DNA from: a virus
Lineage: Duplodnaviria > Caudoviricetes
Reading direction: 5' to 3' (one strand)
Length of the DNA stretch: 64,000 nucleotides
IMG/VR virus record: IMGVR_UViG_3300025018_000142
Span: 10,353 to 74,352 of that record
The translations under genes were made by a program, and so were the position numbers. Of the stretch, positions 1-64,000 are shown in pieces (the first letter of the stretch is position 1; each line of letters begins with the position of its first letter). The notes under the pieces are model-generated. The model was not told where the DNA came from. It did not search any database and saw nothing but the letters and a program-made list of their open reading frames with translations.

Positions 1-1
1 G

Positions 2-1036
2 GACTGTGCATTTGACCGGATACTGAAGGGAGAGCTCGGATTCTTTTCGGGCAGGTACTCAGCAGTTATCAAGTGGAGCAAAAATCAACACTTGTGGGAA
101 GAGTGGGGTAAGCTTTTACAGCTAGACATCAGGCACAAGGATAAAAAGCTCAGTATATCGGAATCCTTTTACACAAAGAATAAAGAGAAGATGATGGAGG
201 GTGTGGTGGTCTTGTGGGAGCAGCACCGTAACTACAAATACCTCATGTATCAGTTCTACACGGAAGGAGCCACGTCTTTCTACAAGGAAATGCAGAATGA
301 CCCGAAGAGCACCCGTTCTGGCTTCTTCACTCCGCACTTCAGGAAGATTTTGCCAGAAGAGGTAAAACAAATGGTTCGGTACTGCGTGGTGGACCCGTCT
401 TTGGGAAAGGTTATGCCTTCGGCTATAGTCGATTTTGGGTTCAATATCAAAGGCGGAAGCGGTGTCTGCTCGGTATTCGATGCTTCAATTAAGCATCGAA
501 ACCCGGACGTACTGATTCTGGCGGTTATCGACCACCTCAGACGGCACGACATTCATACTCTTATCATCGAAACAATACAATATCAGGACTTTCTGCGTAT
601 GGTTATTGACGAACGGCTCAAAGCGCTCAAGATGAAGGTGTTAGTACTTCCCTTCCACAGCTCTGAGCAGAAGGAATCGAGAATCGAGGCGCAACAACCG
701 CTTATCAATACGGGCAGAGTCGAGTTTGACGAATCTTTGAAGGGAAAGCAGATGGGTATAGAGCTTTTCTCTTATCCTGCCAGTCAGTTTGTGGACGGGC
801 TAGATGCTTTATCTATGGGGATTATTAAAGTCAAGGATAGTATCATGGGATTTGGCGATATGCAGGTGGTGAAAATACGAAATGACTTGCTTTATATTAC
901 AAACAACTATAAAATTGACAGTGAAGGCAGAACTCCTGTCATGAGGAAACTTATGGAGCAGAAGAAGCGCTTGGAAAAAAATAAAATGCGTGAGGCTCTG
1001 AGCATCAAAGATGAACAAATTGAAAGGAATGAATGA
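2..1036 (+). CDS. terL: Terminase large subunit, C-terminal nuclease part (5'-truncated by window)
   Basis: Frame is open from base 2 (track starts at 92). RNase H-like motifs VVDPS, IETIQYQ, DGLDALS; directly upstream of a portal. Confidence 0.75.
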   Translation, partial: DCAFDRILKGELGFFSGRYSAVIKWSKNQHLWEEWGKLLQLDIRHKDKKLSISESFYTKNKEKMMEGVVVLWEQHRNYKYLMYQFYTEGATSFYKEMQNDPKSTRSGFFTPHFRKILPEEVKQMVRYCVVDPSLGKVMPSAIVDFGFNIKGGSGVCSVFDASIKHRNPDVLILAVIDHLRRHDIHTLIIETIQYQDFLRMVIDERLKALKMKVLVLPFHSSEQKESRIEAQQPLINTGRVEFDESLKGKQMGIELFSYPASQFVDGLDALSMGIIKVKDSIMGFGDMQVVKIRNDLLYITNNYKIDSEGRTPVMRKLMEQKKRLEKNKMREALSIKDEQIERNE

Positions 1037-3374
1037 CGAGGAAAAGTACACGACCGCCCATGCGGATGTCAGAAAGTTCAAGGAATTTAGAGATAGCGAG
1101 ACAGTCCTCTACGAAGAGGGGCTCGAGAAAATGTGGGACTTAACCCGTAAGCGGGCTATACAATACTCAAGGGTCCATACTGATGAGTTCGGGCGCGAGA
1201 GATTTAATACCAAGTCCCCGTATATAGCGTCTACAGTTGACGCGTTCATGGCCGAGTATACTAAGCGCAACCTTTCTTATGTTTTCAGCGAGCGTGTTCC
1301 CGTTGCGAATACGGACAGACTCTTTTTAACCAATGCTGTATTTAACGCACTGATGTTCAGTAGATATAAGCTCAAAGAGAAATTGTTTCCGGTCGTTAAA
1401 GACGCTGCCACAACGGGCATGGCCTATGTGAGCGTAGGTTACTCTTACCGCGCCAGAGATGTAAGCCTGTTCAAAGACAACGCGTGGGAACTCTGGAAGA
1501 AAGGCGATAGGGATATTTTCAAGAAGAAAGAGATTGTCGATTACGATGGTGTAGAGATTACCCCACTCGCTCCAGAAGATGTTTACTTCTCGTGGGATGG
1601 AACTGACTTTGGTACAGGGAACGGGTATATCTCAAGAGCCGCGGTTATCCGATACATGGACCTAGATGAACTGAAGGACCAGCTTAAAGGGAATCCGTTT
1701 AGCAAAAACCTAGAGTCAATGAAAGCGCAAGGTTCCATGATTAACGATGGCAACATCTTCCAACCGATTAGAACAAACAAACACTTCGACAATATGGACG
1801 AAGTAATCGACTACTACGACCAACGCCAAGACTTATACTTGATATTGGCCGGCGGAAAAGTGGTGCTCGAAATGCCTATTCCAAACAGTATCAAGCGAAT
1901 CCCGATTGTGGCTATCAAGCCTTTTCCTATTCAGTATTCACCGTGGTCGCTTGGCTATGGAGCGAAATTACTCTCTACCTCAGATTATTACGAGAAACTT
2001 TATGACGCAATTCTTGAAGGTGTTAGTTATTCTCTTATGGATATTTACGCTACTTCTCCGCAATCTCACGAGCAATTAGTAGACGGGTATCTTAATGCAG
2101 ATGGTGTTACCTTCATTCCACTTGAGGGTGGCTCCGACAGTGTCAAGCGGCTCGATAAGAGCAACTTACCTATTGCAGAAGTGTCGAAGGTACTGCAAGA
2201 CATGGAGAAAGAAGCGGTCTTAAAGACAGGCGTGGACCAACGAGCGATGGGATTTGCAACGAAGTCGGCAACGGCAACTGACGCAGCGCTCAACAAAGAA
2301 GCAACCACCGCCATGCTCGACTTACCGTTCATGCAGATTCAGCACGCAATTAGCCAGATAGGGGAATTGTCATACTGTATTATTAAAGATTTTATGGCTA
2401 TTCCAGAGCTGCTCGCTAAAAAGGTACAGGAAAAAGAAACGCTAGATAATAGCAAGATAGTGCCTGTTGATGGAGTTGAAGTAATACAAAACGAGAGTGG
2501 CGAGTATATAGTGACAAAGAAAAGTGGCGTAAAGGCTAGTGTCGTATTGACAAAGGAATTATTCGATTTTGATATGGACCAAATAGAAGTGCACGCTGAG
2601 GGCGTACCTTCTATGTCAAAAGGAATGCAGATGAAAAAGTCTGAAGAGTTGTTTGCTTTGGCCGCTCCTTACGCCGGAGACACATCAGCACCTCCCGTGC
2701 AGGGACAGCCAGCACCTTATATCGAAATGAGAGACCTACTTAGGGCAACCTTCAAGTCGCACGATTACGACATCGGCTTGATTGCGAACAAGGGCGGCAC
2801 TATAGAAGAAGCAATTAAACGAGCGTATATCCAACAGGACTCGCTCAAGAAAGGAGAACCGGTAGAACCGATGCCGGGTGAACCGCCACAACACGTTGAA
2901 ATTCACGAGAAGGCACTTGCTATTGGTAGGCAAAAACTAGAGCAACTGGCAGAAACCGCCGAGAACATGGAGGATTTATCAATCGTTACTGAATATCTTG
3001 ATGCGCTACAGGAACACACGGCAGGAGATACCATGCAACCAGCAGAGTTCTTTGCCCAGAATAGTGGAGACGAACAAACGACTCCCGGACCTGACGGGAC
3101 CACGCCACAAGATATGTTACCAGCAGGAGAGATAGGAGCCGAGGGAATGCCGCCAGAGATGCAGGGCATGACGCCTCCAATGGACCAGGTAGCCACGGTG
3201 TCTACAATGGACCCAGGCGAGGCAATCCGTAAAATGATGGCAAATGGGAGACCAGACATGGCACAAAACCCGATGCAAGCCGGAGTCGGTATGCCAATGC
3301 AAGATAACGCAATCAGTGGTAATCAACGGCTACAGTCGGAAGATGCTGGGGGAATGTTACCCCCGAACATGTAA
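1011..3374 (+). CDS. Portal protein (P22/podovirus-like) with Pro/Met/Gln-rich C-terminal tail
   Basis: 787 aa after terL; internal pattern (PEDVYF, IPIVAIKPFP..YSPWSLGYG, TGVDQRAMG, TAT) resembles P22-like portals. Confidence 0.75.
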   Translation: MNKLKGMNDEEKYTTAHADVRKFKEFRDSETVLYEEGLEKMWDLTRKRAIQYSRVHTDEFGRERFNTKSPYIASTVDAFMAEYTKRNLSYVFSERVPVANTDRLFLTNAVFNALMFSRYKLKEKLFPVVKDAATTGMAYVSVGYSYRARDVSLFKDNAWELWKKGDRDIFKKKEIVDYDGVEITPLAPEDVYFSWDGTDFGTGNGYISRAAVIRYMDLDELKDQLKGNPFSKNLESMKAQGSMINDGNIFQPIRTNKHFDNMDEVIDYYDQRQDLYLILAGGKVVLEMPIPNSIKRIPIVAIKPFPIQYSPWSLGYGAKLLSTSDYYEKLYDAILEGVSYSLMDIYATSPQSHEQLVDGYLNADGVTFIPLEGGSDSVKRLDKSNLPIAEVSKVLQDMEKEAVLKTGVDQRAMGFATKSATATDAALNKEATTAMLDLPFMQIQHAISQIGELSYCIIKDFMAIPELLAKKVQEKETLDNSKIVPVDGVEVIQNESGEYIVTKKSGVKASVVLTKELFDFDMDQIEVHAEGVPSMSKGMQMKKSEELFALAAPYAGDTSAPPVQGQPAPYIEMRDLLRATFKSHDYDIGLIANKGGTIEEAIKRAYIQQDSLKKGEPVEPMPGEPPQHVEIHEKALAIGRQKLEQLAETAENMEDLSIVTEYLDALQEHTAGDTMQPAEFFAQNSGDEQTTPGPDGTTPQDMLPAGEIGAEGMPPEMQGMTPPMDQVATVSTMDPGEAIRKMMANGRPDMAQNPMQAGVGMPMQDNAISGNQRLQSEDAGGMLPPNM

Positions 3375-3375
3375 C

Positions 3376-3404
3376 TTGACGAAACTAACAATCCTTGCTA
3401 AACT
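3376..3404 (+). promoter_or_regulatory. Sigma70-like promoter, probably leaderless
   Basis: TTGACG (3376-81), 17 nt, TAAACT (3399-404), 6 nt, ATG at 3411. Confidence 0.6.
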
Positions 3405-3410
3405 CTGTCA

Positions 3411-3776
3411 ATGAGCGATTTAGAAAATACTGTCAATATCCTTAAAGAGATTAAGACTGTCGATAAAAAGACGGGCATGAGTTTTCGTGGGCTATATGGA
3501 ATCGAACTGGCAAGTGATGCCGATTTAGAAGCGTTAGTGCGACTAGGGGAGTCTCCTGTATTCGAGGCACTGCGCAAGATATACTCGTATTCTGAGGCGA
3601 ACTCCATGAGGAAAGCGTGGCAGATATTTTCCAAAAATAAAGAGGTGGGAGAAACATTTACCTCGGTCGATTGGCTTGAGGGTTTCGGTGTTGTGCTGGG
3701 AATACCCTACGCGGCTATGGTAGAGATAGCCAAAAGGAAAAAAGTTAAGGAGCAGTTAGTTAAGAAAAAGAAATAA
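3411..3776 (+). CDS. Hypothetical protein in head module
   Basis: 121-aa ORF between portal and scaffold with its own promoter. Confidence 0.65.
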   Translation: MSDLENTVNILKEIKTVDKKTGMSFRGLYGIELASDADLEALVRLGESPVFEALRKIYSYSEANSMRKAWQIFSKNKEVGETFTSVDWLEGFGVVLGIPYAAMVEIAKRKKVKEQLVKKKK

Positions 3777-3792
3777 TTTTTATTAAATAGTC

Positions 3793-4611
3793 ATGGCAGA
3801 AGAAGTAATTGTACCCCCAGTAGTTGAACCAGTAGTGCCTCCAGTAGAAGCACCAGTTGAGGAGCCCGCTGCACCAGTTGATGAACCTGTTGCAACTCCC
3901 GTTGAGGAAGTTGAAGGTGCAGAAGGTGGAGAAGGTGGAGAAGAGCTACCAAAGACAGATGAAAAGTCTTCTGCTGCTGAAGCATTACGCTTACTAGCAG
4001 AAAATAAAAAGATTCAACCTTTTGCCAATGTGGGTTATGCCGCGGCAAAGCTGGCCGAGAAGAATCCAGAGGTTAGAAAAGCAATCAACGACATAATGAC
4101 GGCGGTTAGCGAGGGGAAAGATATTGATGAAGCTGTTGCAGCTTTGGGAACAAAGATGAAGGAAGCTGGGACTGAACCGGTAACTGCTCCAGTAACTGCC
4201 CCAGAGGCAGCAGTTGCACCGACAACCGAGAGAGAAATAAAATACGCATTGACAAAATTATCAGAAAGCTACCCGCAAATTATCACTGGCGGACCGGATT
4301 CCGAGAAACTTGGTAAGAGGGCGTATGAACTGTATGAGTCCAAAGGTCTTCCCATGATGGAAGCATGGGAACAATCTGCGCGAGAAGTGTACGGGAATCC
4401 TGTTAGTATTGAGGCGAGTAAGTTCATGCAAAGCACTGTCGCTGGATTAGGCGGCTCTGGAACGGTAGGCAATCCTGGGCAGTCATCAGACAAGAAACAG
4501 TTGGCGGCACAGAACGTTAATAAGGCGCAGCCGAAGATTAGTGTCGAGGAGGCCAGAAAGCTGATTGACTCTGGTGCACTAGACAACTGGGAAGACTATC
4601 TCGAAGAGTAG
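3793..4611 (+). CDS. Putative capsid scaffolding protein
   Basis: Acidic E/P/V-rich N-terminus, helical middle, located just before the capsid genes. Confidence 0.6.
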   Translation: MAEEVIVPPVVEPVVPPVEAPVEEPAAPVDEPVATPVEEVEGAEGGEGGEELPKTDEKSSAAEALRLLAENKKIQPFANVGYAAAKLAEKNPEVRKAINDIMTAVSEGKDIDEAVAALGTKMKEAGTEPVTAPVTAPEAAVAPTTEREIKYALTKLSESYPQIITGGPDSEKLGKRAYELYESKGLPMMEAWEQSAREVYGNPVSIEASKFMQSTVAGLGGSGTVGNPGQSSDKKQLAAQNVNKAQPKISVEEARKLIDSGALDNWEDYLEE

Positions 4612-4614
4612 TTC

Positions 4615-4644
4615 TTGACATTTCCTGAACAATTAGATTACAAT
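4615..4644 (+). promoter_or_regulatory. Promoter for capsid genes
   Basis: TTGACA (4615-20), 18 nt, TACAAT (4639-44); ~100-nt leader with small hairpins. Confidence 0.5.
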
Positions 4645-4754
4645 TAGATACTTATGTTTCCGTAAGCTTGGGTTTTTCCCTTGCGTGGTAGCATAATAAA
4701 TCTCACTACACCTTGAATAAAGGTTTATTTTCAGTTAATTTAATTGTTTTATAC

Positions 4755-5228
4755 ATGGCAGGATTTTTACATGTACGAGGGAAACAGGAACTCAGAAAAG
4801 TTCTTATTACCAACAGTGCGGCTATTAAAGTAGGTGCACCAGTTAAACTCACCGCAGCTCTTGCGGTTCCTTCAACGGCAGGGGCAGCAGACGCATTGGG
4901 AATGTGTGTTGGCGTTTGTAATATAGAAGGAAAACCGGTAGCAGATATTGACTACGGTGATACATTCACCGCAGAAGCAGATAATCAAACTGTCGACCAA
5001 ATCTACGCGATTGTAGACACGAGCAAAGAATCAGAATGGGAAGTTGCCCCAGATGCAGCATTGGGAACAACGACCACTTCGGCGTTGCCATTCCAATTCT
5101 TCGACATTACCTCAGCTATTAACGTAATAGACGAATCGAGTGTATCGGCAACGACCGGTACCTTCTTCTCGCTTGCGGTATTAGATAACGGTAATTTGAT
5201 TGTTAAATTCAACGAGCTTTTGGCTTAG
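4755..5228 (+). CDS. Putative capsid decoration/cement protein
   Basis: Small Ala/Thr/Asp-rich beta-type ORF directly before the MCP; ATG 4755 preferred over track start 4713. Confidence 0.5.
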   Translation: MAGFLHVRGKQELRKVLITNSAAIKVGAPVKLTAALAVPSTAGAADALGMCVGVCNIEGKPVADIDYGDTFTAEADNQTVDQIYAIVDTSKESEWEVAPDAALGTTTTSALPFQFFDITSAINVIDESSVSATTGTFFSLAVLDNGNLIVKFNELLA

Positions 5229-5261
5229 TTGATTAGAATTTAATTTTATAGAAAAGATATT

Positions 5262-6230
5262 ATGGAAAATCTTGCATTGATGCAGAAATACCTCAGGGGT
5301 ATTAACCCAGAGTTTGCAAAGGTGTTCGTGGAAGGCAAAGACAAATATGAACCATTTGTAATGGGGAAAGAAGTCAAGCTCTTCAACTACGAGACAGAAG
5401 CTGACTACGTTTCAACGGAATCAGAATTTACACCTTACGGCTATTTGCCAAAGGTAGAAGTAGACGGTGCAAACCGTACTTTAGTAGACCGAGTCATGGG
5501 CTACGATACAAGTTGGACACAAGAAATGTACTCCAAGGGAGTTGAAGTTTCTTATATGGCAGCGAAGTTCGGTAAGTACAAAGAGCAATTAAATGCTTTT
5601 AAAGGACTTGTTACTGGAGCACAGAAAACAAAAGACAAGATTGCATTCGACCTTCTTGTTAATGCTGACACGACCCTATTGGCCGATGGTCAGACGCTAT
5701 TAGACCCAGCACATCCATACCCAGCAGGGTCGGTGATGGCTGCTTCTACATGGTCAAATGTCATTATGAACGGTGCAGTTCAGGCCGAATTAGGCCCAGA
5801 AGCATTGCGTCTTGCTAAAAAGGCCTTGATGTCTCACTTGCTCTCAGACGGTACTTATGCAACTTCAGGTGTGAGTAATCTCGCATTGGTTGTTGGTCCA
5901 GAACTCGCAGAACTTGCACAAGTTTTCGCAGGAACTGACAAAGCACCTCTTAGTGCAAACAACGACATCAACACCTATAAGGGAATCATGAAAGTTGTAG
6001 TTTCTCCTTACCTCTCAACGGCTAATGGTGGAAATGACAATATGTGGTTCTTGGCAGACCTTGATGCGGTAGACCTTAGAATTAAAGTTTCAGAAGACAT
6101 TACTAAGACAGAAGACATGGATACAAAAAATCTTACTAAGTCTTATTATGTTCATGAGATTTTAGCTGCAAAGGCTGCTTCGGCTCGTGGAATTGCTGGT
6201 GCTATGGTGCCAGGTTCTGCATGGAGCTAA
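5262..6230 (+). CDS. Major capsid protein, Mu gpT-like
   Basis: 322 aa with LADGQTLLDPAHP..WSN and LVVGPEL motifs typical of Mu-like gpT head subunits; followed by a terminator. Confidence 0.75.
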   Translation: MENLALMQKYLRGINPEFAKVFVEGKDKYEPFVMGKEVKLFNYETEADYVSTESEFTPYGYLPKVEVDGANRTLVDRVMGYDTSWTQEMYSKGVEVSYMAAKFGKYKEQLNAFKGLVTGAQKTKDKIAFDLLVNADTTLLADGQTLLDPAHPYPAGSVMAASTWSNVIMNGAVQAELGPEALRLAKKALMSHLLSDGTYATSGVSNLALVVGPELAELAQVFAGTDKAPLSANNDINTYKGIMKVVVSPYLSTANGGNDNMWFLADLDAVDLRIKVSEDITKTEDMDTKNLTKSYYVHEILAAKAASARGIAGAMVPGSAWS

Positions 6231-6239
6231 GGGAGTTTG

Positions 6240-6280
6240 CTACGGGGGGGAGGTAACTTCTCTCCGTAGTTATCTTATTT
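6240..6280 (+). terminator. Intrinsic terminator-like hairpin after MCP
   Basis: CTACGGGGGGGAG..CTTCTCTCCGTAG stem followed by an AT-rich run. Confidence 0.6.
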
Positions 6281-6293
6281 AATTGGAACTAAT

Positions 6294-7133
6294 ATGGACG
6301 AAAAAATGGGAACAAGACTCCACATTAACGATAGAGTAAAAACCCAGACTGGAGCCGGTAACGGTGAAACTCTGGAAACCTACGACAACGGTCGTGGCTT
6401 TGGTGTTGTACTTTATGACTGTGGTGGAGCATCTCGAACTGGCGTTATTTTGGAAGCAGGAAGGGTTGATGGACAGCGTGTATTTGTGACTAATATCTCA
6501 GATGCTGCTGAAACGATTACTTTTGCTACCGCTGCGACATCTAATGTTGCAAACGGTACTGCTATGATAGTTGCTCGTTATGAGTCAGTGCCTTTTATTT
6601 GGAGTGAGACTCTTGGTAAATGGCAAGCTGCATTGGGCGGTGGTACAACCCTCGCTGACAACACAGTTACAACTGCAACGATAGTTGACGAGAATGTTAC
6701 ATCTGCGAAAATTGACCCAACTGTTATTCAAGCGGTTACTGTTGATATAACGGCAACAGAAATTGTTGGTACAGCGGCTGGTGACATTGGTCACTCAGCG
6801 GGTGCGGTACTAGTTGCAGCACCGGGAGCAGGATATATCCACGAATTTATTTCAGCTACTCTTTCTTATACTTTCGCAACAGCGGCGTATACAGGAGGAA
6901 ATAACGACCTTGTTATAAGACAGGGTACAACTGCGGTTTCGGCTGCAATTGCTGATGCAGATTTGATTGGTGATTCGGCTTCTGACATTGCTTATGTTGG
7001 TTCGTTAGCAGCGGCTGATATTAAACTCACCGCAAACAGTACGTTAAACCTAGCAGGGACAGCGTACACACAACCGGGTACAGCAGCAGGAACCTTAAAG
7101 GTTCATGTTCTTTATAGAACAGTTGCAGCCTAG
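6294..7133 (+). CDS. Putative virion structural protein
   Basis: 279 aa, Ala/Thr/Gly-rich, after the MCP. Confidence 0.55.
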   Translation: MDEKMGTRLHINDRVKTQTGAGNGETLETYDNGRGFGVVLYDCGGASRTGVILEAGRVDGQRVFVTNISDAAETITFATAATSNVANGTAMIVARYESVPFIWSETLGKWQAALGGGTTLADNTVTTATIVDENVTSAKIDPTVIQAVTVDITATEIVGTAAGDIGHSAGAVLVAAPGAGYIHEFISATLSYTFATAAYTGGNNDLVIRQGTTAVSAAIADADLIGDSASDIAYVGSLAAADIKLTANSTLNLAGTAYTQPGTAAGTLKVHVLYRTVAA

Positions 7134-7150
7134 CAGTAACTAGAAAGTAG

Positions 7151-7190
7151 CTACACAGAGAGGGGAGATAAGGCTCCCTTCTTGTGTGGG
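7151..7190 (+). terminator. Hairpin, likely terminator
   Basis: CACAGAGAGGGGAG..CTCCCTTCTTGTG stem after ORF 6294-7133. Confidence 0.45.
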
Positions 7191-7241
7191 TATTAACCAC
7201 TTAATTTATTAAGGAAGCGAGTAATCCTCAAGCTCGGCGAT

Positions 7242-7589
7242 ATGGGAGTGAATTATAATAGTCGCGGAAGAGTTGCCCCAGAGGTTGTCGAATACAAGTC
7301 ACTGGGAACTGATGCGGCAATATCTGTTGCAATAGCACCGGTACACAAATTTAGAATACTGAACATTACGGCACATGGTGCATCTGCTGTTACAGAGCCT
7401 TTAACTTTGACGCTAAATGCCTCTCAGGGAGCCGCTTACGATACGGTTCTATATTCCGATGCCACATGGACAAACCTGTTTAAGAAAGGCGAACCGTCAG
7501 AGGTCTTTGAGGCCGGGGACTCCTTAACTCTTGGTTGTACGAACTCGGCTATTGTCAAAGGTGTAGTCGTAAGAATAGAACTCCTCTAA
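7242..7589 (+). CDS. Putative virion protein
   Basis: 115-aa beta-rich ORF in the structural cluster. Confidence 0.55.
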   Translation: MGVNYNSRGRVAPEVVEYKSLGTDAAISVAIAPVHKFRILNITAHGASAVTEPLTLTLNASQGAAYDTVLYSDATWTNLFKKGEPSEVFEAGDSLTLGCTNSAIVKGVVVRIELL

Positions 7590-7623
7590 GTGGGGAATAA
7601 CCTAAGTTTGACTACAATAGAAT

Positions 7624-10206
<2,583 letters not shown>

Positions 10207-10207
10207 T

Positions 10208-10804
10208 ATGACCTCATGGAACTCTTGTGATGCAAATACTGGCTGGGCCTATTCCGAGGGTGGAACTGTTGGTATAGACTCAACCACTAAGTATCAGGGC
10301 ACAGGCTCGATAAAACTCAAAAAAACGGCTACTGTCCTGGCATATAGCGGTACATCCAAGACTGATATGACCTCTATTAGCATTAGCACGACTGTGGGAT
10401 GTATAACGGTAAAGTTGTATATCGTAGACCAGGCGACTAAAGATAAGCTTGGCTCGGAGTTTCTTTATATAGGAAGCAGTGCCGATAATAGCAATAGTGG
10501 ATACTGGGTTTGGAGTCCAGCCTCTATACCGGTAGCGACTTGGACGACATTGGTCTTCCCATGGGCAAACCGCACAGGCAACTTCGGTACTCCGAACGCG
10601 GCGGCTCTAATCTTCTTTTCGCTCTATGTTGGAGTAACTACGGCGGCGACAACATATACAGAAGGAAGTATCCTTATGGACGATATACAGTATGGTACTC
10701 CCACAACATTGAAGATTGGCGGGACCAGCTTATATCAAATCGCAAAGGCGGGTGGAAAGGTAAACACGAGCCTGGGAAAGGTTGGCTCCGTGACAGTATT
10801 TTAA
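10208..10804 (+). CDS. Putative carbohydrate-binding virion protein
   Basis: 198 aa Thr/Ser/Gly/aromatic-rich (PVATWTTLVFPW..MDDIQY), after the fibre gene. Confidence 0.5.
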   Translation: MTSWNSCDANTGWAYSEGGTVGIDSTTKYQGTGSIKLKKTATVLAYSGTSKTDMTSISISTTVGCITVKLYIVDQATKDKLGSEFLYIGSSADNSNSGYWVWSPASIPVATWTTLVFPWANRTGNFGTPNAAALIFFSLYVGVTTAATTYTEGSILMDDIQYGTPTTLKIGGTSLYQIAKAGGKVNTSLGKVGSVTVF

Positions 10805-10819
10805 TTATATGAACTTACC

Positions 10820-11077
10820 ATGGCTGTGCTTATAGATAGTTATAGTGAAAGCAATTACAATTTTAACTGGAATGTTGCGGGTACTAAAAACCCTGCGGAC
10901 AATACCAAATTATTGAACATAGGAAACTTTGGATTAAATGGAGCAACCGAGACAGGGAGGTATTTCAACGGAAAAATGGATGATATTTCTATATTTGATG
11001 TAGATATGAGTGCCGCGCAGGTACTTGCCTTATACACAGTACAGGTTAAAAAGTTTATGGGGGGGGCTAATACATAA
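10820..11077 (+). CDS. Short protein with LamG-like C-terminal remnant
   Basis: GRYFNGKMDDISIFDVDMSAAQVLALY resembles the end of LamG/ConA domains; N-terminus MAVLIDSY mirrors the next gene. Confidence 0.5.
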   Translation: MAVLIDSYSESNYNFNWNVAGTKNPADNTKLLNIGNFGLNGATETGRYFNGKMDDISIFDVDMSAAQVLALYTVQVKKFMGGANT

Positions 11078-12117
11078 TGGCAACACTTATTGATAGCTAT
11101 GCAGGAGCAAATGCAGATAGTGGTTACATTGCCGGAGCTGATACTTCTTATTTTGGCCAGTCGTTTGCTATTGGCTCTACCTCGAACAATCGAATAACAC
11201 AGGTTAGTTTTGCTGCAAAGAAAGTGGGGAGTCCAACAGGGACAATGTACTGTGAGATATACACACATAGTGGCACTTTTGGAACGAACTCTGTTCCTAC
11301 TGGCTCTCCACTGATAACATCGGTGGGGCAGGATATAGCGGATTTGAACACTGTGGTCGCGTGGGTTGACTCCCTCTTTGACAACATTCCCCCTATCTGT
11401 TTAGACGGTAGCACAAATTATTGTGCAGTCTTTAAAATTGCGTATACATTTAGAGATGCTTCCAACTACGCCGTGGTATATTTTGACGCATCCTCCCCGA
11501 CCCATAATGGTAATTTCTCCTATTATAATGGGTCGTGGGTAGCAGAAAGTGGAAAAGATGCTGTGTTTTATGTCTATGGCGACATTGCGGTCACCGCAAG
11601 CCCAGGAACAATGGCAGATGATAGCGCAGTGGGAACACAGGCATGGAGCGATGTTGACAACGCCAAGACAAATAATACTGTTTATGCAACAGCGGGAAGT
11701 AGCGGCAGTACAACACACTATTTGAAAGCCACAAACTTTGGGTTTTCTATACCAGCAGGTGCCACCGTTGGTGGTATATTTGTAGAGGTTAAACGGTACT
11801 CGCCCGGCATGGGTAGGTCATCGGATTCGGTGGCTAAGATAGTCAAAGGAGGAACCGTTGGTGCCACAGACAAAAGTATTGTCGGATATTGGGACGGTGA
11901 AGACACTGGCGTGTACTTCAGATATGGGGCATCGGATGACCTATGGTCGGAAACTTGGTCAGCATCTGACATAAACTCCACGGACTTTGGTTTTGTATTA
12001 TCAGCAACAGTTGGGGCGCAAACTCCATCTGTTGACCATATCCGCATAACCGTGTATTACACCCCAACCAACAGTATTACAGGTCCCTTCCCCACCTCAC
12101 GTCTCGACCTTCTGTAA
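11077..12117 (+). CDS. Two-domain virion / receptor-binding-like protein
   Basis: 346 aa, beta-rich, TAATG-coupled to the upstream ORF. Confidence 0.6.
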   Translation: MATLIDSYAGANADSGYIAGADTSYFGQSFAIGSTSNNRITQVSFAAKKVGSPTGTMYCEIYTHSGTFGTNSVPTGSPLITSVGQDIADLNTVVAWVDSLFDNIPPICLDGSTNYCAVFKIAYTFRDASNYAVVYFDASSPTHNGNFSYYNGSWVAESGKDAVFYVYGDIAVTASPGTMADDSAVGTQAWSDVDNAKTNNTVYATAGSSGSTTHYLKATNFGFSIPAGATVGGIFVEVKRYSPGMGRSSDSVAKIVKGGTVGATDKSIVGYWDGEDTGVYFRYGASDDLWSETWSASDINSTDFGFVLSATVGAQTPSVDHIRITVYYTPTNSITGPFPTSRLDLL

Positions 12118-12123
12118 CGATAC

Positions 12124-12152
12124 TTGACTGTACAATACAGAAGTAGTACACT
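12124..12152 (+). promoter_or_regulatory. Promoter for methyltransferase-glycosyltransferase pair
   Basis: TTGACT, 17 nt, TACACT, 8 nt, ATG 12161. Confidence 0.6.
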
Positions 12153-12160
12153 TTCTTTAT

Positions 12161-12769
12161 ATGAAAACAGAATGGGAAAAGGCACAAGAGTTTGAGAAAA
12201 ATTGGCACAATAACCAGCAATTTAATACCTATAATGAGGAAACCAAGCAATATACTTACGCTTCCCTGATGGGGTTAGATGAGTATAAAACAAACCATTT
12301 TAACCAAAGTGGGTGGGACTTTGGAGATAAATACATAATCGACATCGGTGGTGGGGAACAGTCGATTTTACTCAAAAGTAAAGCAAAGGAAAGGACCGTG
12401 ATAGACCCATGCAAGTATCCAGAATGGACCATGCTTCGATATAAGGAGGCTGGTATAAAGTTCTGTGACTGGAAGGGCGAGGATATACCAACAGAGAATA
12501 TACAGGTAGATATGTGTTTTATTTACAACTGTCTACAGCACACGGAGGACCCCGAAAAGATTATCCAAAATGCGAAGAAGATGTGCAAGACACTCCATAT
12601 TTTTGAGTGGATAGACATAGGGCTTTCCGAAGGGCATATTCACAACCTGAAAGAGGAGGAGCTAAACAAGTGGCTGGGTGGAATTGGACAGACGAAACAG
12701 TTGAACCAAGATGGACTTTTTGGAAGGTGCTATTTTGGAGTTTTTTTGGGTTCACACTACGGAGAATAA
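12161..12769 (+). CDS. Class I SAM-dependent methyltransferase
   Basis: IIDIGGG motif I, IDP, YNCLQHTEDPEKII..LHIFEW. Confidence 0.75.
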   Translation: MKTEWEKAQEFEKNWHNNQQFNTYNEETKQYTYASLMGLDEYKTNHFNQSGWDFGDKYIIDIGGGEQSILLKSKAKERTVIDPCKYPEWTMLRYKEAGIKFCDWKGEDIPTENIQVDMCFIYNCLQHTEDPEKIIQNAKKMCKTLHIFEWIDIGLSEGHIHNLKEEELNKWLGGIGQTKQLNQDGLFGRCYFGVFLGSHYGE

Positions 12770-14007
12770 TGACATTTCATCTCTTGGGACTTTCGCATTT
12801 ACCTTGGTCCAGAGAGTATAATTCGTGCGCATTTTCGCAGAAAAATTTGAAACTCGCGAAGATGCTGACATCCTTAAATCATACAGTTTACGCTTATGGA
12901 GCAAAGGCCTCCCTTTATATGTATAGTGCGGAAAGTTACGTCAATTCAGACAAATTTCACTTTATAGAGACACATACAGTAGATGATATTGCTAGAGATT
13001 GGGGGGATGGGCGAAATGACTTCGAGGTGGGATATAATTGGACCCAAGAGCAATATAGACACGACTTTAATACCGAGAAGAAACCCAGCACCTTAAAACT
13101 ATACACAGTAGCAAGCCAGTACATTAACGCACACAGGAAACCAGATGACTTCCTTTTAAGAACAATGGGGGTGTACCATGATGTAGTTGCTAATGCCACG
13201 GGTTTAGCTTTAGATTGTGAGAGCGGAATTGGTTATACGGGTTCAGAAGCAGGAACACCAGAACACCCACGTTACCGCTGCTTTGAGAGCTCCGCTATGA
13301 TGCACTTTTCCTATGGTGCGGAGTTTGGCAAAGGAGTTACTCCAACAGGTAACTATTACGACAGGGTGATTCCAAACTACTTCGACGATGCAGACTTTAC
13401 TCCAAGATATAAGAAAAAGGATTACTTTCTATTTATTGGACGACTAATAGTGGCAAAGGGAATCTGGATTGCCGTAGAGACCGCAAGAATACTAGGTAAG
13501 AAGCTAATCATTGTGGGACAAGGGGCTAAAGTAGATAATCGCGGACACCTTGTTGGGGACGGCTTTGATATCCCACCTTCAACTTGGGAATTTCAAGGGT
13601 ACGCAGACGCAGAGAAACGGAAGGAGCTTTACGCAAACGCAGCCATTACCTTCGTGCCTACTTGGTATATTGAACCCTTTGGGGGGACAAACGTAGAAAG
13701 CAGACTATCAGGAACTCCTGTTCTTTGCTCTAACTTTGGGGCTTTTCCTGAACAAGTTACTAATGGATTAGATGGGTACTGCTGCGATACTCTAGATGAC
13801 TATGTGGCAAAGGCGAAGGAGCTCCTTGTGTGGGCCCCAGAAAAACTAAAACAGGTCAGAAAACGAGCGGAAAAATATCTAATGGATAATGTACGTTGGG
13901 ATTACCAGAAATGGTTCGAGGACCTACAAATACTCTTTCACAACAAGGAGGGGGTGAATTATATTAGGGAGGAGAATCCAGAGTGGAGACAGAGAATCAG
14001 TTGGTAG
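12769..14007 (+). CDS. GT-B (GT4-like) glycosyltransferase
   Basis: FLFIGRLIVAKG and PTWYIEPFGGTNVESRLSGTPVLCSNFGAFPE motifs; start moved to the TAATG overlap at 12769 (track start 12607). Confidence 0.85.
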   Translation: MTFHLLGLSHLPWSREYNSCAFSQKNLKLAKMLTSLNHTVYAYGAKASLYMYSAESYVNSDKFHFIETHTVDDIARDWGDGRNDFEVGYNWTQEQYRHDFNTEKKPSTLKLYTVASQYINAHRKPDDFLLRTMGVYHDVVANATGLALDCESGIGYTGSEAGTPEHPRYRCFESSAMMHFSYGAEFGKGVTPTGNYYDRVIPNYFDDADFTPRYKKKDYFLFIGRLIVAKGIWIAVETARILGKKLIIVGQGAKVDNRGHLVGDGFDIPPSTWEFQGYADAEKRKELYANAAITFVPTWYIEPFGGTNVESRLSGTPVLCSNFGAFPEQVTNGLDGYCCDTLDDYVAKAKELLVWAPEKLKQVRKRAEKYLMDNVRWDYQKWFEDLQILFHNKEGVNYIREENPEWRQRISW

Positions 14008-14035
14008 ATAACTTTGGTTAGTGCTAAAATAGTCT

Positions 14036-14941
14036 ATGGACTTTACAAATCACGCGCTATCAACCACAGGAATTAAGATAGTTGATGCGACCACCAGCTT
14101 TACCGTACCTACGGCAGATGCGGATAAATTCCCCACTGCAAATTTCATAATGACGGTATGGGGTAGCTCGTACCTACGACCCAGAGATGATAACAATGTG
14201 GAGATAATCGAATGCGCTCGTTCTGGAGCAACAATAACTATTGTGACTCGTGCTATGGAAGGTACTACACAGGTAGACCACGCAGCAGGAAGTTGGTGCG
14301 GAGTATTTTTGACTGCTGGTATTCTTAATGATTTGCGGGACTTGGCTGATGCTAGTTTTCTGCCCGATATGGCTACGGCTTCTGGTGAGTATTTGACAAA
14401 TAATGGTACTATCCCTTCGTGGGATGACACAGTTCTCACCGAAACGAACACTAAGGTATCAACCAATAAGACTTTCACGACTCCTGTTATAAACAGTGCA
14501 ACGGGTGTTGGGGTTGTGCAAACTGCATATTGTACGACTCAACTGGATGTAGTGAATAGCATTGTCGTTGCCAAGGTGGTAGGAACAGACCTTGTTGTGG
14601 AGTCCGGCAAGGTCTATAAGGTACACATAGTTCTTTATACGACAAGCGGGGCGGGCGGCGGAGTTAAGCCCTCAACAGGTGGGGGGGCAACAACGACAAC
14701 GTGGTTATCGCAAGGCATTGTTTATAGTGGAAATGCTATTGTGCAGAACACAAGAGGTACAAGCAGGACGGGGTCGCTTGCCGGTGCCACCGCAGTAACC
14801 GCTGCGTTTATTGTTATAGACGCATACTTCCTCGTGAATGTAGGCGGAACGCTCTGGGTAACATTTGCACAAAATGCGTCAGATGCGGCAACAAGCTCGG
14901 TGCTAGTTGGTTCATTTATAACAATACAACAACTTAGTTAA
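14036..14941 (+). CDS. Putative tail/fibre protein; N-terminal domain paralogous to the collagen fibre
   Basis: Shares FPTAN..T.W...YLRP.DD.N.EI.EC.RSG motif with 7624-10206. Confidence 0.65.
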   Translation: MDFTNHALSTTGIKIVDATTSFTVPTADADKFPTANFIMTVWGSSYLRPRDDNNVEIIECARSGATITIVTRAMEGTTQVDHAAGSWCGVFLTAGILNDLRDLADASFLPDMATASGEYLTNNGTIPSWDDTVLTETNTKVSTNKTFTTPVINSATGVGVVQTAYCTTQLDVVNSIVVAKVVGTDLVVESGKVYKVHIVLYTTSGAGGGVKPSTGGGATTTTWLSQGIVYSGNAIVQNTRGTSRTGSLAGATAVTAAFIVIDAYFLVNVGGTLWVTFAQNASDAATSSVLVGSFITIQQLS

Positions 14942-14951
14942 ATAGCATGAC

Positions 14952-15290
14952 ATGGCTGTAATCAAACGAGCAATCACAACATCGAATAGTATCGACAAGA
15001 AGAAAATAAACATCGGCTACTTCACAAACTTACTTGAATACGAGTGGGGAAATGCCCTATTAAACGATATTCTTACAACAGATGACTCAGTAGAGGACAG
15101 AATTATAACTGCGACAAATACAATAGCGAAAAAGACACTTGAACATCTGTTGGTATTTACGAACATCATGGAGTATACGTTAGGAGAAGTCCCGATGGGG
15201 ATGTCGCTAATGCTGTCCAGCAAATCGATAAACGACCGAAGTATCACGGCAGGAAATACGGTAACTAAGCGAACCATAACAGCATCGTGA
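14952..15290 (+). CDS. Hypothetical virion protein with internal repeats
   Basis: R(A/S/I)IT..N(S/T)(I/V).K(K/R) motif occurs three times. Confidence 0.55.
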   Translation: MAVIKRAITTSNSIDKKKINIGYFTNLLEYEWGNALLNDILTTDDSVEDRIITATNTIAKKTLEHLLVFTNIMEYTLGEVPMGMSLMLSSKSINDRSITAGNTVTKRTITAS

Positions 15291-16102
15291 AAGATTTATG
15301 CTATCCGTACAACATCAAACTGTCCGTAGTGACGGGGTTCGCCGTGGTTATTCCTATCTGGGGGAAGCACGGCGGATATGATTTCTCAATAAAACCGCTG
15401 ATAGGCAAGCCGTTAGCGCAGCAAGCTATCCATTCCCCGTGGGAAGGAGAGGTACTTGTAGCTAAGTTGGCCGGCGATAATAGCGGGTGGTATGTCTGTA
15501 TTTACTCTGCCAAAGAAAACGTTACATTCGTTGTCTGGCACATAAACAAAAAACTAATGGTAAAGGCTGGGCAGAAAGTGAAGAAAGGTCAGATACTTGG
15601 GTATGCGGAGACATCGGATTACAGTCCTGCACATAATCATGTACAATTTAACAAAGGAAAGGTAACAAGGGGTAGCTGGAACTCAGCAGTCCTTGACCCA
15701 CAACCGTTCTTTAATAGAATGGAGCTGTGGTCTAATTTAACAGAAGACCCAATGAAAATAGCAGCACTGGAGAAGAAGGTGGCTGAACTTACAAAGGCAA
15801 ATAACGATATGCAGGCGAATTTCAATGCGAGTGTTGCAACGATGCAATACCAGATAGACAAAATGATAACAGATTTGAACATATTGAACGGACAGATTCA
15901 TGATATGAATGCTGATGTGCTTAAATGGAAGTCCATAGCTATTGATATCGCGAGTATGGTTGGTTATATACTAGACCCGGTATCAGACTGGGGGACTCAA
16001 AGATATGGAATAAGGGAGAGAGTTGCGCGGATTCCATACGATTTGTCTTACAGCAATTTAATAGGTATAATCTTAAATAAACTTATTTCTAGGAAGAAAT
16101 GA
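15287..16102 (+). CDS. M23 peptidase (probable endolysin) with coiled-coil C-terminus
   Basis: HGGYD (HxxxD), VKAGQKVKKGQILG, HNH (HxH) zinc ligands. Confidence 0.8.
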   Translation: MKDLCYPYNIKLSVVTGFAVVIPIWGKHGGYDFSIKPLIGKPLAQQAIHSPWEGEVLVAKLAGDNSGWYVCIYSAKENVTFVVWHINKKLMVKAGQKVKKGQILGYAETSDYSPAHNHVQFNKGKVTRGSWNSAVLDPQPFFNRMELWSNLTEDPMKIAALEKKVAELTKANNDMQANFNASVATMQYQIDKMITDLNILNGQIHDMNADVLKWKSIAIDIASMVGYILDPVSDWGTQRYGIRERVARIPYDLSYSNLIGIILNKLISRKK

Positions 16103-16374
16103 CAAAGCTTGAACTGCTATATGTGAAGATAGATGCCTTCTGGGAATCAATCCCATCTCCAATCAAGGTTCCAATTTATCAGTTAGTATCAGCTGGAATT
16201 TTGCTTCTTGCTGATACGTTGACGGGTAAAGCTATAACTAAAGACATGTGGGGTGCTATTTTGTCAGCCTTTATCGCAAATGAAGCGGCTGTTGTTGTGG
16301 AGTATGTACGAAAGCAAAGCGAGAAGCTAGAGGAGCTAAAGATAGAATACAACAGGACATTACTAGATAGATAG
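16099..16374 (+). CDS. Putative holin
   Basis: 91 aa, two hydrophobic segments, ATGA-coupled to the M23 gene. Confidence 0.55.
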   Translation: MTKLELLYVKIDAFWESIPSPIKVPIYQLVSAGILLLADTLTGKAITKDMWGAILSAFIANEAAVVVEYVRKQSEKLEELKIEYNRTLLDR

Positions 16375-16375
16375 C

Positions 16376-16759
16376 ATGACTTTCCTCTTCGAGCTAGAGG
16401 GAAAACTTCCGGGTCTTAACGACATTATTAACAGCCGTGCTAGACATTGGTCTATTTACGCAAAACAAAAAAAGGAGTGGACAGCAAAAATTATAGAAGC
16501 CGTGTCTGAAAATGGCTCATTTTCAAACGATGGCGGTCCAATAGCGTTATTTATCATCTGGGGCATCAGAACGAACGCAGACCTGGATAATTGTACGGCA
16601 AAGTTCATACTTGATGCCATGGTTGAGATGGGGCTTATTGAAGATGATAACTGTAAATTTGTAAAGAAGATTACACATGAGGTACAGATTAGTAAGACAT
16701 CGTTTGTCAAGGTATATGTAGACAACTATTTACCTTCCAACTTGGTTGCTGTACAATAA
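16376..16759 (+). CDS. rusA: RusA-like Holliday junction resolvase
   Basis: LPGLN..., ADLDN..AKFILDAMV..GLIEDD acidic catalytic pattern. Confidence 0.65.
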   Translation: MTFLFELEGKLPGLNDIINSRARHWSIYAKQKKEWTAKIIEAVSENGSFSNDGGPIALFIIWGIRTNADLDNCTAKFILDAMVEMGLIEDDNCKFVKKITHEVQISKTSFVKVYVDNYLPSNLVAVQ

Positions 16760-16766
16760 AATACTT

Positions 16767-17090
16767 ATGGAAGCACAGAACAGCACAACAACAAACGCGC
16801 AGACAGTTTCAAGGGACTATTCTGCAACGTCAGCGATGCCCGTTTGGGATGCGATTAAGTCCAATCTATCGACCATCGTAGCTATATGTGCCATCGTCGG
16901 TTTGTTTTATGTGCTATTTTATCGTGTCGAATTATTGGAGGGCGTACAGGCCAACCAGGACACACAACAGTTGGCCATAGAAACGAACCAGCGAGAGATA
17001 CTAACAAGACTTGCCGTTATGGAAACAAAGCAGGACCGAAACGCAGAAGATATTAAAGAGATATTACAGGCGATTAAGGAATTGAAATAG
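16767..17090 (+). CDS. Single-TM coiled-coil membrane protein (lysis accessory-like)
   Basis: One TM segment (NLSTIVAICAIVGLFYVLF) then heptads; ATG 16767 follows TACAAT at 16752. Confidence 0.55.
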   Translation: MEAQNSTTTNAQTVSRDYSATSAMPVWDAIKSNLSTIVAICAIVGLFYVLFYRVELLEGVQANQDTQQLAIETNQREILTRLAVMETKQDRNAEDIKEILQAIKELK

Positions 17091-17148
17091 CGACAATTAT
17101 CCACTGTTCGACCCGGGTGGTCGTTTCTAGAGCAATAAGATAACTCTA

Positions 17149-17514
17149 TTGTTTATGTCACCATTTACAGGGGATGGGCTTAAAGAAATTAAGACACGCA
17201 GCCATGGTAGGTCAGAGTTATCGAGTAGAACAGATAGACCACTTCATTGTATGCATTTCGACCACACGAGAAATCCCCTCTACAACGAAGCAAACAGGGG
17301 ATTAAGAGTAACAGTAATAGAGCATCAGGCGTACCATATGTTTTACAGGGGCAACGAGGCAGAGCTGGGCTTAAAACCCTGTCAGAATGATTACGCAATA
17401 GATATGCTTAATAGGGAATCGGTAGCGTTTATGCACAAGATAGGGAAGCTGGACCAATTTGACGACGAACTCGCGGATGCGGTTTTAATGTGGGAACAGC
17501 TACTAAGTCGTTAG
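17149..17514 (+). CDS. Possible HNH-like endonuclease
   Basis: H.MHFDH.RN..YNEAN..L..T..EH..YH spacing resembles HNH folds. Confidence 0.4.
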   Translation: MFMSPFTGDGLKEIKTRSHGRSELSSRTDRPLHCMHFDHTRNPLYNEANRGLRVTVIEHQAYHMFYRGNEAELGLKPCQNDYAIDMLNRESVAFMHKIGKLDQFDDELADAVLMWEQLLSR

Positions 17515-17678
17515 CGTTTTCTCCATGGCTTCCAGTTGTCTTTATCTTTATCCTTCGGTTTGTCTTTGTCAACTTGGTGTTTTCCCCAATCGCCTTTGTG
17601 GTCTTTCTTGTTACCAGCAGTTCTTCCGTCACCTTCAACCTTTTCTGACTCTGTCTTTTTATTGGCTTGTTCACACAT
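17511..17678 (-). CDS. Small charged protein (55 aa, below track cut-off), possibly extended 5' by a frameshift at a G8 tract
   Basis: MCEQANKKTESEK...NWKPWRKR*; stop overlaps the stop of the convergent gene; GYMCEQAN is shared with ORF 30500-30745. Confidence 0.45.
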   Translation of the reverse strand: MCEQANKKTESEKVEGDGRTAGNKKDHKGDWGKHQVDKDKPKDKDKDNWKPWRKR

Positions 17679-17749
17679 ATACCCCCCCCAACGGGTTGGC
17701 CGTCAACTACAACGAAGCGTCTTGTTGCGTTTTCTTGTTCCACAGTGTA

Positions 17750-17807
17750 ATTATATGGGCTTCTTTTGGATATGTAAGTTGACAGTATTGATGAGGAATA
17801 GTATAAT
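17750..17807. promoter_or_regulatory. Divergent promoter pair
   Basis: (+) TTGACA 17779-84, 17 nt, TATAAT 17802-07, 5 nt, ATG 17813. (-) TATAAT at 17755-50, 6 nt, GTG 17743. Confidence 0.75.
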
Positions 17808-17812
17808 AGGCT

Positions 17813-18445
17813 ATGGCTAGAAGTAAAGAAGAGATTAAAAAAGTTACGGAAGCGTTTAGGCTTGGAGTATCTGCAAAGGATATGGGCAAGATGTTCATGA
17901 TGAAGAGGGAGAATGTGTACTCATTGTTACGTTCCAATATGTCGAAAGAGGAATACATATCGCTCACGGTTAAGAGGCGTTCTGTTTATGACGGGCGAAT
18001 TATGGATAAACGTAATGAAATAGTGAACCTAATCAAATCAGGCAAACTAATTTCTGATGTTGCTAAGGTTTACGGTATGTCGGAGTTTGCGGTGAGGTAC
18101 TACTACTACAAGTATATTAAGCCCTCGGAGAGAAAGAAGTATCTGCTCAAGTCCGATGCTAAGAATAGCCAGAGAAGGCTTGTTAAGATTGCGAAGATTA
18201 AAGGCTTTGTCGAAAAACTGAAGGATACTTGCAGTGTTGAAAGACTGGCCGACATCGAAGGGAAGAAATATAATACCATGTGGGTGTATCTACGGAGGAA
18301 CCGTGCTATTATTGAAGGATTGACGGGCATGGAGTATTCACAGTTCCTAACTTCTGTAAGAGGGTATTCTCATGATATTGACGTGGAATCTGTACTCGAA
18401 GGGGTCCTTGCGGAACGAGAGGCTCACGAAGCAAAACAGGCCTAG
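17813..18445 (+). CDS. Multi-HTH DNA-binding protein
   Basis: Repeated HTH-like segments (SAKDMGKMFMMKRENVYSLL; LISDVAKVYGMSEFAVRYY; SVERLADIEGKKYNTMWVYL). Confidence 0.6.
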   Translation: MARSKEEIKKVTEAFRLGVSAKDMGKMFMMKRENVYSLLRSNMSKEEYISLTVKRRSVYDGRIMDKRNEIVNLIKSGKLISDVAKVYGMSEFAVRYYYYKYIKPSERKKYLLKSDAKNSQRRLVKIAKIKGFVEKLKDTCSVERLADIEGKKYNTMWVYLRRNRAIIEGLTGMEYSQFLTSVRGYSHDIDVESVLEGVLAEREAHEAKQA

Positions 18446-18863
18446 TTTTTATTTCGGTGAGGTAAAGGGGGCAAATCTACTACACCTACAGGGGGTGTGG
18501 AGAGATATACTCGGCATAGACGGTAAGGCCAACGTACTGACGGAATACTATTACAACGATATTAGAACTATTGCGACTATTGATTGCGTGTCAAACGACT
18601 TCAGTATGCACATTATTAGGTTTACAAAACAACCGATTAGCAAATTCTCTTTGAATGTTATCAATTTTACTGCCTACGTTTACCTGCGAGACACTGGGGT
18701 ACAGTTAGATTATGGGGTGCTGTATGCAATAAACCCACAAAGACCGCAAAACTACGAGCGAAAGGTACTTAGTATAACGCCGGAGTCGCTTGCAGATACA
18801 GAGCAAAAGCTATACAATCTTACAGATAGGTACAAGATGTTATTTATGGAGCCAACAATATGA
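18372..18863 (+). CDS. Hypothetical protein, possibly degenerate PD-(D/E)XK fold
   Basis: IATIDCV...AYVYL...GVLYAIN pattern, but no (D/E)xK. Confidence 0.35.
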   Translation: MILTWNLYSKGSLRNERLTKQNRPSFYFGEVKGANLLHLQGVWRDILGIDGKANVLTEYYYNDIRTIATIDCVSNDFSMHIIRFTKQPISKFSLNVINFTAYVYLRDTGVQLDYGVLYAINPQRPQNYERKVLSITPESLADTEQKLYNLTDRYKMLFMEPTI

Positions 18864-19609
18864 CCATTACATTTGCAAATTTCAAGAAAAGGGTAGCCAG
18901 TTCCATTAACCAGACGGATTCGGCGGGAAACTTTATCTCAGCGTTCGCATTGTCTAATGAGCTTCTGCGTTACACGAACGATGGGCTCCGCGAGAAGGTG
19001 GAGCTCCTTGGCGTCAAGATGCGCTACATGTACTTGCAATATGGGTATATCGACCTAGAGCTAGACCAAGCATACTACAGAATTGATACCGGAGATTCTG
19101 CCGCCAATCGTTATCTGCTTTCACATTTATATGTAAAATGGAATACTACAGACACCGACTACACTCCTACTAATATGGTGACGTTAGATGACCTAGAATC
19201 GGGCCGTCTAATCGGTACAGCGGGAAGTCCACTTTGGGCATACGCTCAAACAGATGCCGGTGACGGTATTAACCACCTGGGTATAAAGCTCAGTCCAACA
19301 CCATCCAGTAATGCGACCGAGGGAATTATGATTGCGTACCCAGAATATCCGGTAGAGATTACCGGCGATGCGGACCTTATTTATTTCCATTCGCAGAGTG
19401 AGCTTGAATGGCTAACCTATTATGTTGCCATGAAGACTGCGATTAAAAGTAAAGATGCTGAGTCGTACCAAGTATTAAAGACGGAGTTTCAGATAAAAGA
19501 GCAGCAGTTAATCACACAATTCGCTCCTAGAGCGTTAACCGGCACGCAACCTATCCGTTCTTTACGTCAAGCTTCGAGGTCAATACTAAAATCTAAGGGT
19601 TTGATTTAA
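18860..19609 (+). CDS. Head-tail adaptor / tail tubular protein A-like
   Basis: 249 aa; helical N-terminus (TFANFKKRV..INQ, ELLRYTNDGLRE), precedes a nozzle-like gene as in podoviruses. Confidence 0.6.
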   Translation: MTITFANFKKRVASSINQTDSAGNFISAFALSNELLRYTNDGLREKVELLGVKMRYMYLQYGYIDLELDQAYYRIDTGDSAANRYLLSHLYVKWNTTDTDYTPTNMVTLDDLESGRLIGTAGSPLWAYAQTDAGDGINHLGIKLSPTPSSNATEGIMIAYPEYPVEITGDADLIYFHSQSELEWLTYYVAMKTAIKSKDAESYQVLKTEFQIKEQQLITQFAPRALTGTQPIRSLRQASRSILKSKGLI

Positions 19610-21135
19610 TGGCTACGAGCACAATTAAGTTCTACAGATTACATGACATTTGCAGTGGTGGTGTCCAGCAACGTGTCGATGATTTATTATCAAAAAACAA
19701 TGAAGCTTGGGATATTAAGAATGCTAGTATACAGAAAATTGGGAATATCACCTCACAGAAATTGCACGGCACCCACACGGCCACGGGCCAATTTGACGGC
19801 ATCTTCGAGTTAGTTACTACTGCTAGTCGTGCGCTACAAAGGGCTAATGGTGGAAACCTGCAAAAGTATTCAGGTGGCTCTTGGGCAACAGTCACAGGCG
19901 GTAGTGCCGCTTTTACTAATAGTGTCTATGTCGGATTCGCTCCCCTTCTCACAGTATCTGGTACAACAACAACCGAAGGGTATATTGCGGCAGGAAGTAA
20001 TGGACTTACTAAAATGGTATTCTGTAATGGAACGACCGCGAGTACGGTTCAATACGCCGCCACGGGATACTACTTATATGCAAGGTGTGTCGCAGCTATC
20101 GGGAACATAGCGTTCGCTGGAGGTGTAAAATTTATAAACGCTACACCAACAACGTATAACTATTCTAATAGGATTTACATCTCCAAGCCAGGTACATTAA
20201 CATTTTGGAATACCACGGAAACCACAGCAGTTACCGCCTCAACCCGCTATGTAGAAGTGACAGGAACTATTAAGGCGATGGCTGTCATCAATAAATATCT
20301 AGTTGTATTTTCTGATGTAGTGAACATAATCAATCCGAGTACATTCGAGCAATTTGTATTGTCGGATTATTCGTGCGTTAATGCTGGGGCAGTTGCAGTT
20401 GGAAACGATGCAATAACTTGGATTTCACTAGAGGGAGTGTTCGTCTGGCAGGGGACAGGAAGGCCAACGAAGATTTCTCGCTCCATACAGACGTCCTATT
20501 CAGACGGATACTGGGACTATGTACAGCTGGACGAATATGCAAAATTCCGTGTTGCTATGGCAGATGACTCGTTCCTGTATTATGTTGTGGCAAACGAAGG
20601 TGGCTCGGATTTCGATGAAGTTTTAGAATACGACTGGGCAGCAAAAGCGTGGAAGCGAGATACTGGTTATATGATTACTTGCTCTACCCGTTCATTACAG
20701 GCGAATAAAATTGTGACCGTATTTGGGACCAATGCTGGCGCTTTTACGTTCAGGCAAGGAACTACCTATGGAAGCTTGGTGTTCGAGACGCGAAATATCT
20801 ATCTTGATAGTATTGATAAGATAAGAAAAATAGACCGTATTTACATACTCTACAGAGCCACCACAGATTATCTAAAAGTAGAATACACAATCAATGAGGA
20901 CTTAACAACATGGGCTACACTTACTGAACACGCTGGCACCAATATGGTACTCAACTCTACGGATGGGAAGCAAATTCTCGGAAGGATAGACTTAGGCGGG
21001 ATAATGTGTTCATCTATCCGATTCAAGTTTTCCTGTGCTGATGCAGCAAGTTTTATAGACTTAGCTGGAATCGTGCTAGAGTACCAAGGAGACGCGTCAA
21101 GTGCCAAGGGATATAACATAACCAGTAACGAATAA
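19609..21135 (+). CDS. Tail nozzle / P22 gp10-like stabilisation protein
   Basis: 508-aa beta-rich protein; N-terminal GG......NEAWDIKNA pattern typical of podoviral tail tubular B / gp10. Confidence 0.65.
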   Translation: MATSTIKFYRLHDICSGGVQQRVDDLLSKNNEAWDIKNASIQKIGNITSQKLHGTHTATGQFDGIFELVTTASRALQRANGGNLQKYSGGSWATVTGGSAAFTNSVYVGFAPLLTVSGTTTTEGYIAAGSNGLTKMVFCNGTTASTVQYAATGYYLYARCVAAIGNIAFAGGVKFINATPTTYNYSNRIYISKPGTLTFWNTTETTAVTASTRYVEVTGTIKAMAVINKYLVVFSDVVNIINPSTFEQFVLSDYSCVNAGAVAVGNDAITWISLEGVFVWQGTGRPTKISRSIQTSYSDGYWDYVQLDEYAKFRVAMADDSFLYYVVANEGGSDFDEVLEYDWAAKAWKRDTGYMITCSTRSLQANKIVTVFGTNAGAFTFRQGTTYGSLVFETRNIYLDSIDKIRKIDRIYILYRATTDYLKVEYTINEDLTTWATLTEHAGTNMVLNSTDGKQILGRIDLGGIMCSSIRFKFSCADAASFIDLAGIVLEYQGDASSAKGYNITSNE

Positions 21136-21353
21136 TGTTAGCGAAATCGTATGAGGTTTATCAAAAAGAGAGCTATGTTTCTACTGGATTTAGAGAGGTT
21201 GGGTTACTGCGAGAACTAGAACAGGATTCGGATATGTGGAGTATAGACCCACAGACCATCATGCCGTACAGGGCCAGAATTATGACCGGTGTGACACAGA
21301 TTTCGGACGGAAACTACATTCGTGCTCAATTTGGCTCTAAGGGAATAAGTTAA
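21135..21353 (+). CDS. Small tail-associated hypothetical protein
   Basis: TAATG-coupled at both ends. Confidence 0.5.
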   Translation: MLAKSYEVYQKESYVSTGFREVGLLRELEQDSDMWSIDPQTIMPYRARIMTGVTQISDGNYIRAQFGSKGIS

Positions 21354-22132
21354 TGTGCAAATTCTTGGAAGACGTACTCCAGATAATTAGGTCGGGTTTG
21401 GGTGTAGGTGGAGTAGATTCTGCCGATGTAGGTACAGCAGATTTCCCAACATTAAAGATAATCGCAAGCGGTATGCACGACTTTATGACGCTTACGGGCG
21501 TTGAAACTGTCTATACGCATGGAGTCGGTTCTTACTTGGCGTTTGCGGTATGGAATACTGACGGTAGCTTTAATGGTGACGCTCTTGCTTTCAGAATGAG
21601 TACAACGGCGCTGAGTATTGATACTGATAGATGGCCTGGGGATGACGGAACGACCTCGCTTTCCATGTCTGTATATTACGAGATTTACGCAGTTGATGTT
21701 TTTGCCACTGTGGAATACACCTCTGTAAACAGTGGAACCGATTTTACCCCCGGTTCCGATATAAACAGTGTTTATGCAGTATCGCAACAGGACATGAATA
21801 TAGCAGAGATGAGTGCGTTTACTACAGCACTCGATAATCAGTACAGGGGCTTTCTTGTCCACAGTGTTATCAACAAGGTAAATACATGGACAGGTTCGTG
21901 GTCAACCCCACTTTTTACACAGGCACACGGGTTGACTTATCCACCTTCTTATTTGGCGTATATTAAGACTGCAGCGAACAGCTATATGATTCAGATTTAT
22001 TCTGATGAGCTTCCTGCGTTTTATATGACGAGTACGAACATAGTCGCCTTTCCGTATGGTGGCATAACATGGGCGGAAACCTTTACTATGGCGTTTGTAA
22101 TACTTAAAGACCCAGTAATGCTGGCAAAATAA
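21353..22132 (+). CDS. Putative tail protein
   Basis: Two copies of an H(G)xxYxP/x-type beta motif (THGVGSYLAF, AHGLTYPPSYLAY). Confidence 0.5.
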   Translation: MCKFLEDVLQIIRSGLGVGGVDSADVGTADFPTLKIIASGMHDFMTLTGVETVYTHGVGSYLAFAVWNTDGSFNGDALAFRMSTTALSIDTDRWPGDDGTTSLSMSVYYEIYAVDVFATVEYTSVNSGTDFTPGSDINSVYAVSQQDMNIAEMSAFTTALDNQYRGFLVHSVINKVNTWTGSWSTPLFTQAHGLTYPPSYLAYIKTAANSYMIQIYSDELPAFYMTSTNIVAFPYGGITWAETFTMAFVILKDPVMLAK

Positions 22133-22133
22133 T

Positions 22134-22559
22134 ATGGCAGAATATGTATCAACAAGCATAGGTGGGGTAGATGTGCTAGAGGCTAACGCGCTGCAACTAT
22201 CCACCTCATCGGTGTATCCCTCTGTACAAATCGAAGAAGATATGTACGGGATTGTGAATCATGTAATCAATTACGATGTCGGGATTGGAGTCACCACCGT
22301 GGCAACAATACCACACAAATATAGTGGCGTACCAACGTCTTTGATTTATGTAGATACGGATGACGGCACGGAGCATTATACGGTAATTCTCCCTTGGGCT
22401 CGCGGAATGTCGATGTTTTATATCTATGCCTATGCCGATAGCAGTAATGTGTACATAAAGATAAACAACCAAACGGGCGCTACACTGGTGCATAATACCG
22501 ACTTTGACGATATAACCTGTGTATTTAAGTATTTTATATTTCCTAAGCTTGTTGCATAG
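22134..22559 (+). CDS. Putative tail protein
   Basis: Related motif (PHKYSGVPTSLIY) to the upstream gene. Confidence 0.5.
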   Translation: MAEYVSTSIGGVDVLEANALQLSTSSVYPSVQIEEDMYGIVNHVINYDVGIGVTTVATIPHKYSGVPTSLIYVDTDDGTEHYTVILPWARGMSMFYIYAYADSSNVYIKINNQTGATLVHNTDFDDITCVFKYFIFPKLVA

Positions 22560-22583
22560 GAGCGAAAGGTGGTAAAATAATAA

Positions 22584-23144
22584 ATGGCTGTAACCTACAA
22601 AGTAAAAAAAGGAGATACCTTATATGCTATAGGGCGGCGATATGGTATTCCGTGGACCGCTATTTTCAATGCAAATAGAAGCGTGGTGCCTAGTGCGAGA
22701 ACGTTGGGGATTGGTACAACTCTGATTATACCTACGAGCAAAAATACCCCAGGTGCAACCAATACTAACACGGGTACCGAGATTGCAAGGAAGGCATTTA
22801 GTGAAGCGGTGCCGTGGGAGAAGTTTCTACCAACGGACTCAATAAACAAATTCTCCGAATCGCGCGTAAACCCAGAATATCAAAGGTCTGGGGAAGCTGC
22901 GACTAATCGAAACGCATGGCAAACCGGTCTTGCCAATACCTTTAGGAGTGGATTCGCACAGAAACAGGCGCAGGATATTGTAGATGCAAACGAAAGGGCA
23001 AGAAAAGGAGCACTGGCAGATTATGTGCAACAGCAAACAAATCTATTTAGTGACTTGTATGCGAAGGAGTGGGATAAGTACGATAAGAACCCAGCGAACT
23101 ACTTGCCGCAATACGACCGATGGGCACAAAGCATATTGAAGTAA
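22584..23144 (+). CDS. LysM-domain protein
   Basis: YKVKKGDTLYAIGRRYGIPWTAIFNAN...LGIGTTLIIP. Confidence 0.85.
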   Translation: MAVTYKVKKGDTLYAIGRRYGIPWTAIFNANRSVVPSARTLGIGTTLIIPTSKNTPGATNTNTGTEIARKAFSEAVPWEKFLPTDSINKFSESRVNPEYQRSGEAATNRNAWQTGLANTFRSGFAQKQAQDIVDANERARKGALADYVQQQTNLFSDLYAKEWDKYDKNPANYLPQYDRWAQSILK

Positions 23145-23169
23145 ATTGAATTAAGAAGTACAATAGAAC

Positions 23170-23781
23170 ATGGCAAACCTTAGTGCATTAGAAAGAACGA
23201 TTGCGAAGTACGATGCTCAGGCACCAAACATTCAGCAAGATATCAAGAATAAAATCAATGCGCAGTTTGATAACGGCAAGCCATGGCTCGAAGATACAGC
23301 ACGTTGGGAGCGAGATATTCTTCCGGCATTCTACAAGCAATTTGCAGAACAAGGTACAGGTGCATCGGATTTATCCCCAGCACAACAACTGCTACAAGGT
23401 TCACAGAACACTGCAAGAAGCGGTAGACTTGCTGATGTTGGTTCGGGTATTTACGCACGGCAGCAAGATAGGGAATCGGAGATGTTAAGGAATCGGTTGG
23501 CTGCGTGGCAAATGGCTAGGCAAACTGCTACCGATGCTTGGAGCAGGGAAATGCAAAGACAAGCAGCGGCAAGGGCATCGAGGACACCAACTAATCCGTG
23601 GGATAACTTTGATTTTACGGGGGATGATACTGCCGATACATCTACGGGCGCCTCCGTGTCACTGCCAAAGTTGTCGGCTGGTGCTCCAGCTGTCCGGAGT
23701 ACGCAAAATCAACTGATAGGAGCTATTCCCGATGTAATAAAAAGCTTTCTTCCTAACTTCTTAAAGATATTCAAAAGATAA
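23170..23781 (+). CDS. Putative internal virion (ejection) protein
   Basis: Ala/Gln/Arg-rich helical protein after the tail genes. Confidence 0.5.
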   Translation: MANLSALERTIAKYDAQAPNIQQDIKNKINAQFDNGKPWLEDTARWERDILPAFYKQFAEQGTGASDLSPAQQLLQGSQNTARSGRLADVGSGIYARQQDRESEMLRNRLAAWQMARQTATDAWSREMQRQAAARASRTPTNPWDNFDFTGDDTADTSTGASVSLPKLSAGAPAVRSTQNQLIGAIPDVIKSFLPNFLKIFKR

Positions 23782-23782
23782 T

Positions 23783-24436
23783 ATGGCGAAGAAACAAACA
23801 ATAAAGATTAAAGACCCAGAGGTTTTACAGTATCTGCAAATACTTCAGACCATGGGGAGGGCAGACCCAGAGAACGCTTCCCAGTATCTTACACAGGCGA
23901 TGGGTGTCTACACCTCTTACCTAGATTCACAGAAACCAGAGAACAAAGTTGCAAAGATTTACGGCGCAGATATAGCCCCGGCGTTGTTGGGCTCAGGACT
24001 GAAGCCGGAGGCACTTGCCGATGAAAGGTATGCAGATTTTGCAAAGCCGTTAGTTACGCAGTTTATGACACTTAGAAACAAGTATACCCAGGGTACTGCT
24101 AATAAGAACGAAATAAAGAAAATGACCGCACTGGAGGGTCTTATCAATAACCCATCAAGAATATCTGAGTACCAATACTACAAGCCAGACGCGAACGACA
24201 AACAAGGCGTGATAGATAGCAATCTTTTTAGAAAGTCGCTACAGCAAACAGGAAAGGACATGATTCCAAAGAATCCGCTATCTTGGCTGACTCCAGGTGG
24301 ATTCGTAGGAAATGTTGGGAAATCCGCTGTGGGATTAGCTGCACAGGGATTTGCTCAACCAAGTGATTTGGCGATGAAAAACAACGCATTCAAAGACATT
24401 ACAGGAGACATAGGAAATATAAATCCTTTACAGTAA
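23783..24436 (+). CDS. Putative internal virion (ejection) protein
   Basis: Position between small and large ejection-like genes. Confidence 0.45.
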   Translation: MAKKQTIKIKDPEVLQYLQILQTMGRADPENASQYLTQAMGVYTSYLDSQKPENKVAKIYGADIAPALLGSGLKPEALADERYADFAKPLVTQFMTLRNKYTQGTANKNEIKKMTALEGLINNPSRISEYQYYKPDANDKQGVIDSNLFRKSLQQTGKDMIPKNPLSWLTPGGFVGNVGKSAVGLAAQGFAQPSDLAMKNNAFKDITGDIGNINPLQ

Positions 24437-24461
24437 TGGACAGTCGCTATACAATAGAGTT

Positions 24462-27400
24462 ATGGCAGACTTTAGTTTCACAGAAGCATCTCAGAAATTC
24501 AGTAAAAAAAGAAAGAAATCTATCTCTACTAAGATGGCTGCTACTACAGCAGCCCCACAGATGTCGTTGGATGAGATAGTAACAAAGCTTTCAGAAGACC
24601 CAAATTTCAAGACAGAAAATACCAAGGCGAACCTTCTCACTAGATTAGGCTCAGGGCTCGGTGCGCTCAGTTTGACACCACAGTTGGCTGACGTTGCCAG
24701 TGGCGAGAAGGGTGGTGCGCAAGCTGCTATTGACTATTTCCCGCAAGTATTCGATAGGTTAGTAAAGACGTTTAAGCCAAGTACCTCACAATCTGATTTA
24801 GAAAAATATAACGATTCTGCTAGTAGACTTGTATCAAATCTCGGTGGAGATGCTATCAACGATATTCCCTTCGTGGGGAAACCTTTACGTTTTTTGGCTG
24901 ATGTAGCAACCGATATTGGGTTTGACCTAGGTACATACCTCCCGTTGGAGGGGCTACTGGGTATTGGTGGTAAAGTTGCCAATAAAGTCGCTCCAGTTAT
25001 TAAAACAGCGAAGGGGACCTATAAGATTGCAGAAAAAGGATTACCTCTATACGACAACGTAATAAATGCGGTTACTAGAGTTATGGGTAAGGGTAGTGAA
25101 TACGCAGATGACTTTATTAGAAAATTGGATACCGCATATCCGGGTATGGCTACGAAAGTACGGGTTTTATTTGGTAAAAGTGATGCTGCTCCGTTGGCGG
25201 GGAAGGTTGTTGATGATGTCGCTAGTGCCGTAGACAATGTGGTGGGTGATGCAGTTAAAGTAGTAGATTCTCCTGTGGCCTCCGATATTATGAAGAGTAC
25301 AGTAAAGAAAGGTGGGAAATTAGAACAGACATTTGAACAATTCAAGAAGGCTGTTATTAAAAATACAGGGCAGTTTTCTTCCAAAGATGCACAGACTTGG
25401 TATGATATGGCTAAAAATGCCAGAAGTACAAAGGTAACTAAGAAATCACTTAACGCTGCTGAGTCATTTACAAATGCTGCCGATAAGAAAGCGATGAGGG
25501 AAGTAGAGAAACTCACGAAAGCGGCAGGATTAGGAAAGGGAGAGGCAGACGATGCGGTTCGCAGAATTAAACAATTAGGGGGTACAAACGAACTTACCGA
25601 ACTGTCCTCTGTAACTGCCAGAAATGAAGCGGCCTTGGAGATATCACAAACTGTGTACGGTGAAATGATTGAAAATGGCGGAGTATCAAAACTGCTCAAT
25701 ACACTACCCGATGAGATTGCGGCACCTATTAGGGAGATGGTTTCTAAGATGAACGTAGCAGACTTGCACTATGGTGGAAATCCTGTTAAGCCTATGATTG
25801 ACTTGGCGAAATTCGGACAAGAATCTAGGGCTGTACTTCACAAAGCGTTATCCACATTACCGAAGCCATTGTTTGATATGTTAAAATCGACTAAGGTTGG
25901 ATTGACCGCAGCATTTGATAACTTCCCAGTCATGAAAGATTGGCCTATTGTAAGAGATGCGTTTCAAAAGATGCTCAACTCTAATAGAGGAGCTAGGGAA
26001 TATGGACAATCGGTGCTTCGTTATATGACTAGGGAGCTTGATAATGTACTAAAAGCAAAAGGATTTACAGGAACTGATGTTGTGAGTGCAGTTGAATACA
26101 TTGGAAGACCAGCATGGAGAAAAAGAATCTTAAAGAACGTGCCGAATGTAATGGAGATTATCAACGATAAAGAGATGTCTCCACTTCTTAACACAATCAC
26201 GCAGTTATTCAATGAAAAAGAAACGCTAGGACTTCTTGGAATCAGGGAGAACGCAGGATACTTTGCTCGTATGATTGACCCAGACAATGCAGAAGCGATG
26301 GCGGCATACAAGAAGGCTGGGCTACTTAAATCTCCAAAGGCAAAACTCAGCGGATTCGCTAAAGAACGCGCATACAATATCCCGTTCAACGAAGCACAGA
26401 CAGAACTTGCAAAGTTGGGTGGTAAATATAAAGAAGATATGGCCTATGTGCTGGCTACCTATGCTACTAAAATGGCACAGTCCAAAAACACACTATCCTT
26501 CTTTGCAACGCTCATGGACACCCCGTTGGTAAAACTGGCCGAGGACGCGCCTGACAATTTTGTTGCTATTAGCGAGAAGACAATACCCCTGTTCAAAGGG
26601 TACAAGGTACACCCAGAAGTTGCTGGTGTCATGCAGAAGATAGTCGAGGTCACACAGGGCAAGTATAACCCAGCGGGGATATTAAAAATTACTGACTATA
26701 TAACAAACCTATTCAAGTCCAGTGTTACCGTATATTTTCCAGCATTCCACTTCAGGAACTTAATGTCTAACGTATTTAATATCGCAGTGTCTGGACAGAA
26801 TCCGGCAGGAATACCCAGGCTGTTCCGTAAGGCCCTTGATATTGCTAAATACGGGAAGATGTTAGAAGAAGGGAAAGATGTGGCAAAGTTTGGTGAGAAG
26901 ATTCTCTCAACCGTCCGAGGGAAATCCTATACAGTCGCTGACCTATTTGAACTCACAAGAGTGAACGGAGTACGAGGTGGACAGGTTATTGAATCCATTG
27001 GAAAGGGAAACGCGTTAGATGAAATTGGAAAGAACACTCTTGGCAGATTGAAAGATGTTGCACAAAACGCGGGTAAAAGAGTGGAAGGTGATTCTCGTGT
27101 TGCTATGTTTCTATCTGGGTTAGAGCGAGGTGCTACCCCAAGTAACGCCGCGGGAATGGTTAAGAAGTTCCTGTTTAATTACGATGAACTCACGGACTTT
27201 GAAAGGAACTGGATGAAGCGCCTAATACCCTTCTATTCGTATATGCGATTCAATATCGAGTTGCAGTTACAGCTCATGGTGCAGAATCCAAAGCTGTACT
27301 CGAAGTTACTAAAAGCTGGAAACGCTTTGGCTGGCCCTGAAAACGAAGAGAATGTGCTGCCAGATTGGACCAAGCAAACGCTAGGATTGGACCTAAATGG

Positions 27401-28034
27401 ACTTCCCGGATTACCAAACGCCACATCTGGTACACAGATATTTTCTCCTGGACTTGGATTGCCCCCAGAGCAACTCAATAGTATATTCGGTAGAACTCCG
27501 CGAGAAAGTGGCGAGAACCTACTCGGTTCACTTAACCCACTGCTAAAAGTACCCCTAGAGCAGATATTTGACTACAATCTGTTTAAGGGAAAGAAAATTA
27601 GCGAAGATACTGACGGAACACAGTTCAAGAATGCACCCCTCGCAATCAAGAAATTCATGGGCTATAAGGAAACAGCCGTTGAAATGAAAGACCGAGACGG
27701 GAATATCAAGAAGTCAACACGGTATACCGTAGACGCACAAAAGAAGTATATGCTTAACGCCTCCGTTGGTAGGGGTAGTTCTACAACACTGAGGTTGGTG
27801 GATTTGCTTAATAATGTAAATAGTGGAAAAGGCTCGTGGGTAGACATACTTCCGTTATTTACGGGGATAAAGACCTACAGCTTCAATATAGCAGACGAAC
27901 AGGCGAAGCGAGAAGCAGAGAAAAAGAAACGGGTACTTAACAAATTATTAGAAGAAGGATACGGGAAGAGTTATACGAGTTCCTCTTTAGATGCAGAGGC
28001 AAGACAACAGGTGATTGACAAGTATCTACAGTAG
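24462..28034 (+). CDS. Large internal virion / DNA ejection protein
   Basis: 1190 aa, helical; C-terminal FPAFHFRN and FNYDELTDFERNWMKRLIPFYSYMRFN...NP motifs typical of large podoviral injected proteins. Confidence 0.65.
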   Translation: MADFSFTEASQKFSKKRKKSISTKMAATTAAPQMSLDEIVTKLSEDPNFKTENTKANLLTRLGSGLGALSLTPQLADVASGEKGGAQAAIDYFPQVFDRLVKTFKPSTSQSDLEKYNDSASRLVSNLGGDAINDIPFVGKPLRFLADVATDIGFDLGTYLPLEGLLGIGGKVANKVAPVIKTAKGTYKIAEKGLPLYDNVINAVTRVMGKGSEYADDFIRKLDTAYPGMATKVRVLFGKSDAAPLAGKVVDDVASAVDNVVGDAVKVVDSPVASDIMKSTVKKGGKLEQTFEQFKKAVIKNTGQFSSKDAQTWYDMAKNARSTKVTKKSLNAAESFTNAADKKAMREVEKLTKAAGLGKGEADDAVRRIKQLGGTNELTELSSVTARNEAALEISQTVYGEMIENGGVSKLLNTLPDEIAAPIREMVSKMNVADLHYGGNPVKPMIDLAKFGQESRAVLHKALSTLPKPLFDMLKSTKVGLTAAFDNFPVMKDWPIVRDAFQKMLNSNRGAREYGQSVLRYMTRELDNVLKAKGFTGTDVVSAVEYIGRPAWRKRILKNVPNVMEIINDKEMSPLLNTITQLFNEKETLGLLGIRENAGYFARMIDPDNAEAMAAYKKAGLLKSPKAKLSGFAKERAYNIPFNEAQTELAKLGGKYKEDMAYVLATYATKMAQSKNTLSFFATLMDTPLVKLAEDAPDNFVAISEKTIPLFKGYKVHPEVAGVMQKIVEVTQGKYNPAGILKITDYITNLFKSSVTVYFPAFHFRNLMSNVFNIAVSGQNPAGIPRLFRKALDIAKYGKMLEEGKDVAKFGEKILSTVRGKSYTVADLFELTRVNGVRGGQVIESIGKGNALDEIGKNTLGRLKDVAQNAGKRVEGDSRVAMFLSGLERGATPSNAAGMVKKFLFNYDELTDFERNWMKRLIPFYSYMRFNIELQLQLMVQNPKLYSKLLKAGNALAGPENEENVLPDWTKQTLGLDLNGLPGLPNATSGTQIFSPGLGLPPEQLNSIFGRTPRESGENLLGSLNPLLKVPLEQIFDYNLFKGKKISEDTDGTQFKNAPLAIKKFMGYKETAVEMKDRDGNIKKSTRYTVDAQKKYMLNASVGRGSSTTLRLVDLLNNVNSGKGSWVDILPLFTGIKTYSFNIADEQAKREAEKKKRVLNKLLEEGYGKSYTSSSLDAEARQQVIDKYLQ

Positions 28035-28043
28035 CGGTAGAAT
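28015..28043 (+). promoter_or_regulatory. Leaderless-type promoter
   Basis: TTGACA, 17 nt, TAGAAT, 5 nt, ATG 28049. Confidence 0.7.
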
Positions 28044-28048
28044 AGTTC

Positions 28049-28543
28049 ATGAAAACATTAGATGTAAAGGCAATCAAGATTCCGCAGAATTTTCTATATC
28101 AACCTGGGTTATTCAATAAGCAGGAAGAGATTGAGAAATGGGTGGAAGAAGAGGTGTATAACAAGACGCGCAACGATGATGTAGTCGTATTCAAGCTTGG
28201 CGATAAGGTAGCCGAGTCCAAAGTATTTATATCTGTTATCAGCGATGAATCCTTCATGTTGACAAAGGCTGGCGGTAAAGCGGCACTTATAGATAGAAAG
28301 AATCTATTTGGGAGGGATATGCGATGGGGAATTTACGGTGCTATGCAGACGAATCTTTATGCTGATTTAATCGTGATTATACTGAGGAAACTTATTGGGT
28401 TGCACAACAATGAGATTGCTCCAGTCAAAAAGGAAGAGGAGCTTAACAAGATGGTTGATGCTATGGTCCCGGAGTTTACTAAACCGAAGGTGAATCTGTT
28501 TGCGAAGAAGAAAAAGAAGAGGGCGGTTCGCAAGAAGAAATAA
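28049..28543 (+). CDS. Hypothetical protein with Lys-rich C-terminus
   Basis: 164-aa ORF with its own promoter; last + strand gene of the module. Confidence 0.6.
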   Translation: MKTLDVKAIKIPQNFLYQPGLFNKQEEIEKWVEEEVYNKTRNDDVVVFKLGDKVAESKVFISVISDESFMLTKAGGKAALIDRKNLFGRDMRWGIYGAMQTNLYADLIVIILRKLIGLHNNEIAPVKKEEELNKMVDAMVPEFTKPKVNLFAKKKKKRAVRKKK

Positions 28544-29138
28544 AGTCGTCGAACTCTCCGCACTCTAATCTCCATGAAATATCGTAGAGGCAGTTCTTTA
28601 CTTGCTCATACATTTCACCTATTTTTCTGTCCGACATGGTAACACACAGTGGCTTGCCGTTTGCTACTGCGGTTTGATAATCTTGGTCCCACCGAATAGG
28701 CACCACATATCCCTCGTCAACGGGGATTCCCTTCACCATTCTAGCAAGAACGGCGTAGAAAACAATTTGCTTACCGTAGTACGGATAGAGTTTCCCCGAC
28801 TTGTAATCAATAATCTTTCCGATATTGTTTCTAAAGATAATCAGCTTATCAAGTTGACCTACCATCATACCCTCATCTCCAATAGGCAGTTCAAGTTTCA
28901 TTTGCGATTCAGAGTAGATAGTGACGGGTTCTTCATCAAATTTCAGTATCAACTCGTTTTCTACAGCCGTGTGTAGGTCCACGCCAGTTCTCATGGCACC
29001 AGTATAAACACCTGCCATTTCAGCCAAGTAGGTCCAGAGTTGCTTGTATTGCCCTGCTTCCCAGAAGTGAAAGGCAGTCCAAGATACACGGATTCTTGGG
29101 AACAACCTACGGTACTTAGAGTATTTTGCGTCAATCAT
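28479..29138 (-). CDS. PD-(D/E)XK nuclease family exonuclease
   Basis: G..LH..VE, GQLDKL, IIDYKSGK, Q..FYA motifs. Confidence 0.8.
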   Translation of the reverse strand: MIDAKYSKYRRLFPRIRVSWTAFHFWEAGQYKQLWTYLAEMAGVYTGAMRTGVDLHTAVENELILKFDEEPVTIYSESQMKLELPIGDEGMMVGQLDKLIIFRNNIGKIIDYKSGKLYPYYGKQIVFYAVLARMVKGIPVDEGYVVPIRWDQDYQTAVANGKPLCVTMSDRKIGEMYEQVKNCLYDISWRLECGEFDDFISSCEPPSSFSSSQTDSPSV

Positions 29139-29142
29139 AATA

Positions 29143-29508
29143 CTACAACTTGTATGTAAACTTAAAAAGCAGTCTCTGTGATGCCCATAATTTTAACTCG
29201 CTCACATCCCATGTCAGGATGCGAAGAGTCTCCCTGTAGTCATCAATGATTTTCAATAGACTATTGTAGCGTTCATTGGCGTATTTGACGTTTTCATTTA
29301 ATCTTCGTAAGACCTCAATTTGAGCATCGTCAAAACTGGAGAACACCACACTTCTCTGCACTATCTCCACACTCTTGTTCGTGTCAATAAAGCAATTGAG
29401 GCTTACCATGTCTTGCGTAAGAAACTTCCCACTAAATAGGAACATGTAGCCATCCATTCTTTCGCCTATACACCACACTACCTTACCCTTCATAGTATTT
29501 AGTTTCAT
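29143..29508 (-). CDS. Hypothetical protein
   Basis: ORF in a tightly packed minus-strand operon; ATG 29508 avoids the overlap (track start 29523). Confidence 0.55.
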   Translation of the reverse strand: MKLNTMKGKVVWCIGERMDGYMFLFSGKFLTQDMVSLNCFIDTNKSVEIVQRSVVFSSFDDAQIEVLRRLNENVKYANERYNSLLKIIDDYRETLRILTWDVSELKLWASQRLLFKFTYKL

Positions 29509-29509
29509 A

Positions 29510-29851
29510 TTACTCCTTTCCAAATCTTATCGTTAAACTCGGTTCACTAACCTTGCTGGTAAGACCAGATGGGACTGCGGATGTAGCGTGTTTATTTTGC
29601 CACTTTGTCACCTCGGCAACCGATACCGATTTAGTTAATGTGATTTCCTCCGGAATAATTGCATCATCTACAATTTCATAAGAAGTCCTTACGGTTATGT
29701 TTGCACTGACACCCTCGCCAATCATCTTGTCCACTCCTTTGGTTTTCATGTGAGCCATGATGACTTCTTTCGCCTCGTCTGATTTTTCTTTGAGGGAAAC
29801 TTCCGCCTCTTTGATTTTCTTTAATTTGATAAATGCTTCTTCGACTGTCAT
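29510..29851 (-). CDS. Gp157/Gam-like small coiled-coil protein
   Basis: N-terminal coiled coil, then VDDAIIPEE...V....V and C-terminal LTIR pattern. Confidence 0.4.
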   Translation of the reverse strand: MTVEEAFIKLKKIKEAEVSLKEKSDEAKEVIMAHMKTKGVDKMIGEGVSANITVRTSYEIVDDAIIPEEITLTKSVSVAEVTKWQNKHATSAVPSGLTSKVSEPSLTIRFGKE

Positions 29852-30249
29852 GATTCTCTGTTTAATAAAGTTAGTAACAAATATCCTAATACCTCTCCAA
29901 AGTTTTCGTTGGAGTATTTTACAATCTCTCCCTTGTACTTTATCGCTCCTTCATAAATTATTTTATTGAAGAGATACTCGTACCCCTTCTTTACTCCAAT
30001 CGTAAACTCATCGTCTCTGTCCGTAAAATCTAAAATCTCTTTCAGAACTTGCCATAGTGGAAATGCAGGAACATCTTTTTCTGTTTTGCCTGTCCAAAGT
30101 AGCCTACCAGACCTCCAGAAGTATTTGCTCTGAGACACTATATGGTGGCCAAGAGCTAAACTCCCCGTTTCCGGAACAAACCCAGACAGTAAATGTGCCG
30201 TCCTATCTCTTCTGACCGTTTTTGACACCATTTTAGCCACGATGCCCAA
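29848..30249 (-). CDS. Hypothetical protein
   Basis: 133-aa ORF, ATGA-coupled to the downstream gene. Confidence 0.55.
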   Translation of the reverse strand: MGIVAKMVSKTVRRDRTAHLLSGFVPETGSLALGHHIVSQSKYFWRSGRLLWTGKTEKDVPAFPLWQVLKEILDFTDRDDEFTIGVKKGYEYLFNKIIYEGAIKYKGEIVKYSNENFGEVLGYLLLTLLNRES

Positions 30250-30250
30250 G

Positions 30251-30379
30251 TTACCGTGCCTTTAGTTTATCTATTGCCTTGCTCCACTGTTCCTTGGTCC
30301 CAAAAGACTTCCTGTATTTTGTTGGTACTCCGTTTCTCTTCGCCAGTTTGTTAAACAAGTGCTTCTTAGTGTCTTTCAT
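30251..30379 (-). CDS. Small basic protein (42 aa, not in track)
   Basis: MKDTKKHLFNKLAKRNGVPTKYRKSFGTKEQWSKAIDKLKAR*; fills the gap with 1-2 nt spacing to both neighbours. Confidence 0.55.
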   Translation of the reverse strand: MKDTKKHLFNKLAKRNGVPTKYRKSFGTKEQWSKAIDKLKAR

Positions 30380-30381
30380 AA

Positions 30382-30576
30382 CTATTTCCTGAACTTAGAT
30401 AATATACTTTCGATAATCAACGCTGGAACTACCCACACCCATTGATACCACTTTAACTTCGGTACGTCAAAATCACCTTCCATACTTTCCCGGTTTAATT
30501 TATCGTTTCTTGTCTTTGTGATTATTGTGATTCGGTTGATTTGATTTACTTCTTTCTTTGTGTCCGCCTTTGTCAT
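30382..30576 (-). CDS. Small membrane-associated protein
   Basis: C-terminal hydrophobic WYQWVWVVPALIIESIL. Confidence 0.45.
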   Translation of the reverse strand: MTKADTKKEVNQINRITIITKTRNDKLNRESMEGDFDVPKLKWYQWVWVVPALIIESILSKFRK

Positions 30577-30745
30577 AAGACGGTGTACCCCTCTCTCTTC
30601 GTACCCATGACGGCTTTGATGGCTTCTTAATTTTCTGTACGTTTGCCTGTTCGCACATATAGCCGTGAAACGCTACCTGCAACGGTGTACGCTCCTCAAT
30701 ATACGGTCCGCCTTCGCAGACACTTCCCTGCTCATCTTCTGGCAT
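30500..30745 (-). CDS. Small protein containing GYMCEQAN motif
   Basis: Starts 5 nt after the upstream stop; motif shared with the 17511-17684 frame; 3' end overlaps ORF 30382-30576. Confidence 0.45.
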   Translation of the reverse strand: MPEDEQGSVCEGGPYIEERTPLQVAFHGYMCEQANVQKIKKPSKPSWVRRERGTPSYDKGGHKERSKSNQPNHNNHKDKKR

Positions 30746-30749
30746 ATTC

Positions 30750-30863
30750 CTACTTTTTTAACTTATTGTTTCTTGCTCTTAAATGCGTCTTTGCGACCTG
30801 TGCCCTTTTTAGCCTTTTCGCCTCTAGGCTCTTTCTGCGCCTTTCCTGTACGTCTTGTTTCAT
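30750..30863 (-). CDS. Small basic protein (37 aa, not in track)
   Basis: MKQDVQERRRKSLEAKRLKRAQVAKTHLRARNNKLKK*; ATGA overlap with upstream ORF. Confidence 0.5.
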   Translation of the reverse strand: MKQDVQERRRKSLEAKRLKRAQVAKTHLRARNNKLKK

Positions 30864-31357
30864 TTTACTTTATCAATCAACTTATGAACCGCCTTCACTA
30901 ATTCGTTTACTTTTCTCCACAACTTCCTTATAAGCTCCTCGTTATCTCCAGTACCCCCTAGTTCCTCAATCCTCTCACTGGTGGCTTCAGAGTTGGCGGA
31001 CTGAGCTGGTTTAATATCTTCAACTTTTAACAGCTCTCTTTCTTTCATTGACTTACCTGTTTTATCACAGCTGTAACCAGTTGCTCTTGGGGTACTAAGG
31101 AATATAGGCTCAAAGCAATACGGGCAAAATCTCAGATTATCCTTAGCTTCACTATAGGTAAAATCTTTTTCTTCCTGTTCCTTCGGTGGGGATACTGGGA
31201 CTTGCAATCTTGGTACACCTGCTTTAGCCAGTATTTTGTCCTCTATGTCTTTGTCGTAGCAAGACTTGTGATACCAAGGGTCTGAACAGGTCTGAAAGCT
31301 ACTCTGTATTATAGCCAATTTTCTTCCAAGACCTTTTTTACATATTTCGCAATTCAT
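30860..31357 (-). CDS. Zinc-finger protein
   Basis: CxxC..C....H..C and CxxC...C motifs; C-terminal LWRKVNELV helix. Confidence 0.6.
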   Translation of the reverse strand: MNCEICKKGLGRKLAIIQSSFQTCSDPWYHKSCYDKDIEDKILAKAGVPRLQVPVSPPKEQEEKDFTYSEAKDNLRFCPYCFEPIFLSTPRATGYSCDKTGKSMKERELLKVEDIKPAQSANSEATSERIEELGGTGDNEELIRKLWRKVNELVKAVHKLIDKVK

Positions 31358-31385
31358 ACTTCTTTCCCCTCGCTAATTTATTCAA

Positions 31386-31568
31386 CTATTCCTTTCTAAC
31401 ATCTTGCACATATTCCGTGGGTGTCTTTGTCCCTTCTAGCTCAAATATAGGAAACACGATAAGCCTTAACCTTTGTTCTTTGGTTAAAGAATAATACAGC
31501 TTCCGACCAATGTCTTTTTTCAGCCGTGCCAGTTCCTCTCTGTCAGTTCCTTTGACAATTAGTTTCAT
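31386..31568 (-). CDS. Hypothetical protein
   Basis: 60-aa ORF downstream of the structured region. Confidence 0.45.
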   Translation of the reverse strand: MKLIVKGTDREELARLKKDIGRKLYYSLTKEQRLRLIVFPIFELEGTKTPTEYVQDVRKE

Positions 31569-31609
31569 GATGTCTGTACTTATAATTTATTTAACTTTCA
31601 CCCCAGTAT

Positions 31610-31875
31610 TCAATGTCCTCTCCTTTTTCCTTTCGGAAGGGCGAGAGGTGTTCCCTTATTACAGGGGTTAGCCTGCAATGGCTAAAACTGTGGTGTCATC
31701 AATACCACCCGCTTTTGGAAGAAGCAGTAAACTTTCTCTACGAGACCAGTCCATTTACCGTTTGGACAAACGTGAGTAAAGCACTCAGGGGAGCTGTTCA
31801 GTGTGCGACACTGCTCACAACTCGTTTTTTAGACGTGTCCCAGCTCCCCTCAATCCTCTATAAAATAGCTCACAT
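31610..31875 (-). ncRNA. Candidate structured non-coding RNA (unassigned)
   Basis: Nine near-contiguous hairpins including a perfect 10-bp stem (31787-96/31841-50) and a GAAA tetraloop on the minus strand; no minus-strand ORF of 60 aa or more. Confidence 0.55.
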
Positions 31876-32052
31876 CTGGGTAGGGGTATGGCATACGTTT
31901 CATAGTCCCATATAAACATTATGCACCCATCGGTATGCGTTAGAACCAGACATACCTAAGTTTCTACCCAGTTATCAACCATCTTTCAATTGTTTCAAAG
32001 AGCCACTGTACTCCTCTTACCATAACCTTTTCCCCAATCTGTATTGCATTTT

Positions 32053-32367
32053 TCATTTTGTTTTCTCACCCTCCAAGCCCTGCAACTTACGCAATTCGGG
32101 GGTAATATATTCCCTAATAAAGTTTGCAATCTTTACCTTTTCCACATTCCCATCGAGAAAGTGCAAAACACTCATTATATCTTGGTCAAATTGCATAACA
32201 GCCTTCTGCTCAGCCTGTGCGATTAACTGCTCGATGTAGGCTAACAATTCTAGTTTCTCAAATCCAATATAGTCGTATGGCTTATCATCGGAGCCAAGTC
32301 TGATACCACTTTTTACAGCCATATTGTCTAATCCAGTTCTTTGTTCCTCATTCAGTTTATTCGCCAT
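32053..32367 (-). CDS. Hypothetical phage protein, copy 1
   Basis: 104 aa; second copy at 63721-64000. Confidence 0.7.
   Translation of the reverse strand: MANKLNEEQRTGLDNMAVKSGIRLGSDDKPYDYIGFEKLELLAYIEQLIAQAEQKAVMQFDQDIMSVLHFLDGNVEKVKIANFIREYITPELRKLQGLEGEKTK
32175..32320. repeat. Direct repeat, copy A (pairs with 63855-64000)
   Basis: 144/146 identical (differences at 32220 and 32221); 32222-32320 = 63902-64000 exactly; offset 31,680 bp. Confidence 0.95.
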
Positions 32368-32378
32368 GCTATTTGTAA

Positions 32379-33524
32379 TTATCTTAAAACCTCTTTAATA
32401 ACCTTGAACCGCTTTACTCGGACTTTTTCCCCATCACTTGGGATACAGACAAAATCAATCAGGTCAACCTCAACCTGTAGAGTCTTTTGCCCATACTGTC
32501 CTGCCAGCTCCTTTGTAGGACAGACACTTAGTCCGTTTCCGCATTCTTCCTGCACATGAAAATTGCAAAACTCCTCTTCGTATTGTTTGCCTATCTCATA
32601 AGTGTTCTCTCCAATTATAGGCGAAGTGCCGTCTTCGTTAACACCCTTGTACATAGTCAGTCTACCTTTGGATATTCTCAATGTGTATTTATCTATAAAC
32701 TGCCTCAGTGTTAGACCGTCAAACGGAGACGAGCTTAGGTTAGCATAGCTTAGGTCAGCAGAGCTTAGGTTAGCAGAGCGTAGGTTAGCAGAGCGTAGGT
32801 CGGCAGATTGTAGGTCAGCAAAGCGTAGGTTAGCAGAGCTTAGGTCAGCACAGCTTAGGTTAGCAGAGCTTAGGTTAGCAGAGCTTAGGTTAGCACAGCT
32901 TAGGTCAGCATAGCGTAGGTTAGCAGAGCTTAGGTCAGCATATTGTAGGTCAGCAAAGCTTAGGTTAGCGGAGCGTAGGTCAGCAGAGCTTAGGTCAGCA
33001 GAGCTTAGGTCAGCAGAGCTTAGGTCAGCAGAGCTTAGGTCAGCAGAGCTTAGGTCAGCAGAGCTTAGGTCAGCAGAGCTTAGGTCAGCACGCAGTACAT
33101 TTTCCAATAACTTACAAAAGTTATTGACACTCAAACCGCCAATACCTGTGCCAATACCTGTAAGAACTACTCGTGACTCGTTTCTTAAAAGCAAGAAGAC
33201 TAACGATAGAGAGCGCATTACACGCCATTCCTCTGCACATCTGTCTTTGCCTACCGAAACAACTGGAAACAAGTTATCGGCTTTGACACCCTCCTTCAAG
33301 TCTTTCCACTGGCTCTTAAACCTCTTGGCTAAAACACCATCAACACCACCACCAGCCAAAAACTCCGGGTTACTTGCAGTTACGAATATACCATCTCTCT
33401 CTTTTGAAATGTCCCCCACCCTTGCCTCCAATTCGTAATCCCATTTATTTGTTTTGTACTTCTCAAAGAGGGCTGACACCCTACGAACCAACTCTTCGTT
33501 TTTGTCTATAAATACAAGCTTCAT
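32379..33524 (-). CDS. Macrodomain - pentapeptide repeat - C-terminal domain fusion
   Basis: GDI, TASN..FLAGGGVD and TGIGTGIGG macrodomain motifs; 24 A(D/N)Lxx repeats; ~90-aa C-terminal domain (ECGNGLSVC...KVRVKRFKV). Confidence 0.8.
   Translation of the reverse strand: MKLVFIDKNEELVRRVSALFEKYKTNKWDYELEARVGDISKERDGIFVTASNPEFLAGGGVDGVLAKRFKSQWKDLKEGVKADNLFPVVSVGKDRCAEEWRVMRSLSLVFLLLRNESRVVLTGIGTGIGGLSVNNFCKLLENVLRADLSSADLSSADLSSADLSSADLSSADLSSADLSSADLRSANLSFADLQYADLSSANLRYADLSCANLSSANLSSANLSCADLSSANLRFADLQSADLRSANLRSANLSSADLSYANLSSSPFDGLTLRQFIDKYTLRISKGRLTMYKGVNEDGTSPIIGENTYEIGKQYEEEFCNFHVQEECGNGLSVCPTKELAGQYGQKTLQVEVDLIDFVCIPSDGEKVRVKRFKVIKEVLR
32731..33090. repeat. 15-bp tandem repeat encoding pentapeptides
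   Basis: 24 units of consensus GAGCTTAGGTCAGCA; 7 identical copies at 32986-33090. Confidence 0.95.
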
Positions 33525-33525
33525 G

Positions 33526-33663
33526 TTATTTGCTCTCCTTACAGATTTTAATTATTTCTGCACGAGCTTCTTCTAATGTTATCTCCCTAAGTGCAAATTT
33601 CAACAGTATTCTCTCTATCTCTATTTGCATAATTTTGTCGTTTAGTATCTGAATTTCGGTCAT
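33526..33663 (-). CDS. Small protein (45 aa, not in track)
   Basis: MTEIQILNDKIMQIEIERILLKFALREITLEEARAEIIKICKESK*, ending 1 nt before the macrodomain ATG. Confidence 0.5.
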   Translation of the reverse strand: MTEIQILNDKIMQIEIERILLKFALREITLEEARAEIIKICKESK

Positions 33664-33711
33664 GCTGTTTACCCCTTAATTTATGTAGCTCCGCCCCTTT
33701 CTTCAACTCCC

Positions 33712-34500
33712 CTAAACTTTAATAATGGCACTGATAGTTTTCAGTTTTGGAATTATTGTTGGTACTCCCAGCAATTCTCCACACCTTAATACACGCTCAG
33801 TCAGTGCAGTTTTATCCTCTTCTGGAACTTCGAAGCGCATGATGTTTATATTCTTGTAAAAGCCACAATCAACCAAATATGGAAGCTCATCGTCTTGTGC
33901 ATTGTTGATCCAAGCGAATTGAAACTGGGCTGCAGAATCTATATTACAGGCATAATCCCTAATTCCCTGAAGCTCGCTTAAGTATGGACAATATACAATT
34001 AACTCTGCAAACTTCGTCTGATCGAGAATAGAATTACTTACAATTTGCCAGTAGTATGTTTCGCCCTGTGCGTGTTTTTCTCGAATTTTATTCATTGCAT
34101 CCATGCCAGTCAATCCATCATAGAGAGGATCAACTAATTGACAAAAGCTCTTCATAGTCATTGGGCATTTAAACTCGACAACGGTTTTCCCTTCGTCAAA
34201 TTTGCTCCCGTCAGGACTTCCTGCCCAGAATGGAATAGTGGAATGCGTTAGTGTTTCTTGGCTCACAAGCTGATATTCTGTTCCAAGTAGGTCAAATATC
34301 CTCTGCTCCATAAGCTTGCCCCACGTTAGTGGTTTTGTTCGAGATTCGCTATCCAGTGAGCGCCCTAGTCTACGCTCCATTTTCTTTTCATCGATGTAGG
34401 TGTACGCAGGTGCGCCTAATCCGCCCACCTTATCTTTCTTCATCAACGCAGCGATATCTGAGCTTGTAAAGTTACCAATACGATTTTCATTGTGTATCAT
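33712..34500 (-). CDS. YqaJ / lambda-exonuclease-like recombination nuclease
   Basis: RIGNFTSS, WG..ME, GSPDG, EFKCP, YYWQ motifs. Confidence 0.8.
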   Translation of the reverse strand: MIHNENRIGNFTSSDIAALMKKDKVGGLGAPAYTYIDEKKMERRLGRSLDSESRTKPLTWGKLMEQRIFDLLGTEYQLVSQETLTHSTIPFWAGSPDGSKFDEGKTVVEFKCPMTMKSFCQLVDPLYDGLTGMDAMNKIREKHAQGETYYWQIVSNSILDQTKFAELIVYCPYLSELQGIRDYACNIDSAAQFQFAWINNAQDDELPYLVDCGFYKNINIMRFEVPEEDKTALTERVLRCGELLGVPTIIPKLKTISAIIKV

Positions 34501-34501
34501 A

Positions 34502-35401
34502 TTATTTGCCTTGAAGCAGTGATCTTAGTTTCGAGTAGCTTCTCTCTTCTTTTGTGTCAATAATACGCTGTGCGTTTTTCTGCTCTTCTGGTGTGCATGC
34601 TGATTTCTTCGCTTCGTAAAGCGCAGTTAAGTCTTCAATGAGGATTTTCTCGTTGCCACCTCGGAATGCGTTCTCGACTGTTGTATCACCATCCTTAATT
34701 GCTTGGTAGATTCCAAGGAGGCTTACCAAATCTTCTCGTGTTAGTTGTGAGATTGATGCTTTACCGACAGCGGTGAGTACTTCAGATTCCTTTACGCTGT
34801 AAGATTGCATAATTTCGTCTACGATTTTCTTTCGTCTTGCGACCAGCTTGGTTTCATCTGATACGTCTCCTGCGATTACATTGAGCGCAGTATTATAAAC
34901 TTTGTCTACAATTCCCCTCGGAATTACTGCCAATATAGCGTTCCTGAGTGCAATTGCATTGGCTGCATTACCCGTCACTGTGATCATATCGTCATTAAAT
35001 CGCCCCATCTTACCAACTATGGAGCGTTTAACCTCTACTTTTATGGCTAAATTGTTCTCTAAATCGAAGGCTACAGCCTGAGAAGTGATCTGCTTATCAT
35101 CAACGCCGACAACCTTTGCTTCGATTCTCATATTTCCCCAATTTTGTGCGAGAATTTTTGCGAGATGTACGCTCGGCCCACTGATACTCTTGCCACTTCT
35201 AGGCAAAGAATATGTACAAACTCGTGCTGTTGCTTCATCCATGGTCACTATTGCTAGTGCGTTCTCAGTTGCCCTCTTAATGTTACGTGGGTAAGCCTTT
35301 GCTGTTGATATCTGCATATCGATTGCAGCTTTATCTTGCTGGTAGATTGTCTCTAGAGAGGCATTTTCTACCGAAACCATCGTTTCATTGTCGTCTGGCA
35401 T
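34502..35401 (-). CDS. Putative ssDNA-annealing recombinase partner
   Basis: QISTAKAYPR...GPSVHLAKILAQNWGN family motif; directly upstream of the exonuclease (Red-like pairing is an inference). Confidence 0.5.
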   Translation of the reverse strand: MPDDNETMVSVENASLETIYQQDKAAIDMQISTAKAYPRNIKRATENALAIVTMDEATARVCTYSLPRSGKSISGPSVHLAKILAQNWGNMRIEAKVVGVDDKQITSQAVAFDLENNLAIKVEVKRSIVGKMGRFNDDMITVTGNAANAIALRNAILAVIPRGIVDKVYNTALNVIAGDVSDETKLVARRKKIVDEIMQSYSVKESEVLTAVGKASISQLTREDLVSLLGIYQAIKDGDTTVENAFRGGNEKILIEDLTALYEAKKSACTPEEQKNAQRIIDTKEERSYSKLRSLLQGK

Positions 35402-35430
35402 TGCTAAATATAATAAACTTAAGTATGAAC

Positions 35431-35459
35431 AGTTTACTACGGTGTGCCGTAGTTGTCAA
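35431..35459 (-). promoter_or_regulatory. Early promoter with palindromic spacer
   Basis: TTGACA (35459-54), 17 nt, TAAACT (35436-31); ACTACGG-tgtg-CCGTAGT inverted repeat spans the spacer. Confidence 0.65.
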
Positions 35460-35465
35460 GAGCGG

Positions 35466-35837
35466 CTATTCGATCACATATTCATATTTTACATAACCCA
35501 TCTTTTTGAATTTTACCGGTCGCAATGCCGAAATTGCTACATAGTATTGAGTACCCTCACCGTAGTGCGCTTCCCTGCATAGCTTCATAAACTTCATTGT
35601 AGATATTGAGTAAGATTCCTTCCTCGTGATATCCGTAAATCTAATGCTTCTTATAAGATCCTTGACATCATCCACCGCTTTCTTATCAATAGACACCTCA
35701 TGAGTCTGCCACAAGACAGCCCTACTAAAACCGAATTCTCTGTACAGAATTTTCCCGATAACTTTTCCACAAAAAAACTTCTTTATACCTGTTTTTCTGA
35801 CAATAGCAAAACTTCTATACAATCTTATATTTTTCAT
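35466..35837 (-). CDS. Hypothetical phage protein
   Basis: 123-aa basic ORF ending in ..HYGEGTQYYVAISAL. Confidence 0.65.
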   Translation of the reverse strand: MKNIRLYRSFAIVRKTGIKKFFCGKVIGKILYREFGFSRAVLWQTHEVSIDKKAVDDVKDLIRSIRFTDITRKESYSISTMKFMKLCREAHYGEGTQYYVAISALRPVKFKKMGYVKYEYVIE

Positions 35838-35859
35838 ATCTTTTTAATTCTCTTAAGTT

Positions 35860-36125
35860 ACCATGAGAGGGAGGCTTCGCACCTCCATAGGCCACTAATT
35901 GGATGCAAAACAATAAGCCATTACATTTCGCCACTATTGCCTTATTAATAGACAGCCTCAGGTTATTTCATTCCGTCTAGCGACTTCCTTTCGCTACTCT
36001 CACGCTTTGCACCGCATACCGTGCATGTTGTATTGCTCTGCATCTCTCGGCTACGAGCTTAACGCCAATACAATCACTGAGCTAAATAGCTCATAGCTGC
36101 GCAGGCACACTGCCCCAAGCGCCCA
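35860..36125 (-). ncRNA. Candidate structured non-coding RNA / long structured leader (unassigned)
   Basis: At least seven hairpins including an 8-bp stem (36028-35/36066-73), TAGCGA/TCGCTA, and a GGAGG/CCTCC stem with a GCGA tetraloop on the minus strand. Confidence 0.5.
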
Positions 36126-36145
36126 CGTAGAAGTGAACCGTCTAA

Positions 36146-36529
36146 TTACCTCCTAACTACCTTTACCGCCGGACAGCGTTTGCACGATTTTCTTATTAAT
36201 TTAGAATGCGAGTTAACCGACTGCTCTGCACTTACAACACTCCATTTGTGAACACCTTTTGCGCATAAGTTCTGGCCGTAATTATAAAGATATACTTGAA
36301 CTGCAATCTTAAGTTTTCTGAATGCTGCTTGTAGTGGTTTAGCAATAGCTTGTGCAGTTCTGCGCAGTGTGATCTTAAGAGCAATCTTTTGTCCTTCCTG
36401 TGTGCGCCATGCATCTGCGTACATTTCTGGCATTAGATTCGACATCTTATAGTACTCTCTAATCGCTTTTCGCCACTCAATATCATTACTTTTCATAATA
36501 AATCTATTTAAATAAGTTTCTAAATACAT
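36146..36529 (-). CDS. Hypothetical protein with C-terminal Zn-ribbon-like motif
   Basis: C...H.W ... CKRC pattern; true start uncertain. Confidence 0.55.
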   Translation of the reverse strand: MYLETYLNRFIMKSNDIEWRKAIREYYKMSNLMPEMYADAWRTQEGQKIALKITLRRTAQAIAKPLQAAFRKLKIAVQVYLYNYGQNLCAKGVHKWSVVSAEQSVNSHSKLIRKSCKRCPAVKVVRR

Positions 36530-36815
36530 AATTCAGGCATGAAAAGCAGAGACATACCGGAGCCTTCACTCTTCCGAACTGAATAGCTTTATCCACAAAC
36601 TGTCCACACTCGTGGCATTGAGGTCTTGTCCAAGTTACGTTGTTCAGTAACTTTTCAATATCGTCAGGATTTGGCTTATCACCAAGCTTAACCAGCTTAT
36701 TGTAAGTTGCTTCGGTATCCATTATCGCCTCAGCCCATTTTCCATCTTGGAAATATTGTGCATAGTACTTGTCTTTCACTAGCCGAGCCAATGAAAACTT
36801 TGTTATAATTTTCAT
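36504..36815 (-). CDS. Hypothetical Zn-finger protein
   Basis: CHECG ... CFSC. Confidence 0.6.
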   Translation of the reverse strand: MKIITKFSLARLVKDKYYAQYFQDGKWAEAIMDTEATYNKLVKLGDKPNPDDIEKLLNNVTWTRPQCHECGQFVDKAIQFGRVKAPVCLCFSCLNYVFRNLFK

Positions 36816-37879
36816 ACTACCTCCTTTCTATCTGCAGTCAACCATTGATTGCAGAAGTTGGTAATTGCTTCTTCAGCAGTTTTACCAGCACCAGATACGC
36901 CACTGTTATGCTTGGCCCAGAATACCCCTGTAGTTTCAACCGAAACCACTATTGAGTTTGCCCTCATTTCGTCAATTAACCGGTCATGCTCTTTACGTGC
37001 TTCTTCTTCTTTGACCTGTTGTTCTGCTCGTTGTTTTTGTAGCTCTAAATCCTTACGAACCTTCTCTACGGCAAGCTTGTGTTCCAAGTCAGCCTTCTCT
37101 TTTGAGGACTTTTCCTCTTGTAGTTTTCTAGCTTCCTCGGCAATTCGCTTCTGTTCGTCAAGCTCTTTCTGCGCTTTTTCGGCTTGTTCTTTTTGTTCTT
37201 TTTCGTGCTTTAATCTAGCTTCCTCAGCAGACTTTCGCTCCGCTTCTAGCTCCTTTTCTTTTGTCTCAGCTTCTTTTTGTAGTCGAATATTCTCTAGTCT
37301 GATACGCTCTCGCTCCTTTGCGTCTGCTTCTTCTTTAGCAATGCGCTCCTTCTCGATTCGAATTGATGCTTGTGTCTTGGACTCGAGGCCGACTATTATT
37401 GCATTGAAGGATTCGTCTGCCATTTCCAGCAAATCAAGTCCTTCACCTGTATGCGCATATACTGCAAGTTGCTTTAGACGATCTTCTTTACGAGCGCTTT
37501 TCCTGTTAGCTTCCTGAATTTCAATGAAATGCTCCTGTCTATCTAGGTGCTCTTCGATTGGAATAATTAATGCCTTCAATATATTAGCAATTCCTTCAAT
37601 TGCTTTTCCCTCTCGGGTTGATTGTTCTTTCAGTGCTACCCGAGTGTGTTCTACTTCGACTCGTTTCTGCTTTAGGAATAGCCTCGCTTCTCGAGCCATC
37701 TTCATTTCTGTGACCTGATCGGCGGAGGTTACATTCAGGTTCTTTGCTTTCTGTTCCCACTCTGCAGCGAGCTTAAAGAAGTTCGAGAAGTTGTCTAGCA
37801 TTACTTGCGCCTTAGATTTTTCGAGTCCACTCTCCTCAATAATTTTCGCTAATGGTGATATTTCTATTTTGTTGTCCAT
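36812..37879 (-). CDS. Long coiled-coil phage protein
   Basis: E/K/R/A-rich heptads over ~200 aa; ATG 37879 preferred over track start 37918. Confidence 0.7.
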   Translation of the reverse strand: MDNKIEISPLAKIIEESGLEKSKAQVMLDNFSNFFKLAAEWEQKAKNLNVTSADQVTEMKMAREARLFLKQKRVEVEHTRVALKEQSTREGKAIEGIANILKALIIPIEEHLDRQEHFIEIQEANRKSARKEDRLKQLAVYAHTGEGLDLLEMADESFNAIIVGLESKTQASIRIEKERIAKEEADAKERERIRLENIRLQKEAETKEKELEAERKSAEEARLKHEKEQKEQAEKAQKELDEQKRIAEEARKLQEEKSSKEKADLEHKLAVEKVRKDLELQKQRAEQQVKEEEARKEHDRLIDEMRANSIVVSVETTGVFWAKHNSGVSGAGKTAEEAITNFCNQWLTADRKEVV

Positions 37880-37883
37880 ATTT

Positions 37884-38066
37884 TCAATAAACAATATTAT
37901 TTTTATTTGCAGTATCAAAGTCGTTTCCCAATGGCCCAGATACTTCGTAGCGAATCGGATCCTTTGTTAGTGGTTCTGGCTGTTTCCATTGCCAGCTATT
38001 CACGCAGGTAATCAATAGTATTGCTAGAATTGAATAGATTAACCACCTAACAACAGTGTTATTCAT
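37884..38066 (-). CDS. Small membrane / lipoprotein-like protein
   Basis: MNNTVVRWLIYSILAILLITC: hydrophobic signal ending in Cys. Confidence 0.5.
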   Translation of the reverse strand: MNNTVVRWLIYSILAILLITCVNSWQWKQPEPLTKDPIRYEVSGPLGNDFDTANKNNIVY

Positions 38067-38374
38067 AATCCTCGAGCCTCCTGCTCCTCGTACCACCAGT
38101 TTTTCTTTGATTCGCCCAGTGCTTCACGAAGCCCGGCGTTTATTTCATCAAGCTTTTTGCTTAACTCTTTAATGATTACTTTTCGGTTATCAAATGTTAT
38201 AAAGAAGGGCATTGATACATCGTCAAGGAAGTACCCCTCGCCCTCGACTGTTAAAAGATTACATCCGACTTCTATTTTTCGGATTCCATACATTACCCAT
38301 GCGAATGTGTACCCTTCTGCGAGTGGTAAATCCAACTCACTTTCAAATCCTAAGATCTTTATTGGCTTGATCAT
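38063..38374 (-). CDS. Hypothetical protein, first gene after the early promoter
   Basis: 103-aa ORF ~28 nt downstream of the -10 box. Confidence 0.6.
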   Translation of the reverse strand: MIKPIKILGFESELDLPLAEGYTFAWVMYGIRKIEVGCNLLTVEGEGYFLDDVSMPFFITFDNRKVIIKELSKKLDEINAGLREALGESKKNWWYEEQEARGL

Positions 38375-38401
38375 AGTTCTGTATATCTAAATTAGTATTA
38401 G

Positions 38402-38430
38402 AATATACTACGGTATGCCATATATGTCAA
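38402..38430 (-). promoter_or_regulatory. Early promoter
   Basis: TTGACA (38430-25), 17 nt, TATATT (38407-02); spacer shares GGCAYACCGTAG with the promoter at 35431-59. Confidence 0.7.
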
Positions 38431-38462
38431 GTACACGAAACGTGCCCACAGTTCGGAGATTC

Positions 38463-38753
38463 TTAGAGGACAGTATTCGCCACTTTATTGTTTGGAAGTT
38501 GTTTTTTAATAAGTTCAGCAATGGTGATCAGAAAGAAATTGATACCACCAGTGACTTCAGGAACTCCTAACTTCACTCCAATCCACGAAGAAAGCGATGG
38601 TGTAACAAGGGCAGCGACTATTGCAGAAGGGATTATATAGACAATCAATATTTTCACGCCCTTTAATAACGTAGCCAATAGATCCTTAAACCACTTCAAA
38701 ACCATTAATTTGATTTCATCCCACAAGAGATCCGTTTCATTATTTGGTTCCAT
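38463..38753 (-). CDS. Putative holin
   Basis: Two or three hydrophobic segments, directly downstream of the amidase. Confidence 0.55.
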   Translation of the reverse strand: MEPNNETDLLWDEIKLMVLKWFKDLLATLLKGVKILIVYIIPSAIVAALVTPSLSSWIGVKLGVPEVTGGINFFLITIAELIKKQLPNNKVANTVL

Positions 38754-39615
38754 TCTTTCTGTTCTTTATATTACTAATTATCGCTAGTATACCATTTCCC
38801 AATTGTTTTGCCCATCCCGTCCATTTATCATAGGCATCAACTTTCAACTTAACACTCTTCAGAAAATCGATGAATTCAACATCATCCCCAGTGAATCCTA
38901 AAACGATTTTAGCCGAAGCGAACTTCCCCTCCAAATCAGAAATGATTAACTCCTTCTCGTTTTTGTAGGCATCGAATATATCCTGTAACTCCTTCAACTT
39001 CTCTGCATCCGTCTTTACTGGTGGAACTGGCGGAGGGGGTGGAACAACAACGGGAGGAACCAATAGATTCTCATACTTTGAACGATTATTGAACATATCC
39101 TTCAATATTGGCATTTGCGTTTGAATTTTGCCCGGACAAGCCGTTCCAGTCTGTGAAACTTCCTTATGTCCTCTAATCAATAAATTCCCACCCAATCTTT
39201 TATCCAAATAGATGAAACTATCGGTAATTAATAACAGCGCTTTTGGATCAATGGTCTTATACGAATAATCCCCACATATTTCAATATTAATCCCATGTTG
39301 ATTCACCGGCCAATTTCCAGCACCCCACGAAACATTCAATTCAGGATCACGAATTAATAAAACCAATCTCCACCCATACTTATTCTTATCCCCCGAATAT
39401 CGATGAAGCGCATAATGAGCTTGAGCAAAAGTTTCCTTTCCAGTCCTCGGATCATAATGGTACGAATGGGCATAATTCTTATATCCCCTTCCTTTCCCGA
39501 CTGAAGAATACCAATCAGCGACTTCCCGATCAGATCCTTCGCTAAACGCTGGCCCTGCAGAGTGATGAATTATCAAATAATTAATCGGATTTACCCTATT
39601 TCCATCATTTGCCAT
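38740..39615 (-). CDS. N-acetylmuramoyl-L-alanine amidase (Amidase_2-type endolysin)
   Basis: LIIHHSAG, AHY, GINIEICG, GHKEV..TACPG; Pro-rich linker. ATG 39615 lies 5 nt after TATAAT. Confidence 0.85.
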   Translation of the reverse strand: MANDGNRVNPINYLIIHHSAGPAFSEGSDREVADWYSSVGKGRGYKNYAHSYHYDPRTGKETFAQAHYALHRYSGDKNKYGWRLVLLIRDPELNVSWGAGNWPVNQHGINIEICGDYSYKTIDPKALLLITDSFIYLDKRLGGNLLIRGHKEVSQTGTACPGKIQTQMPILKDMFNNRSKYENLLVPPVVVPPPPPVPPVKTDAEKLKELQDIFDAYKNEKELIISDLEGKFASAKIVLGFTGDDVEFIDFLKSVKLKVDAYDKWTGWAKQLGNGILAIISNIKNRKNGTK

Positions 39616-39633
39616 AAACAATTATACAATAAA

Positions 39634-40305
39634 TTATTCTTCCTCATCCGAACTTTGCATCAGAACATCAGCATCCACCCATCCTTTCTTCTTCTTTCTC
39701 TCCCCTTCGACATGTTTATAAAACTTCAGGGCTTCAGATTCTACATTTTTCTGAATCTTCTTCCCCAAATCTTCTTCATTTCTCTTCTCAATTCCCTTTT
39801 CCTGATTAATTCTCTTAACAAAACTTGGAATCACAACGGGGATTTCTGTTTTCTCTTCTCTGTTTTCAGATTTCTTATTTCTTATTTCTTCTTTTAGCCT
39901 AGTCGGAAGGGAGTTGACAACTAGTTGACAACCAGTTGGCAAGTAATTACAAACTAATAATTGAATAGATTCTGGCAACCTCAATAATTCCATGATAAAT
40001 CCTTTTCTTTGATTCTCATTTTTAGATTCATCTTTCGCATAAAACTGATATTTGAAAACATTCACAATAAAAATATAATTATTCTGATATACTACCTTCC
40101 CCTCTAATTCTTTAATCACACGATCAAACTCTTCTTTCTTTATATCGAGAATGGCCATAACACTCCGATCCAATAATTCAAAAGTACCAGTTAACTCCAA
40201 TTTAGGATTAGTAATAAAGAACAGAAACATTCTTTGAGCATTGGCTGATAAAGAAACGAACCAAGAATCTTCCCATATCCTCGTTTGTACAACTCTTGTT
40301 TTCAT
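39634..40305 (-). CDS. Phage replication initiator-like protein
   Basis: N-terminal RVVQTRIWEDSWF..LS....MFLFFITN winged-helix-type pattern; internal iteron-like repeats followed by an AT-rich tract. Confidence 0.6.
   Translation of the reverse strand: MKTRVVQTRIWEDSWFVSLSANAQRMFLFFITNPKLELTGTFELLDRSVMAILDIKKEEFDRVIKELEGKVVYQNNYIFIVNVFKYQFYAKDESKNENQRKGFIMELLRLPESIQLLVCNYLPTGCQLVVNSLPTRLKEEIRNKKSENREEKTEIPVVIPSFVKRINQEKGIEKRNEEDLGKKIQKNVESEALKFYKHVEGERKKKKGWVDADVLMQSSDEEE
39912..39943. repeat. Iteron-like 11-bp-period repeats (putative origin)
   Basis: AGTTGACAAC at 39912 and 39923, AGTTGGCAAG at 39934. Confidence 0.55.
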
Positions 40306-40346
40306 ATTGTTCTGGCAGGTAAAATTATTTCTTCAAAAAGAATCAC

Positions 40347-40481
40347 AAGGGGGAACATTTACCAGTCAATCCCTACCAAAAAATTAACCAGTTATTCCCC
40401 CTTATCATTCCTTTTTATTCTGAAATCCTCTTGATTGGTAGGGACATGGCTAAATCTACCACTATGTGATACCATTGTCAA
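40347..40481 (-). promoter_or_regulatory. Promoter and pseudoknot-like 5' leader of the replication gene
   Basis: TTGACA (40481-76), 17 nt, TAGATT (40458-53); interleaved perfect inverted repeats 40370-79/40435-44 and 40347-55/40395-403. Confidence 0.55.
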
Positions 40482-40508
40482 TCTACTAATCTTAACCCAC
40501 AACTATCA

Positions 40509-40835
40509 ATGAAATTGACGATTAAACCGCTATCGGTAAACAGATGCTGGCAAGGAAAACGATTTAAGACGAGAGGGTACATCCTCTATGAGCGACTGAT
40601 ACTTGCAATCCTTCCTAATGACATTGTTATTCCTGCAGGAAAGTTGCAGGCTAGGTATACATTCGGAGTCAGCAGCAAAAACGCCGATAATGATAATCCA
40701 GTTAAGCCATTCCAAGACATCTTACAAAAGAAATACGGATTCAATGATCACCGAATATATAAAACGATTGTAGAGAAAACAGATGTCCCCAAGGGGGGGG
40801 AATTTATTGAGTTCTCTCTTACTGCGTATCCTTAG
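40509..40835 (+). CDS. rusA: RusA-like resolvase
   Basis: IKPLSVN..WQG, DNDNPVKPFQDILQKKYGFNDHRI. Confidence 0.65.
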   Translation: MKLTIKPLSVNRCWQGKRFKTRGYILYERLILAILPNDIVIPAGKLQARYTFGVSSKNADNDNPVKPFQDILQKKYGFNDHRIYKTIVEKTDVPKGGEFIEFSLTAYP

Positions 40836-41100
40836 GAGGGATATAGCGCAGGTCAAAGTTCTTCAGTAACATATCCAATTTACCATTAATCTGCTTGATG
40901 TCCTGTTCGTTTGTATATTTTGACTGCTCCAAAGTGTAAATCTTATCCTGCTGTGCGTCCACGGTCAAGATTAAATTGTTCTGTTTAATATTGTTTGAAA
41001 CGATGTATGCAACAAGCGAACCAATTGCAATAATTACTGACAAATTCTTCTGTAGAAATGCGAGTAACTCTGAGGTCTCTTTTTCTGCTGCATCTTTCAT
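40819..41100 (-). CDS. Single-TM coiled-coil membrane protein
   Basis: KNLSVIIAIGSLVAYIV, similar to NLSTIVAICAIVG of 16767-17090. Confidence 0.55.
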   Translation of the reverse strand: MKDAAEKETSELLAFLQKNLSVIIAIGSLVAYIVSNNIKQNNLILTVDAQQDKIYTLEQSKYTNEQDIKQINGKLDMLLKNFDLRYIPPKDTQ

Positions 41101-41396
41101 GTTTTATTTAACACTAAAGGGTTAGGTAAAACAATCCATTCAACAAATTCTCTGTTTTCTTCAATGAATAATAGAAGCTCATCTTTATAAATGATCAAAT
41201 CACCATTCTCATCTATTGCTTCTGTACGATACTTATAGCTTGGATCAACCAATTTCTCGTTTCTCCATTCGCAGAATTTTGTGAACTTTGTAAATACATC
41301 CCTGTAGTCATAACAATTCTTGAGCTTAGTACTAGCAGCTAGTTTGATCTCAGCAAGATTAAGGAGTTCCTCTGTTGTTCGTATTTTTTTGTTCAT
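41097..41396 (-). CDS. Hypothetical protein
   Basis: 99-aa ORF, ATGA-coupled to the downstream gene. Confidence 0.55.
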   Translation of the reverse strand: MNKKIRTTEELLNLAEIKLAASTKLKNCYDYRDVFTKFTKFCEWRNEKLVDPSYKYRTEAIDENGDLIIYKDELLLFIEENREFVEWIVLPNPLVLNKT

Positions 41397-41410
41397 GGCA
41401 ATAATGAAGA

Positions 41411-41868
41411 ACCCCGCAGCAAGCTGACGGGGTATCTAGCGGTTAATTTATTTCATACTCAAAGAATGTGAGCTGATTTCGCTCAATTAAGTCCTATTGT
41501 TGCCCTTGCTTTTGTACGTACTCCCTAATCACATTCTCGTTTCCATATTGTCCAACTGTAGTTGCATAGTATCCGCTACTCCAGAAGCTTCCTCCCCACA
41601 AGAATTTTTTCACTTCCTTGTGTCGCCGAAAGATTTCCCTCGCGGTAAGACTCTTTGTTATCTGTACGATATCTTTTACCTTCAGCACAAATTTCACGAA
41701 GACTCAGAGTTACCGCCTCGGTAAATACTTTTCGTCTGTATCGTACAGGATACACCATGTGGTACAAAAGCAGGGTTTTGTTATGACTCTTTTTAATGTG
41801 CTCCACCATTCTTTGATCTTAGCACGGTTCCCGTGCTAACAACTCCAACCGCAGCAAGCTGCGGGGAA
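41411..41868 (-). mobile_element. IS200/IS605-family element, internally deleted (non-autonomous)
   Basis: CCGCAGCAAGCTG(A)CGGGG hairpins at both ends (41412-32, 41849-66) flank tnpA fragments. Confidence 0.8.
41494..41809 (-). pseudogene. tnpA: Y1 transposase TnpA pseudogene lacking the HUH motif
   Basis: 5' part LLYHMVYPVRYRRKVF..EIC and 3' part KSLTAREIF..LWGGSFWSSGYY..TVG..EYVQKQ are in different frames; the intervening HUH segment is absent. Confidence 0.85.
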
Positions 41869-41933
41869 ATCTTCTCGATTATATTAAGGTAGGAAATAAT
41901 GTGCTCTAAAGTTAAATTCATCATATCTTCTTA

Positions 41934-42671
41934 CTACAAATCAGTCAACAAAATTCCCGTTATTGCCATATTGTCATTCATGGCCCACGTGAACGGAGAA
42001 GTGTTTTGAATATAGGCGTTAGCATAGGTAGGGTACACAAAGGCAGCGGAAGTGAATGCTCCAAACCCATAAGGAGCTGTGCCGGAATCATCCCCCCTCG
42101 CACTCATCGAACTCACAGCCGCACCGGTGAACGGAAGTGTGAAACTCCATATTCCTGTACCAAACGTGGTTGCACTCCCCGCAGACCAGTTAATAATAAT
42201 AAGAGCAAACTTCCCTTGCAAATTGAACTTCCCCGTCAGAACCCCATTGCCTAATACCGGCGGAGTACCTGATGTAGCCCAATTCGGAGTGTAGGAATGA
42301 TAGGCAGGAAATCCTAGTGGATTCTCCACACGCGAATAATAATTAGCTGATATTGCAGCATTAGCAACAGTATAATTAGTCCCGCCTGTTACCGTCAGTA
42401 GCGTACTCGTGACCGCAGTAACATAGAAATACTTTACCGTTGTTTGAGTAAATTTTATCTTGTCACCCACCTTGTACTTTGATGTGGCTCCGGTTGGAAC
42501 AGTGATAGTTGTGGCAGAAGCATAAGTCCATGTTTCATTAGCAGGAATCCAACCAGTTTCGATATTATTAATGGCCGTATAGAAACCAGCATCATTTGTA
42601 CCCAATAGATTCCACTTCGCAGCGGTAGGTACTTCGAAAGCTACAACAGACCATGCATTATAACCAGTCAT
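41934..42671 (-). CDS. Tail fibre / receptor-binding-like protein
   Basis: Thr/Gly/aromatic-rich; last gene of the siphoviral tail cluster. Confidence 0.65.
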   Translation of the reverse strand: MTGYNAWSVVAFEVPTAAKWNLLGTNDAGFYTAINNIETGWIPANETWTYASATTITVPTGATSKYKVGDKIKFTQTTVKYFYVTAVTSTLLTVTGGTNYTVANAAISANYYSRVENPLGFPAYHSYTPNWATSGTPPVLGNGVLTGKFNLQGKFALIIINWSAGSATTFGTGIWSFTLPFTGAAVSSMSARGDDSGTAPYGFGAFTSAAFVYPTYANAYIQNTSPFTWAMNDNMAITGILLTDL

Positions 42672-43090
42672 TACAGCTTCTTGATAATAAAGTTATCGAT
42701 ATTCTGTTCACCATTCTCCAGCTTATACTCTGAAGGCTTTGAACTAACCCTTCCCAACACTTTCTCAATATCCTTCTTCGTAACATGATTCTCCTCAATC
42801 CCTTTCACGCCCTTTTCCTGCTCACTCAATCGACTATCATTCCCACATAGGCACTGAAATCCTAAATATCCATCCAAACGGTGACGAGTAGCCAACAGCC
42901 ACATCTTTCCCCTCCCATCAACCTTCGGTTCGATTCTGCCGTCTTTATACACTTCGGCAACAACTCTTCCACACCCTCCACAAATAACCTGATCAATAAC
43001 TTCACCCGAAATGATATTCTCAATAGTCTTTCGTTGACCTTCGGGCAACTTATTTAATATTTTTCTCACTTCATCTATTCCCAATTTCAT
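42671..43090 (-). CDS. Hypothetical protein (Cys motifs)
   Basis: ICGGCG ... CLCG; TAGAAT 5 nt upstream of the ATG. Confidence 0.6.
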   Translation of the reverse strand: MKLGIDEVRKILNKLPEGQRKTIENIISGEVIDQVICGGCGRVVAEVYKDGRIEPKVDGRGKMWLLATRHRLDGYLGFQCLCGNDSRLSEQEKGVKGIEENHVTKKDIEKVLGRVSSKPSEYKLENGEQNIDNFIIKKL

Positions 43091-43121
43091 ACCCTATTCT
43101 AACAAAATTAGTTCCCTCTTA

Positions 43122-43916
43122 CTATATAACAACATACGGCTTTATAATTGCCCTGATACCCGAACCCACAAAATATTGTCCAACATCACTCCAATCCGTA
43201 CCATCTGCCTTTTCAAAGGTTAATGTTCTACCCAACCAAGTACTTACTATTGCAGGAACATTCCCTGTTGGCCCATAAATCGATATCCTTTGTTCATAAA
43301 CTTCTAATTCGTTAGGAGGAGGTTCGAGACTTACAATCGCCACCCCACCAGGGAAAGGTATGGAGATAGTATTCCCCGATCCTGAAATGATATACCATCC
43401 TGACGAGAACTCATCAATCATTATTTCTCTTCCAATCTGCCTATAAGCAACATCAATCAAAGAGGTACTAATATCCAATGTCCCACTTCCGTTCCATACC
43501 GAAACATCCGTTACCGAATTATTTAATAACTGATAAGGCCATCCAGTAGGTTCAACAAACTTCGAGAACCGAATCTCCTGTATATCATTTGGAATAAAAT
43601 CGTAATTACTTACATGAATCTTTCCTTCTTCAACAGCAAAAACAACCAAGTAATAATATCCATCAGAAGAGGGGGTTAAGTCCCCCGCATTCGCCCTAAT
43701 TCTGATTCTATCTCCTATAGCGAACTGCACAAGAGCATTTCCTGTATACGATAAATAGGTGTCAGCCACTCCAAACAAAGCAGGGTTCATCACTACCCAA
43801 TCCGAATCAATAGGCAACAATTGATTTCTACCCGTATCATCAGCAGTCTTCAATTGACTATTACTTGAATATTTGTTCGAATCGGTTGTTATAACAGTTC
43901 CCATATTACGGTGCAA
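43122..43916 (-). CDS. Minor tail protein
   Basis: Shares the W...GD(R/K)I(R/K)...Y.V...P.G(W/F)P domain pattern with 41934-42671. Confidence 0.55.
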   Translation of the reverse strand: MHRNMGTVITTDSNKYSSNSQLKTADDTGRNQLLPIDSDWVVMNPALFGVADTYLSYTGNALVQFAIGDRIRIRANAGDLTPSSDGYYYLVVFAVEEGKIHVSNYDFIPNDIQEIRFSKFVEPTGWPYQLLNNSVTDVSVWNGSGTLDISTSLIDVAYRQIGREIMIDEFSSGWYIISGSGNTISIPFPGGVAIVSLEPPPNELEVYEQRISIYGPTGNVPAIVSTWLGRTLTFEKADGTDWSDVGQYFVGSGIRAIIKPYVVI

Positions 43917-45393
43917 TCATATCAGTTCCGCCAACGGCGGATACCCCTATTGTAAAGTAATTAGAATTATCAAGCAATTTTCCGACAGTAACAATCTGCG
44001 TAAACTTCCCCGGTAATCCAATCCGATTAATAATCTTAATCACTCTGAATACTTCAATCACTCCATTCAAATCGATTCTCACGGCATCTCCTAACTGTAA
44101 CGTCATATCACCCTTAATTTCCAACTGCTTTATTTCTCCAACATCAGTAAAGGTATGCAGAATAATCAACGCTTTACTTTGTGCATTATCCACATCACCA
44201 AAGAAATCATTATTGATCGATAAAATCTTTTCTCCATATTTATCAACTGAACTCGAATCTTCCTCGCGAATATAAATATCCTGAACAGGAACTGCAGGGG
44301 TGGCAAATATAACGACACTCGTCACCCATAAATCAGCACTTCCGTTGTTAGTGAATACCAACTGCAAAGAAGTATCGAATAAATACGAACTCGACAACAC
44401 AACACTACTTGAAGCAACCCCCGAACCATCTTGAAGCGTATTTACTTCATAATATGAGGTTTTCTTGCTGGTAACATAAACAGGATCAACGGCACTCGTA
44501 ACAGGTTCCTGAAAACTAATCCATATTGGAACACTCTGACCATGAAGAATCTGAATAGGCTGTGTCAATTGACCGTACATCTGCAAAGATTGAACCTCAC
44601 GAATCTTCCCCTCAACAACAACAACATTCACTAATTCATCATTACTTTTAGGCACTGAATTAACAATATTCCTATATGAATCCAAATACATCTTCACATC
44701 GGAACTATACCCCTGTCTGTTTTTAAAGGTGATTGCCCCATCTTCATCCATAAATAGTCTTCCGCCTTCTGCTTCCATTAACTTGAAAACAAGATCCCCC
44801 AAAACCTCTCCTTTTTTTGCATAGACAAACGGTATTCGATTAAGCCCGACATCGAGATTCATTTGCACATCCAATACTCCTTGATCATTGAACAAAGTCC
44901 TCAATATCTCATCGGTTCTCTTGTCTATAAACATTGATGATTCATCCAGCGGTTTCTTTAAGAAATAAGATAAGAAATCGATTGCATGAAGAATAACGAT
45001 CTTAGATTTCTCATTGACACTAGGCATTCCATCGGTAAGACCAACGAACGACTGTACGACTTCACTTCCGAATCCGGAATATATCTTGACTGGCCTTGCT
45101 GGCAACATATAAATACTCAATACAGAGCTCCCATTTGGAGTGAACAATCCATCATGATTATCTAGAATAATATCCGCCATCCCCGAAGATACAGATGCAT
45201 ACATTTGTTCCTCACGTGTCCATTCAACGTCAACAATACGGCCGCTATAATCTGTATACAGATATTTATCCCAGTCTTGAATTCCTTGCAATGTTGGCTC
45301 TTGGAGTTTAGAGAACGATATAAAAACATCACCTCTAATTGGCCTAGCATCTGAAGTTGCCAATGTTTTGAATAAGACCGAAGTGTTTTGCAT
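43906..45393 (-). CDS. Baseplate hub / Tal-like tail protein
   Basis: 495 aa after the Dit-like gene; EGGRLFMDEDGAITFK and NVVVV motifs. Confidence 0.6.
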   Translation of the reverse strand: MQNTSVLFKTLATSDARPIRGDVFISFSKLQEPTLQGIQDWDKYLYTDYSGRIVDVEWTREEQMYASVSSGMADIILDNHDGLFTPNGSSVLSIYMLPARPVKIYSGFGSEVVQSFVGLTDGMPSVNEKSKIVILHAIDFLSYFLKKPLDESSMFIDKRTDEILRTLFNDQGVLDVQMNLDVGLNRIPFVYAKKGEVLGDLVFKLMEAEGGRLFMDEDGAITFKNRQGYSSDVKMYLDSYRNIVNSVPKSNDELVNVVVVEGKIREVQSLQMYGQLTQPIQILHGQSVPIWISFQEPVTSAVDPVYVTSKKTSYYEVNTLQDGSGVASSSVVLSSSYLFDTSLQLVFTNNGSADLWVTSVVIFATPAVPVQDIYIREEDSSSVDKYGEKILSINNDFFGDVDNAQSKALIILHTFTDVGEIKQLEIKGDMTLQLGDAVRIDLNGVIEVFRVIKIINRIGLPGKFTQIVTVGKLLDNSNYFTIGVSAVGGTDMIAP

Positions 45394-45764
45394 TATGAAA
45401 AAGCAAACTGCTCAGTAACGTTAAGCTTAAAGTCTTTAATGATGACCGCATTGTACTTAAGTTGTTGAGCGCTAATATCGAGAAGCACGGGGGCATTAAT
45501 TCCGAATGCAGGAATCTGTAAAATAGGGAATGTGTGGTATGTAAAGCGCCATAAATAATAGTTATAGATGACATCGAAGTCCGAACGCATTAGATTGTCC
45601 CAGCTTATTACCCAAGAACGCCGTATATTCAGAAAATCCGTATACAAAGTACCCCCTAACGTTTCATTTACCGTCTCGTGTGCCTTGTAGTCACGAGTAC
45701 AATTCGAATAGTTAGCCAGCTTCTGGCCATTAATATAAATCGACATATCTAATGCTTCGTTCAT
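45393..45764 (-). CDS. Distal tail-like protein
   Basis: Directly after the tape measure; TLGGTLYTD...RRSW.ISW pattern. Confidence 0.55.
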   Translation of the reverse strand: MNEALDMSIYINGQKLANYSNCTRDYKAHETVNETLGGTLYTDFLNIRRSWVISWDNLMRSDFDVIYNYYLWRFTYHTFPILQIPAFGINAPVLLDISAQQLKYNAVIIKDFKLNVTEQFAFS

Positions 45765-45768
45765 TCTA

Positions 45769-47571
45769 TCAACGTATTATCTTAACTTGTGGCCCATTTG
45801 CCCTCAATGCCTGATCAACTACTTCTTTGATTCTAAAACCAATTTCACGTAGCTCACCTGCACTACTCGCAAGTACGCCCGTGAGAGGTATCGTCACATT
45901 GGTAACCTGCCCCGCAGAAAGGGATCCCTGCCTTCCCTCAACAGCTCCTGAAACTGTTTTCACTGCTCCCGCCATGCCCATTCGATTCTGGGCCGAAATT
46001 GAGGCTAATTCCGTAAACATGTCTGCGTAAGTATTTGTCATTTCGTTTGCGCCCTTATGTATCCAGTCAACTAAAGAAGGAGAATGACGTACAAATGGAT
46101 TAAGTGCGTCATTAATTTTCTTCTTAATCTTGGTCATTAAATAATTCAAGTCATCCCAAGCCTTCCAAAACGGCTGCATTATCGCGTTATAAATGTTCTT
46201 TATTGCTTGCGTAATGGAGTTGGGCAAGCCTGCAAACCATCCCACCACTTTTGCAGTTCCGTCTTTTATTCCCTTCCACATTGAGTTAAACCGATCAATC
46301 GAAAGGGTTACACTCTTAATGACAAGGCCAATCACGTAAACAATGGCCAAGAAAGCTGCGTACAAAACAACACCGATAACCTGTGCTATAAACTTCAATA
46401 CAGGTATTAATATAGGCGATAGGATGTCCCACAATTTCTTAAGTGCAGGAATTAGCCCATTTTTACCAACAAACGCTTCCTTTAAATTGTTAAGTGCAGG
46501 AATTAGTGTTGGAGATATAATGTCCCACAACTGTTTGAGTGTTGTCTTTACGGCCTTCATCAGATTATCCCAGCCACCGAATTTGTCAACGAGTAACTTG
46601 AGAGCTAACCCAAGGAGTGCACCAACGGCGATAAAGGGAAGAAGAGGAGCCATTGTGGCCCATAAACTCGCAGCCAGTGCTGTTAATGCTGGGAGTAATG
46701 CGATTGTAATTGCTCCTGCAACCATATAAAGCGCTGCCTTATTATCGTCAAGTAGATTGTTAAAATAATCCCACACCGTTCCATCGCCAAGTATATTATC
46801 CATTAACTCAACTAATTGTTCCTTGAAAGGAGTAAGTCCATTATCGATGGCCTCCCCAATCTGTTCCTGAATATTGCCAAACTGTACTCCAAGATGCGCA
46901 TCGAGACCCTGGGATGTTTGCATTGCTACTTCGTTTGTAAATTTTAAGTTTTGTGCAAAGCCCTTGGTGATTGCTTTGACTTTGTCTGATTCTTTCCCGA
47001 ACTGAATCATCTTCCTTTGCGCATCAGTGAAGCGGATACCTGACTTTTCCAGTACTCCGAATTGACCGTTAAGTGCTTTTGCAATCATATTCGCCGACTG
47101 TGCAACCTGTTCACCAGAAGCATTTACGCCGAACTGATTTACCGTTAAGTCAGCAAGCGATCCTCCCAAGTTTTGTACTGCCTTATTCGTAAGTCCAAAT
47201 GTGGAAAGCTGTGCAAGCCCCGTTTTAATCGCATCATCATCAAGGACTCCTTTTGCAGACAATCTTTCAGCGAGGTATCCTGTCTGTTTTAGCTGTTCTT
47301 TTGTAGCCTTTGATACGCCAATAACTGCGTGTTCCAACTGTGCCTGTGCGGTTTGAGAGTCTTGGTAAGCAGCAACGGATTTAACCCCGAATGCGACAAT
47401 CCCAACTGCGAGTCCCGTAACACCGGCAAGAAGAGCATTCGAACCTTGCTCGGCGTCTTTAAACGAGCCACGAAGTCCACCCATTAAGCCTCTTGCTTTG
47501 GTAACTTTACCTTCAAATTTTTTATCTTGAAGATCTAAATCGTAGTGTACTCCTCCTATTGATTCTGACAT
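45769..47571 (-). CDS. Tape measure protein
   Basis: 600 aa, helical, hydrophobic middle and W/F-periodic repeats; follows the tail chaperones. Confidence 0.85.
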   Translation of the reverse strand: MSESIGGVHYDLDLQDKKFEGKVTKARGLMGGLRGSFKDAEQGSNALLAGVTGLAVGIVAFGVKSVAAYQDSQTAQAQLEHAVIGVSKATKEQLKQTGYLAERLSAKGVLDDDAIKTGLAQLSTFGLTNKAVQNLGGSLADLTVNQFGVNASGEQVAQSANMIAKALNGQFGVLEKSGIRFTDAQRKMIQFGKESDKVKAITKGFAQNLKFTNEVAMQTSQGLDAHLGVQFGNIQEQIGEAIDNGLTPFKEQLVELMDNILGDGTVWDYFNNLLDDNKAALYMVAGAITIALLPALTALAASLWATMAPLLPFIAVGALLGLALKLLVDKFGGWDNLMKAVKTTLKQLWDIISPTLIPALNNLKEAFVGKNGLIPALKKLWDILSPILIPVLKFIAQVIGVVLYAAFLAIVYVIGLVIKSVTLSIDRFNSMWKGIKDGTAKVVGWFAGLPNSITQAIKNIYNAIMQPFWKAWDDLNYLMTKIKKKINDALNPFVRHSPSLVDWIHKGANEMTNTYADMFTELASISAQNRMGMAGAVKTVSGAVEGRQGSLSAGQVTNVTIPLTGVLASSAGELREIGFRIKEVVDQALRANGPQVKIIR

Positions 47572-47580
47572 AGTTCTTTA

Positions 47581-48308
47581 TTACCTCTGATTAAATGCTT
47601 TTTTTATTTCTTCGGTAGTCGACTGATTTTCCTCAGATAAATCTAGTATATCATCTGTGCGACTTTTGAACGAGTCCAACACCTCTTTGCCACTGCCTTG
47701 CTCTAAATGCGGAAAGCTCACAACTGCCATATCAGTCAGTCGTATTCCTGCATCGACAGCGTAGGATTCGTTAAGTAGTGTAAAAAAAACAAATGCCGAT
47801 TCATTCATGAGCGAATCGTATGTATATCCTGGATAGAAATGAAGAAACCAAGCTATCTCACGGATGAGATTGTAGCTTTTTTTTTATGAGTGTTTACCGA
47901 GATTCCTCTTCGTTCGAGTTCCTTAAGCTGTGCCGGTTTCGCAAGTCCCATGGCAACAGTTACAACCGACATGAGATTATCAATTGACAGCTCATACCCT
48001 TTAATTGCGGGGATAATCGCCTCAATATTATTGATGAATTCTTCAACGAGATCTAAAGTTTCCTCTGCATTAAGCGTGCCGCCTTTTTCGTTTTTCCTGT
48101 CTGATGACACTTTTTTCCACTTCTTCATCATTGTGCCCAGCCTGATTAACGACTGCAGTGAGGGGGATGTGAGAATTACAGTATCGCCTTCTACATTTTG
48201 CTCACCTTTTTTTATACGAGCTTTTTGATTATCATTCAAAGGCATACGGATGTGTGCTTGTGGTTGTTCTACTGTTGAGAGGTCTAGATCTATGTGTTGG
48301 TCAGCCAT
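47581..48308 (-). CDS. Tail assembly chaperones G / G-T (programmed -1 frameshift)
   Basis: G = 48308-47853. At CAT AAA AAA AAA (A9, 47885-77) the -1 frame is open (SYNLIREIAWFLHFYPGYTYDSL) into ORF 47808-47581. Confidence 0.85.
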
Positions 48309-48319
48309 ATTTCTATTGG

Positions 48320-48847
48320 TTAAGAAATATCTTCATCACCAATTCGGCCAAGGATTGTTCCTTCTGGTTGTGTTTCATCTACTAAGGCCTCAAATGTCGA
48401 TTCAAAGACCAATTGTTCGTCAACTTTAAATGGTAATTCGACTGATTCGCCTGCAGAGACTGCTTTGAATAGATAAATATCTTCTGAACGATCAGATGCA
48501 ACCAAACGATTAGGATGTAAACGAATAAGTCCTGCACCTGCGAGTAGTGAATATCCTGCACTACAGCCGAAGCCTAACTTATCATCACCGCCTCCGTCTG
48601 TATAAGCACCTTCTGGGAGTACTTTTGTGAGGATTGCTTCGACTGGTTCTGCAAGAATAAGCTTCACTTTGGCACGCGTACCAACAATAACTTTGTCGAC
48701 TGGAGTATCTCCCCACTTATCGACTGTCATATCGACAATTTTTCGTTCAATAGTTAAGGTGCTTCCACCTTTTGTGTGGCCCAATGAGATTTCTTTGAAG
48801 AATGCCTCGTATGCGCCAATTCTTAGGTTGTTTGTATTTAGTGCCAT
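48320..48847 (-). CDS. Major tail (tube) protein
   Basis: LGHTKGGSTL...TVDKWGDTPVDK pattern; precedes the chaperones. Confidence 0.75.
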   Translation of the reverse strand: MALNTNNLRIGAYEAFFKEISLGHTKGGSTLTIERKIVDMTVDKWGDTPVDKVIVGTRAKVKLILAEPVEAILTKVLPEGAYTDGGGDDKLGFGCSAGYSLLAGAGLIRLHPNRLVASDRSEDIYLFKAVSAGESVELPFKVDEQLVFESTFEALVDETQPEGTILGRIGDEDIS

Positions 48848-48857
48848 AAATTTTGTT

Positions 48858-49256
48858 TTATGAAATTAACCCTGTGATAATAAATACTACACTAAGCTTC
48901 AACATTTTTCTACCCTCACCGTCACGGTCAAGATCTAGTATCTGGCCAGCACAATATGAGAAGTGAACAGTGTAAGAGTCAGTATTATAGTGATGTTTCT
49001 GATGTAGGTAGTCGTAAATGGCTCTCAAATAGTCGCTCGCCACCTTCGCATTTTTGAACACTGCCCAGAAATCTAGAGTGTGGTACTCAACTGCAGTGTA
49101 TCTATCCGGCTCCGGGGATGCTCCCTCAACTACGAATACGCCATCAATGCCACGAACCAGCTCGCCAACCTTTACGTTCGAATCACCCGGGCCGAATGTC
49201 AAACCGGGGATATTTGGTGCTAGTAACGTGCAAAGGGCAAATGCAAATGATTCCAT
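48858..49256 (-). CDS. Tail terminator-like protein
   Basis: Position and size in the siphoviral neck cluster. Confidence 0.55.
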   Translation of the reverse strand: MESFAFALCTLLAPNIPGLTFGPGDSNVKVGELVRGIDGVFVVEGASPEPDRYTAVEYHTLDFWAVFKNAKVASDYLRAIYDYLHQKHHYNTDSYTVHFSYCAGQILDLDRDGEGRKMLKLSVVFIITGLIS

Positions 49257-49262
49257 GTTTTA

Positions 49263-49637
49263 TTATACTGATTTTCTAAATTTCTGCACAGCTTGTTTTA
49301 GATATTCGAGTGCATTCTTCTCTAGGTAATCGCCAGCCTTGCGTAAGAAACCCTTACCAGTATTCGGCGTTGAGTACTTTTTCACAATATGCGTGCCGTC
49401 TTTTCGCTTCCCGGCCTCCTGATAAGCAGCATAAGGAGTTTCAACTTTGATACGATGTTTCATTATATCGAGCCGTTCGTGCGTTGTATTATCCGAAAGT
49501 TTGCCGGTTTCACCAATAGGCACGGTTTGTTTCACTTTCAGAACGCCATCGTCTGCCATAGTTGATAATGCTGAGTCCATGACACCTTTGTTTTTTCTAA
49601 CAAACTCTTCGGATCTGTCCGTAAAGATGAGGCTCAT
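49263..49637 (-). CDS. HK97 gp10-like neck protein
   Basis: VP..TGKL ... TPYAAYQEAG ... FLRKA. Confidence 0.65.
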   Translation of the reverse strand: MSLIFTDRSEEFVRKNKGVMDSALSTMADDGVLKVKQTVPIGETGKLSDNTTHERLDIMKHRIKVETPYAAYQEAGKRKDGTHIVKKYSTPNTGKGFLRKAGDYLEKNALEYLKQAVQKFRKSV

Positions 49638-49960
49638 GATATATTCACATCGGTTACCTTTAGATCGGCTTTCACAAACTGTACCTCTGTTTCACCTAAT
49701 CTTCGTGCGAAAGTAATTCGTTCGACTTGATAGTAAGTACCCTCGAAATTGATAATCGAACCTTTTACGACACTGGTTGTTGGAGCAAGGTGCAGTAACG
49801 CATCAGAATCCAGTATCTCTTGCTGTGGCGCTCTTCGAAGAGTTGTTATTTCCCTAAATCTACAAGCCTCAGCAACACGGGACACCTCAGTATAGTCGCT
49901 ATATTCGTTGCGACCCATCGTTATAACGTAACACGCTTGTACTAAGTATTCTTCGAGCAT
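49634..49960 (-). CDS. Head closure (stopper)-like protein
   Basis: 108 aa; GS.I.FEGTYYQV pattern; position. Confidence 0.55.
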   Translation of the reverse strand: MLEEYLVQACYVITMGRNEYSDYTEVSRVAEACRFREITTLRRAPQQEILDSDALLHLAPTTSVVKGSIINFEGTYYQVERITFARRLGETEVQFVKADLKVTDVNIS

Positions 49961-50550
49961 TATATTAATATGTCATCCTTTATGTAACCGGCCAATATGG
50001 CATCAATTATATCTTTTTTAGTTGATAGTTCACCCGATGCCAATGAAACCGCAAAGGCCCTACTGTAGCCCTCGATTCCTTCGGACATTAACTTACCATT
50101 CATACCCTCTACCACCATGCCAGAGACTAGGGTAGTCGCAACGAACTTAATGTCATCTGGAAGTGCACCCAGAGAAAACTTAGCTGTAACAGCAATACGA
50201 GCAAGGCCTGCTGGAAAACAACCCGATCGGCTTTCTAGCCATGTTTTAATGTCATCATTTTGTGGGAGTGCTTCGTATTGCTCGTGAAGAATATATGTGT
50301 CGACTTCAGTTAAAGAACTATCAAGCAATTTCACACTAGAGATATCGGTACAAGGGTCAATATCAATAATCTTACTTCCCCCCGGATAATACATCGTGGA
50401 AAGTGACGGAGTTGTATCGAATGAACTGCCAGTATAACTGTCAATGTAGGCCTTTACTGCTGCAAGCCAGCTTGGAAGCATGACGAGTTCGTTTGCGGTT
50501 AATACCCTTTTTATCTGAGCCTCGATGTCCGCCTGAGTTGTGTAATCCAT
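49960..50550 (-). CDS. Head-tail connector (adaptor) protein
   Basis: YTTQADIEAQI...AVKAYIDSYTG...LPDDIKFVAT pattern. Confidence 0.7.
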   Translation of the reverse strand: MDYTTQADIEAQIKRVLTANELVMLPSWLAAVKAYIDSYTGSSFDTTPSLSTMYYPGGSKIIDIDPCTDISSVKLLDSSLTEVDTYILHEQYEALPQNDDIKTWLESRSGCFPAGLARIAVTAKFSLGALPDDIKFVATTLVSGMVVEGMNGKLMSEGIEGYSRAFAVSLASGELSTKKDIIDAILAGYIKDDILI

Positions 50551-50643
50551 TTTTCTTTTTACCTTTAGTTAATTCAGGCTCGAGAATAGCAGAATGATAA
50601 ATGTCGCTCTTCTTAAGCATTCTCTATTATGCCACATAAGTAG

Positions 50644-50680
50644 AAAAAGGGCAGAGCTAATTAAAGCCCCACCCCAGTTC
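50644..50680 (-). terminator. Intrinsic terminator after MCP
   Basis: Minus strand GGGGTGGGGC..GCTCTGCCC followed by TTTTT. Confidence 0.5.
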
Positions 50681-50700
50681 TATCCTTAATCGCCGATTAC

Positions 50701-52002
50701 TCAGCTTACCGTCCCAGTACCGACAACAACAAATTCCTCTGGGAACTTGTGCATCACAACCATTCTTACGGTTGCTCGGAGTGCAGTCATATCCTGTTTG
50801 AAGAGGTTTATGCTTACACCGTCTGCGTCAGTAACTGTTGCGTGTCGTGATTCCAAGAACTCGATCCCTCGCTTTCTGTAGAGACGAACTCGCTTCAAAT
50901 CACCGAATACTGCGTAACCTTCGTTAGCATCTCCAATGTCAGTGATTGCTGGCATTGCATCAACTAATACGATACGAGTACCCCATGGTGTTTGCATACC
51001 CATCGACGGGAGCCAGAGATAGTGACCATCAGTTCCTTTGCACTTTCTGATAACGTTCCAGAATGATTTATGCATGTACCAACTACCAAGCTGCATTGTT
51101 CTGGTTGACACCATCACTTCTGCATCAAGTAGGTTATCCCAAATAGCATCTGTTGGGTTTGCACCGATCGTTACTGCTTTAGTTCCGGCAATATGCAAAA
51201 TACCTTCTTTGTTAGCGGTTCGGTCAGTGAAGACCATTATGTCTGCAATACGAGCCATTTCTTCTGCAAAGCCATCTTGTACATCCATCCAAAAGTCGAG
51301 CGCTGCATCTTCGATAAGAAGGTCAGATGAAATTGCATACCCTGCAAATTCACGAAGCTCAACCAATACCTGTTCGATCCCGAGTTTAGAAGCAGCCTTA
51401 ATTCCACCTTCTGCAACTTCGGCCATGACTACATTACTACCACGCTTATTAGACTTGATAGCATTTCTATCTGTTGGTCGGATAGTTGCTTCTGAGAATG
51501 CGATACCGTAATTCAAAGCAATCTTCTCAATTGCAACTTCGAATTCAGGATCCATAATCAAGTAGCCACCATCTGCATCAACCGTTTCGTTGTTATATCC
51601 TGCTTTTGCACGTAGCTCTAACGCTTTCGTGTTCCACTCGACTAAGCTTTTCTTCTCAGCCTTCATGCTGACAAGGTCAATCGCTGCTCGTGTGAAATAG
51701 AGGAACTTAGTAACACCAAAGTCTGCGCCTTCATCGGAAGCATCTTTGATTTTCTTGTCCAAGACACCTTCAATTTTTTCAAGTTTCTTCATAAACTCTT
51801 CGTTCGCTGCTTTTACTGCCTCAACTGATTTCGCAGTGATAGCATCAAGTGCTTCATCGGTAACTTCAATGTCACCAGACTTCGCTTTCAATGCTTCGAG
51901 GTCAGATAATTCTTTTGCGTCTTTAACGCTTAATTCGAGACCTGCAACTTTAGCACTTTGTAATGCTTTTAGTCTCGCCAACTGTTCTGCTGTGAGTTTC
52001 AT
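50701..52002 (-). CDS. Major capsid protein, HK97 fold, with N-terminal delta domain
   Basis: DADGGYLI.PEF, S.DLLIED, W.MH...W..I.K.K..DG.YLW, VFGDL motifs. Confidence 0.9.
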   Translation of the reverse strand: MKLTAEQLARLKALQSAKVAGLELSVKDAKELSDLEALKAKSGDIEVTDEALDAITAKSVEAVKAANEEFMKKLEKIEGVLDKKIKDASDEGADFGVTKFLYFTRAAIDLVSMKAEKKSLVEWNTKALELRAKAGYNNETVDADGGYLIMDPEFEVAIEKIALNYGIAFSEATIRPTDRNAIKSNKRGSNVVMAEVAEGGIKAASKLGIEQVLVELREFAGYAISSDLLIEDAALDFWMDVQDGFAEEMARIADIMVFTDRTANKEGILHIAGTKAVTIGANPTDAIWDNLLDAEVMVSTRTMQLGSWYMHKSFWNVIRKCKGTDGHYLWLPSMGMQTPWGTRIVLVDAMPAITDIGDANEGYAVFGDLKRVRLYRKRGIEFLESRHATVTDADGVSINLFKQDMTALRATVRMVVMHKFPEEFVVVGTGTVS

Positions 52003-52008
52003 TTGTTT

Positions 52009-52773
52009 TTATTGTTTAGAACTTAATATAACCCGCCTTATTGTCGGTTGTTCATCCTTGGCATCAATGTGCTCTGCAGGTTTCGCTCCCTCCAACATAC
52101 CTACTAATTCTTTAAGATTTACTAGGTACTTATTTCTATCATTCTCTGATAGTCGACTGACCTTGTCAAGAGCAGCTGCTTTACTAAGCGCGTCTGAATA
52201 CTGCTTTTTGAACTCAGATCGTGATATTCCAATGCTTTCAAAGTCTGATTTCTTAAATGCTGACTTGGCCATAACGAGTGCATCAGGATTCGCTCCAACA
52301 GGTACTACTGAGAGTTCAACCATTTCGAGCTGCTTAATTACTGTAAAGTCATCGTTCCACTCTCGAACAATACCGCCGATTGAAACTGCGTTAATATACC
52401 CACCGAGCACCATCTGGTATACGGTATTTGCGAACTCGTAGATGTCGTAAGCAAAGTGGATTCTAGCCATAAGGTTTCCTGCGTCTTTCCATAGTTTCGT
52501 TATCTTTCCTATTGAAAGGTCTGAGTATTCGTGCGCCCATAATACGGTTGGATTGCGCTTTATTTGCGATGTATCAATTCCGTTAACGACAATCTTCTCA
52601 CCGTGACGATCTAGAGTTGCATTGCTGACAACTACATCAATCTCACCTTCGCCCAAATCTGCACTTGGCGCTGCTTTTGATTTCGATTCTAATCCCTTTG
52701 TAACAGCGACAACCTCAATACCTGCAGTCAGGTCGACTCTCTCATTAACTTTCTTTTTCATTTTGAACGGCAT
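52009..52773 (-). CDS. HK97-type prohead protease
   Basis: DRHGEKI, VLWAH, IGK, AVSIGG, ELSVVPVGANPDA. Confidence 0.9.
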   Translation of the reverse strand: MPFKMKKKVNERVDLTAGIEVVAVTKGLESKSKAAPSADLGEGEIDVVVSNATLDRHGEKIVVNGIDTSQIKRNPTVLWAHEYSDLSIGKITKLWKDAGNLMARIHFAYDIYEFANTVYQMVLGGYINAVSIGGIVREWNDDFTVIKQLEMVELSVVPVGANPDALVMAKSAFKKSDFESIGISRSEFKKQYSDALSKAAALDKVSRLSENDRNKYLVNLKELVGMLEGAKPAEHIDAKDEQPTIRRVILSSKQ

Positions 52774-52930
52774 CTTTTTCGTAATTAATTAAGCTTGCTC
52801 CCATCAATCCTTCGCTAGTAACGAAGTTGATTGTCACAAGTCGTTTACAACCGTGGCACATCACCTCAATATTAGCAATTTTTGCTTTGAATAACAATTT
52901 TTTACAGTTCGGGCAATAGACGTTTTTCAT
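52745..52930 (-). CDS. Com-like zinc-finger protein
   Basis: YCPNCKKLLFK...IEVMCHGCKR. Confidence 0.7.
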   Translation of the reverse strand: MKNVYCPNCKKLLFKAKIANIEVMCHGCKRLVTINFVTSEGLMGASLINYEKDAVQNEKES

Positions 52931-54984
52931 TTGATTGGTACCAACCTACATTTACAATGAGGATGTAAGTCCGCATAACTTACATCAGCATAATCGTTAT
53001 TATATTCACCACCATCTTTGCCGGCAACGCTTCCACCTTCAGGAACAAACGGAGTTCCAATATCTACTTCTTGGCCAGCCATCGCCTCGCAGAATTCACA
53101 AGCATCTGGGTTTGGTTCCCAAGCGAGTCGAGTATAACCTTGGTCTTTATAAACCTCTGCATTAGCAAAATTGACTGTTTTGTGAACCTCTGTATCAGCA
53201 ATTCGTGTAGCTCTAAATCCCTTCGCCTCAGAATAGACGTCACCTACTCGTTGCGTTATTTGCTCGATCGGTTCACCTTTTTCTAGACCCTGAGAAATTT
53301 GCTGTTGTAAGAGTCGAGTAGTATCAGCGTTAAAAGACTTCATTAAACGTTCTGTGGAGTTGAATATCCCATTACGCTGTGCTTGCTGTAGTATGAATTC
53401 TGCTGATGGTTTGCCTAGTGCTTCAAGAGCTGTTTCACCCGATTTCACGAACGCACTGAGTAGCCATGCGACAAGATTTAGCGATACCTCTTCATCACTA
53501 AACTCCAATTCGAAATGAACGCCATCGTATTTTACTCCCTTTTCAATGCTCTTAGACGTATAGCGCTCTACCAAAGCAATGACTTCTTTCTTCTGTTCGT
53601 CAAGTAAACTTCGAAGTCCCCTGCGCATGAGGTTCGAGCTGTTGGCCTCAAGCTTATCTAGTGCTAAAAAGAGGTTTCTTCGTGCCTTTTCAGCTGTATG
53701 AATATGCTTGTGTTTATGTTTTAGCGATTTTGTCGGTGCAACTGCAGGTTGTGCTTCATTAGCAACTTCAAGCGGTGCGTTTGTGAATGGAACATATAAC
53801 ACATCTCCACCCAGAATAGGTGCGAGTCCTTTCTGTTGTCGCACTTCGTTTCGTGTCATCCACTTATCAACTGCAGCAACGTTCTCGGCGAGCATTGAGG
53901 CTTCATCCTTAGGAATACGAGAGACGTGGCCTACTCTAGTGTCTGTTTCGCCCCAATATCTTCGAAGTAGGGTAGTTAATGCATCATCATAACGGTTATA
54001 AATAGGGTCAATTGTACGTTTTGCGTAGATGTATTCAATAGCCTCAATGCCGGATCGACCTAATCCGCTTCCCGGTGCTGTACCTAATATTTCCATTGGC
54101 ACTTTAAAGAGGGTTCTGATTCTCTCGTTGTTAACACGAGTAAGTTCCGGTATTTGGATGTCAGTAAGTGAAAGTCCCACCTTAGTAAACTCGGTTTCAG
54201 AGGCTCGTACAAAGACTGTCTTTCCAGCGTTATTAGCGCCAGTATATTTCTCCTTCCATTGTTCCTGAATCTTTTTAAATGCTTCCTTAGAGGCTTTACC
54301 TTTAATCGAGAGAATACCCGCAGGTGCTGCTTGATTCTTAAGAACTCCCCATTGGAATAATGATGTTTCGTTTTCAATATCAACGTATAATTTTCCGCCT
54401 TCGACAGGGCCGAAGCCTCTCGTTTGGTCAGTAGGACTGAATATCTTGAGGTGTAGAATTTCATTAGGCTCAAATGGTATATCATCACCCTTCGAGGTTC
54501 TATAAACATAACCGACAATAACGCCTTTATCTATTGCAATACTCATTCTATCCGGCCTCATAACTGCAGAAATATACTTTGGTCTGCCTGTCACTTGCCC
54601 AACAACAATGTAAACAAACGCTTCTCCTGTTAGATCTAGATAAGTCTGTGTAGCCTCAAATAGCTCATACTGCGAAAGTTCTGTGTTTGGATTCTCGAAT
54701 AGTTGAATAAGCGGATGGTCTTTTACACGCACATGTTCCCCATTAACCGTTTGACTCGGTCGATATACATAGGGTTCGTATTGCGCTACATCCTGCGCAC
54801 GTGTAGTGATGCAGGAGTAAACTAGACCACGATATTCCTCGAGTAGTTTGCGCTTCGAAACCGCTCCCCGCGACCAGTCCCCGAAAATGCTAAATGCTCC
54901 ACCTTCCCCCATTGGATACCATCCCATTGTATCCTGAATTGCTTTACCTATAGTTTGAAATATATTCATATTTGTTTTATCCAA
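52927..54984 (-). CDS. HK97-type portal fused to a Mu gpF / SPP1 gp7-like domain
   Basis: Portal motifs (HPL..LF.NPN, GEAF, EILHLK, MTRNEVR) then RATRIADTEV..W...ACEFC...LHPHCKC. Confidence 0.85.
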   Translation of the reverse strand: MDKTNMNIFQTIGKAIQDTMGWYPMGEGGAFSIFGDWSRGAVSKRKLLEEYRGLVYSCITTRAQDVAQYEPYVYRPSQTVNGEHVRVKDHPLIQLFENPNTELSQYELFEATQTYLDLTGEAFVYIVVGQVTGRPKYISAVMRPDRMSIAIDKGVIVGYVYRTSKGDDIPFEPNEILHLKIFSPTDQTRGFGPVEGGKLYVDIENETSLFQWGVLKNQAAPAGILSIKGKASKEAFKKIQEQWKEKYTGANNAGKTVFVRASETEFTKVGLSLTDIQIPELTRVNNERIRTLFKVPMEILGTAPGSGLGRSGIEAIEYIYAKRTIDPIYNRYDDALTTLLRRYWGETDTRVGHVSRIPKDEASMLAENVAAVDKWMTRNEVRQQKGLAPILGGDVLYVPFTNAPLEVANEAQPAVAPTKSLKHKHKHIHTAEKARRNLFLALDKLEANSSNLMRRGLRSLLDEQKKEVIALVERYTSKSIEKGVKYDGVHFELEFSDEEVSLNLVAWLLSAFVKSGETALEALGKPSAEFILQQAQRNGIFNSTERLMKSFNADTTRLLQQQISQGLEKGEPIEQITQRVGDVYSEAKGFRATRIADTEVHKTVNFANAEVYKDQGYTRLAWEPNPDACEFCEAMAGQEVDIGTPFVPEGGSVAGKDGGEYNNDYADVSYADLHPHCKCRLVPIK

Positions 54985-56401
54985 TAAAAGCTATATCATC
55001 CGCAGTAGTGATTTGAGAATTATCAGCGAAAGTCAATGCTGCAGAGTCTGCGACATCTGGCGAACTCGCTTTAATTCCTAAGTCTTTCATGACCTTCTTC
55101 AAATCTTCCTTTGGCTGTATTTTAAATCGGCGTTCACTATCGCTTTTATAGTTTACACTGAGTAACTCTAAAAATCTATCATCTTTCACAATTCTTCCAC
55201 CCTTCTTAAGCCATCGCAGCAATCGATAATACATGTACGCACGCATGTTAATGAACTTGTCTGACTCATCTTCGGGTGCAGATTGACCAAACATTATCGC
55301 ATTAATTTCCATTCCCTTTTCTTTGAGACGATCGCTTACTCCTTGGCCTAATCCACCAGCATCGAGTGAAATATCAAAGTCCTCCAGCTCATACTTCTTC
55401 GCAATGTCCTCAACAATAGGTACTTGTTGCATTGTATCGGCAATTTTATTAGTGCTGTGAAGCCACATAACTTTCTTGGTGCGCAGAACATAAGAGCTTC
55501 TGTCGTTACCACCACCAGCAAAGTCACCACCGAGTCGCTTTCTAAACTTAAACATTCCCTTTTCTTCTGCTTCTTCACGGGTAATCCACGACTTTTCAAG
55601 TAGCTCCTCGGGGATTAGTACTTGATATCCACCCGTAAGTAGATTGTTTCTGTCGGGGAACTTACACTCGTAAAGAACATCAAAGAATGCTTCCTCTCGC
55701 ATTTCTTCAATAAAGTCAGCGGAGTAGCGGCCCTCTCGCAGTGCCTGTTTATAGTCAATGAATATTCTGTTGTAGTTGTGATTGTTCCAGCTACGATAGA
55801 AATGATTACGATAGAACGGATTACCAATCTTTAAGAGGAACTGGTCTTTATGGCCACCGAGCATACGTAAAACCATCGCCTGTACATCATCAGGAACAAG
55901 CGATGCTTCATCTTCAATAATATTAGGGCTTCCGAAACCAGTTAATGCTTCTCGCACGGCTTGGCTGTTCTTTGTATTTGCAGTGAATGCTTTAATAGCT
56001 CCACCGCCTTTGAATGAGAGTGAATCCTTTGTGCGCTCCCTGCGTAATCTATCGAGGGGCATATTCGCATCGAGTTCGAGTAGAGTAAAGAAGCGTGGAT
56101 GGTCGAATGCATGTTGAATAACACGTCCCATTATAATCATCGACTTATCCATCTGCCCAGAAATGATAGCAAAACGCTCGTTAAAAGTGGTAACACGCAT
56201 CAGGAGAGCCATTGCAACCGTATCAGATTTACCATACTGAGTAGCAGCAATCACCTGATTACGTGGAAATTTCCTCGTGAAGATTATCATAAATAAGTCG
56301 GCTTGCCCATCTGTCAGTATAAATGGATCACCGTTATCGTTCTTGAAGAACGTTTTTACTAGGTCTTTAGCTGTCTGTCGGGCTATCAGGAGTGGTTCCA
56401 T
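54977..56401 (-). CDS. terL: Terminase large subunit
   Basis: ATQYGKS (Walker A), IIEDEA (Walker B), GGDFAGGGNDRS nuclease motif, SPDVADS. Confidence 0.9.
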   Translation of the reverse strand: MEPLLIARQTAKDLVKTFFKNDNGDPFILTDGQADLFMIIFTRKFPRNQVIAATQYGKSDTVAMALLMRVTTFNERFAIISGQMDKSMIIMGRVIQHAFDHPRFFTLLELDANMPLDRLRRERTKDSLSFKGGGAIKAFTANTKNSQAVREALTGFGSPNIIEDEASLVPDDVQAMVLRMLGGHKDQFLLKIGNPFYRNHFYRSWNNHNYNRIFIDYKQALREGRYSADFIEEMREEAFFDVLYECKFPDRNNLLTGGYQVLIPEELLEKSWITREEAEEKGMFKFRKRLGGDFAGGGNDRSSYVLRTKKVMWLHSTNKIADTMQQVPIVEDIAKKYELEDFDISLDAGGLGQGVSDRLKEKGMEINAIMFGQSAPEDESDKFINMRAYMYYRLLRWLKKGGRIVKDDRFLELLSVNYKSDSERRFKIQPKEDLKKVMKDLGIKASSPDVADSAALTFADNSQITTADDIAFIG

Positions 56402-57032
56402 CAGATTTTGGTACTAGTTTTCTTAAATCTTCAGAAATTCTTTGTAACTGCTCTACTCCGTTTTGCAATTGCGGAGCTTCCAACTCTACTGGCTGAGTAG
56501 CTCTCCCAAACGCACGGTCAAGTAAACTTTCAAGCGCCTTATTATCTGGAGACTTTGTCGATATAAAATAGTAATCGTTTCCGTCAATAAGATTTTGGTC
56601 TAACGCCTTCTTAATTTCTTCTGGATCTGTTACAAGAACATTCGTTTTTTTTAGCTTGCCTTTATCATCTTCACTGATATCCACCCTGAAAAGAAAATGA
56701 TTGCCGACTGCAATTGCAAGTTGTGCATTGAACAACTTATCGACATTAGAGCGAACACGCTCCTGAAAAGCCCTAAGTGCTTCACGAGTTGCTAGAGTTG
56801 TTTTATTCTTAGAGCCTTCTTTTCTTCCTGCACCTTCTCTGAATCCTCCCCTTTGTCCTGCCGGCTCATAAGATTGATTCGAAATTGATTGATTTGTCAA
56901 ATTATCAATTGCTATAGGCTCTACCTTTACTTGTTCTCCATCTGTGGGGGCTACTACATTCTCAGACTGAATCTCCATCGGTTTATCAATTGTAACATTC
57001 TCGACTATGGGACTATTAATCTCTTCACTCAT
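56367..57032 (-). CDS. terS: Terminase small subunit
   Basis: RGGFREGAGRKEGSKNK motif, LLDRAFGRATQPV; directly upstream of terL. Confidence 0.7.
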   Translation of the reverse strand: MSEEINSPIVENVTIDKPMEIQSENVVAPTDGEQVKVEPIAIDNLTNQSISNQSYEPAGQRGGFREGAGRKEGSKNKTTLATREALRAFQERVRSNVDKLFNAQLAIAVGNHFLFRVDISEDDKGKLKKTNVLVTDPEEIKKALDQNLIDGNDYYFISTKSPDNKALESLLDRAFGRATQPVELEAPQLQNGVEQLQRISEDLRKLVPKSDGTTPDSPTDS

Positions 57033-57202
57033 GATTAATCAAATTAATTTATCTTTTTATCGTTACTCCTACTACAATCACCACACTACCCTACTCTACT
57101 GGTAGGTGTGCCAAAATGCCATTTTTATGCCTTCTTCGGCATTTCACCGCTACCCTACCCTATTCACAGACGTGTATACATAAATTACTATAGGTTAACC
57201 GT

Positions 57203-57973
57203 TTACACTTTTCCTTCTATTAAGTGCCATATCCGATCTGTTTCCTTTTTATATTCTAGCACTATGCACTCTGCATCAGGTTCAATGACCCTAATTGAGT
57301 TGTCGTGGCCTACTTTTACCGAATAATCTATGAAGTTGAAGTAGTCATTGTCACTCATTGCAAGACCGAAGTTCACGTCTGGGCCGAAGAAGTTGTATTT
57401 GAACCCCTCACAGGAGGCTATCGCCTCCGCTGTTGTAACGAAGAAGTAAAAGCCTGCAGCGTGTACCTGTTCTATTCCGTGCTCTTTAAACGGTACTGTT
57501 ACCATATTGCCATTCTCCTTTCTGCGCCACGCCCCAAGCATCTTATACCCCCAGCGCCCAGCTTCCACTCCGGAAACGAATCCGCACTTGCAATAGGTGT
57601 TTATGTACCTGTCTTTGAACGTGCTCTCTAGAGTAAGGAAATCTCCCTGCTTGAAATTGCCGTCGTCTTCAATGCCCAGCACTAAGTCAGTTTTATCCTG
57701 CATATACTCTCTGATAATGTTCCATACATGAGTAATCCTAGCTCTACGTTGAATTACATTGTGGCTATTAGGTTCCTCCGGCCACTTGGTTGCAATGCAT
57801 TCGAAATTAATGTCTTTGAAAATTCTCTGTATCTTCTCCTGACTAATCCTGGGATTGTCCAAGACAATCAGAAGGTGTTTTTCATAATCGCCCACCTCTA
57901 ATTCTCTAATCTGTTTCGCCATTATTTCGAGCCTGTCCTCCCGAGAAAAAGGCATGACTATTCTGAGAAGCAT
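57203..57973 (-). CDS. GT-A fold (GT2-like) glycosyltransferase
   Basis: RIVMPFSR, LGIEDDG (DxD), GFYFF, GPDVNF; ATG 57973 preferred over track start 58003. Confidence 0.65.
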   Translation of the reverse strand: MLLRIVMPFSREDRLEIMAKQIRELEVGDYEKHLLIVLDNPRISQEKIQRIFKDINFECIATKWPEEPNSHNVIQRRARITHVWNIIREYMQDKTDLVLGIEDDGNFKQGDFLTLESTFKDRYINTYCKCGFVSGVEAGRWGYKMLGAWRRKENGNMVTVPFKEHGIEQVHAAGFYFFVTTAEAIASCEGFKYNFFGPDVNFGLAMSDNDYFNFIDYSVKVGHDNSIRVIEPDAECIVLEYKKETDRIWHLIEGKV

Positions 57974-59013
57974 TGTAAATATCGTGGTTTTAAGACTTCC
58001 CATGATTGGGACTCCGCTATTTGTCTTGCGACTCTGCTTTGCTCTTGTATGAACTCTACATCTTTAAATTGGGTAATATTGGCCACCAAAGCCTCGACAT
58101 CTGCTTCATATACCAGAATATCGGCATGGCCCCTGAACGTGTCCTTTTGGGCCGATTTCACGAGCCATTTTTCTGGCAGTATTGCGTTATTTGGTGATAC
58201 GTCAGTCATGACCACAGGGACACCCCAAGAGAGAGCTTCCTGCATTGGCAAACACAGTCCTCCGTATCGTCTCGGTAGAATTAAGAGATCGCCGTTCTGG
58301 AATAGGTCGGCATTGTTTTCTGTGTCAGTGAAATACGAAAGGTGAGCGAGATGTTTTCTGACTTCTTCTAGCTTTTGTTTCACGGGCGCGAAATATTCAA
58401 TGGCTCTTGGGTCGGAGGGAGTCTGGTAATACACGATGTAATTGAATTCATTACCAAGTCGCATCGCTGCTTCAAGGAATGAGAGTGTGCCGTTCCTGTC
58501 ATGCACTGCTGGTCGGCCGATTATGTGAAAGAGTGTTTTGCACTCCTTTATTTGCCTCGCTGGATGGTCAATTTGTATCGGTACAGGAAGGTGAATAACA
58601 TCACTCTTACCAAGCCCTTTAACAATATCAATATTCCACACAGTCGGCCCTGCCAAGACAGTCGGCCCCTGCCACTCAGGATGCCTGAAATAATCTAGAA
58701 ACTCATAGTTGTATGCGTTGACTGTCTTGATGCCTCGTGCCTTTGCTGCTTCAAATAGGTAATTATTGAGAGGAGTTTCGGCCATGAACACAACATCTAG
58801 AGCGTTAAGGAATCTATCTATATCCTGCGTTGTTGGAATACCGCTCACCCACTGCGTATTAAAGTCCTTGTACCAATCTCTGAATATTGGCATTTTATTG
58901 TATTGCGAAAGGTCAATTATCATGAGCTTTGACGGGTTCAGGTGTTCGGCGTAGTCCTTCGTCTGATATCCAAGCCCCGTTTGAGAGGCATAACATAATA
59001 TTCCTAATTTCAT
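57958..59013 (-). CDS. GT-B (GT4-like) glycosyltransferase
   Basis: DLLILPRRYGGLCLPMQEALSWGVPVVMTD. Confidence 0.8.
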   Translation of the reverse strand: MKLGILCYASQTGLGYQTKDYAEHLNPSKLMIIDLSQYNKMPIFRDWYKDFNTQWVSGIPTTQDIDRFLNALDVVFMAETPLNNYLFEAAKARGIKTVNAYNYEFLDYFRHPEWQGPTVLAGPTVWNIDIVKGLGKSDVIHLPVPIQIDHPARQIKECKTLFHIIGRPAVHDRNGTLSFLEAAMRLGNEFNYIVYYQTPSDPRAIEYFAPVKQKLEEVRKHLAHLSYFTDTENNADLFQNGDLLILPRRYGGLCLPMQEALSWGVPVVMTDVSPNNAILPEKWLVKSAQKDTFRGHADILVYEADVEALVANITQFKDVEFIQEQSRVARQIAESQSWEVLKPRYLQCFSE

Positions 59014-59028
59014 ATTCTTCTGAATTAA

Positions 59029-60735
59029 TTAATATTTAAATGTATCTTCAAACTTACTCTCGCTTTCCCTTCCATCCAAATTATAACTTCTTTTCATATC
59101 CCCTTCAGGAGCATAAATCATTACCTTATTTTCATTCCATCCAGCCTGACCTCTCCTATAAAAGGATTCCTGAACTCTTCCCAATATACCATCCTCAATC
59201 ATTCCATAAGCATCGGGTTTAAAGAATTCAAACAATATCTTTTTATAGAAATCAGTTGATGCAAGATGAGGTCGTTGCGACCATTGGCCAGTTCGAACCA
59301 TCGGTACTCCCATCACATTTATCGGAGAAGAATCCAACATGAGATTCCTATGCACAGGTAAGATAAGGGCTTCATGATGCAACCTGATAACATTCGCTTC
59401 TCCCTTCTCAATAATACCGACCATCTTCTCAAATGGAATCTCTTCACAAATAGGGGTATCGTGTTCATTATAAAGAACCATTGAAGTCTTAACCATCCCG
59501 ATAACAGCCCTAAACTCTCCAATCTGATGTTCATGATTCTCCAACACAACGGGCAATACATTCTTATATTCAAAATTACACTTCCATAACATTCTCCGAA
59601 TATATTCATCATACTGCGAACGAAAAACCCTATATTCTTCCCTCAACCCATCGAAAGTAATAATGATCTCGCATTCAGGAAGATGTTCTCTCACTCTCCT
59701 AATGGTTTCTTCAATAATCTCGGTACTAGGATGAGATTTTATAAACGATGATGGAATAACAACAGTAATATTGTCGATCAACCCATTCCTTTCAGGGCTT
59801 CCCACAAAAGTGAATATATCATCCCTTAAATTATAGACCAGCTCTCTCTTATAATTCTGCCACCAAGCATAAACCTTATTCGCAGTATGGGGATAAACAT
59901 CATTATGAAAATTAATAGTATCCTTAATTCTCTTCCAAGAATTGACCAAGGTGAAGGGCAACTCTCTATCTCCGAAAATCAACCTCCAAAAATCATCAAT
60001 CTTCTTATTAGGTGGCAAATTATCGACCAACGGAAAACAACCACCCTCCAACGCTTCATATAACCGAAAACTATCAGGAACAACAGCACCCGAAGGACAA
60101 ACTGCTACTTTTGAACTAACCATTTCCCTCCAAAAATCCTCCTTCTTAATTCCCTTCGTGAACGATTCCGTTTCTATTAACAGCCCGTTGTTGGTATCAA
60201 CATCCCTCAATCCCTCAATACACTCGATCCTTCTTTTATGAGTAACCTGACCAGCAAAAAACCATCCATTCTTTTTCTCCAAAAACTCATTCCCATATTC
60301 CTTCATCACTTCTCTCATCCCTTCAGGATAGCCATTAGGAAGATACCTATCGACCTTTTCCCTCTTCCCATGAGGTAACATCAAATAAACCTTCATCCGA
60401 TCATGAACTAATTTCTCTGTAGGGAAACTTCCATCCTCATCCCCAATCAACATCACGATCACCCACTTCAATGACTTAATATCCTCATTGATCTCATCAA
60501 TCTTATCAAAATGATACCTTGCAGGAATAACGACAACTCCACCATCCATTCCCCTCATCGGTACTACACGATTGACACGAGACAAAGGTAAATTGCTATA
60601 ATCAAATTCAAACTCATATCCGTTCACAGGTTTCCATAATTGATCGCTCATTAAATCCTTAATCAATCCATAATCCCAATATCCATCATTAGGTGTTTCG
60701 GATTTGTAACTCTTGAAATATACAGGGATTTTCAC
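59029..60735 (-). CDS. Bifunctional glycosyltransferase (exostosin/GT47-like + GT-A)
   Basis: FFAGQ, SSKVAVCPSG..DSFRLYEALEGGC.P; C-terminal ITVVIPSS..ITFDG..YNEHD. Confidence 0.7.
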   Translation of the reverse strand: MKIPVYFKSYKSETPNDGYWDYGLIKDLMSDQLWKPVNGYEFEFDYSNLPLSRVNRVVPMRGMDGGVVVIPARYHFDKIDEINEDIKSLKWVIVMLIGDEDGSFPTEKLVHDRMKVYLMLPHGKREKVDRYLPNGYPEGMREVMKEYGNEFLEKKNGWFFAGQVTHKRRIECIEGLRDVDTNNGLLIETESFTKGIKKEDFWREMVSSKVAVCPSGAVVPDSFRLYEALEGGCFPLVDNLPPNKKIDDFWRLIFGDRELPFTLVNSWKRIKDTINFHNDVYPHTANKVYAWWQNYKRELVYNLRDDIFTFVGSPERNGLIDNITVVIPSSFIKSHPSTEIIEETIRRVREHLPECEIIITFDGLREEYRVFRSQYDEYIRRMLWKCNFEYKNVLPVVLENHEHQIGEFRAVIGMVKTSMVLYNEHDTPICEEIPFEKMVGIIEKGEANVIRLHHEALILPVHRNLMLDSSPINVMGVPMVRTGQWSQRPHLASTDFYKKILFEFFKPDAYGMIEDGILGRVQESFYRRGQAGWNENKVMIYAPEGDMKRSYNLDGRESESKFEDTFKY

Positions 60736-61343
60736 TTGTTTACCTGAGCTACTTTAGTTGCTGTTATCCATACCCAGTTCGGGAATACAAGTCCGCTGTC
60801 AATGGAGACAGGATCGAGTCCTGTGTTCCTCAACCACTCTGCCATTTCTGAGTTGTGCCTTTGCCAAGAAAAAGCTATTTTCTCGTCCCCGGACACATAC
60901 TGGAATCTAAGTACTCCATCGTCTTTCAGTACCCTTTTAGCCTCGTCGAGGTAAACTTTAACGCCCGCGTCATCGATATGCTGAAACACTGCGAGCGAAT
61001 ATATCGAGTCGAAAGTTTTGTCAGGATACGGAATCGAACGACCGTCATTCAGTTTATACTCCACTTTTTGTCTTGGTTGCACGTATTTATTGACACTCTT
61101 TAACATTGATTCCGATATATCTACTCCGTAAAATGAGCACTTTCGATAATCATTATGCCTTGCTATTTCATTAATCATTCTACCGATACCACAACCAATC
61201 TCTAGAATTTTCCAATACTTCAAATGTCCGTGAATGGCATTAAAGCAATCTTGCTCTAGGCCGGCATCACAAACTGCACTGTCAATATGTCCACCATTTG
61301 CCTCACTTTCCCAATATTCACGCTCAAATTCTACTCTATTCAT
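60732..61343 (-). CDS. Class I SAM-dependent methyltransferase
   Basis: ILEIGCGIG, YGVDIS, FDSIYSLAVFQHI, LKDDGVLRF. Confidence 0.85.
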   Translation of the reverse strand: MNRVEFEREYWESEANGGHIDSAVCDAGLEQDCFNAIHGHLKYWKILEIGCGIGRMINEIARHNDYRKCSFYGVDISESMLKSVNKYVQPRQKVEYKLNDGRSIPYPDKTFDSIYSLAVFQHIDDAGVKVYLDEAKRVLKDDGVLRFQYVSGDEKIAFSWQRHNSEMAEWLRNTGLDPVSIDSGLVFPNWVWITATKVAQVNK

Positions 61344-62113
61344 GCTGCTTTTGGATAAAAATATACGTGCGTTTCATGGTCGGTTGCAAGTATCTCGTAT
61401 TTGTAACCAAGCTTCTCCATCCACATATAAAGTCCTTTATCAGAAACTCCATAGTTCTTTAGCATTAAATCCGGGTGAATCGATACCCAAACGAGTGGTT
61501 TTTTTGTCATAAGAATATGACTCATACCCCTTAGCACACCCATTTCCGCTCCTTCGACATCTATAGTAACTCCATCCGGTAACACATCATACTTCTCACT
61601 CCAACGATCGAGCATAATAGTTGGGATTCGCTTCTTGTCGCTATCATTGTGAATATACGCATACGGCATTCCTGATCCTATTTGAATGCCCTCGACTGAA
61701 GCAGGCCATCCGTTGACTTTCTTATAAATCTTGCCTTTGATTTTCCTGTTTTCTGCACCAATAAAGCCTTGGTAACATCCCTTAGGTAAAGACAAATTAT
61801 TAGCTTCCCATATTTGTTTGATTGTTGGCCAGTATTTATCTGAAGGCTCAAAGAGTACCATATTCTCACCACCAACAATGTACTTCGCAAATAGAGCAGA
61901 AAGCCAGCCGGACTCAACACCAACATCAAAAAGAATATCACCTCGTTTAAGTTCCTTTTCAATGCTAAAGATTCGTTCCTGTTCCCAGTAATCATATACA
62001 TCCCACCTCGAAAGCCACTCAGGTAATTGCAACTCGTACTTCCAAATATGATCTTCGAATGGGCCAGCCATCGAGGTCTTAATAATCTTCGTAGTTTTAA
62101 TTTCCTGACTCAT
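61340..62113 (-). CDS. FkbM-family methyltransferase
   Basis: LFDVGVESG, LFEP, IDVEGAEMGVLRG, VWVSIH. Confidence 0.85.
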   Translation of the reverse strand: MSQEIKTTKIIKTSMAGPFEDHIWKYELQLPEWLSRWDVYDYWEQERIFSIEKELKRGDILFDVGVESGWLSALFAKYIVGGENMVLFEPSDKYWPTIKQIWEANNLSLPKGCYQGFIGAENRKIKGKIYKKVNGWPASVEGIQIGSGMPYAYIHNDSDKKRIPTIMLDRWSEKYDVLPDGVTIDVEGAEMGVLRGMSHILMTKKPLVWVSIHPDLMLKNYGVSDKGLYMWMEKLGYKYEILATDHETHVYFYPKAA

Positions 62114-63089
62114 TTTCGAGTGTTTGAATAAGCTTAGTTAACCTCTGCGTATAAGTGTGATCCCGTTTCGTGCGTTCATGACCTTTTTGTTGTACTGCGG
62201 TTCTCAACATATCATCCATGCAAAACAGGTCAATTAATAACTTCAACTGCTCAAAGTTACCATACTCATAGCTCACGAGCTCCGTCACATCATTGCTAAT
62301 ATTCTTGCCAAGCCTATATGTATTAAATAGACAATTAATTCCCTCAACATAGGGATGAATCAAGAACCCACCCCTTCCAGTGGTTTCAAAGACTCGGTCA
62401 GAAAGATAATATGGTTTGGTGAAATTCGGGCATAAAGTATCGCCGACAACTACTTTTGCTGAGGCATATAACACGTTTAATTCGTGACCTCTGATTGTTG
62501 GAAGGCCACCGCCACCATATTGAGCAAAACTAGATTTGTAAGTCTTTTGTAACCACTCTATGAGTTGCGGTCTGTACGGCCATTCGGGATGATATCCCTT
62601 TGAACCAACAAAGATTACTTCGTGCGGATATTTTTCGTAATTCGGCTTGGCCATGTAACATTCGTCTTCGAATACTCCAGCTGGTAAATAGAAAGCCTTA
62701 GGCATATCTGCACGGCTATTCAGAAGTGCGACCATATCAGGGTCAACTGAAAAGAAGTACTGCACCTGCCAAAATGGATCGGTTTCTAAGTCCTTTTCTC
62801 GTGCAATACCGAGCCATAAGTCAAGGTGGTATCCATACGTTGGTTTTCCTTGTTCTTTAAGCTCTGCAAGCAGAACCTCAACACCTTCAGTCTTCCAGCC
62901 GTGGGTGTGAGTCCAGTTAAATGCGTCACAAGTTTTCATCGCCTCCCGGATCTGAGCAACAGTCGTAACCCCTTCTTGAAGTCGAATGACCTCAATTTCA
63001 AGCCTCTCGTATGTTTTAGCGTGATGAACTTCAGTACAGTAATCAACCGTGAAATTTCCTAAGAAAGCTATTCTTTTAATCTTGTTCAC
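62097..63089 (-). CDS. CgeB-like glycosyltransferase
   Basis: EVIFVGS, LNVLYASAKVV, SDRVFETTGRGGFL, RTKRDHTY..R. Confidence 0.8.
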   Translation of the reverse strand: MNKIKRIAFLGNFTVDYCTEVHHAKTYERLEIEVIRLQEGVTTVAQIREAMKTCDAFNWTHTHGWKTEGVEVLLAELKEQGKPTYGYHLDLWLGIAREKDLETDPFWQVQYFFSVDPDMVALLNSRADMPKAFYLPAGVFEDECYMAKPNYEKYPHEVIFVGSKGYHPEWPYRPQLIEWLQKTYKSSFAQYGGGGLPTIRGHELNVLYASAKVVVGDTLCPNFTKPYYLSDRVFETTGRGGFLIHPYVEGINCLFNTYRLGKNISNDVTELVSYEYGNFEQLKLLIDLFCMDDMLRTAVQQKGHERTKRDHTYTQRLTKLIQTLENESGN

Positions 63090-63339
63090 GCTTGTTTGTC
63101 AGTAATTTAGTGATATCCTTCATTGCATCGATGTATCCGTCAGCTCTCATTAGGTCTGCCATTTCAATATTCCCTGCCAAACGACCAGATTTGATTTTTG
63201 CTTCTTTGAGCGCAACTAGTCTTTGCATTGACTTCAGAACCATAAGTCGCATTTCTAGCTTTCCGATTACCTTTGCAACAACGAATGCGAAAAAGAAGGC
63301 TGTGATTATTAGCAGATACGATATAAACAAATTCTGCAT
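63076..63339 (-). CDS. Small membrane-anchored hypothetical protein
   Basis: N-terminal TM segment; TAATG overlap with upstream ORF. Confidence 0.55.
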   Translation of the reverse strand: MQNLFISYLLIITAFFFAFVVAKVIGKLEMRLMVLKSMQRLVALKEAKIKSGRLAGNIEMADLMRADGYIDAMKDITKLLTNKREQD

Positions 63340-63617
63340 TATGGAAGGACTTTAATCTTAACACCTAGAGCAACAGCAACTCTGTAAAGAGTTCGCCAAC
63401 GCTCAAATAAGTAATCCCCACGGATCCATTCAAATAGACTTGGTTCACTAACGCCTGATATTCTTGCCAAATGCCTGACTGTCATCTTCTTTAGTTCCCT
63501 CATCTCAAGGAGTCTGCTAAGAAGTAGGGTATTTATCGCTAGTAAGGAAGCGTCCACTTGCTCTGTGAGCTTATTTCTGCTAGTGTCACTATCTTGTAAT
63601 TGTATACGCTTTACCAT
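63339..63617 (-). CDS. XRE/Cro-type HTH protein
   Basis: REL.KMTVRHLARISGVSEPSLFEWIRG...LYRVAVALG. Confidence 0.75.
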   Translation of the reverse strand: MVKRIQLQDSDTSRNKLTEQVDASLLAINTLLLSRLLEMRELKKMTVRHLARISGVSEPSLFEWIRGDYLFERWRTLYRVAVALGVKIKVLP

Positions 63618-63720
63618 AGTTTAAATATATCACGAATTTTATTCCTAAGCAATTCAAACGGTAATACCAAAATACAGATCAACAGAAAATACCAAGGAAG
63701 AGTTTCTTCTGTTTGCTCAT

Positions 63721-64000
63721 TCATTTCCCCTTTCCCCCAAACTTATCCTCTGCCATGCCCTGCAACTTACGCAATACAGGTACGATATATTTTCTAATGT
63801 AATTTGCTATTTTCTCTTTTTCCACATTCCCATCAAGGAAGCTTAGGACGCTCTTTATATCTTGGTCAAATTGCATAACAGCCTTCTGCTCAGCCTGTGA
63901 AATTAACTGCTCGATGTAGGCTAACAATTCTAGTTTCTCAAATCCAATATAGTCGTATGGCTTATCATCGGAGCCAAGTCTGATACCACTTTTTACAGCC
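63721..64000 (-). CDS. Hypothetical phage protein, copy 2 (5'-truncated by window)
   Basis: Frame is open to the window edge; N-terminal part nearly identical to 32053-32367, C-terminus diverged. Confidence 0.75.
   Translation of the reverse strand, partial: AVKSGIRLGSDDKPYDYIGFEKLELLAYIEQLISQAEQKAVMQFDQDIKSVLSFLDGNVEKEKIANYIRKYIVPVLRKLQGMAEDKFGGKGK

Follow-up and report, generated by a model that had tools for sequence, protein, structure and literature searches.

A 74-kb viral contig as a probable assembly chimera of two groundwater phages that appear to share an early-gene cassette

The 74,352-bp contig deposited in IMG/VR as IMGVR_UViG_3300025018_000142 is very probably an assembly chimera of two independent groundwater/aquifer phages, one of 43.9 kb and one of 31.7 kb. 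Coordinates refer to its last 64,000 nucleotides (the window) unless given as contig positions; window position 64000 is the terminus of the contig. The two components, a podovirus-like phage (A) and a siphovirus-like phage (B), meet at a single early-gene segment (S), and genes for packaging, head, lysis and recombination are present separately in each of them (Table 1). A preliminary description of this DNA had left the choice between a phage-phage cointegrate and a chimera; the depth step between the halves, the closure of A without B and the k-mer-sized overlaps at the contig ends speak for the second, while the single copy of S and the unequal halves speak against the first.

Contig ends and the shared segment

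Comparison of the window with itself aligned 32073-32320 to 63753-64000 at 89% identity over 248 nt (E 5e-88). Within this alignment lies the direct repeat that had been reported earlier, 32175-32320 against 63855-64000, which we recovered with 144/146 nt identical, mismatches only at 32220-32221 / 63900-63901, identity falling off leftwards, and a perfect final 99 nt reaching the window edge. Those last 99 nt of the contig perfectly copy contig positions 42574-42672, in a run of exactly 99 identities. At the opposite end, outside the window, contig positions 1-127 are a perfect copy of contig 43892-44018 (window 33540-33666), after which the sequences diverge abruptly. As both contig termini copy internal sequence, both flank one 1,445-bp segment, S. 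The contig is a JGI/IMG record, and the JGI metaSPAdes workflow uses k-mers of 33, 55, 77, 99 and 127; the overlap of the contig start measures exactly 127 nt and that of the contig end exactly 99 nt, both of them values in this series. Exact-word scans of IMG/VR, from which closely similar records may have been withheld, gave no match for either junction word, and a scan of JGI metagenome contigs with the B-specific junction word and with B's TerL returned nothing.

The repeat had been described as a shared small gene, but the shared piece is larger, about 1,445 bp, and holds a 43-aa ORF, a gene for a 381-aa pentapeptide-repeat protein and the 5' part of a 104-aa gene. Its right limit is abrupt and lies 3 nt upstream of the ATG of the 43-aa ORF. 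Its left limit is gradual and falls within a homologous gene, where identity drops from perfect (99 nt) through 144/146 to 82%; the products of this gene on the A and B sides are 86% identical (74/86). Outside S and its 147-nt flank, blastn and tblastx found no similarity between A and B. Short-k assemblies break in the 15-nt array of S, where Logan contigs stop at 32776/32881 and resume at 33057/33061, and a variant of the array with one repeat fewer exists.

Table 1. Features of the two phages and of the segment that joins them (window coordinates)
Feature	Position	Strand	Evidence or remark
Phage A (podovirus-like), portion in window	1-32221	.	TerL, capsid, fibre, endolysin-like matches
104-aa gene, 5' part inside S	32053-32367	-	3' part diverged
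A-side flank (104-aa gene, diverged 3' part)	32073-32221	-	82% nt identity to 63753-63901
Segment S, 1,445 bp, single collapsed copy in contig	32222-33666	-	bounded by the two terminal overlaps
Left graph junction, repeated as the final 99 nt of the contig	32222-32320	.	perfect
381-aa pentapeptide-repeat protein	32379-33524	-	Pfam PF00805, E 6e-40
15-nt tandem array coding pentapeptide repeats	32672-33165	-	repeat family in self-comparison
43-aa ORF	33532-33663	-	inside S
Right graph junction, repeated as contig positions 1-127	33540-33666	.	perfect, then divergence
Phage B (siphovirus-like), specific span of 30,235 bp	33667-63901	-	profile matches, Logan contig
IS200/IS605-type element remnant within phage B	41400-41884	-	weak Y1_Tnp match, N-terminal piece
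99-nt stub of S, contig terminus	63902-64000	.	

A contig of this form would arise if A, with a circular or circularly permuted map, and B both carried a near-identical early-gene cassette S of about 1.4 kb. In a de Bruijn graph the two copies would merge into one path, leaving a pair of loops that meet at S. Starting from the 127-mer with which S ends on its right, the assembler would round the A loop, cross S a single time, take the B branch instead of re-entering A, round B, and halt 99 nt into S. A 99-nt terminus is unlike a pure k=127 graph vertex and counts against this course of events; it may be a B-entry dead end carried over from the k=99 round.

In SPAdes-type assemblies circular genomes show a terminal overlap of k-mer length. 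Similarly, a perfect second copy of the start of this contig, of exactly k = 127 nt, lies 43,891 bp downstream, at the distance of one A genome. Unlike the usual circular overlap, however, the second copy is internal, the path having run on into B, and the IMG/VR record was therefore called linear.

Depth and occurrence of the two halves

Depths given here are mean k-mer depths of Logan contigs, not of raw reads, and X1 is the likely source run. In X1 phage A, on one contig, has a depth of 66.4 and B one of 16.7, about 4:1, so that the coverage step for which a check at ~32.2 kb had been proposed is present. Pieces of S lie at 78.2, 78.4 and 69, above A alone (66.4) and below A plus B (83). 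The collapsed assembly suggests that S in B is nearly identical throughout; as the depth excess of S over A is only 2.6-12, against 16.7 for B, B's copy may nevertheless differ in places. B itself is present in X1 as a single 30,248-bp Logan contig of depth 16.7 that begins at 33637 and reaches the B-side flank, its far end being recognized as that flank by 26 mismatches in its alignment to 32073-32204.

In three further runs A is found with little or no B. In X3, where one contig spans 22001-32881, depth is 12 for A, 12-13.2 for S and 0-2 for B; in X5 and X6, A is at about 5 and B near 0, and contigs lead from the A side across into S. Contigs of X1 and X6 exit 33671 into contig positions 133 onwards, and thus the A circle of 43,891 bp closes on itself. 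Gaps in the cover of B in X3, X5 and X6 were weighed together with the bridging contigs and the closure of A, not taken as proof of absence. Two JGI contigs, known by their size and an encoded protein, agree with these observations. A 30,481-bp contig encodes residues 50-474 of B's TerL with 100% identity, and a contig of B only would be expected to measure 30,235 nt + 2 x 127 = 30,489. The C-terminal 91 aa of the S protein are encoded exactly on a 43,632-bp contig, which falls short of the A period by about 260 nt, attributed to the tandem array. The components are accordingly seen apart, A alone in X3, X5, X6 and on the 43,632-bp contig and B on the 30,481-bp contig, with no B-only sample among the runs examined. 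For the junction stretch, runs X8-X13 had word shares between 0.24 and 0.41.

A real phage-phage cointegrate, in which B exists mainly or only as a ~75.6-kb A::B molecule formed by homologous recombination across S and free A is about three times commoner, is in our view improbable. Recombination proteins do adjoin S in both phages (RecT in A; YqaJ and a putative annealing protein in B), and B without A was not demonstrated in any sample. Moreover, at 1.4 kb S exceeds the short reads, contig data cannot phase the flanks across it, and free A with a minority A::B population would yield identical depths. However, the 4:1 depth ratio in X1 and the occurrence of A without B in X3, X5 and X6 depart from equal abundance, B encodes a complete virion, lysis and packaging set and was assembled alone as the 30,481-bp contig, and the contig termini fall exactly at k-mer-sized overlaps. 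A molecule of ~76 kb would also be expected to overfill a head sized for a 44-kb or a 32-kb genome. The related proposal that the siphovirus was spliced into the podophage to give two hybrid copies is not borne out, since two full copies of S would be expected and the contig has one collapsed S plus a 99-nt stub, and A closes on itself where B is nearly absent. That the recombinases of the two phages act on the 1.4-kb cassette and turn some or all aquifer B genomes into intracellular A::B cointegrates is equally doubtful; if true, a podovirus and a siphovirus of a Candidate Phyla Radiation (CPR) bacterium would have merged physically.

A single stable genome of ~74 kb truly bearing two virion modules is scarcely credible. 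Its sole support is the existence of the contig, entered in IMG/VR as a linear virus whose completeness CheckV puts at 75%; the fourfold depth step at the junction, the runs X3, X5 and X6, which have A and S but almost no B, and the directly seen closure of the A circle all contradict it. Two adjacent prophages in a bacterial chromosome, with the repeats as attachment-site duplications, would account for the adjacency but can be set aside with near certainty, as the contig is without bacterial flanking genes and both its ends are internal phage sequence, no integrase (PF00589, PF00239) or tRNA was found, the repeat is a coding segment with gradual decay and not an att core, and the depths of A and B are unequal.

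Gene content and a host lead for phage B

The A-specific span covers contig positions 128-42573. Late genes lie on the + strand up to ~28543 and early genes on the - strand at 28479-32221, and within the 10.3 kb upstream of the window A encodes RecT and a DnaD-like loader. Profile matches identify a TerL (phrog_38), a Mu gpT-like / Phage_capsid_4 capsid protein, a collagen-like fibre and an endolysin-like protein. In B, with a circle period of 31,680 bp, they identify YqaJ, a tape measure, an HK97-type capsid protein, an S78 prohead protease, a portal, a TerL and an Amidase_2 endolysin. Much of what had been read from the window beforehand holds: there are two separate virion sets, each with an endolysin or endolysin-like protein (profile matches to TerL and capsid in A; to TerL, portal, protease and capsid in B), and 32321-64000 makes up a single circuit of a siphovirus-type genome of ~31.7 kb, in which genes for recombination, lysis, tail, head and packaging are all represented. 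No integrase is visible, as had been stated; the tyrosine and serine recombinase profiles (PF00589, PF00239) gave no match while control searches were positive. Scans of the window for tRNA and Rfam families found none. Pfam and PHROG profiles gave no matches for the proteins labelled earlier as 'nozzle', 'ejection proteins', A's portal and B's TerS.

Megablast against INPHARED phages found no match for either half. In IMG/VR there were no loci related to A's portal, and those related to B's portal reach 22-25% identity only, on short contigs; in the search for host links A's portal yielded no more than a 23% relative.

A possible host for B is suggested by its IS200/IS605-type remnant, the tnpA of which has an internal deletion of about 80-90 nt. 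A metagenome-assembled genome (MAG) of Dojkabacteria carries a full 134-aa tnpA copy (Y1_Tnp match, E 1.6e-33), and the two tnpA pieces of B are 97.5-98.6% identical to L004:7142-7715 of this MAG. PMC6389311 holds nothing relevant on links between Dojkabacteria and phages. The insertion sequence of B has 25 matches in the MAG and is thus multi-copy in a genome of the Candidate Phyla Radiation, which provides a host lead: judging from this element, the host of B is probably a CPR bacterium. A search of 201 genomes from the class to which the Dojkabacteria MAG belongs did not find A's capsid protein.

Parallels and implications

Tailed phages are modular mosaics in which gene cassettes are exchanged at gene boundaries, as in the lambdoid phages. 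The near-identical cassette S in the otherwise unrelated genomes of A and B resembles such exchange, while A and B differ from the lambdoid phages in being uncultivated and of unlike virion type, and the identity of the interior of S is deduced from a collapsed assembly. From the sequences, S would be a natural mosaic cassette recently exchanged between two otherwise unrelated, co-occurring phages, likely swapped by recombination between phages with a common host.

The presumed chimera also has a precedent, as chimeric contigs in viral metagenomes arise from regions common to co-existing viruses (Roux et al. 2017, PMC5610896). Like those chimeras, the present contig would represent a de Bruijn join through a highly similar region in a metaSPAdes workflow, with a coverage step and separately recoverable components. 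Unlike them, it combines a podovirus-like and a siphovirus-like phage that are otherwise unrelated rather than strains, and both loops are fully traversed, so that the A/B contig mimics a tidy two-module genome.

Taken at face value, the public record would point to a fusion of two phages or to a 74-kb phage equipped with two virion modules; read as a chimera, it resolves into two apparently complete genomes, one of 43.9 kb and one of 31.7 kb. Chimeras of this kind can be diagnosed simply, by checking whether each contig end recurs inside the contig over a k-mer length. The biology that remains is modest, namely an early cassette, encoding a macrodomain-like pentapeptide-repeat protein, that appears to have been freshly exchanged between unrelated co-occurring phages. 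The host lead for B, in turn, touches the Candidate Phyla Radiation, a group with little-known phages.

Two phages, probably joined in assembly through a common segment

The contig holds two phages, the podovirus-like phage A (positions 1-32221, with its remainder upstream in the same contig) and the siphovirus-like phage B (33667-63901), and the apparent two-module genome is not genuine. The preliminary description had taken two virion gene sets joined at a direct repeat for a phage cointegrate or chimera. Both gene sets are real, as A-side and B-side gene matches confirmed (see table), and the repeat is present (32073-32320 against 63753-64000, 89% over 248 nt, E 5e-88), the earlier figure of 144/146 being reproduced by position-wise comparison. 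The repeat is real and marks a cassette common to two co-occurring phages. Leftwards from the window edge, it is perfect for 99 nt, carries two mismatches (32220-32221 against 63900-63901), is perfect for another 45 nt and then continues at ~82% identity until it fades out.

The whole record is a single 74,352-bp contig, of which the window is bases 10353-74352, and the right repeat copy stops at the contig end. Self-comparison of the whole contig gave a second terminal repeat, in which contig positions 1-127 equal contig positions 43892-44018 (window 33540-33666) perfectly for exactly 127 nt, with abrupt divergence thereafter. Both contig ends are thus copies of internal sequence, and the copies bracket one segment, S (32222-33666; 1,445 bp). 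The contig runs from the 127-mer that closes S on the right through the A loop, S and the B loop to the first 99 nt of S. From these repeats, A has a period of 43,891 bp and B one of 31,680 bp. The record gives a JGI/IMG origin, and the JGI workflow uses metaSPAdes with k = 33, 55, 77, 99 and 127; the exact 127-nt and 99-nt terminal overlaps are the residue expected from graph vertices of those k sizes. IMG/VR gives the entry as linear and, by CheckV estimate, 75% complete; as the contig combines two genomes that each appear complete, that figure probably has no meaning for such a chimera.

Beyond S and its 147-nt flank, no similarity between A (43.4% GC) and B (41.1% GC) was found by blastn or tblastx. 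Each phage has recombination genes of its own adjoining S: in A this is RecT, in B it is YqaJ and, beside it, a PHROG-3657 protein. The reported lack of an integrase held, as neither a tyrosine nor a serine recombinase was found by searches whose controls gave matches.

Features of segment S and of the two phages (window coordinates)
Feature	Position	Strand	Remarks
43-aa ORF	33532-33663	minus	in S
381-aa protein	33524-32379	minus	in S; MacroD-like N-terminus (weak), pentapeptide repeats, DUF7666-like tail
104-aa gene, first 49 codons		minus	left part of S
TerL			A-side virion gene
Mu gpT-like / Phage_capsid_4 capsid protein			A-side virion gene
860-aa collagen-like fibre			A-side virion gene
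Endolysin-like protein			A-side virion gene
Tape measure			B-side virion gene
HK97-type capsid protein			B-side virion gene
S78 prohead protease			B-side virion gene
Portal			B-side virion gene
TerL			B-side virion gene
Amidase_2 endolysin			B-side virion gene
IS200/IS605-type element, decayed	41400-41884	minus	in B; tnpA internal deletion of roughly 80-90 nt

Sequencing depth and the origin of the contig

Words from a 10-kb stretch spanning the junction were present in several metagenome runs from groundwater and aquifers. Two runs contain nearly all of these words and five contain 54-65%; one phage plus S would account for ~57-58%. Logan contigs from four runs (X1, X3, X5 and X6) were aligned to positions 22001-42000, with depth taken as k-mer depth. 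In X1, likely the source run, the A side is a single contig at depth 66.4, the B side a single 30,248-bp contig at 16.7, and S is in pieces at 78.2, 78.4 and 69. With A four times as abundant as B, this is the coverage step at ~32.2 kb that was to indicate an artefact according to the preliminary description. The far end of the X1 B contig aligns to 32073-32204, where it differs at 26 positions; that end is therefore the B-side flank, and B is one loop from 33637 to ~63884. Since S exceeds A in depth by 2.6-12, short of 16.7, B's copy of S may differ internally in places from the assembled, collapsed one. In X3, A is at depth 12, S at 12-13.2 and B at 0-2, with an unbroken contig over 22001-32881; in X5 and X6, A is at ~5 and B near zero, and contigs join the A side into S. 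Contigs of X1 and X6 exit 33671 into letters equal to contig positions 133 onwards, which is the S-to-A-start junction and closes the A circle. A occurs without B and closes on itself through S.

By exact-sequence look-up, proteins of A occur on 6-11 contigs, those of B on 1-3. Residues 50-474 of the B TerL are 100% identical on a separate 30,481-bp JGI contig, against 30,489 for the B-specific span (30,235 nt) plus two 127-nt overlaps. The last 91 residues of the protein that S encodes match exactly on a 43,632-bp contig. This is ~260 nt shorter than the A period, a shortfall that would follow from a short-k assembler having opened the A circle within the 15-nt tandem array. The content of both contigs was deduced from their size and the protein carried.

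The chimera would have arisen with S collapsed into one graph path. B's entry into S would be a dead end at k = 127, giving a 43,891-bp self-loop on a 127-mer and a 30-kb tail. With B's 127-mer coverage presumably low, the path would be supported no further than the point where a k = 99 contig stops, which would account for exactly 99 nt at the contig end. One turn of the loop and then the sole unused exit would yield 44,018 + 30,334 = 74,352 bp, equal to that observed.

Free A mixed with a minority A::B cointegrate would produce identical depths, and no sample with B but without A appears among the runs compared; S also exceeds the short-read span, and the alignments are of contigs, not of single molecules that would pair its flanks. 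However, the B genome is self-sufficient and was assembled on its own elsewhere, the contig ends fall at k-mer-sized overlaps, and a ~76-kb molecule would be too large for a head sized to either genome. A cointegrate is therefore very improbable.

A host lead for phage B

The two pieces of the decayed IS element in B share 97.5-98.6% identity with a full-length copy at L004:7142-7715, encoding a 134-aa Y1_Tnp (E 1.6e-33), in the Candidatus Dojkabacteria (WS6, CPR) MAG PFQB01000054.1. In this ~1-Mb MAG there are 25 matches at 98-100%, many of which lie where a contig ends. The depth of a 251-nt piece of the element is 752 in X3, 139 in X5 and 362 in X6, runs where B is nearly absent. The element common to phage B and the MAG is a lead, from sequence likeness, to a possible host of B. 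L018 (G089:C13:1-12575), a 12.6-kb contig from another genome of the MAG's class, is colinear with B 44071-55735, with ~35-65% amino-acid identity over the tail-to-TerL module; nothing in it credibly resembles phage A.

Segment S and its variants

In the stretch 33667-34492, each of the four runs has a contig whose match stops at 34492, the YqaJ start codon being 8 nt away at 34500; beyond that point the contig continues in unlike sequence. As this stretch is covered in X3 (6.6 and 2.2 in two bins) and X6 (5.8 and 9.9) with the rest of B almost bare, the S-adjoining YqaJ gene may have a third genomic context. One low-depth X6 contig links 31787 to 33394, omitting 1,606 nt in which the 104-aa gene and the greater part of the pentapeptide gene lie, and another omits 31657-31750. 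These skipping contigs (31656-33394; depth 3.9-5.1, 30-34 letters on the shorter side) may, tentatively, be phage A variants without the cassette. At 28504 and 29800, contigs of X1, X3 and X6 match rightwards and are unlike leftwards, suggesting alternative versions of A's late/early boundary region.

Pentapeptide repeats (PF00805, E 6e-40) number ~24 in the 381-aa protein. Its residues 22-65 weakly match a MacroD-type macrodomain (PDB E 3e-5 at best; Pfam Macro gave nothing at E 0.01 or better), and its tail has a weak DUF7666 match. A 2,158-bp JGI contig carries a 376-aa variant that is shorter by one pentapeptide. The right boundary of S falls 3 nt upstream of the ATG of the 43-aa ORF, and at the left boundary similarity decays within the 104-aa gene; the A and B versions of its product share 86% identity. 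Such a boundary pattern is what the natural exchange of a cassette between phages usually leaves.
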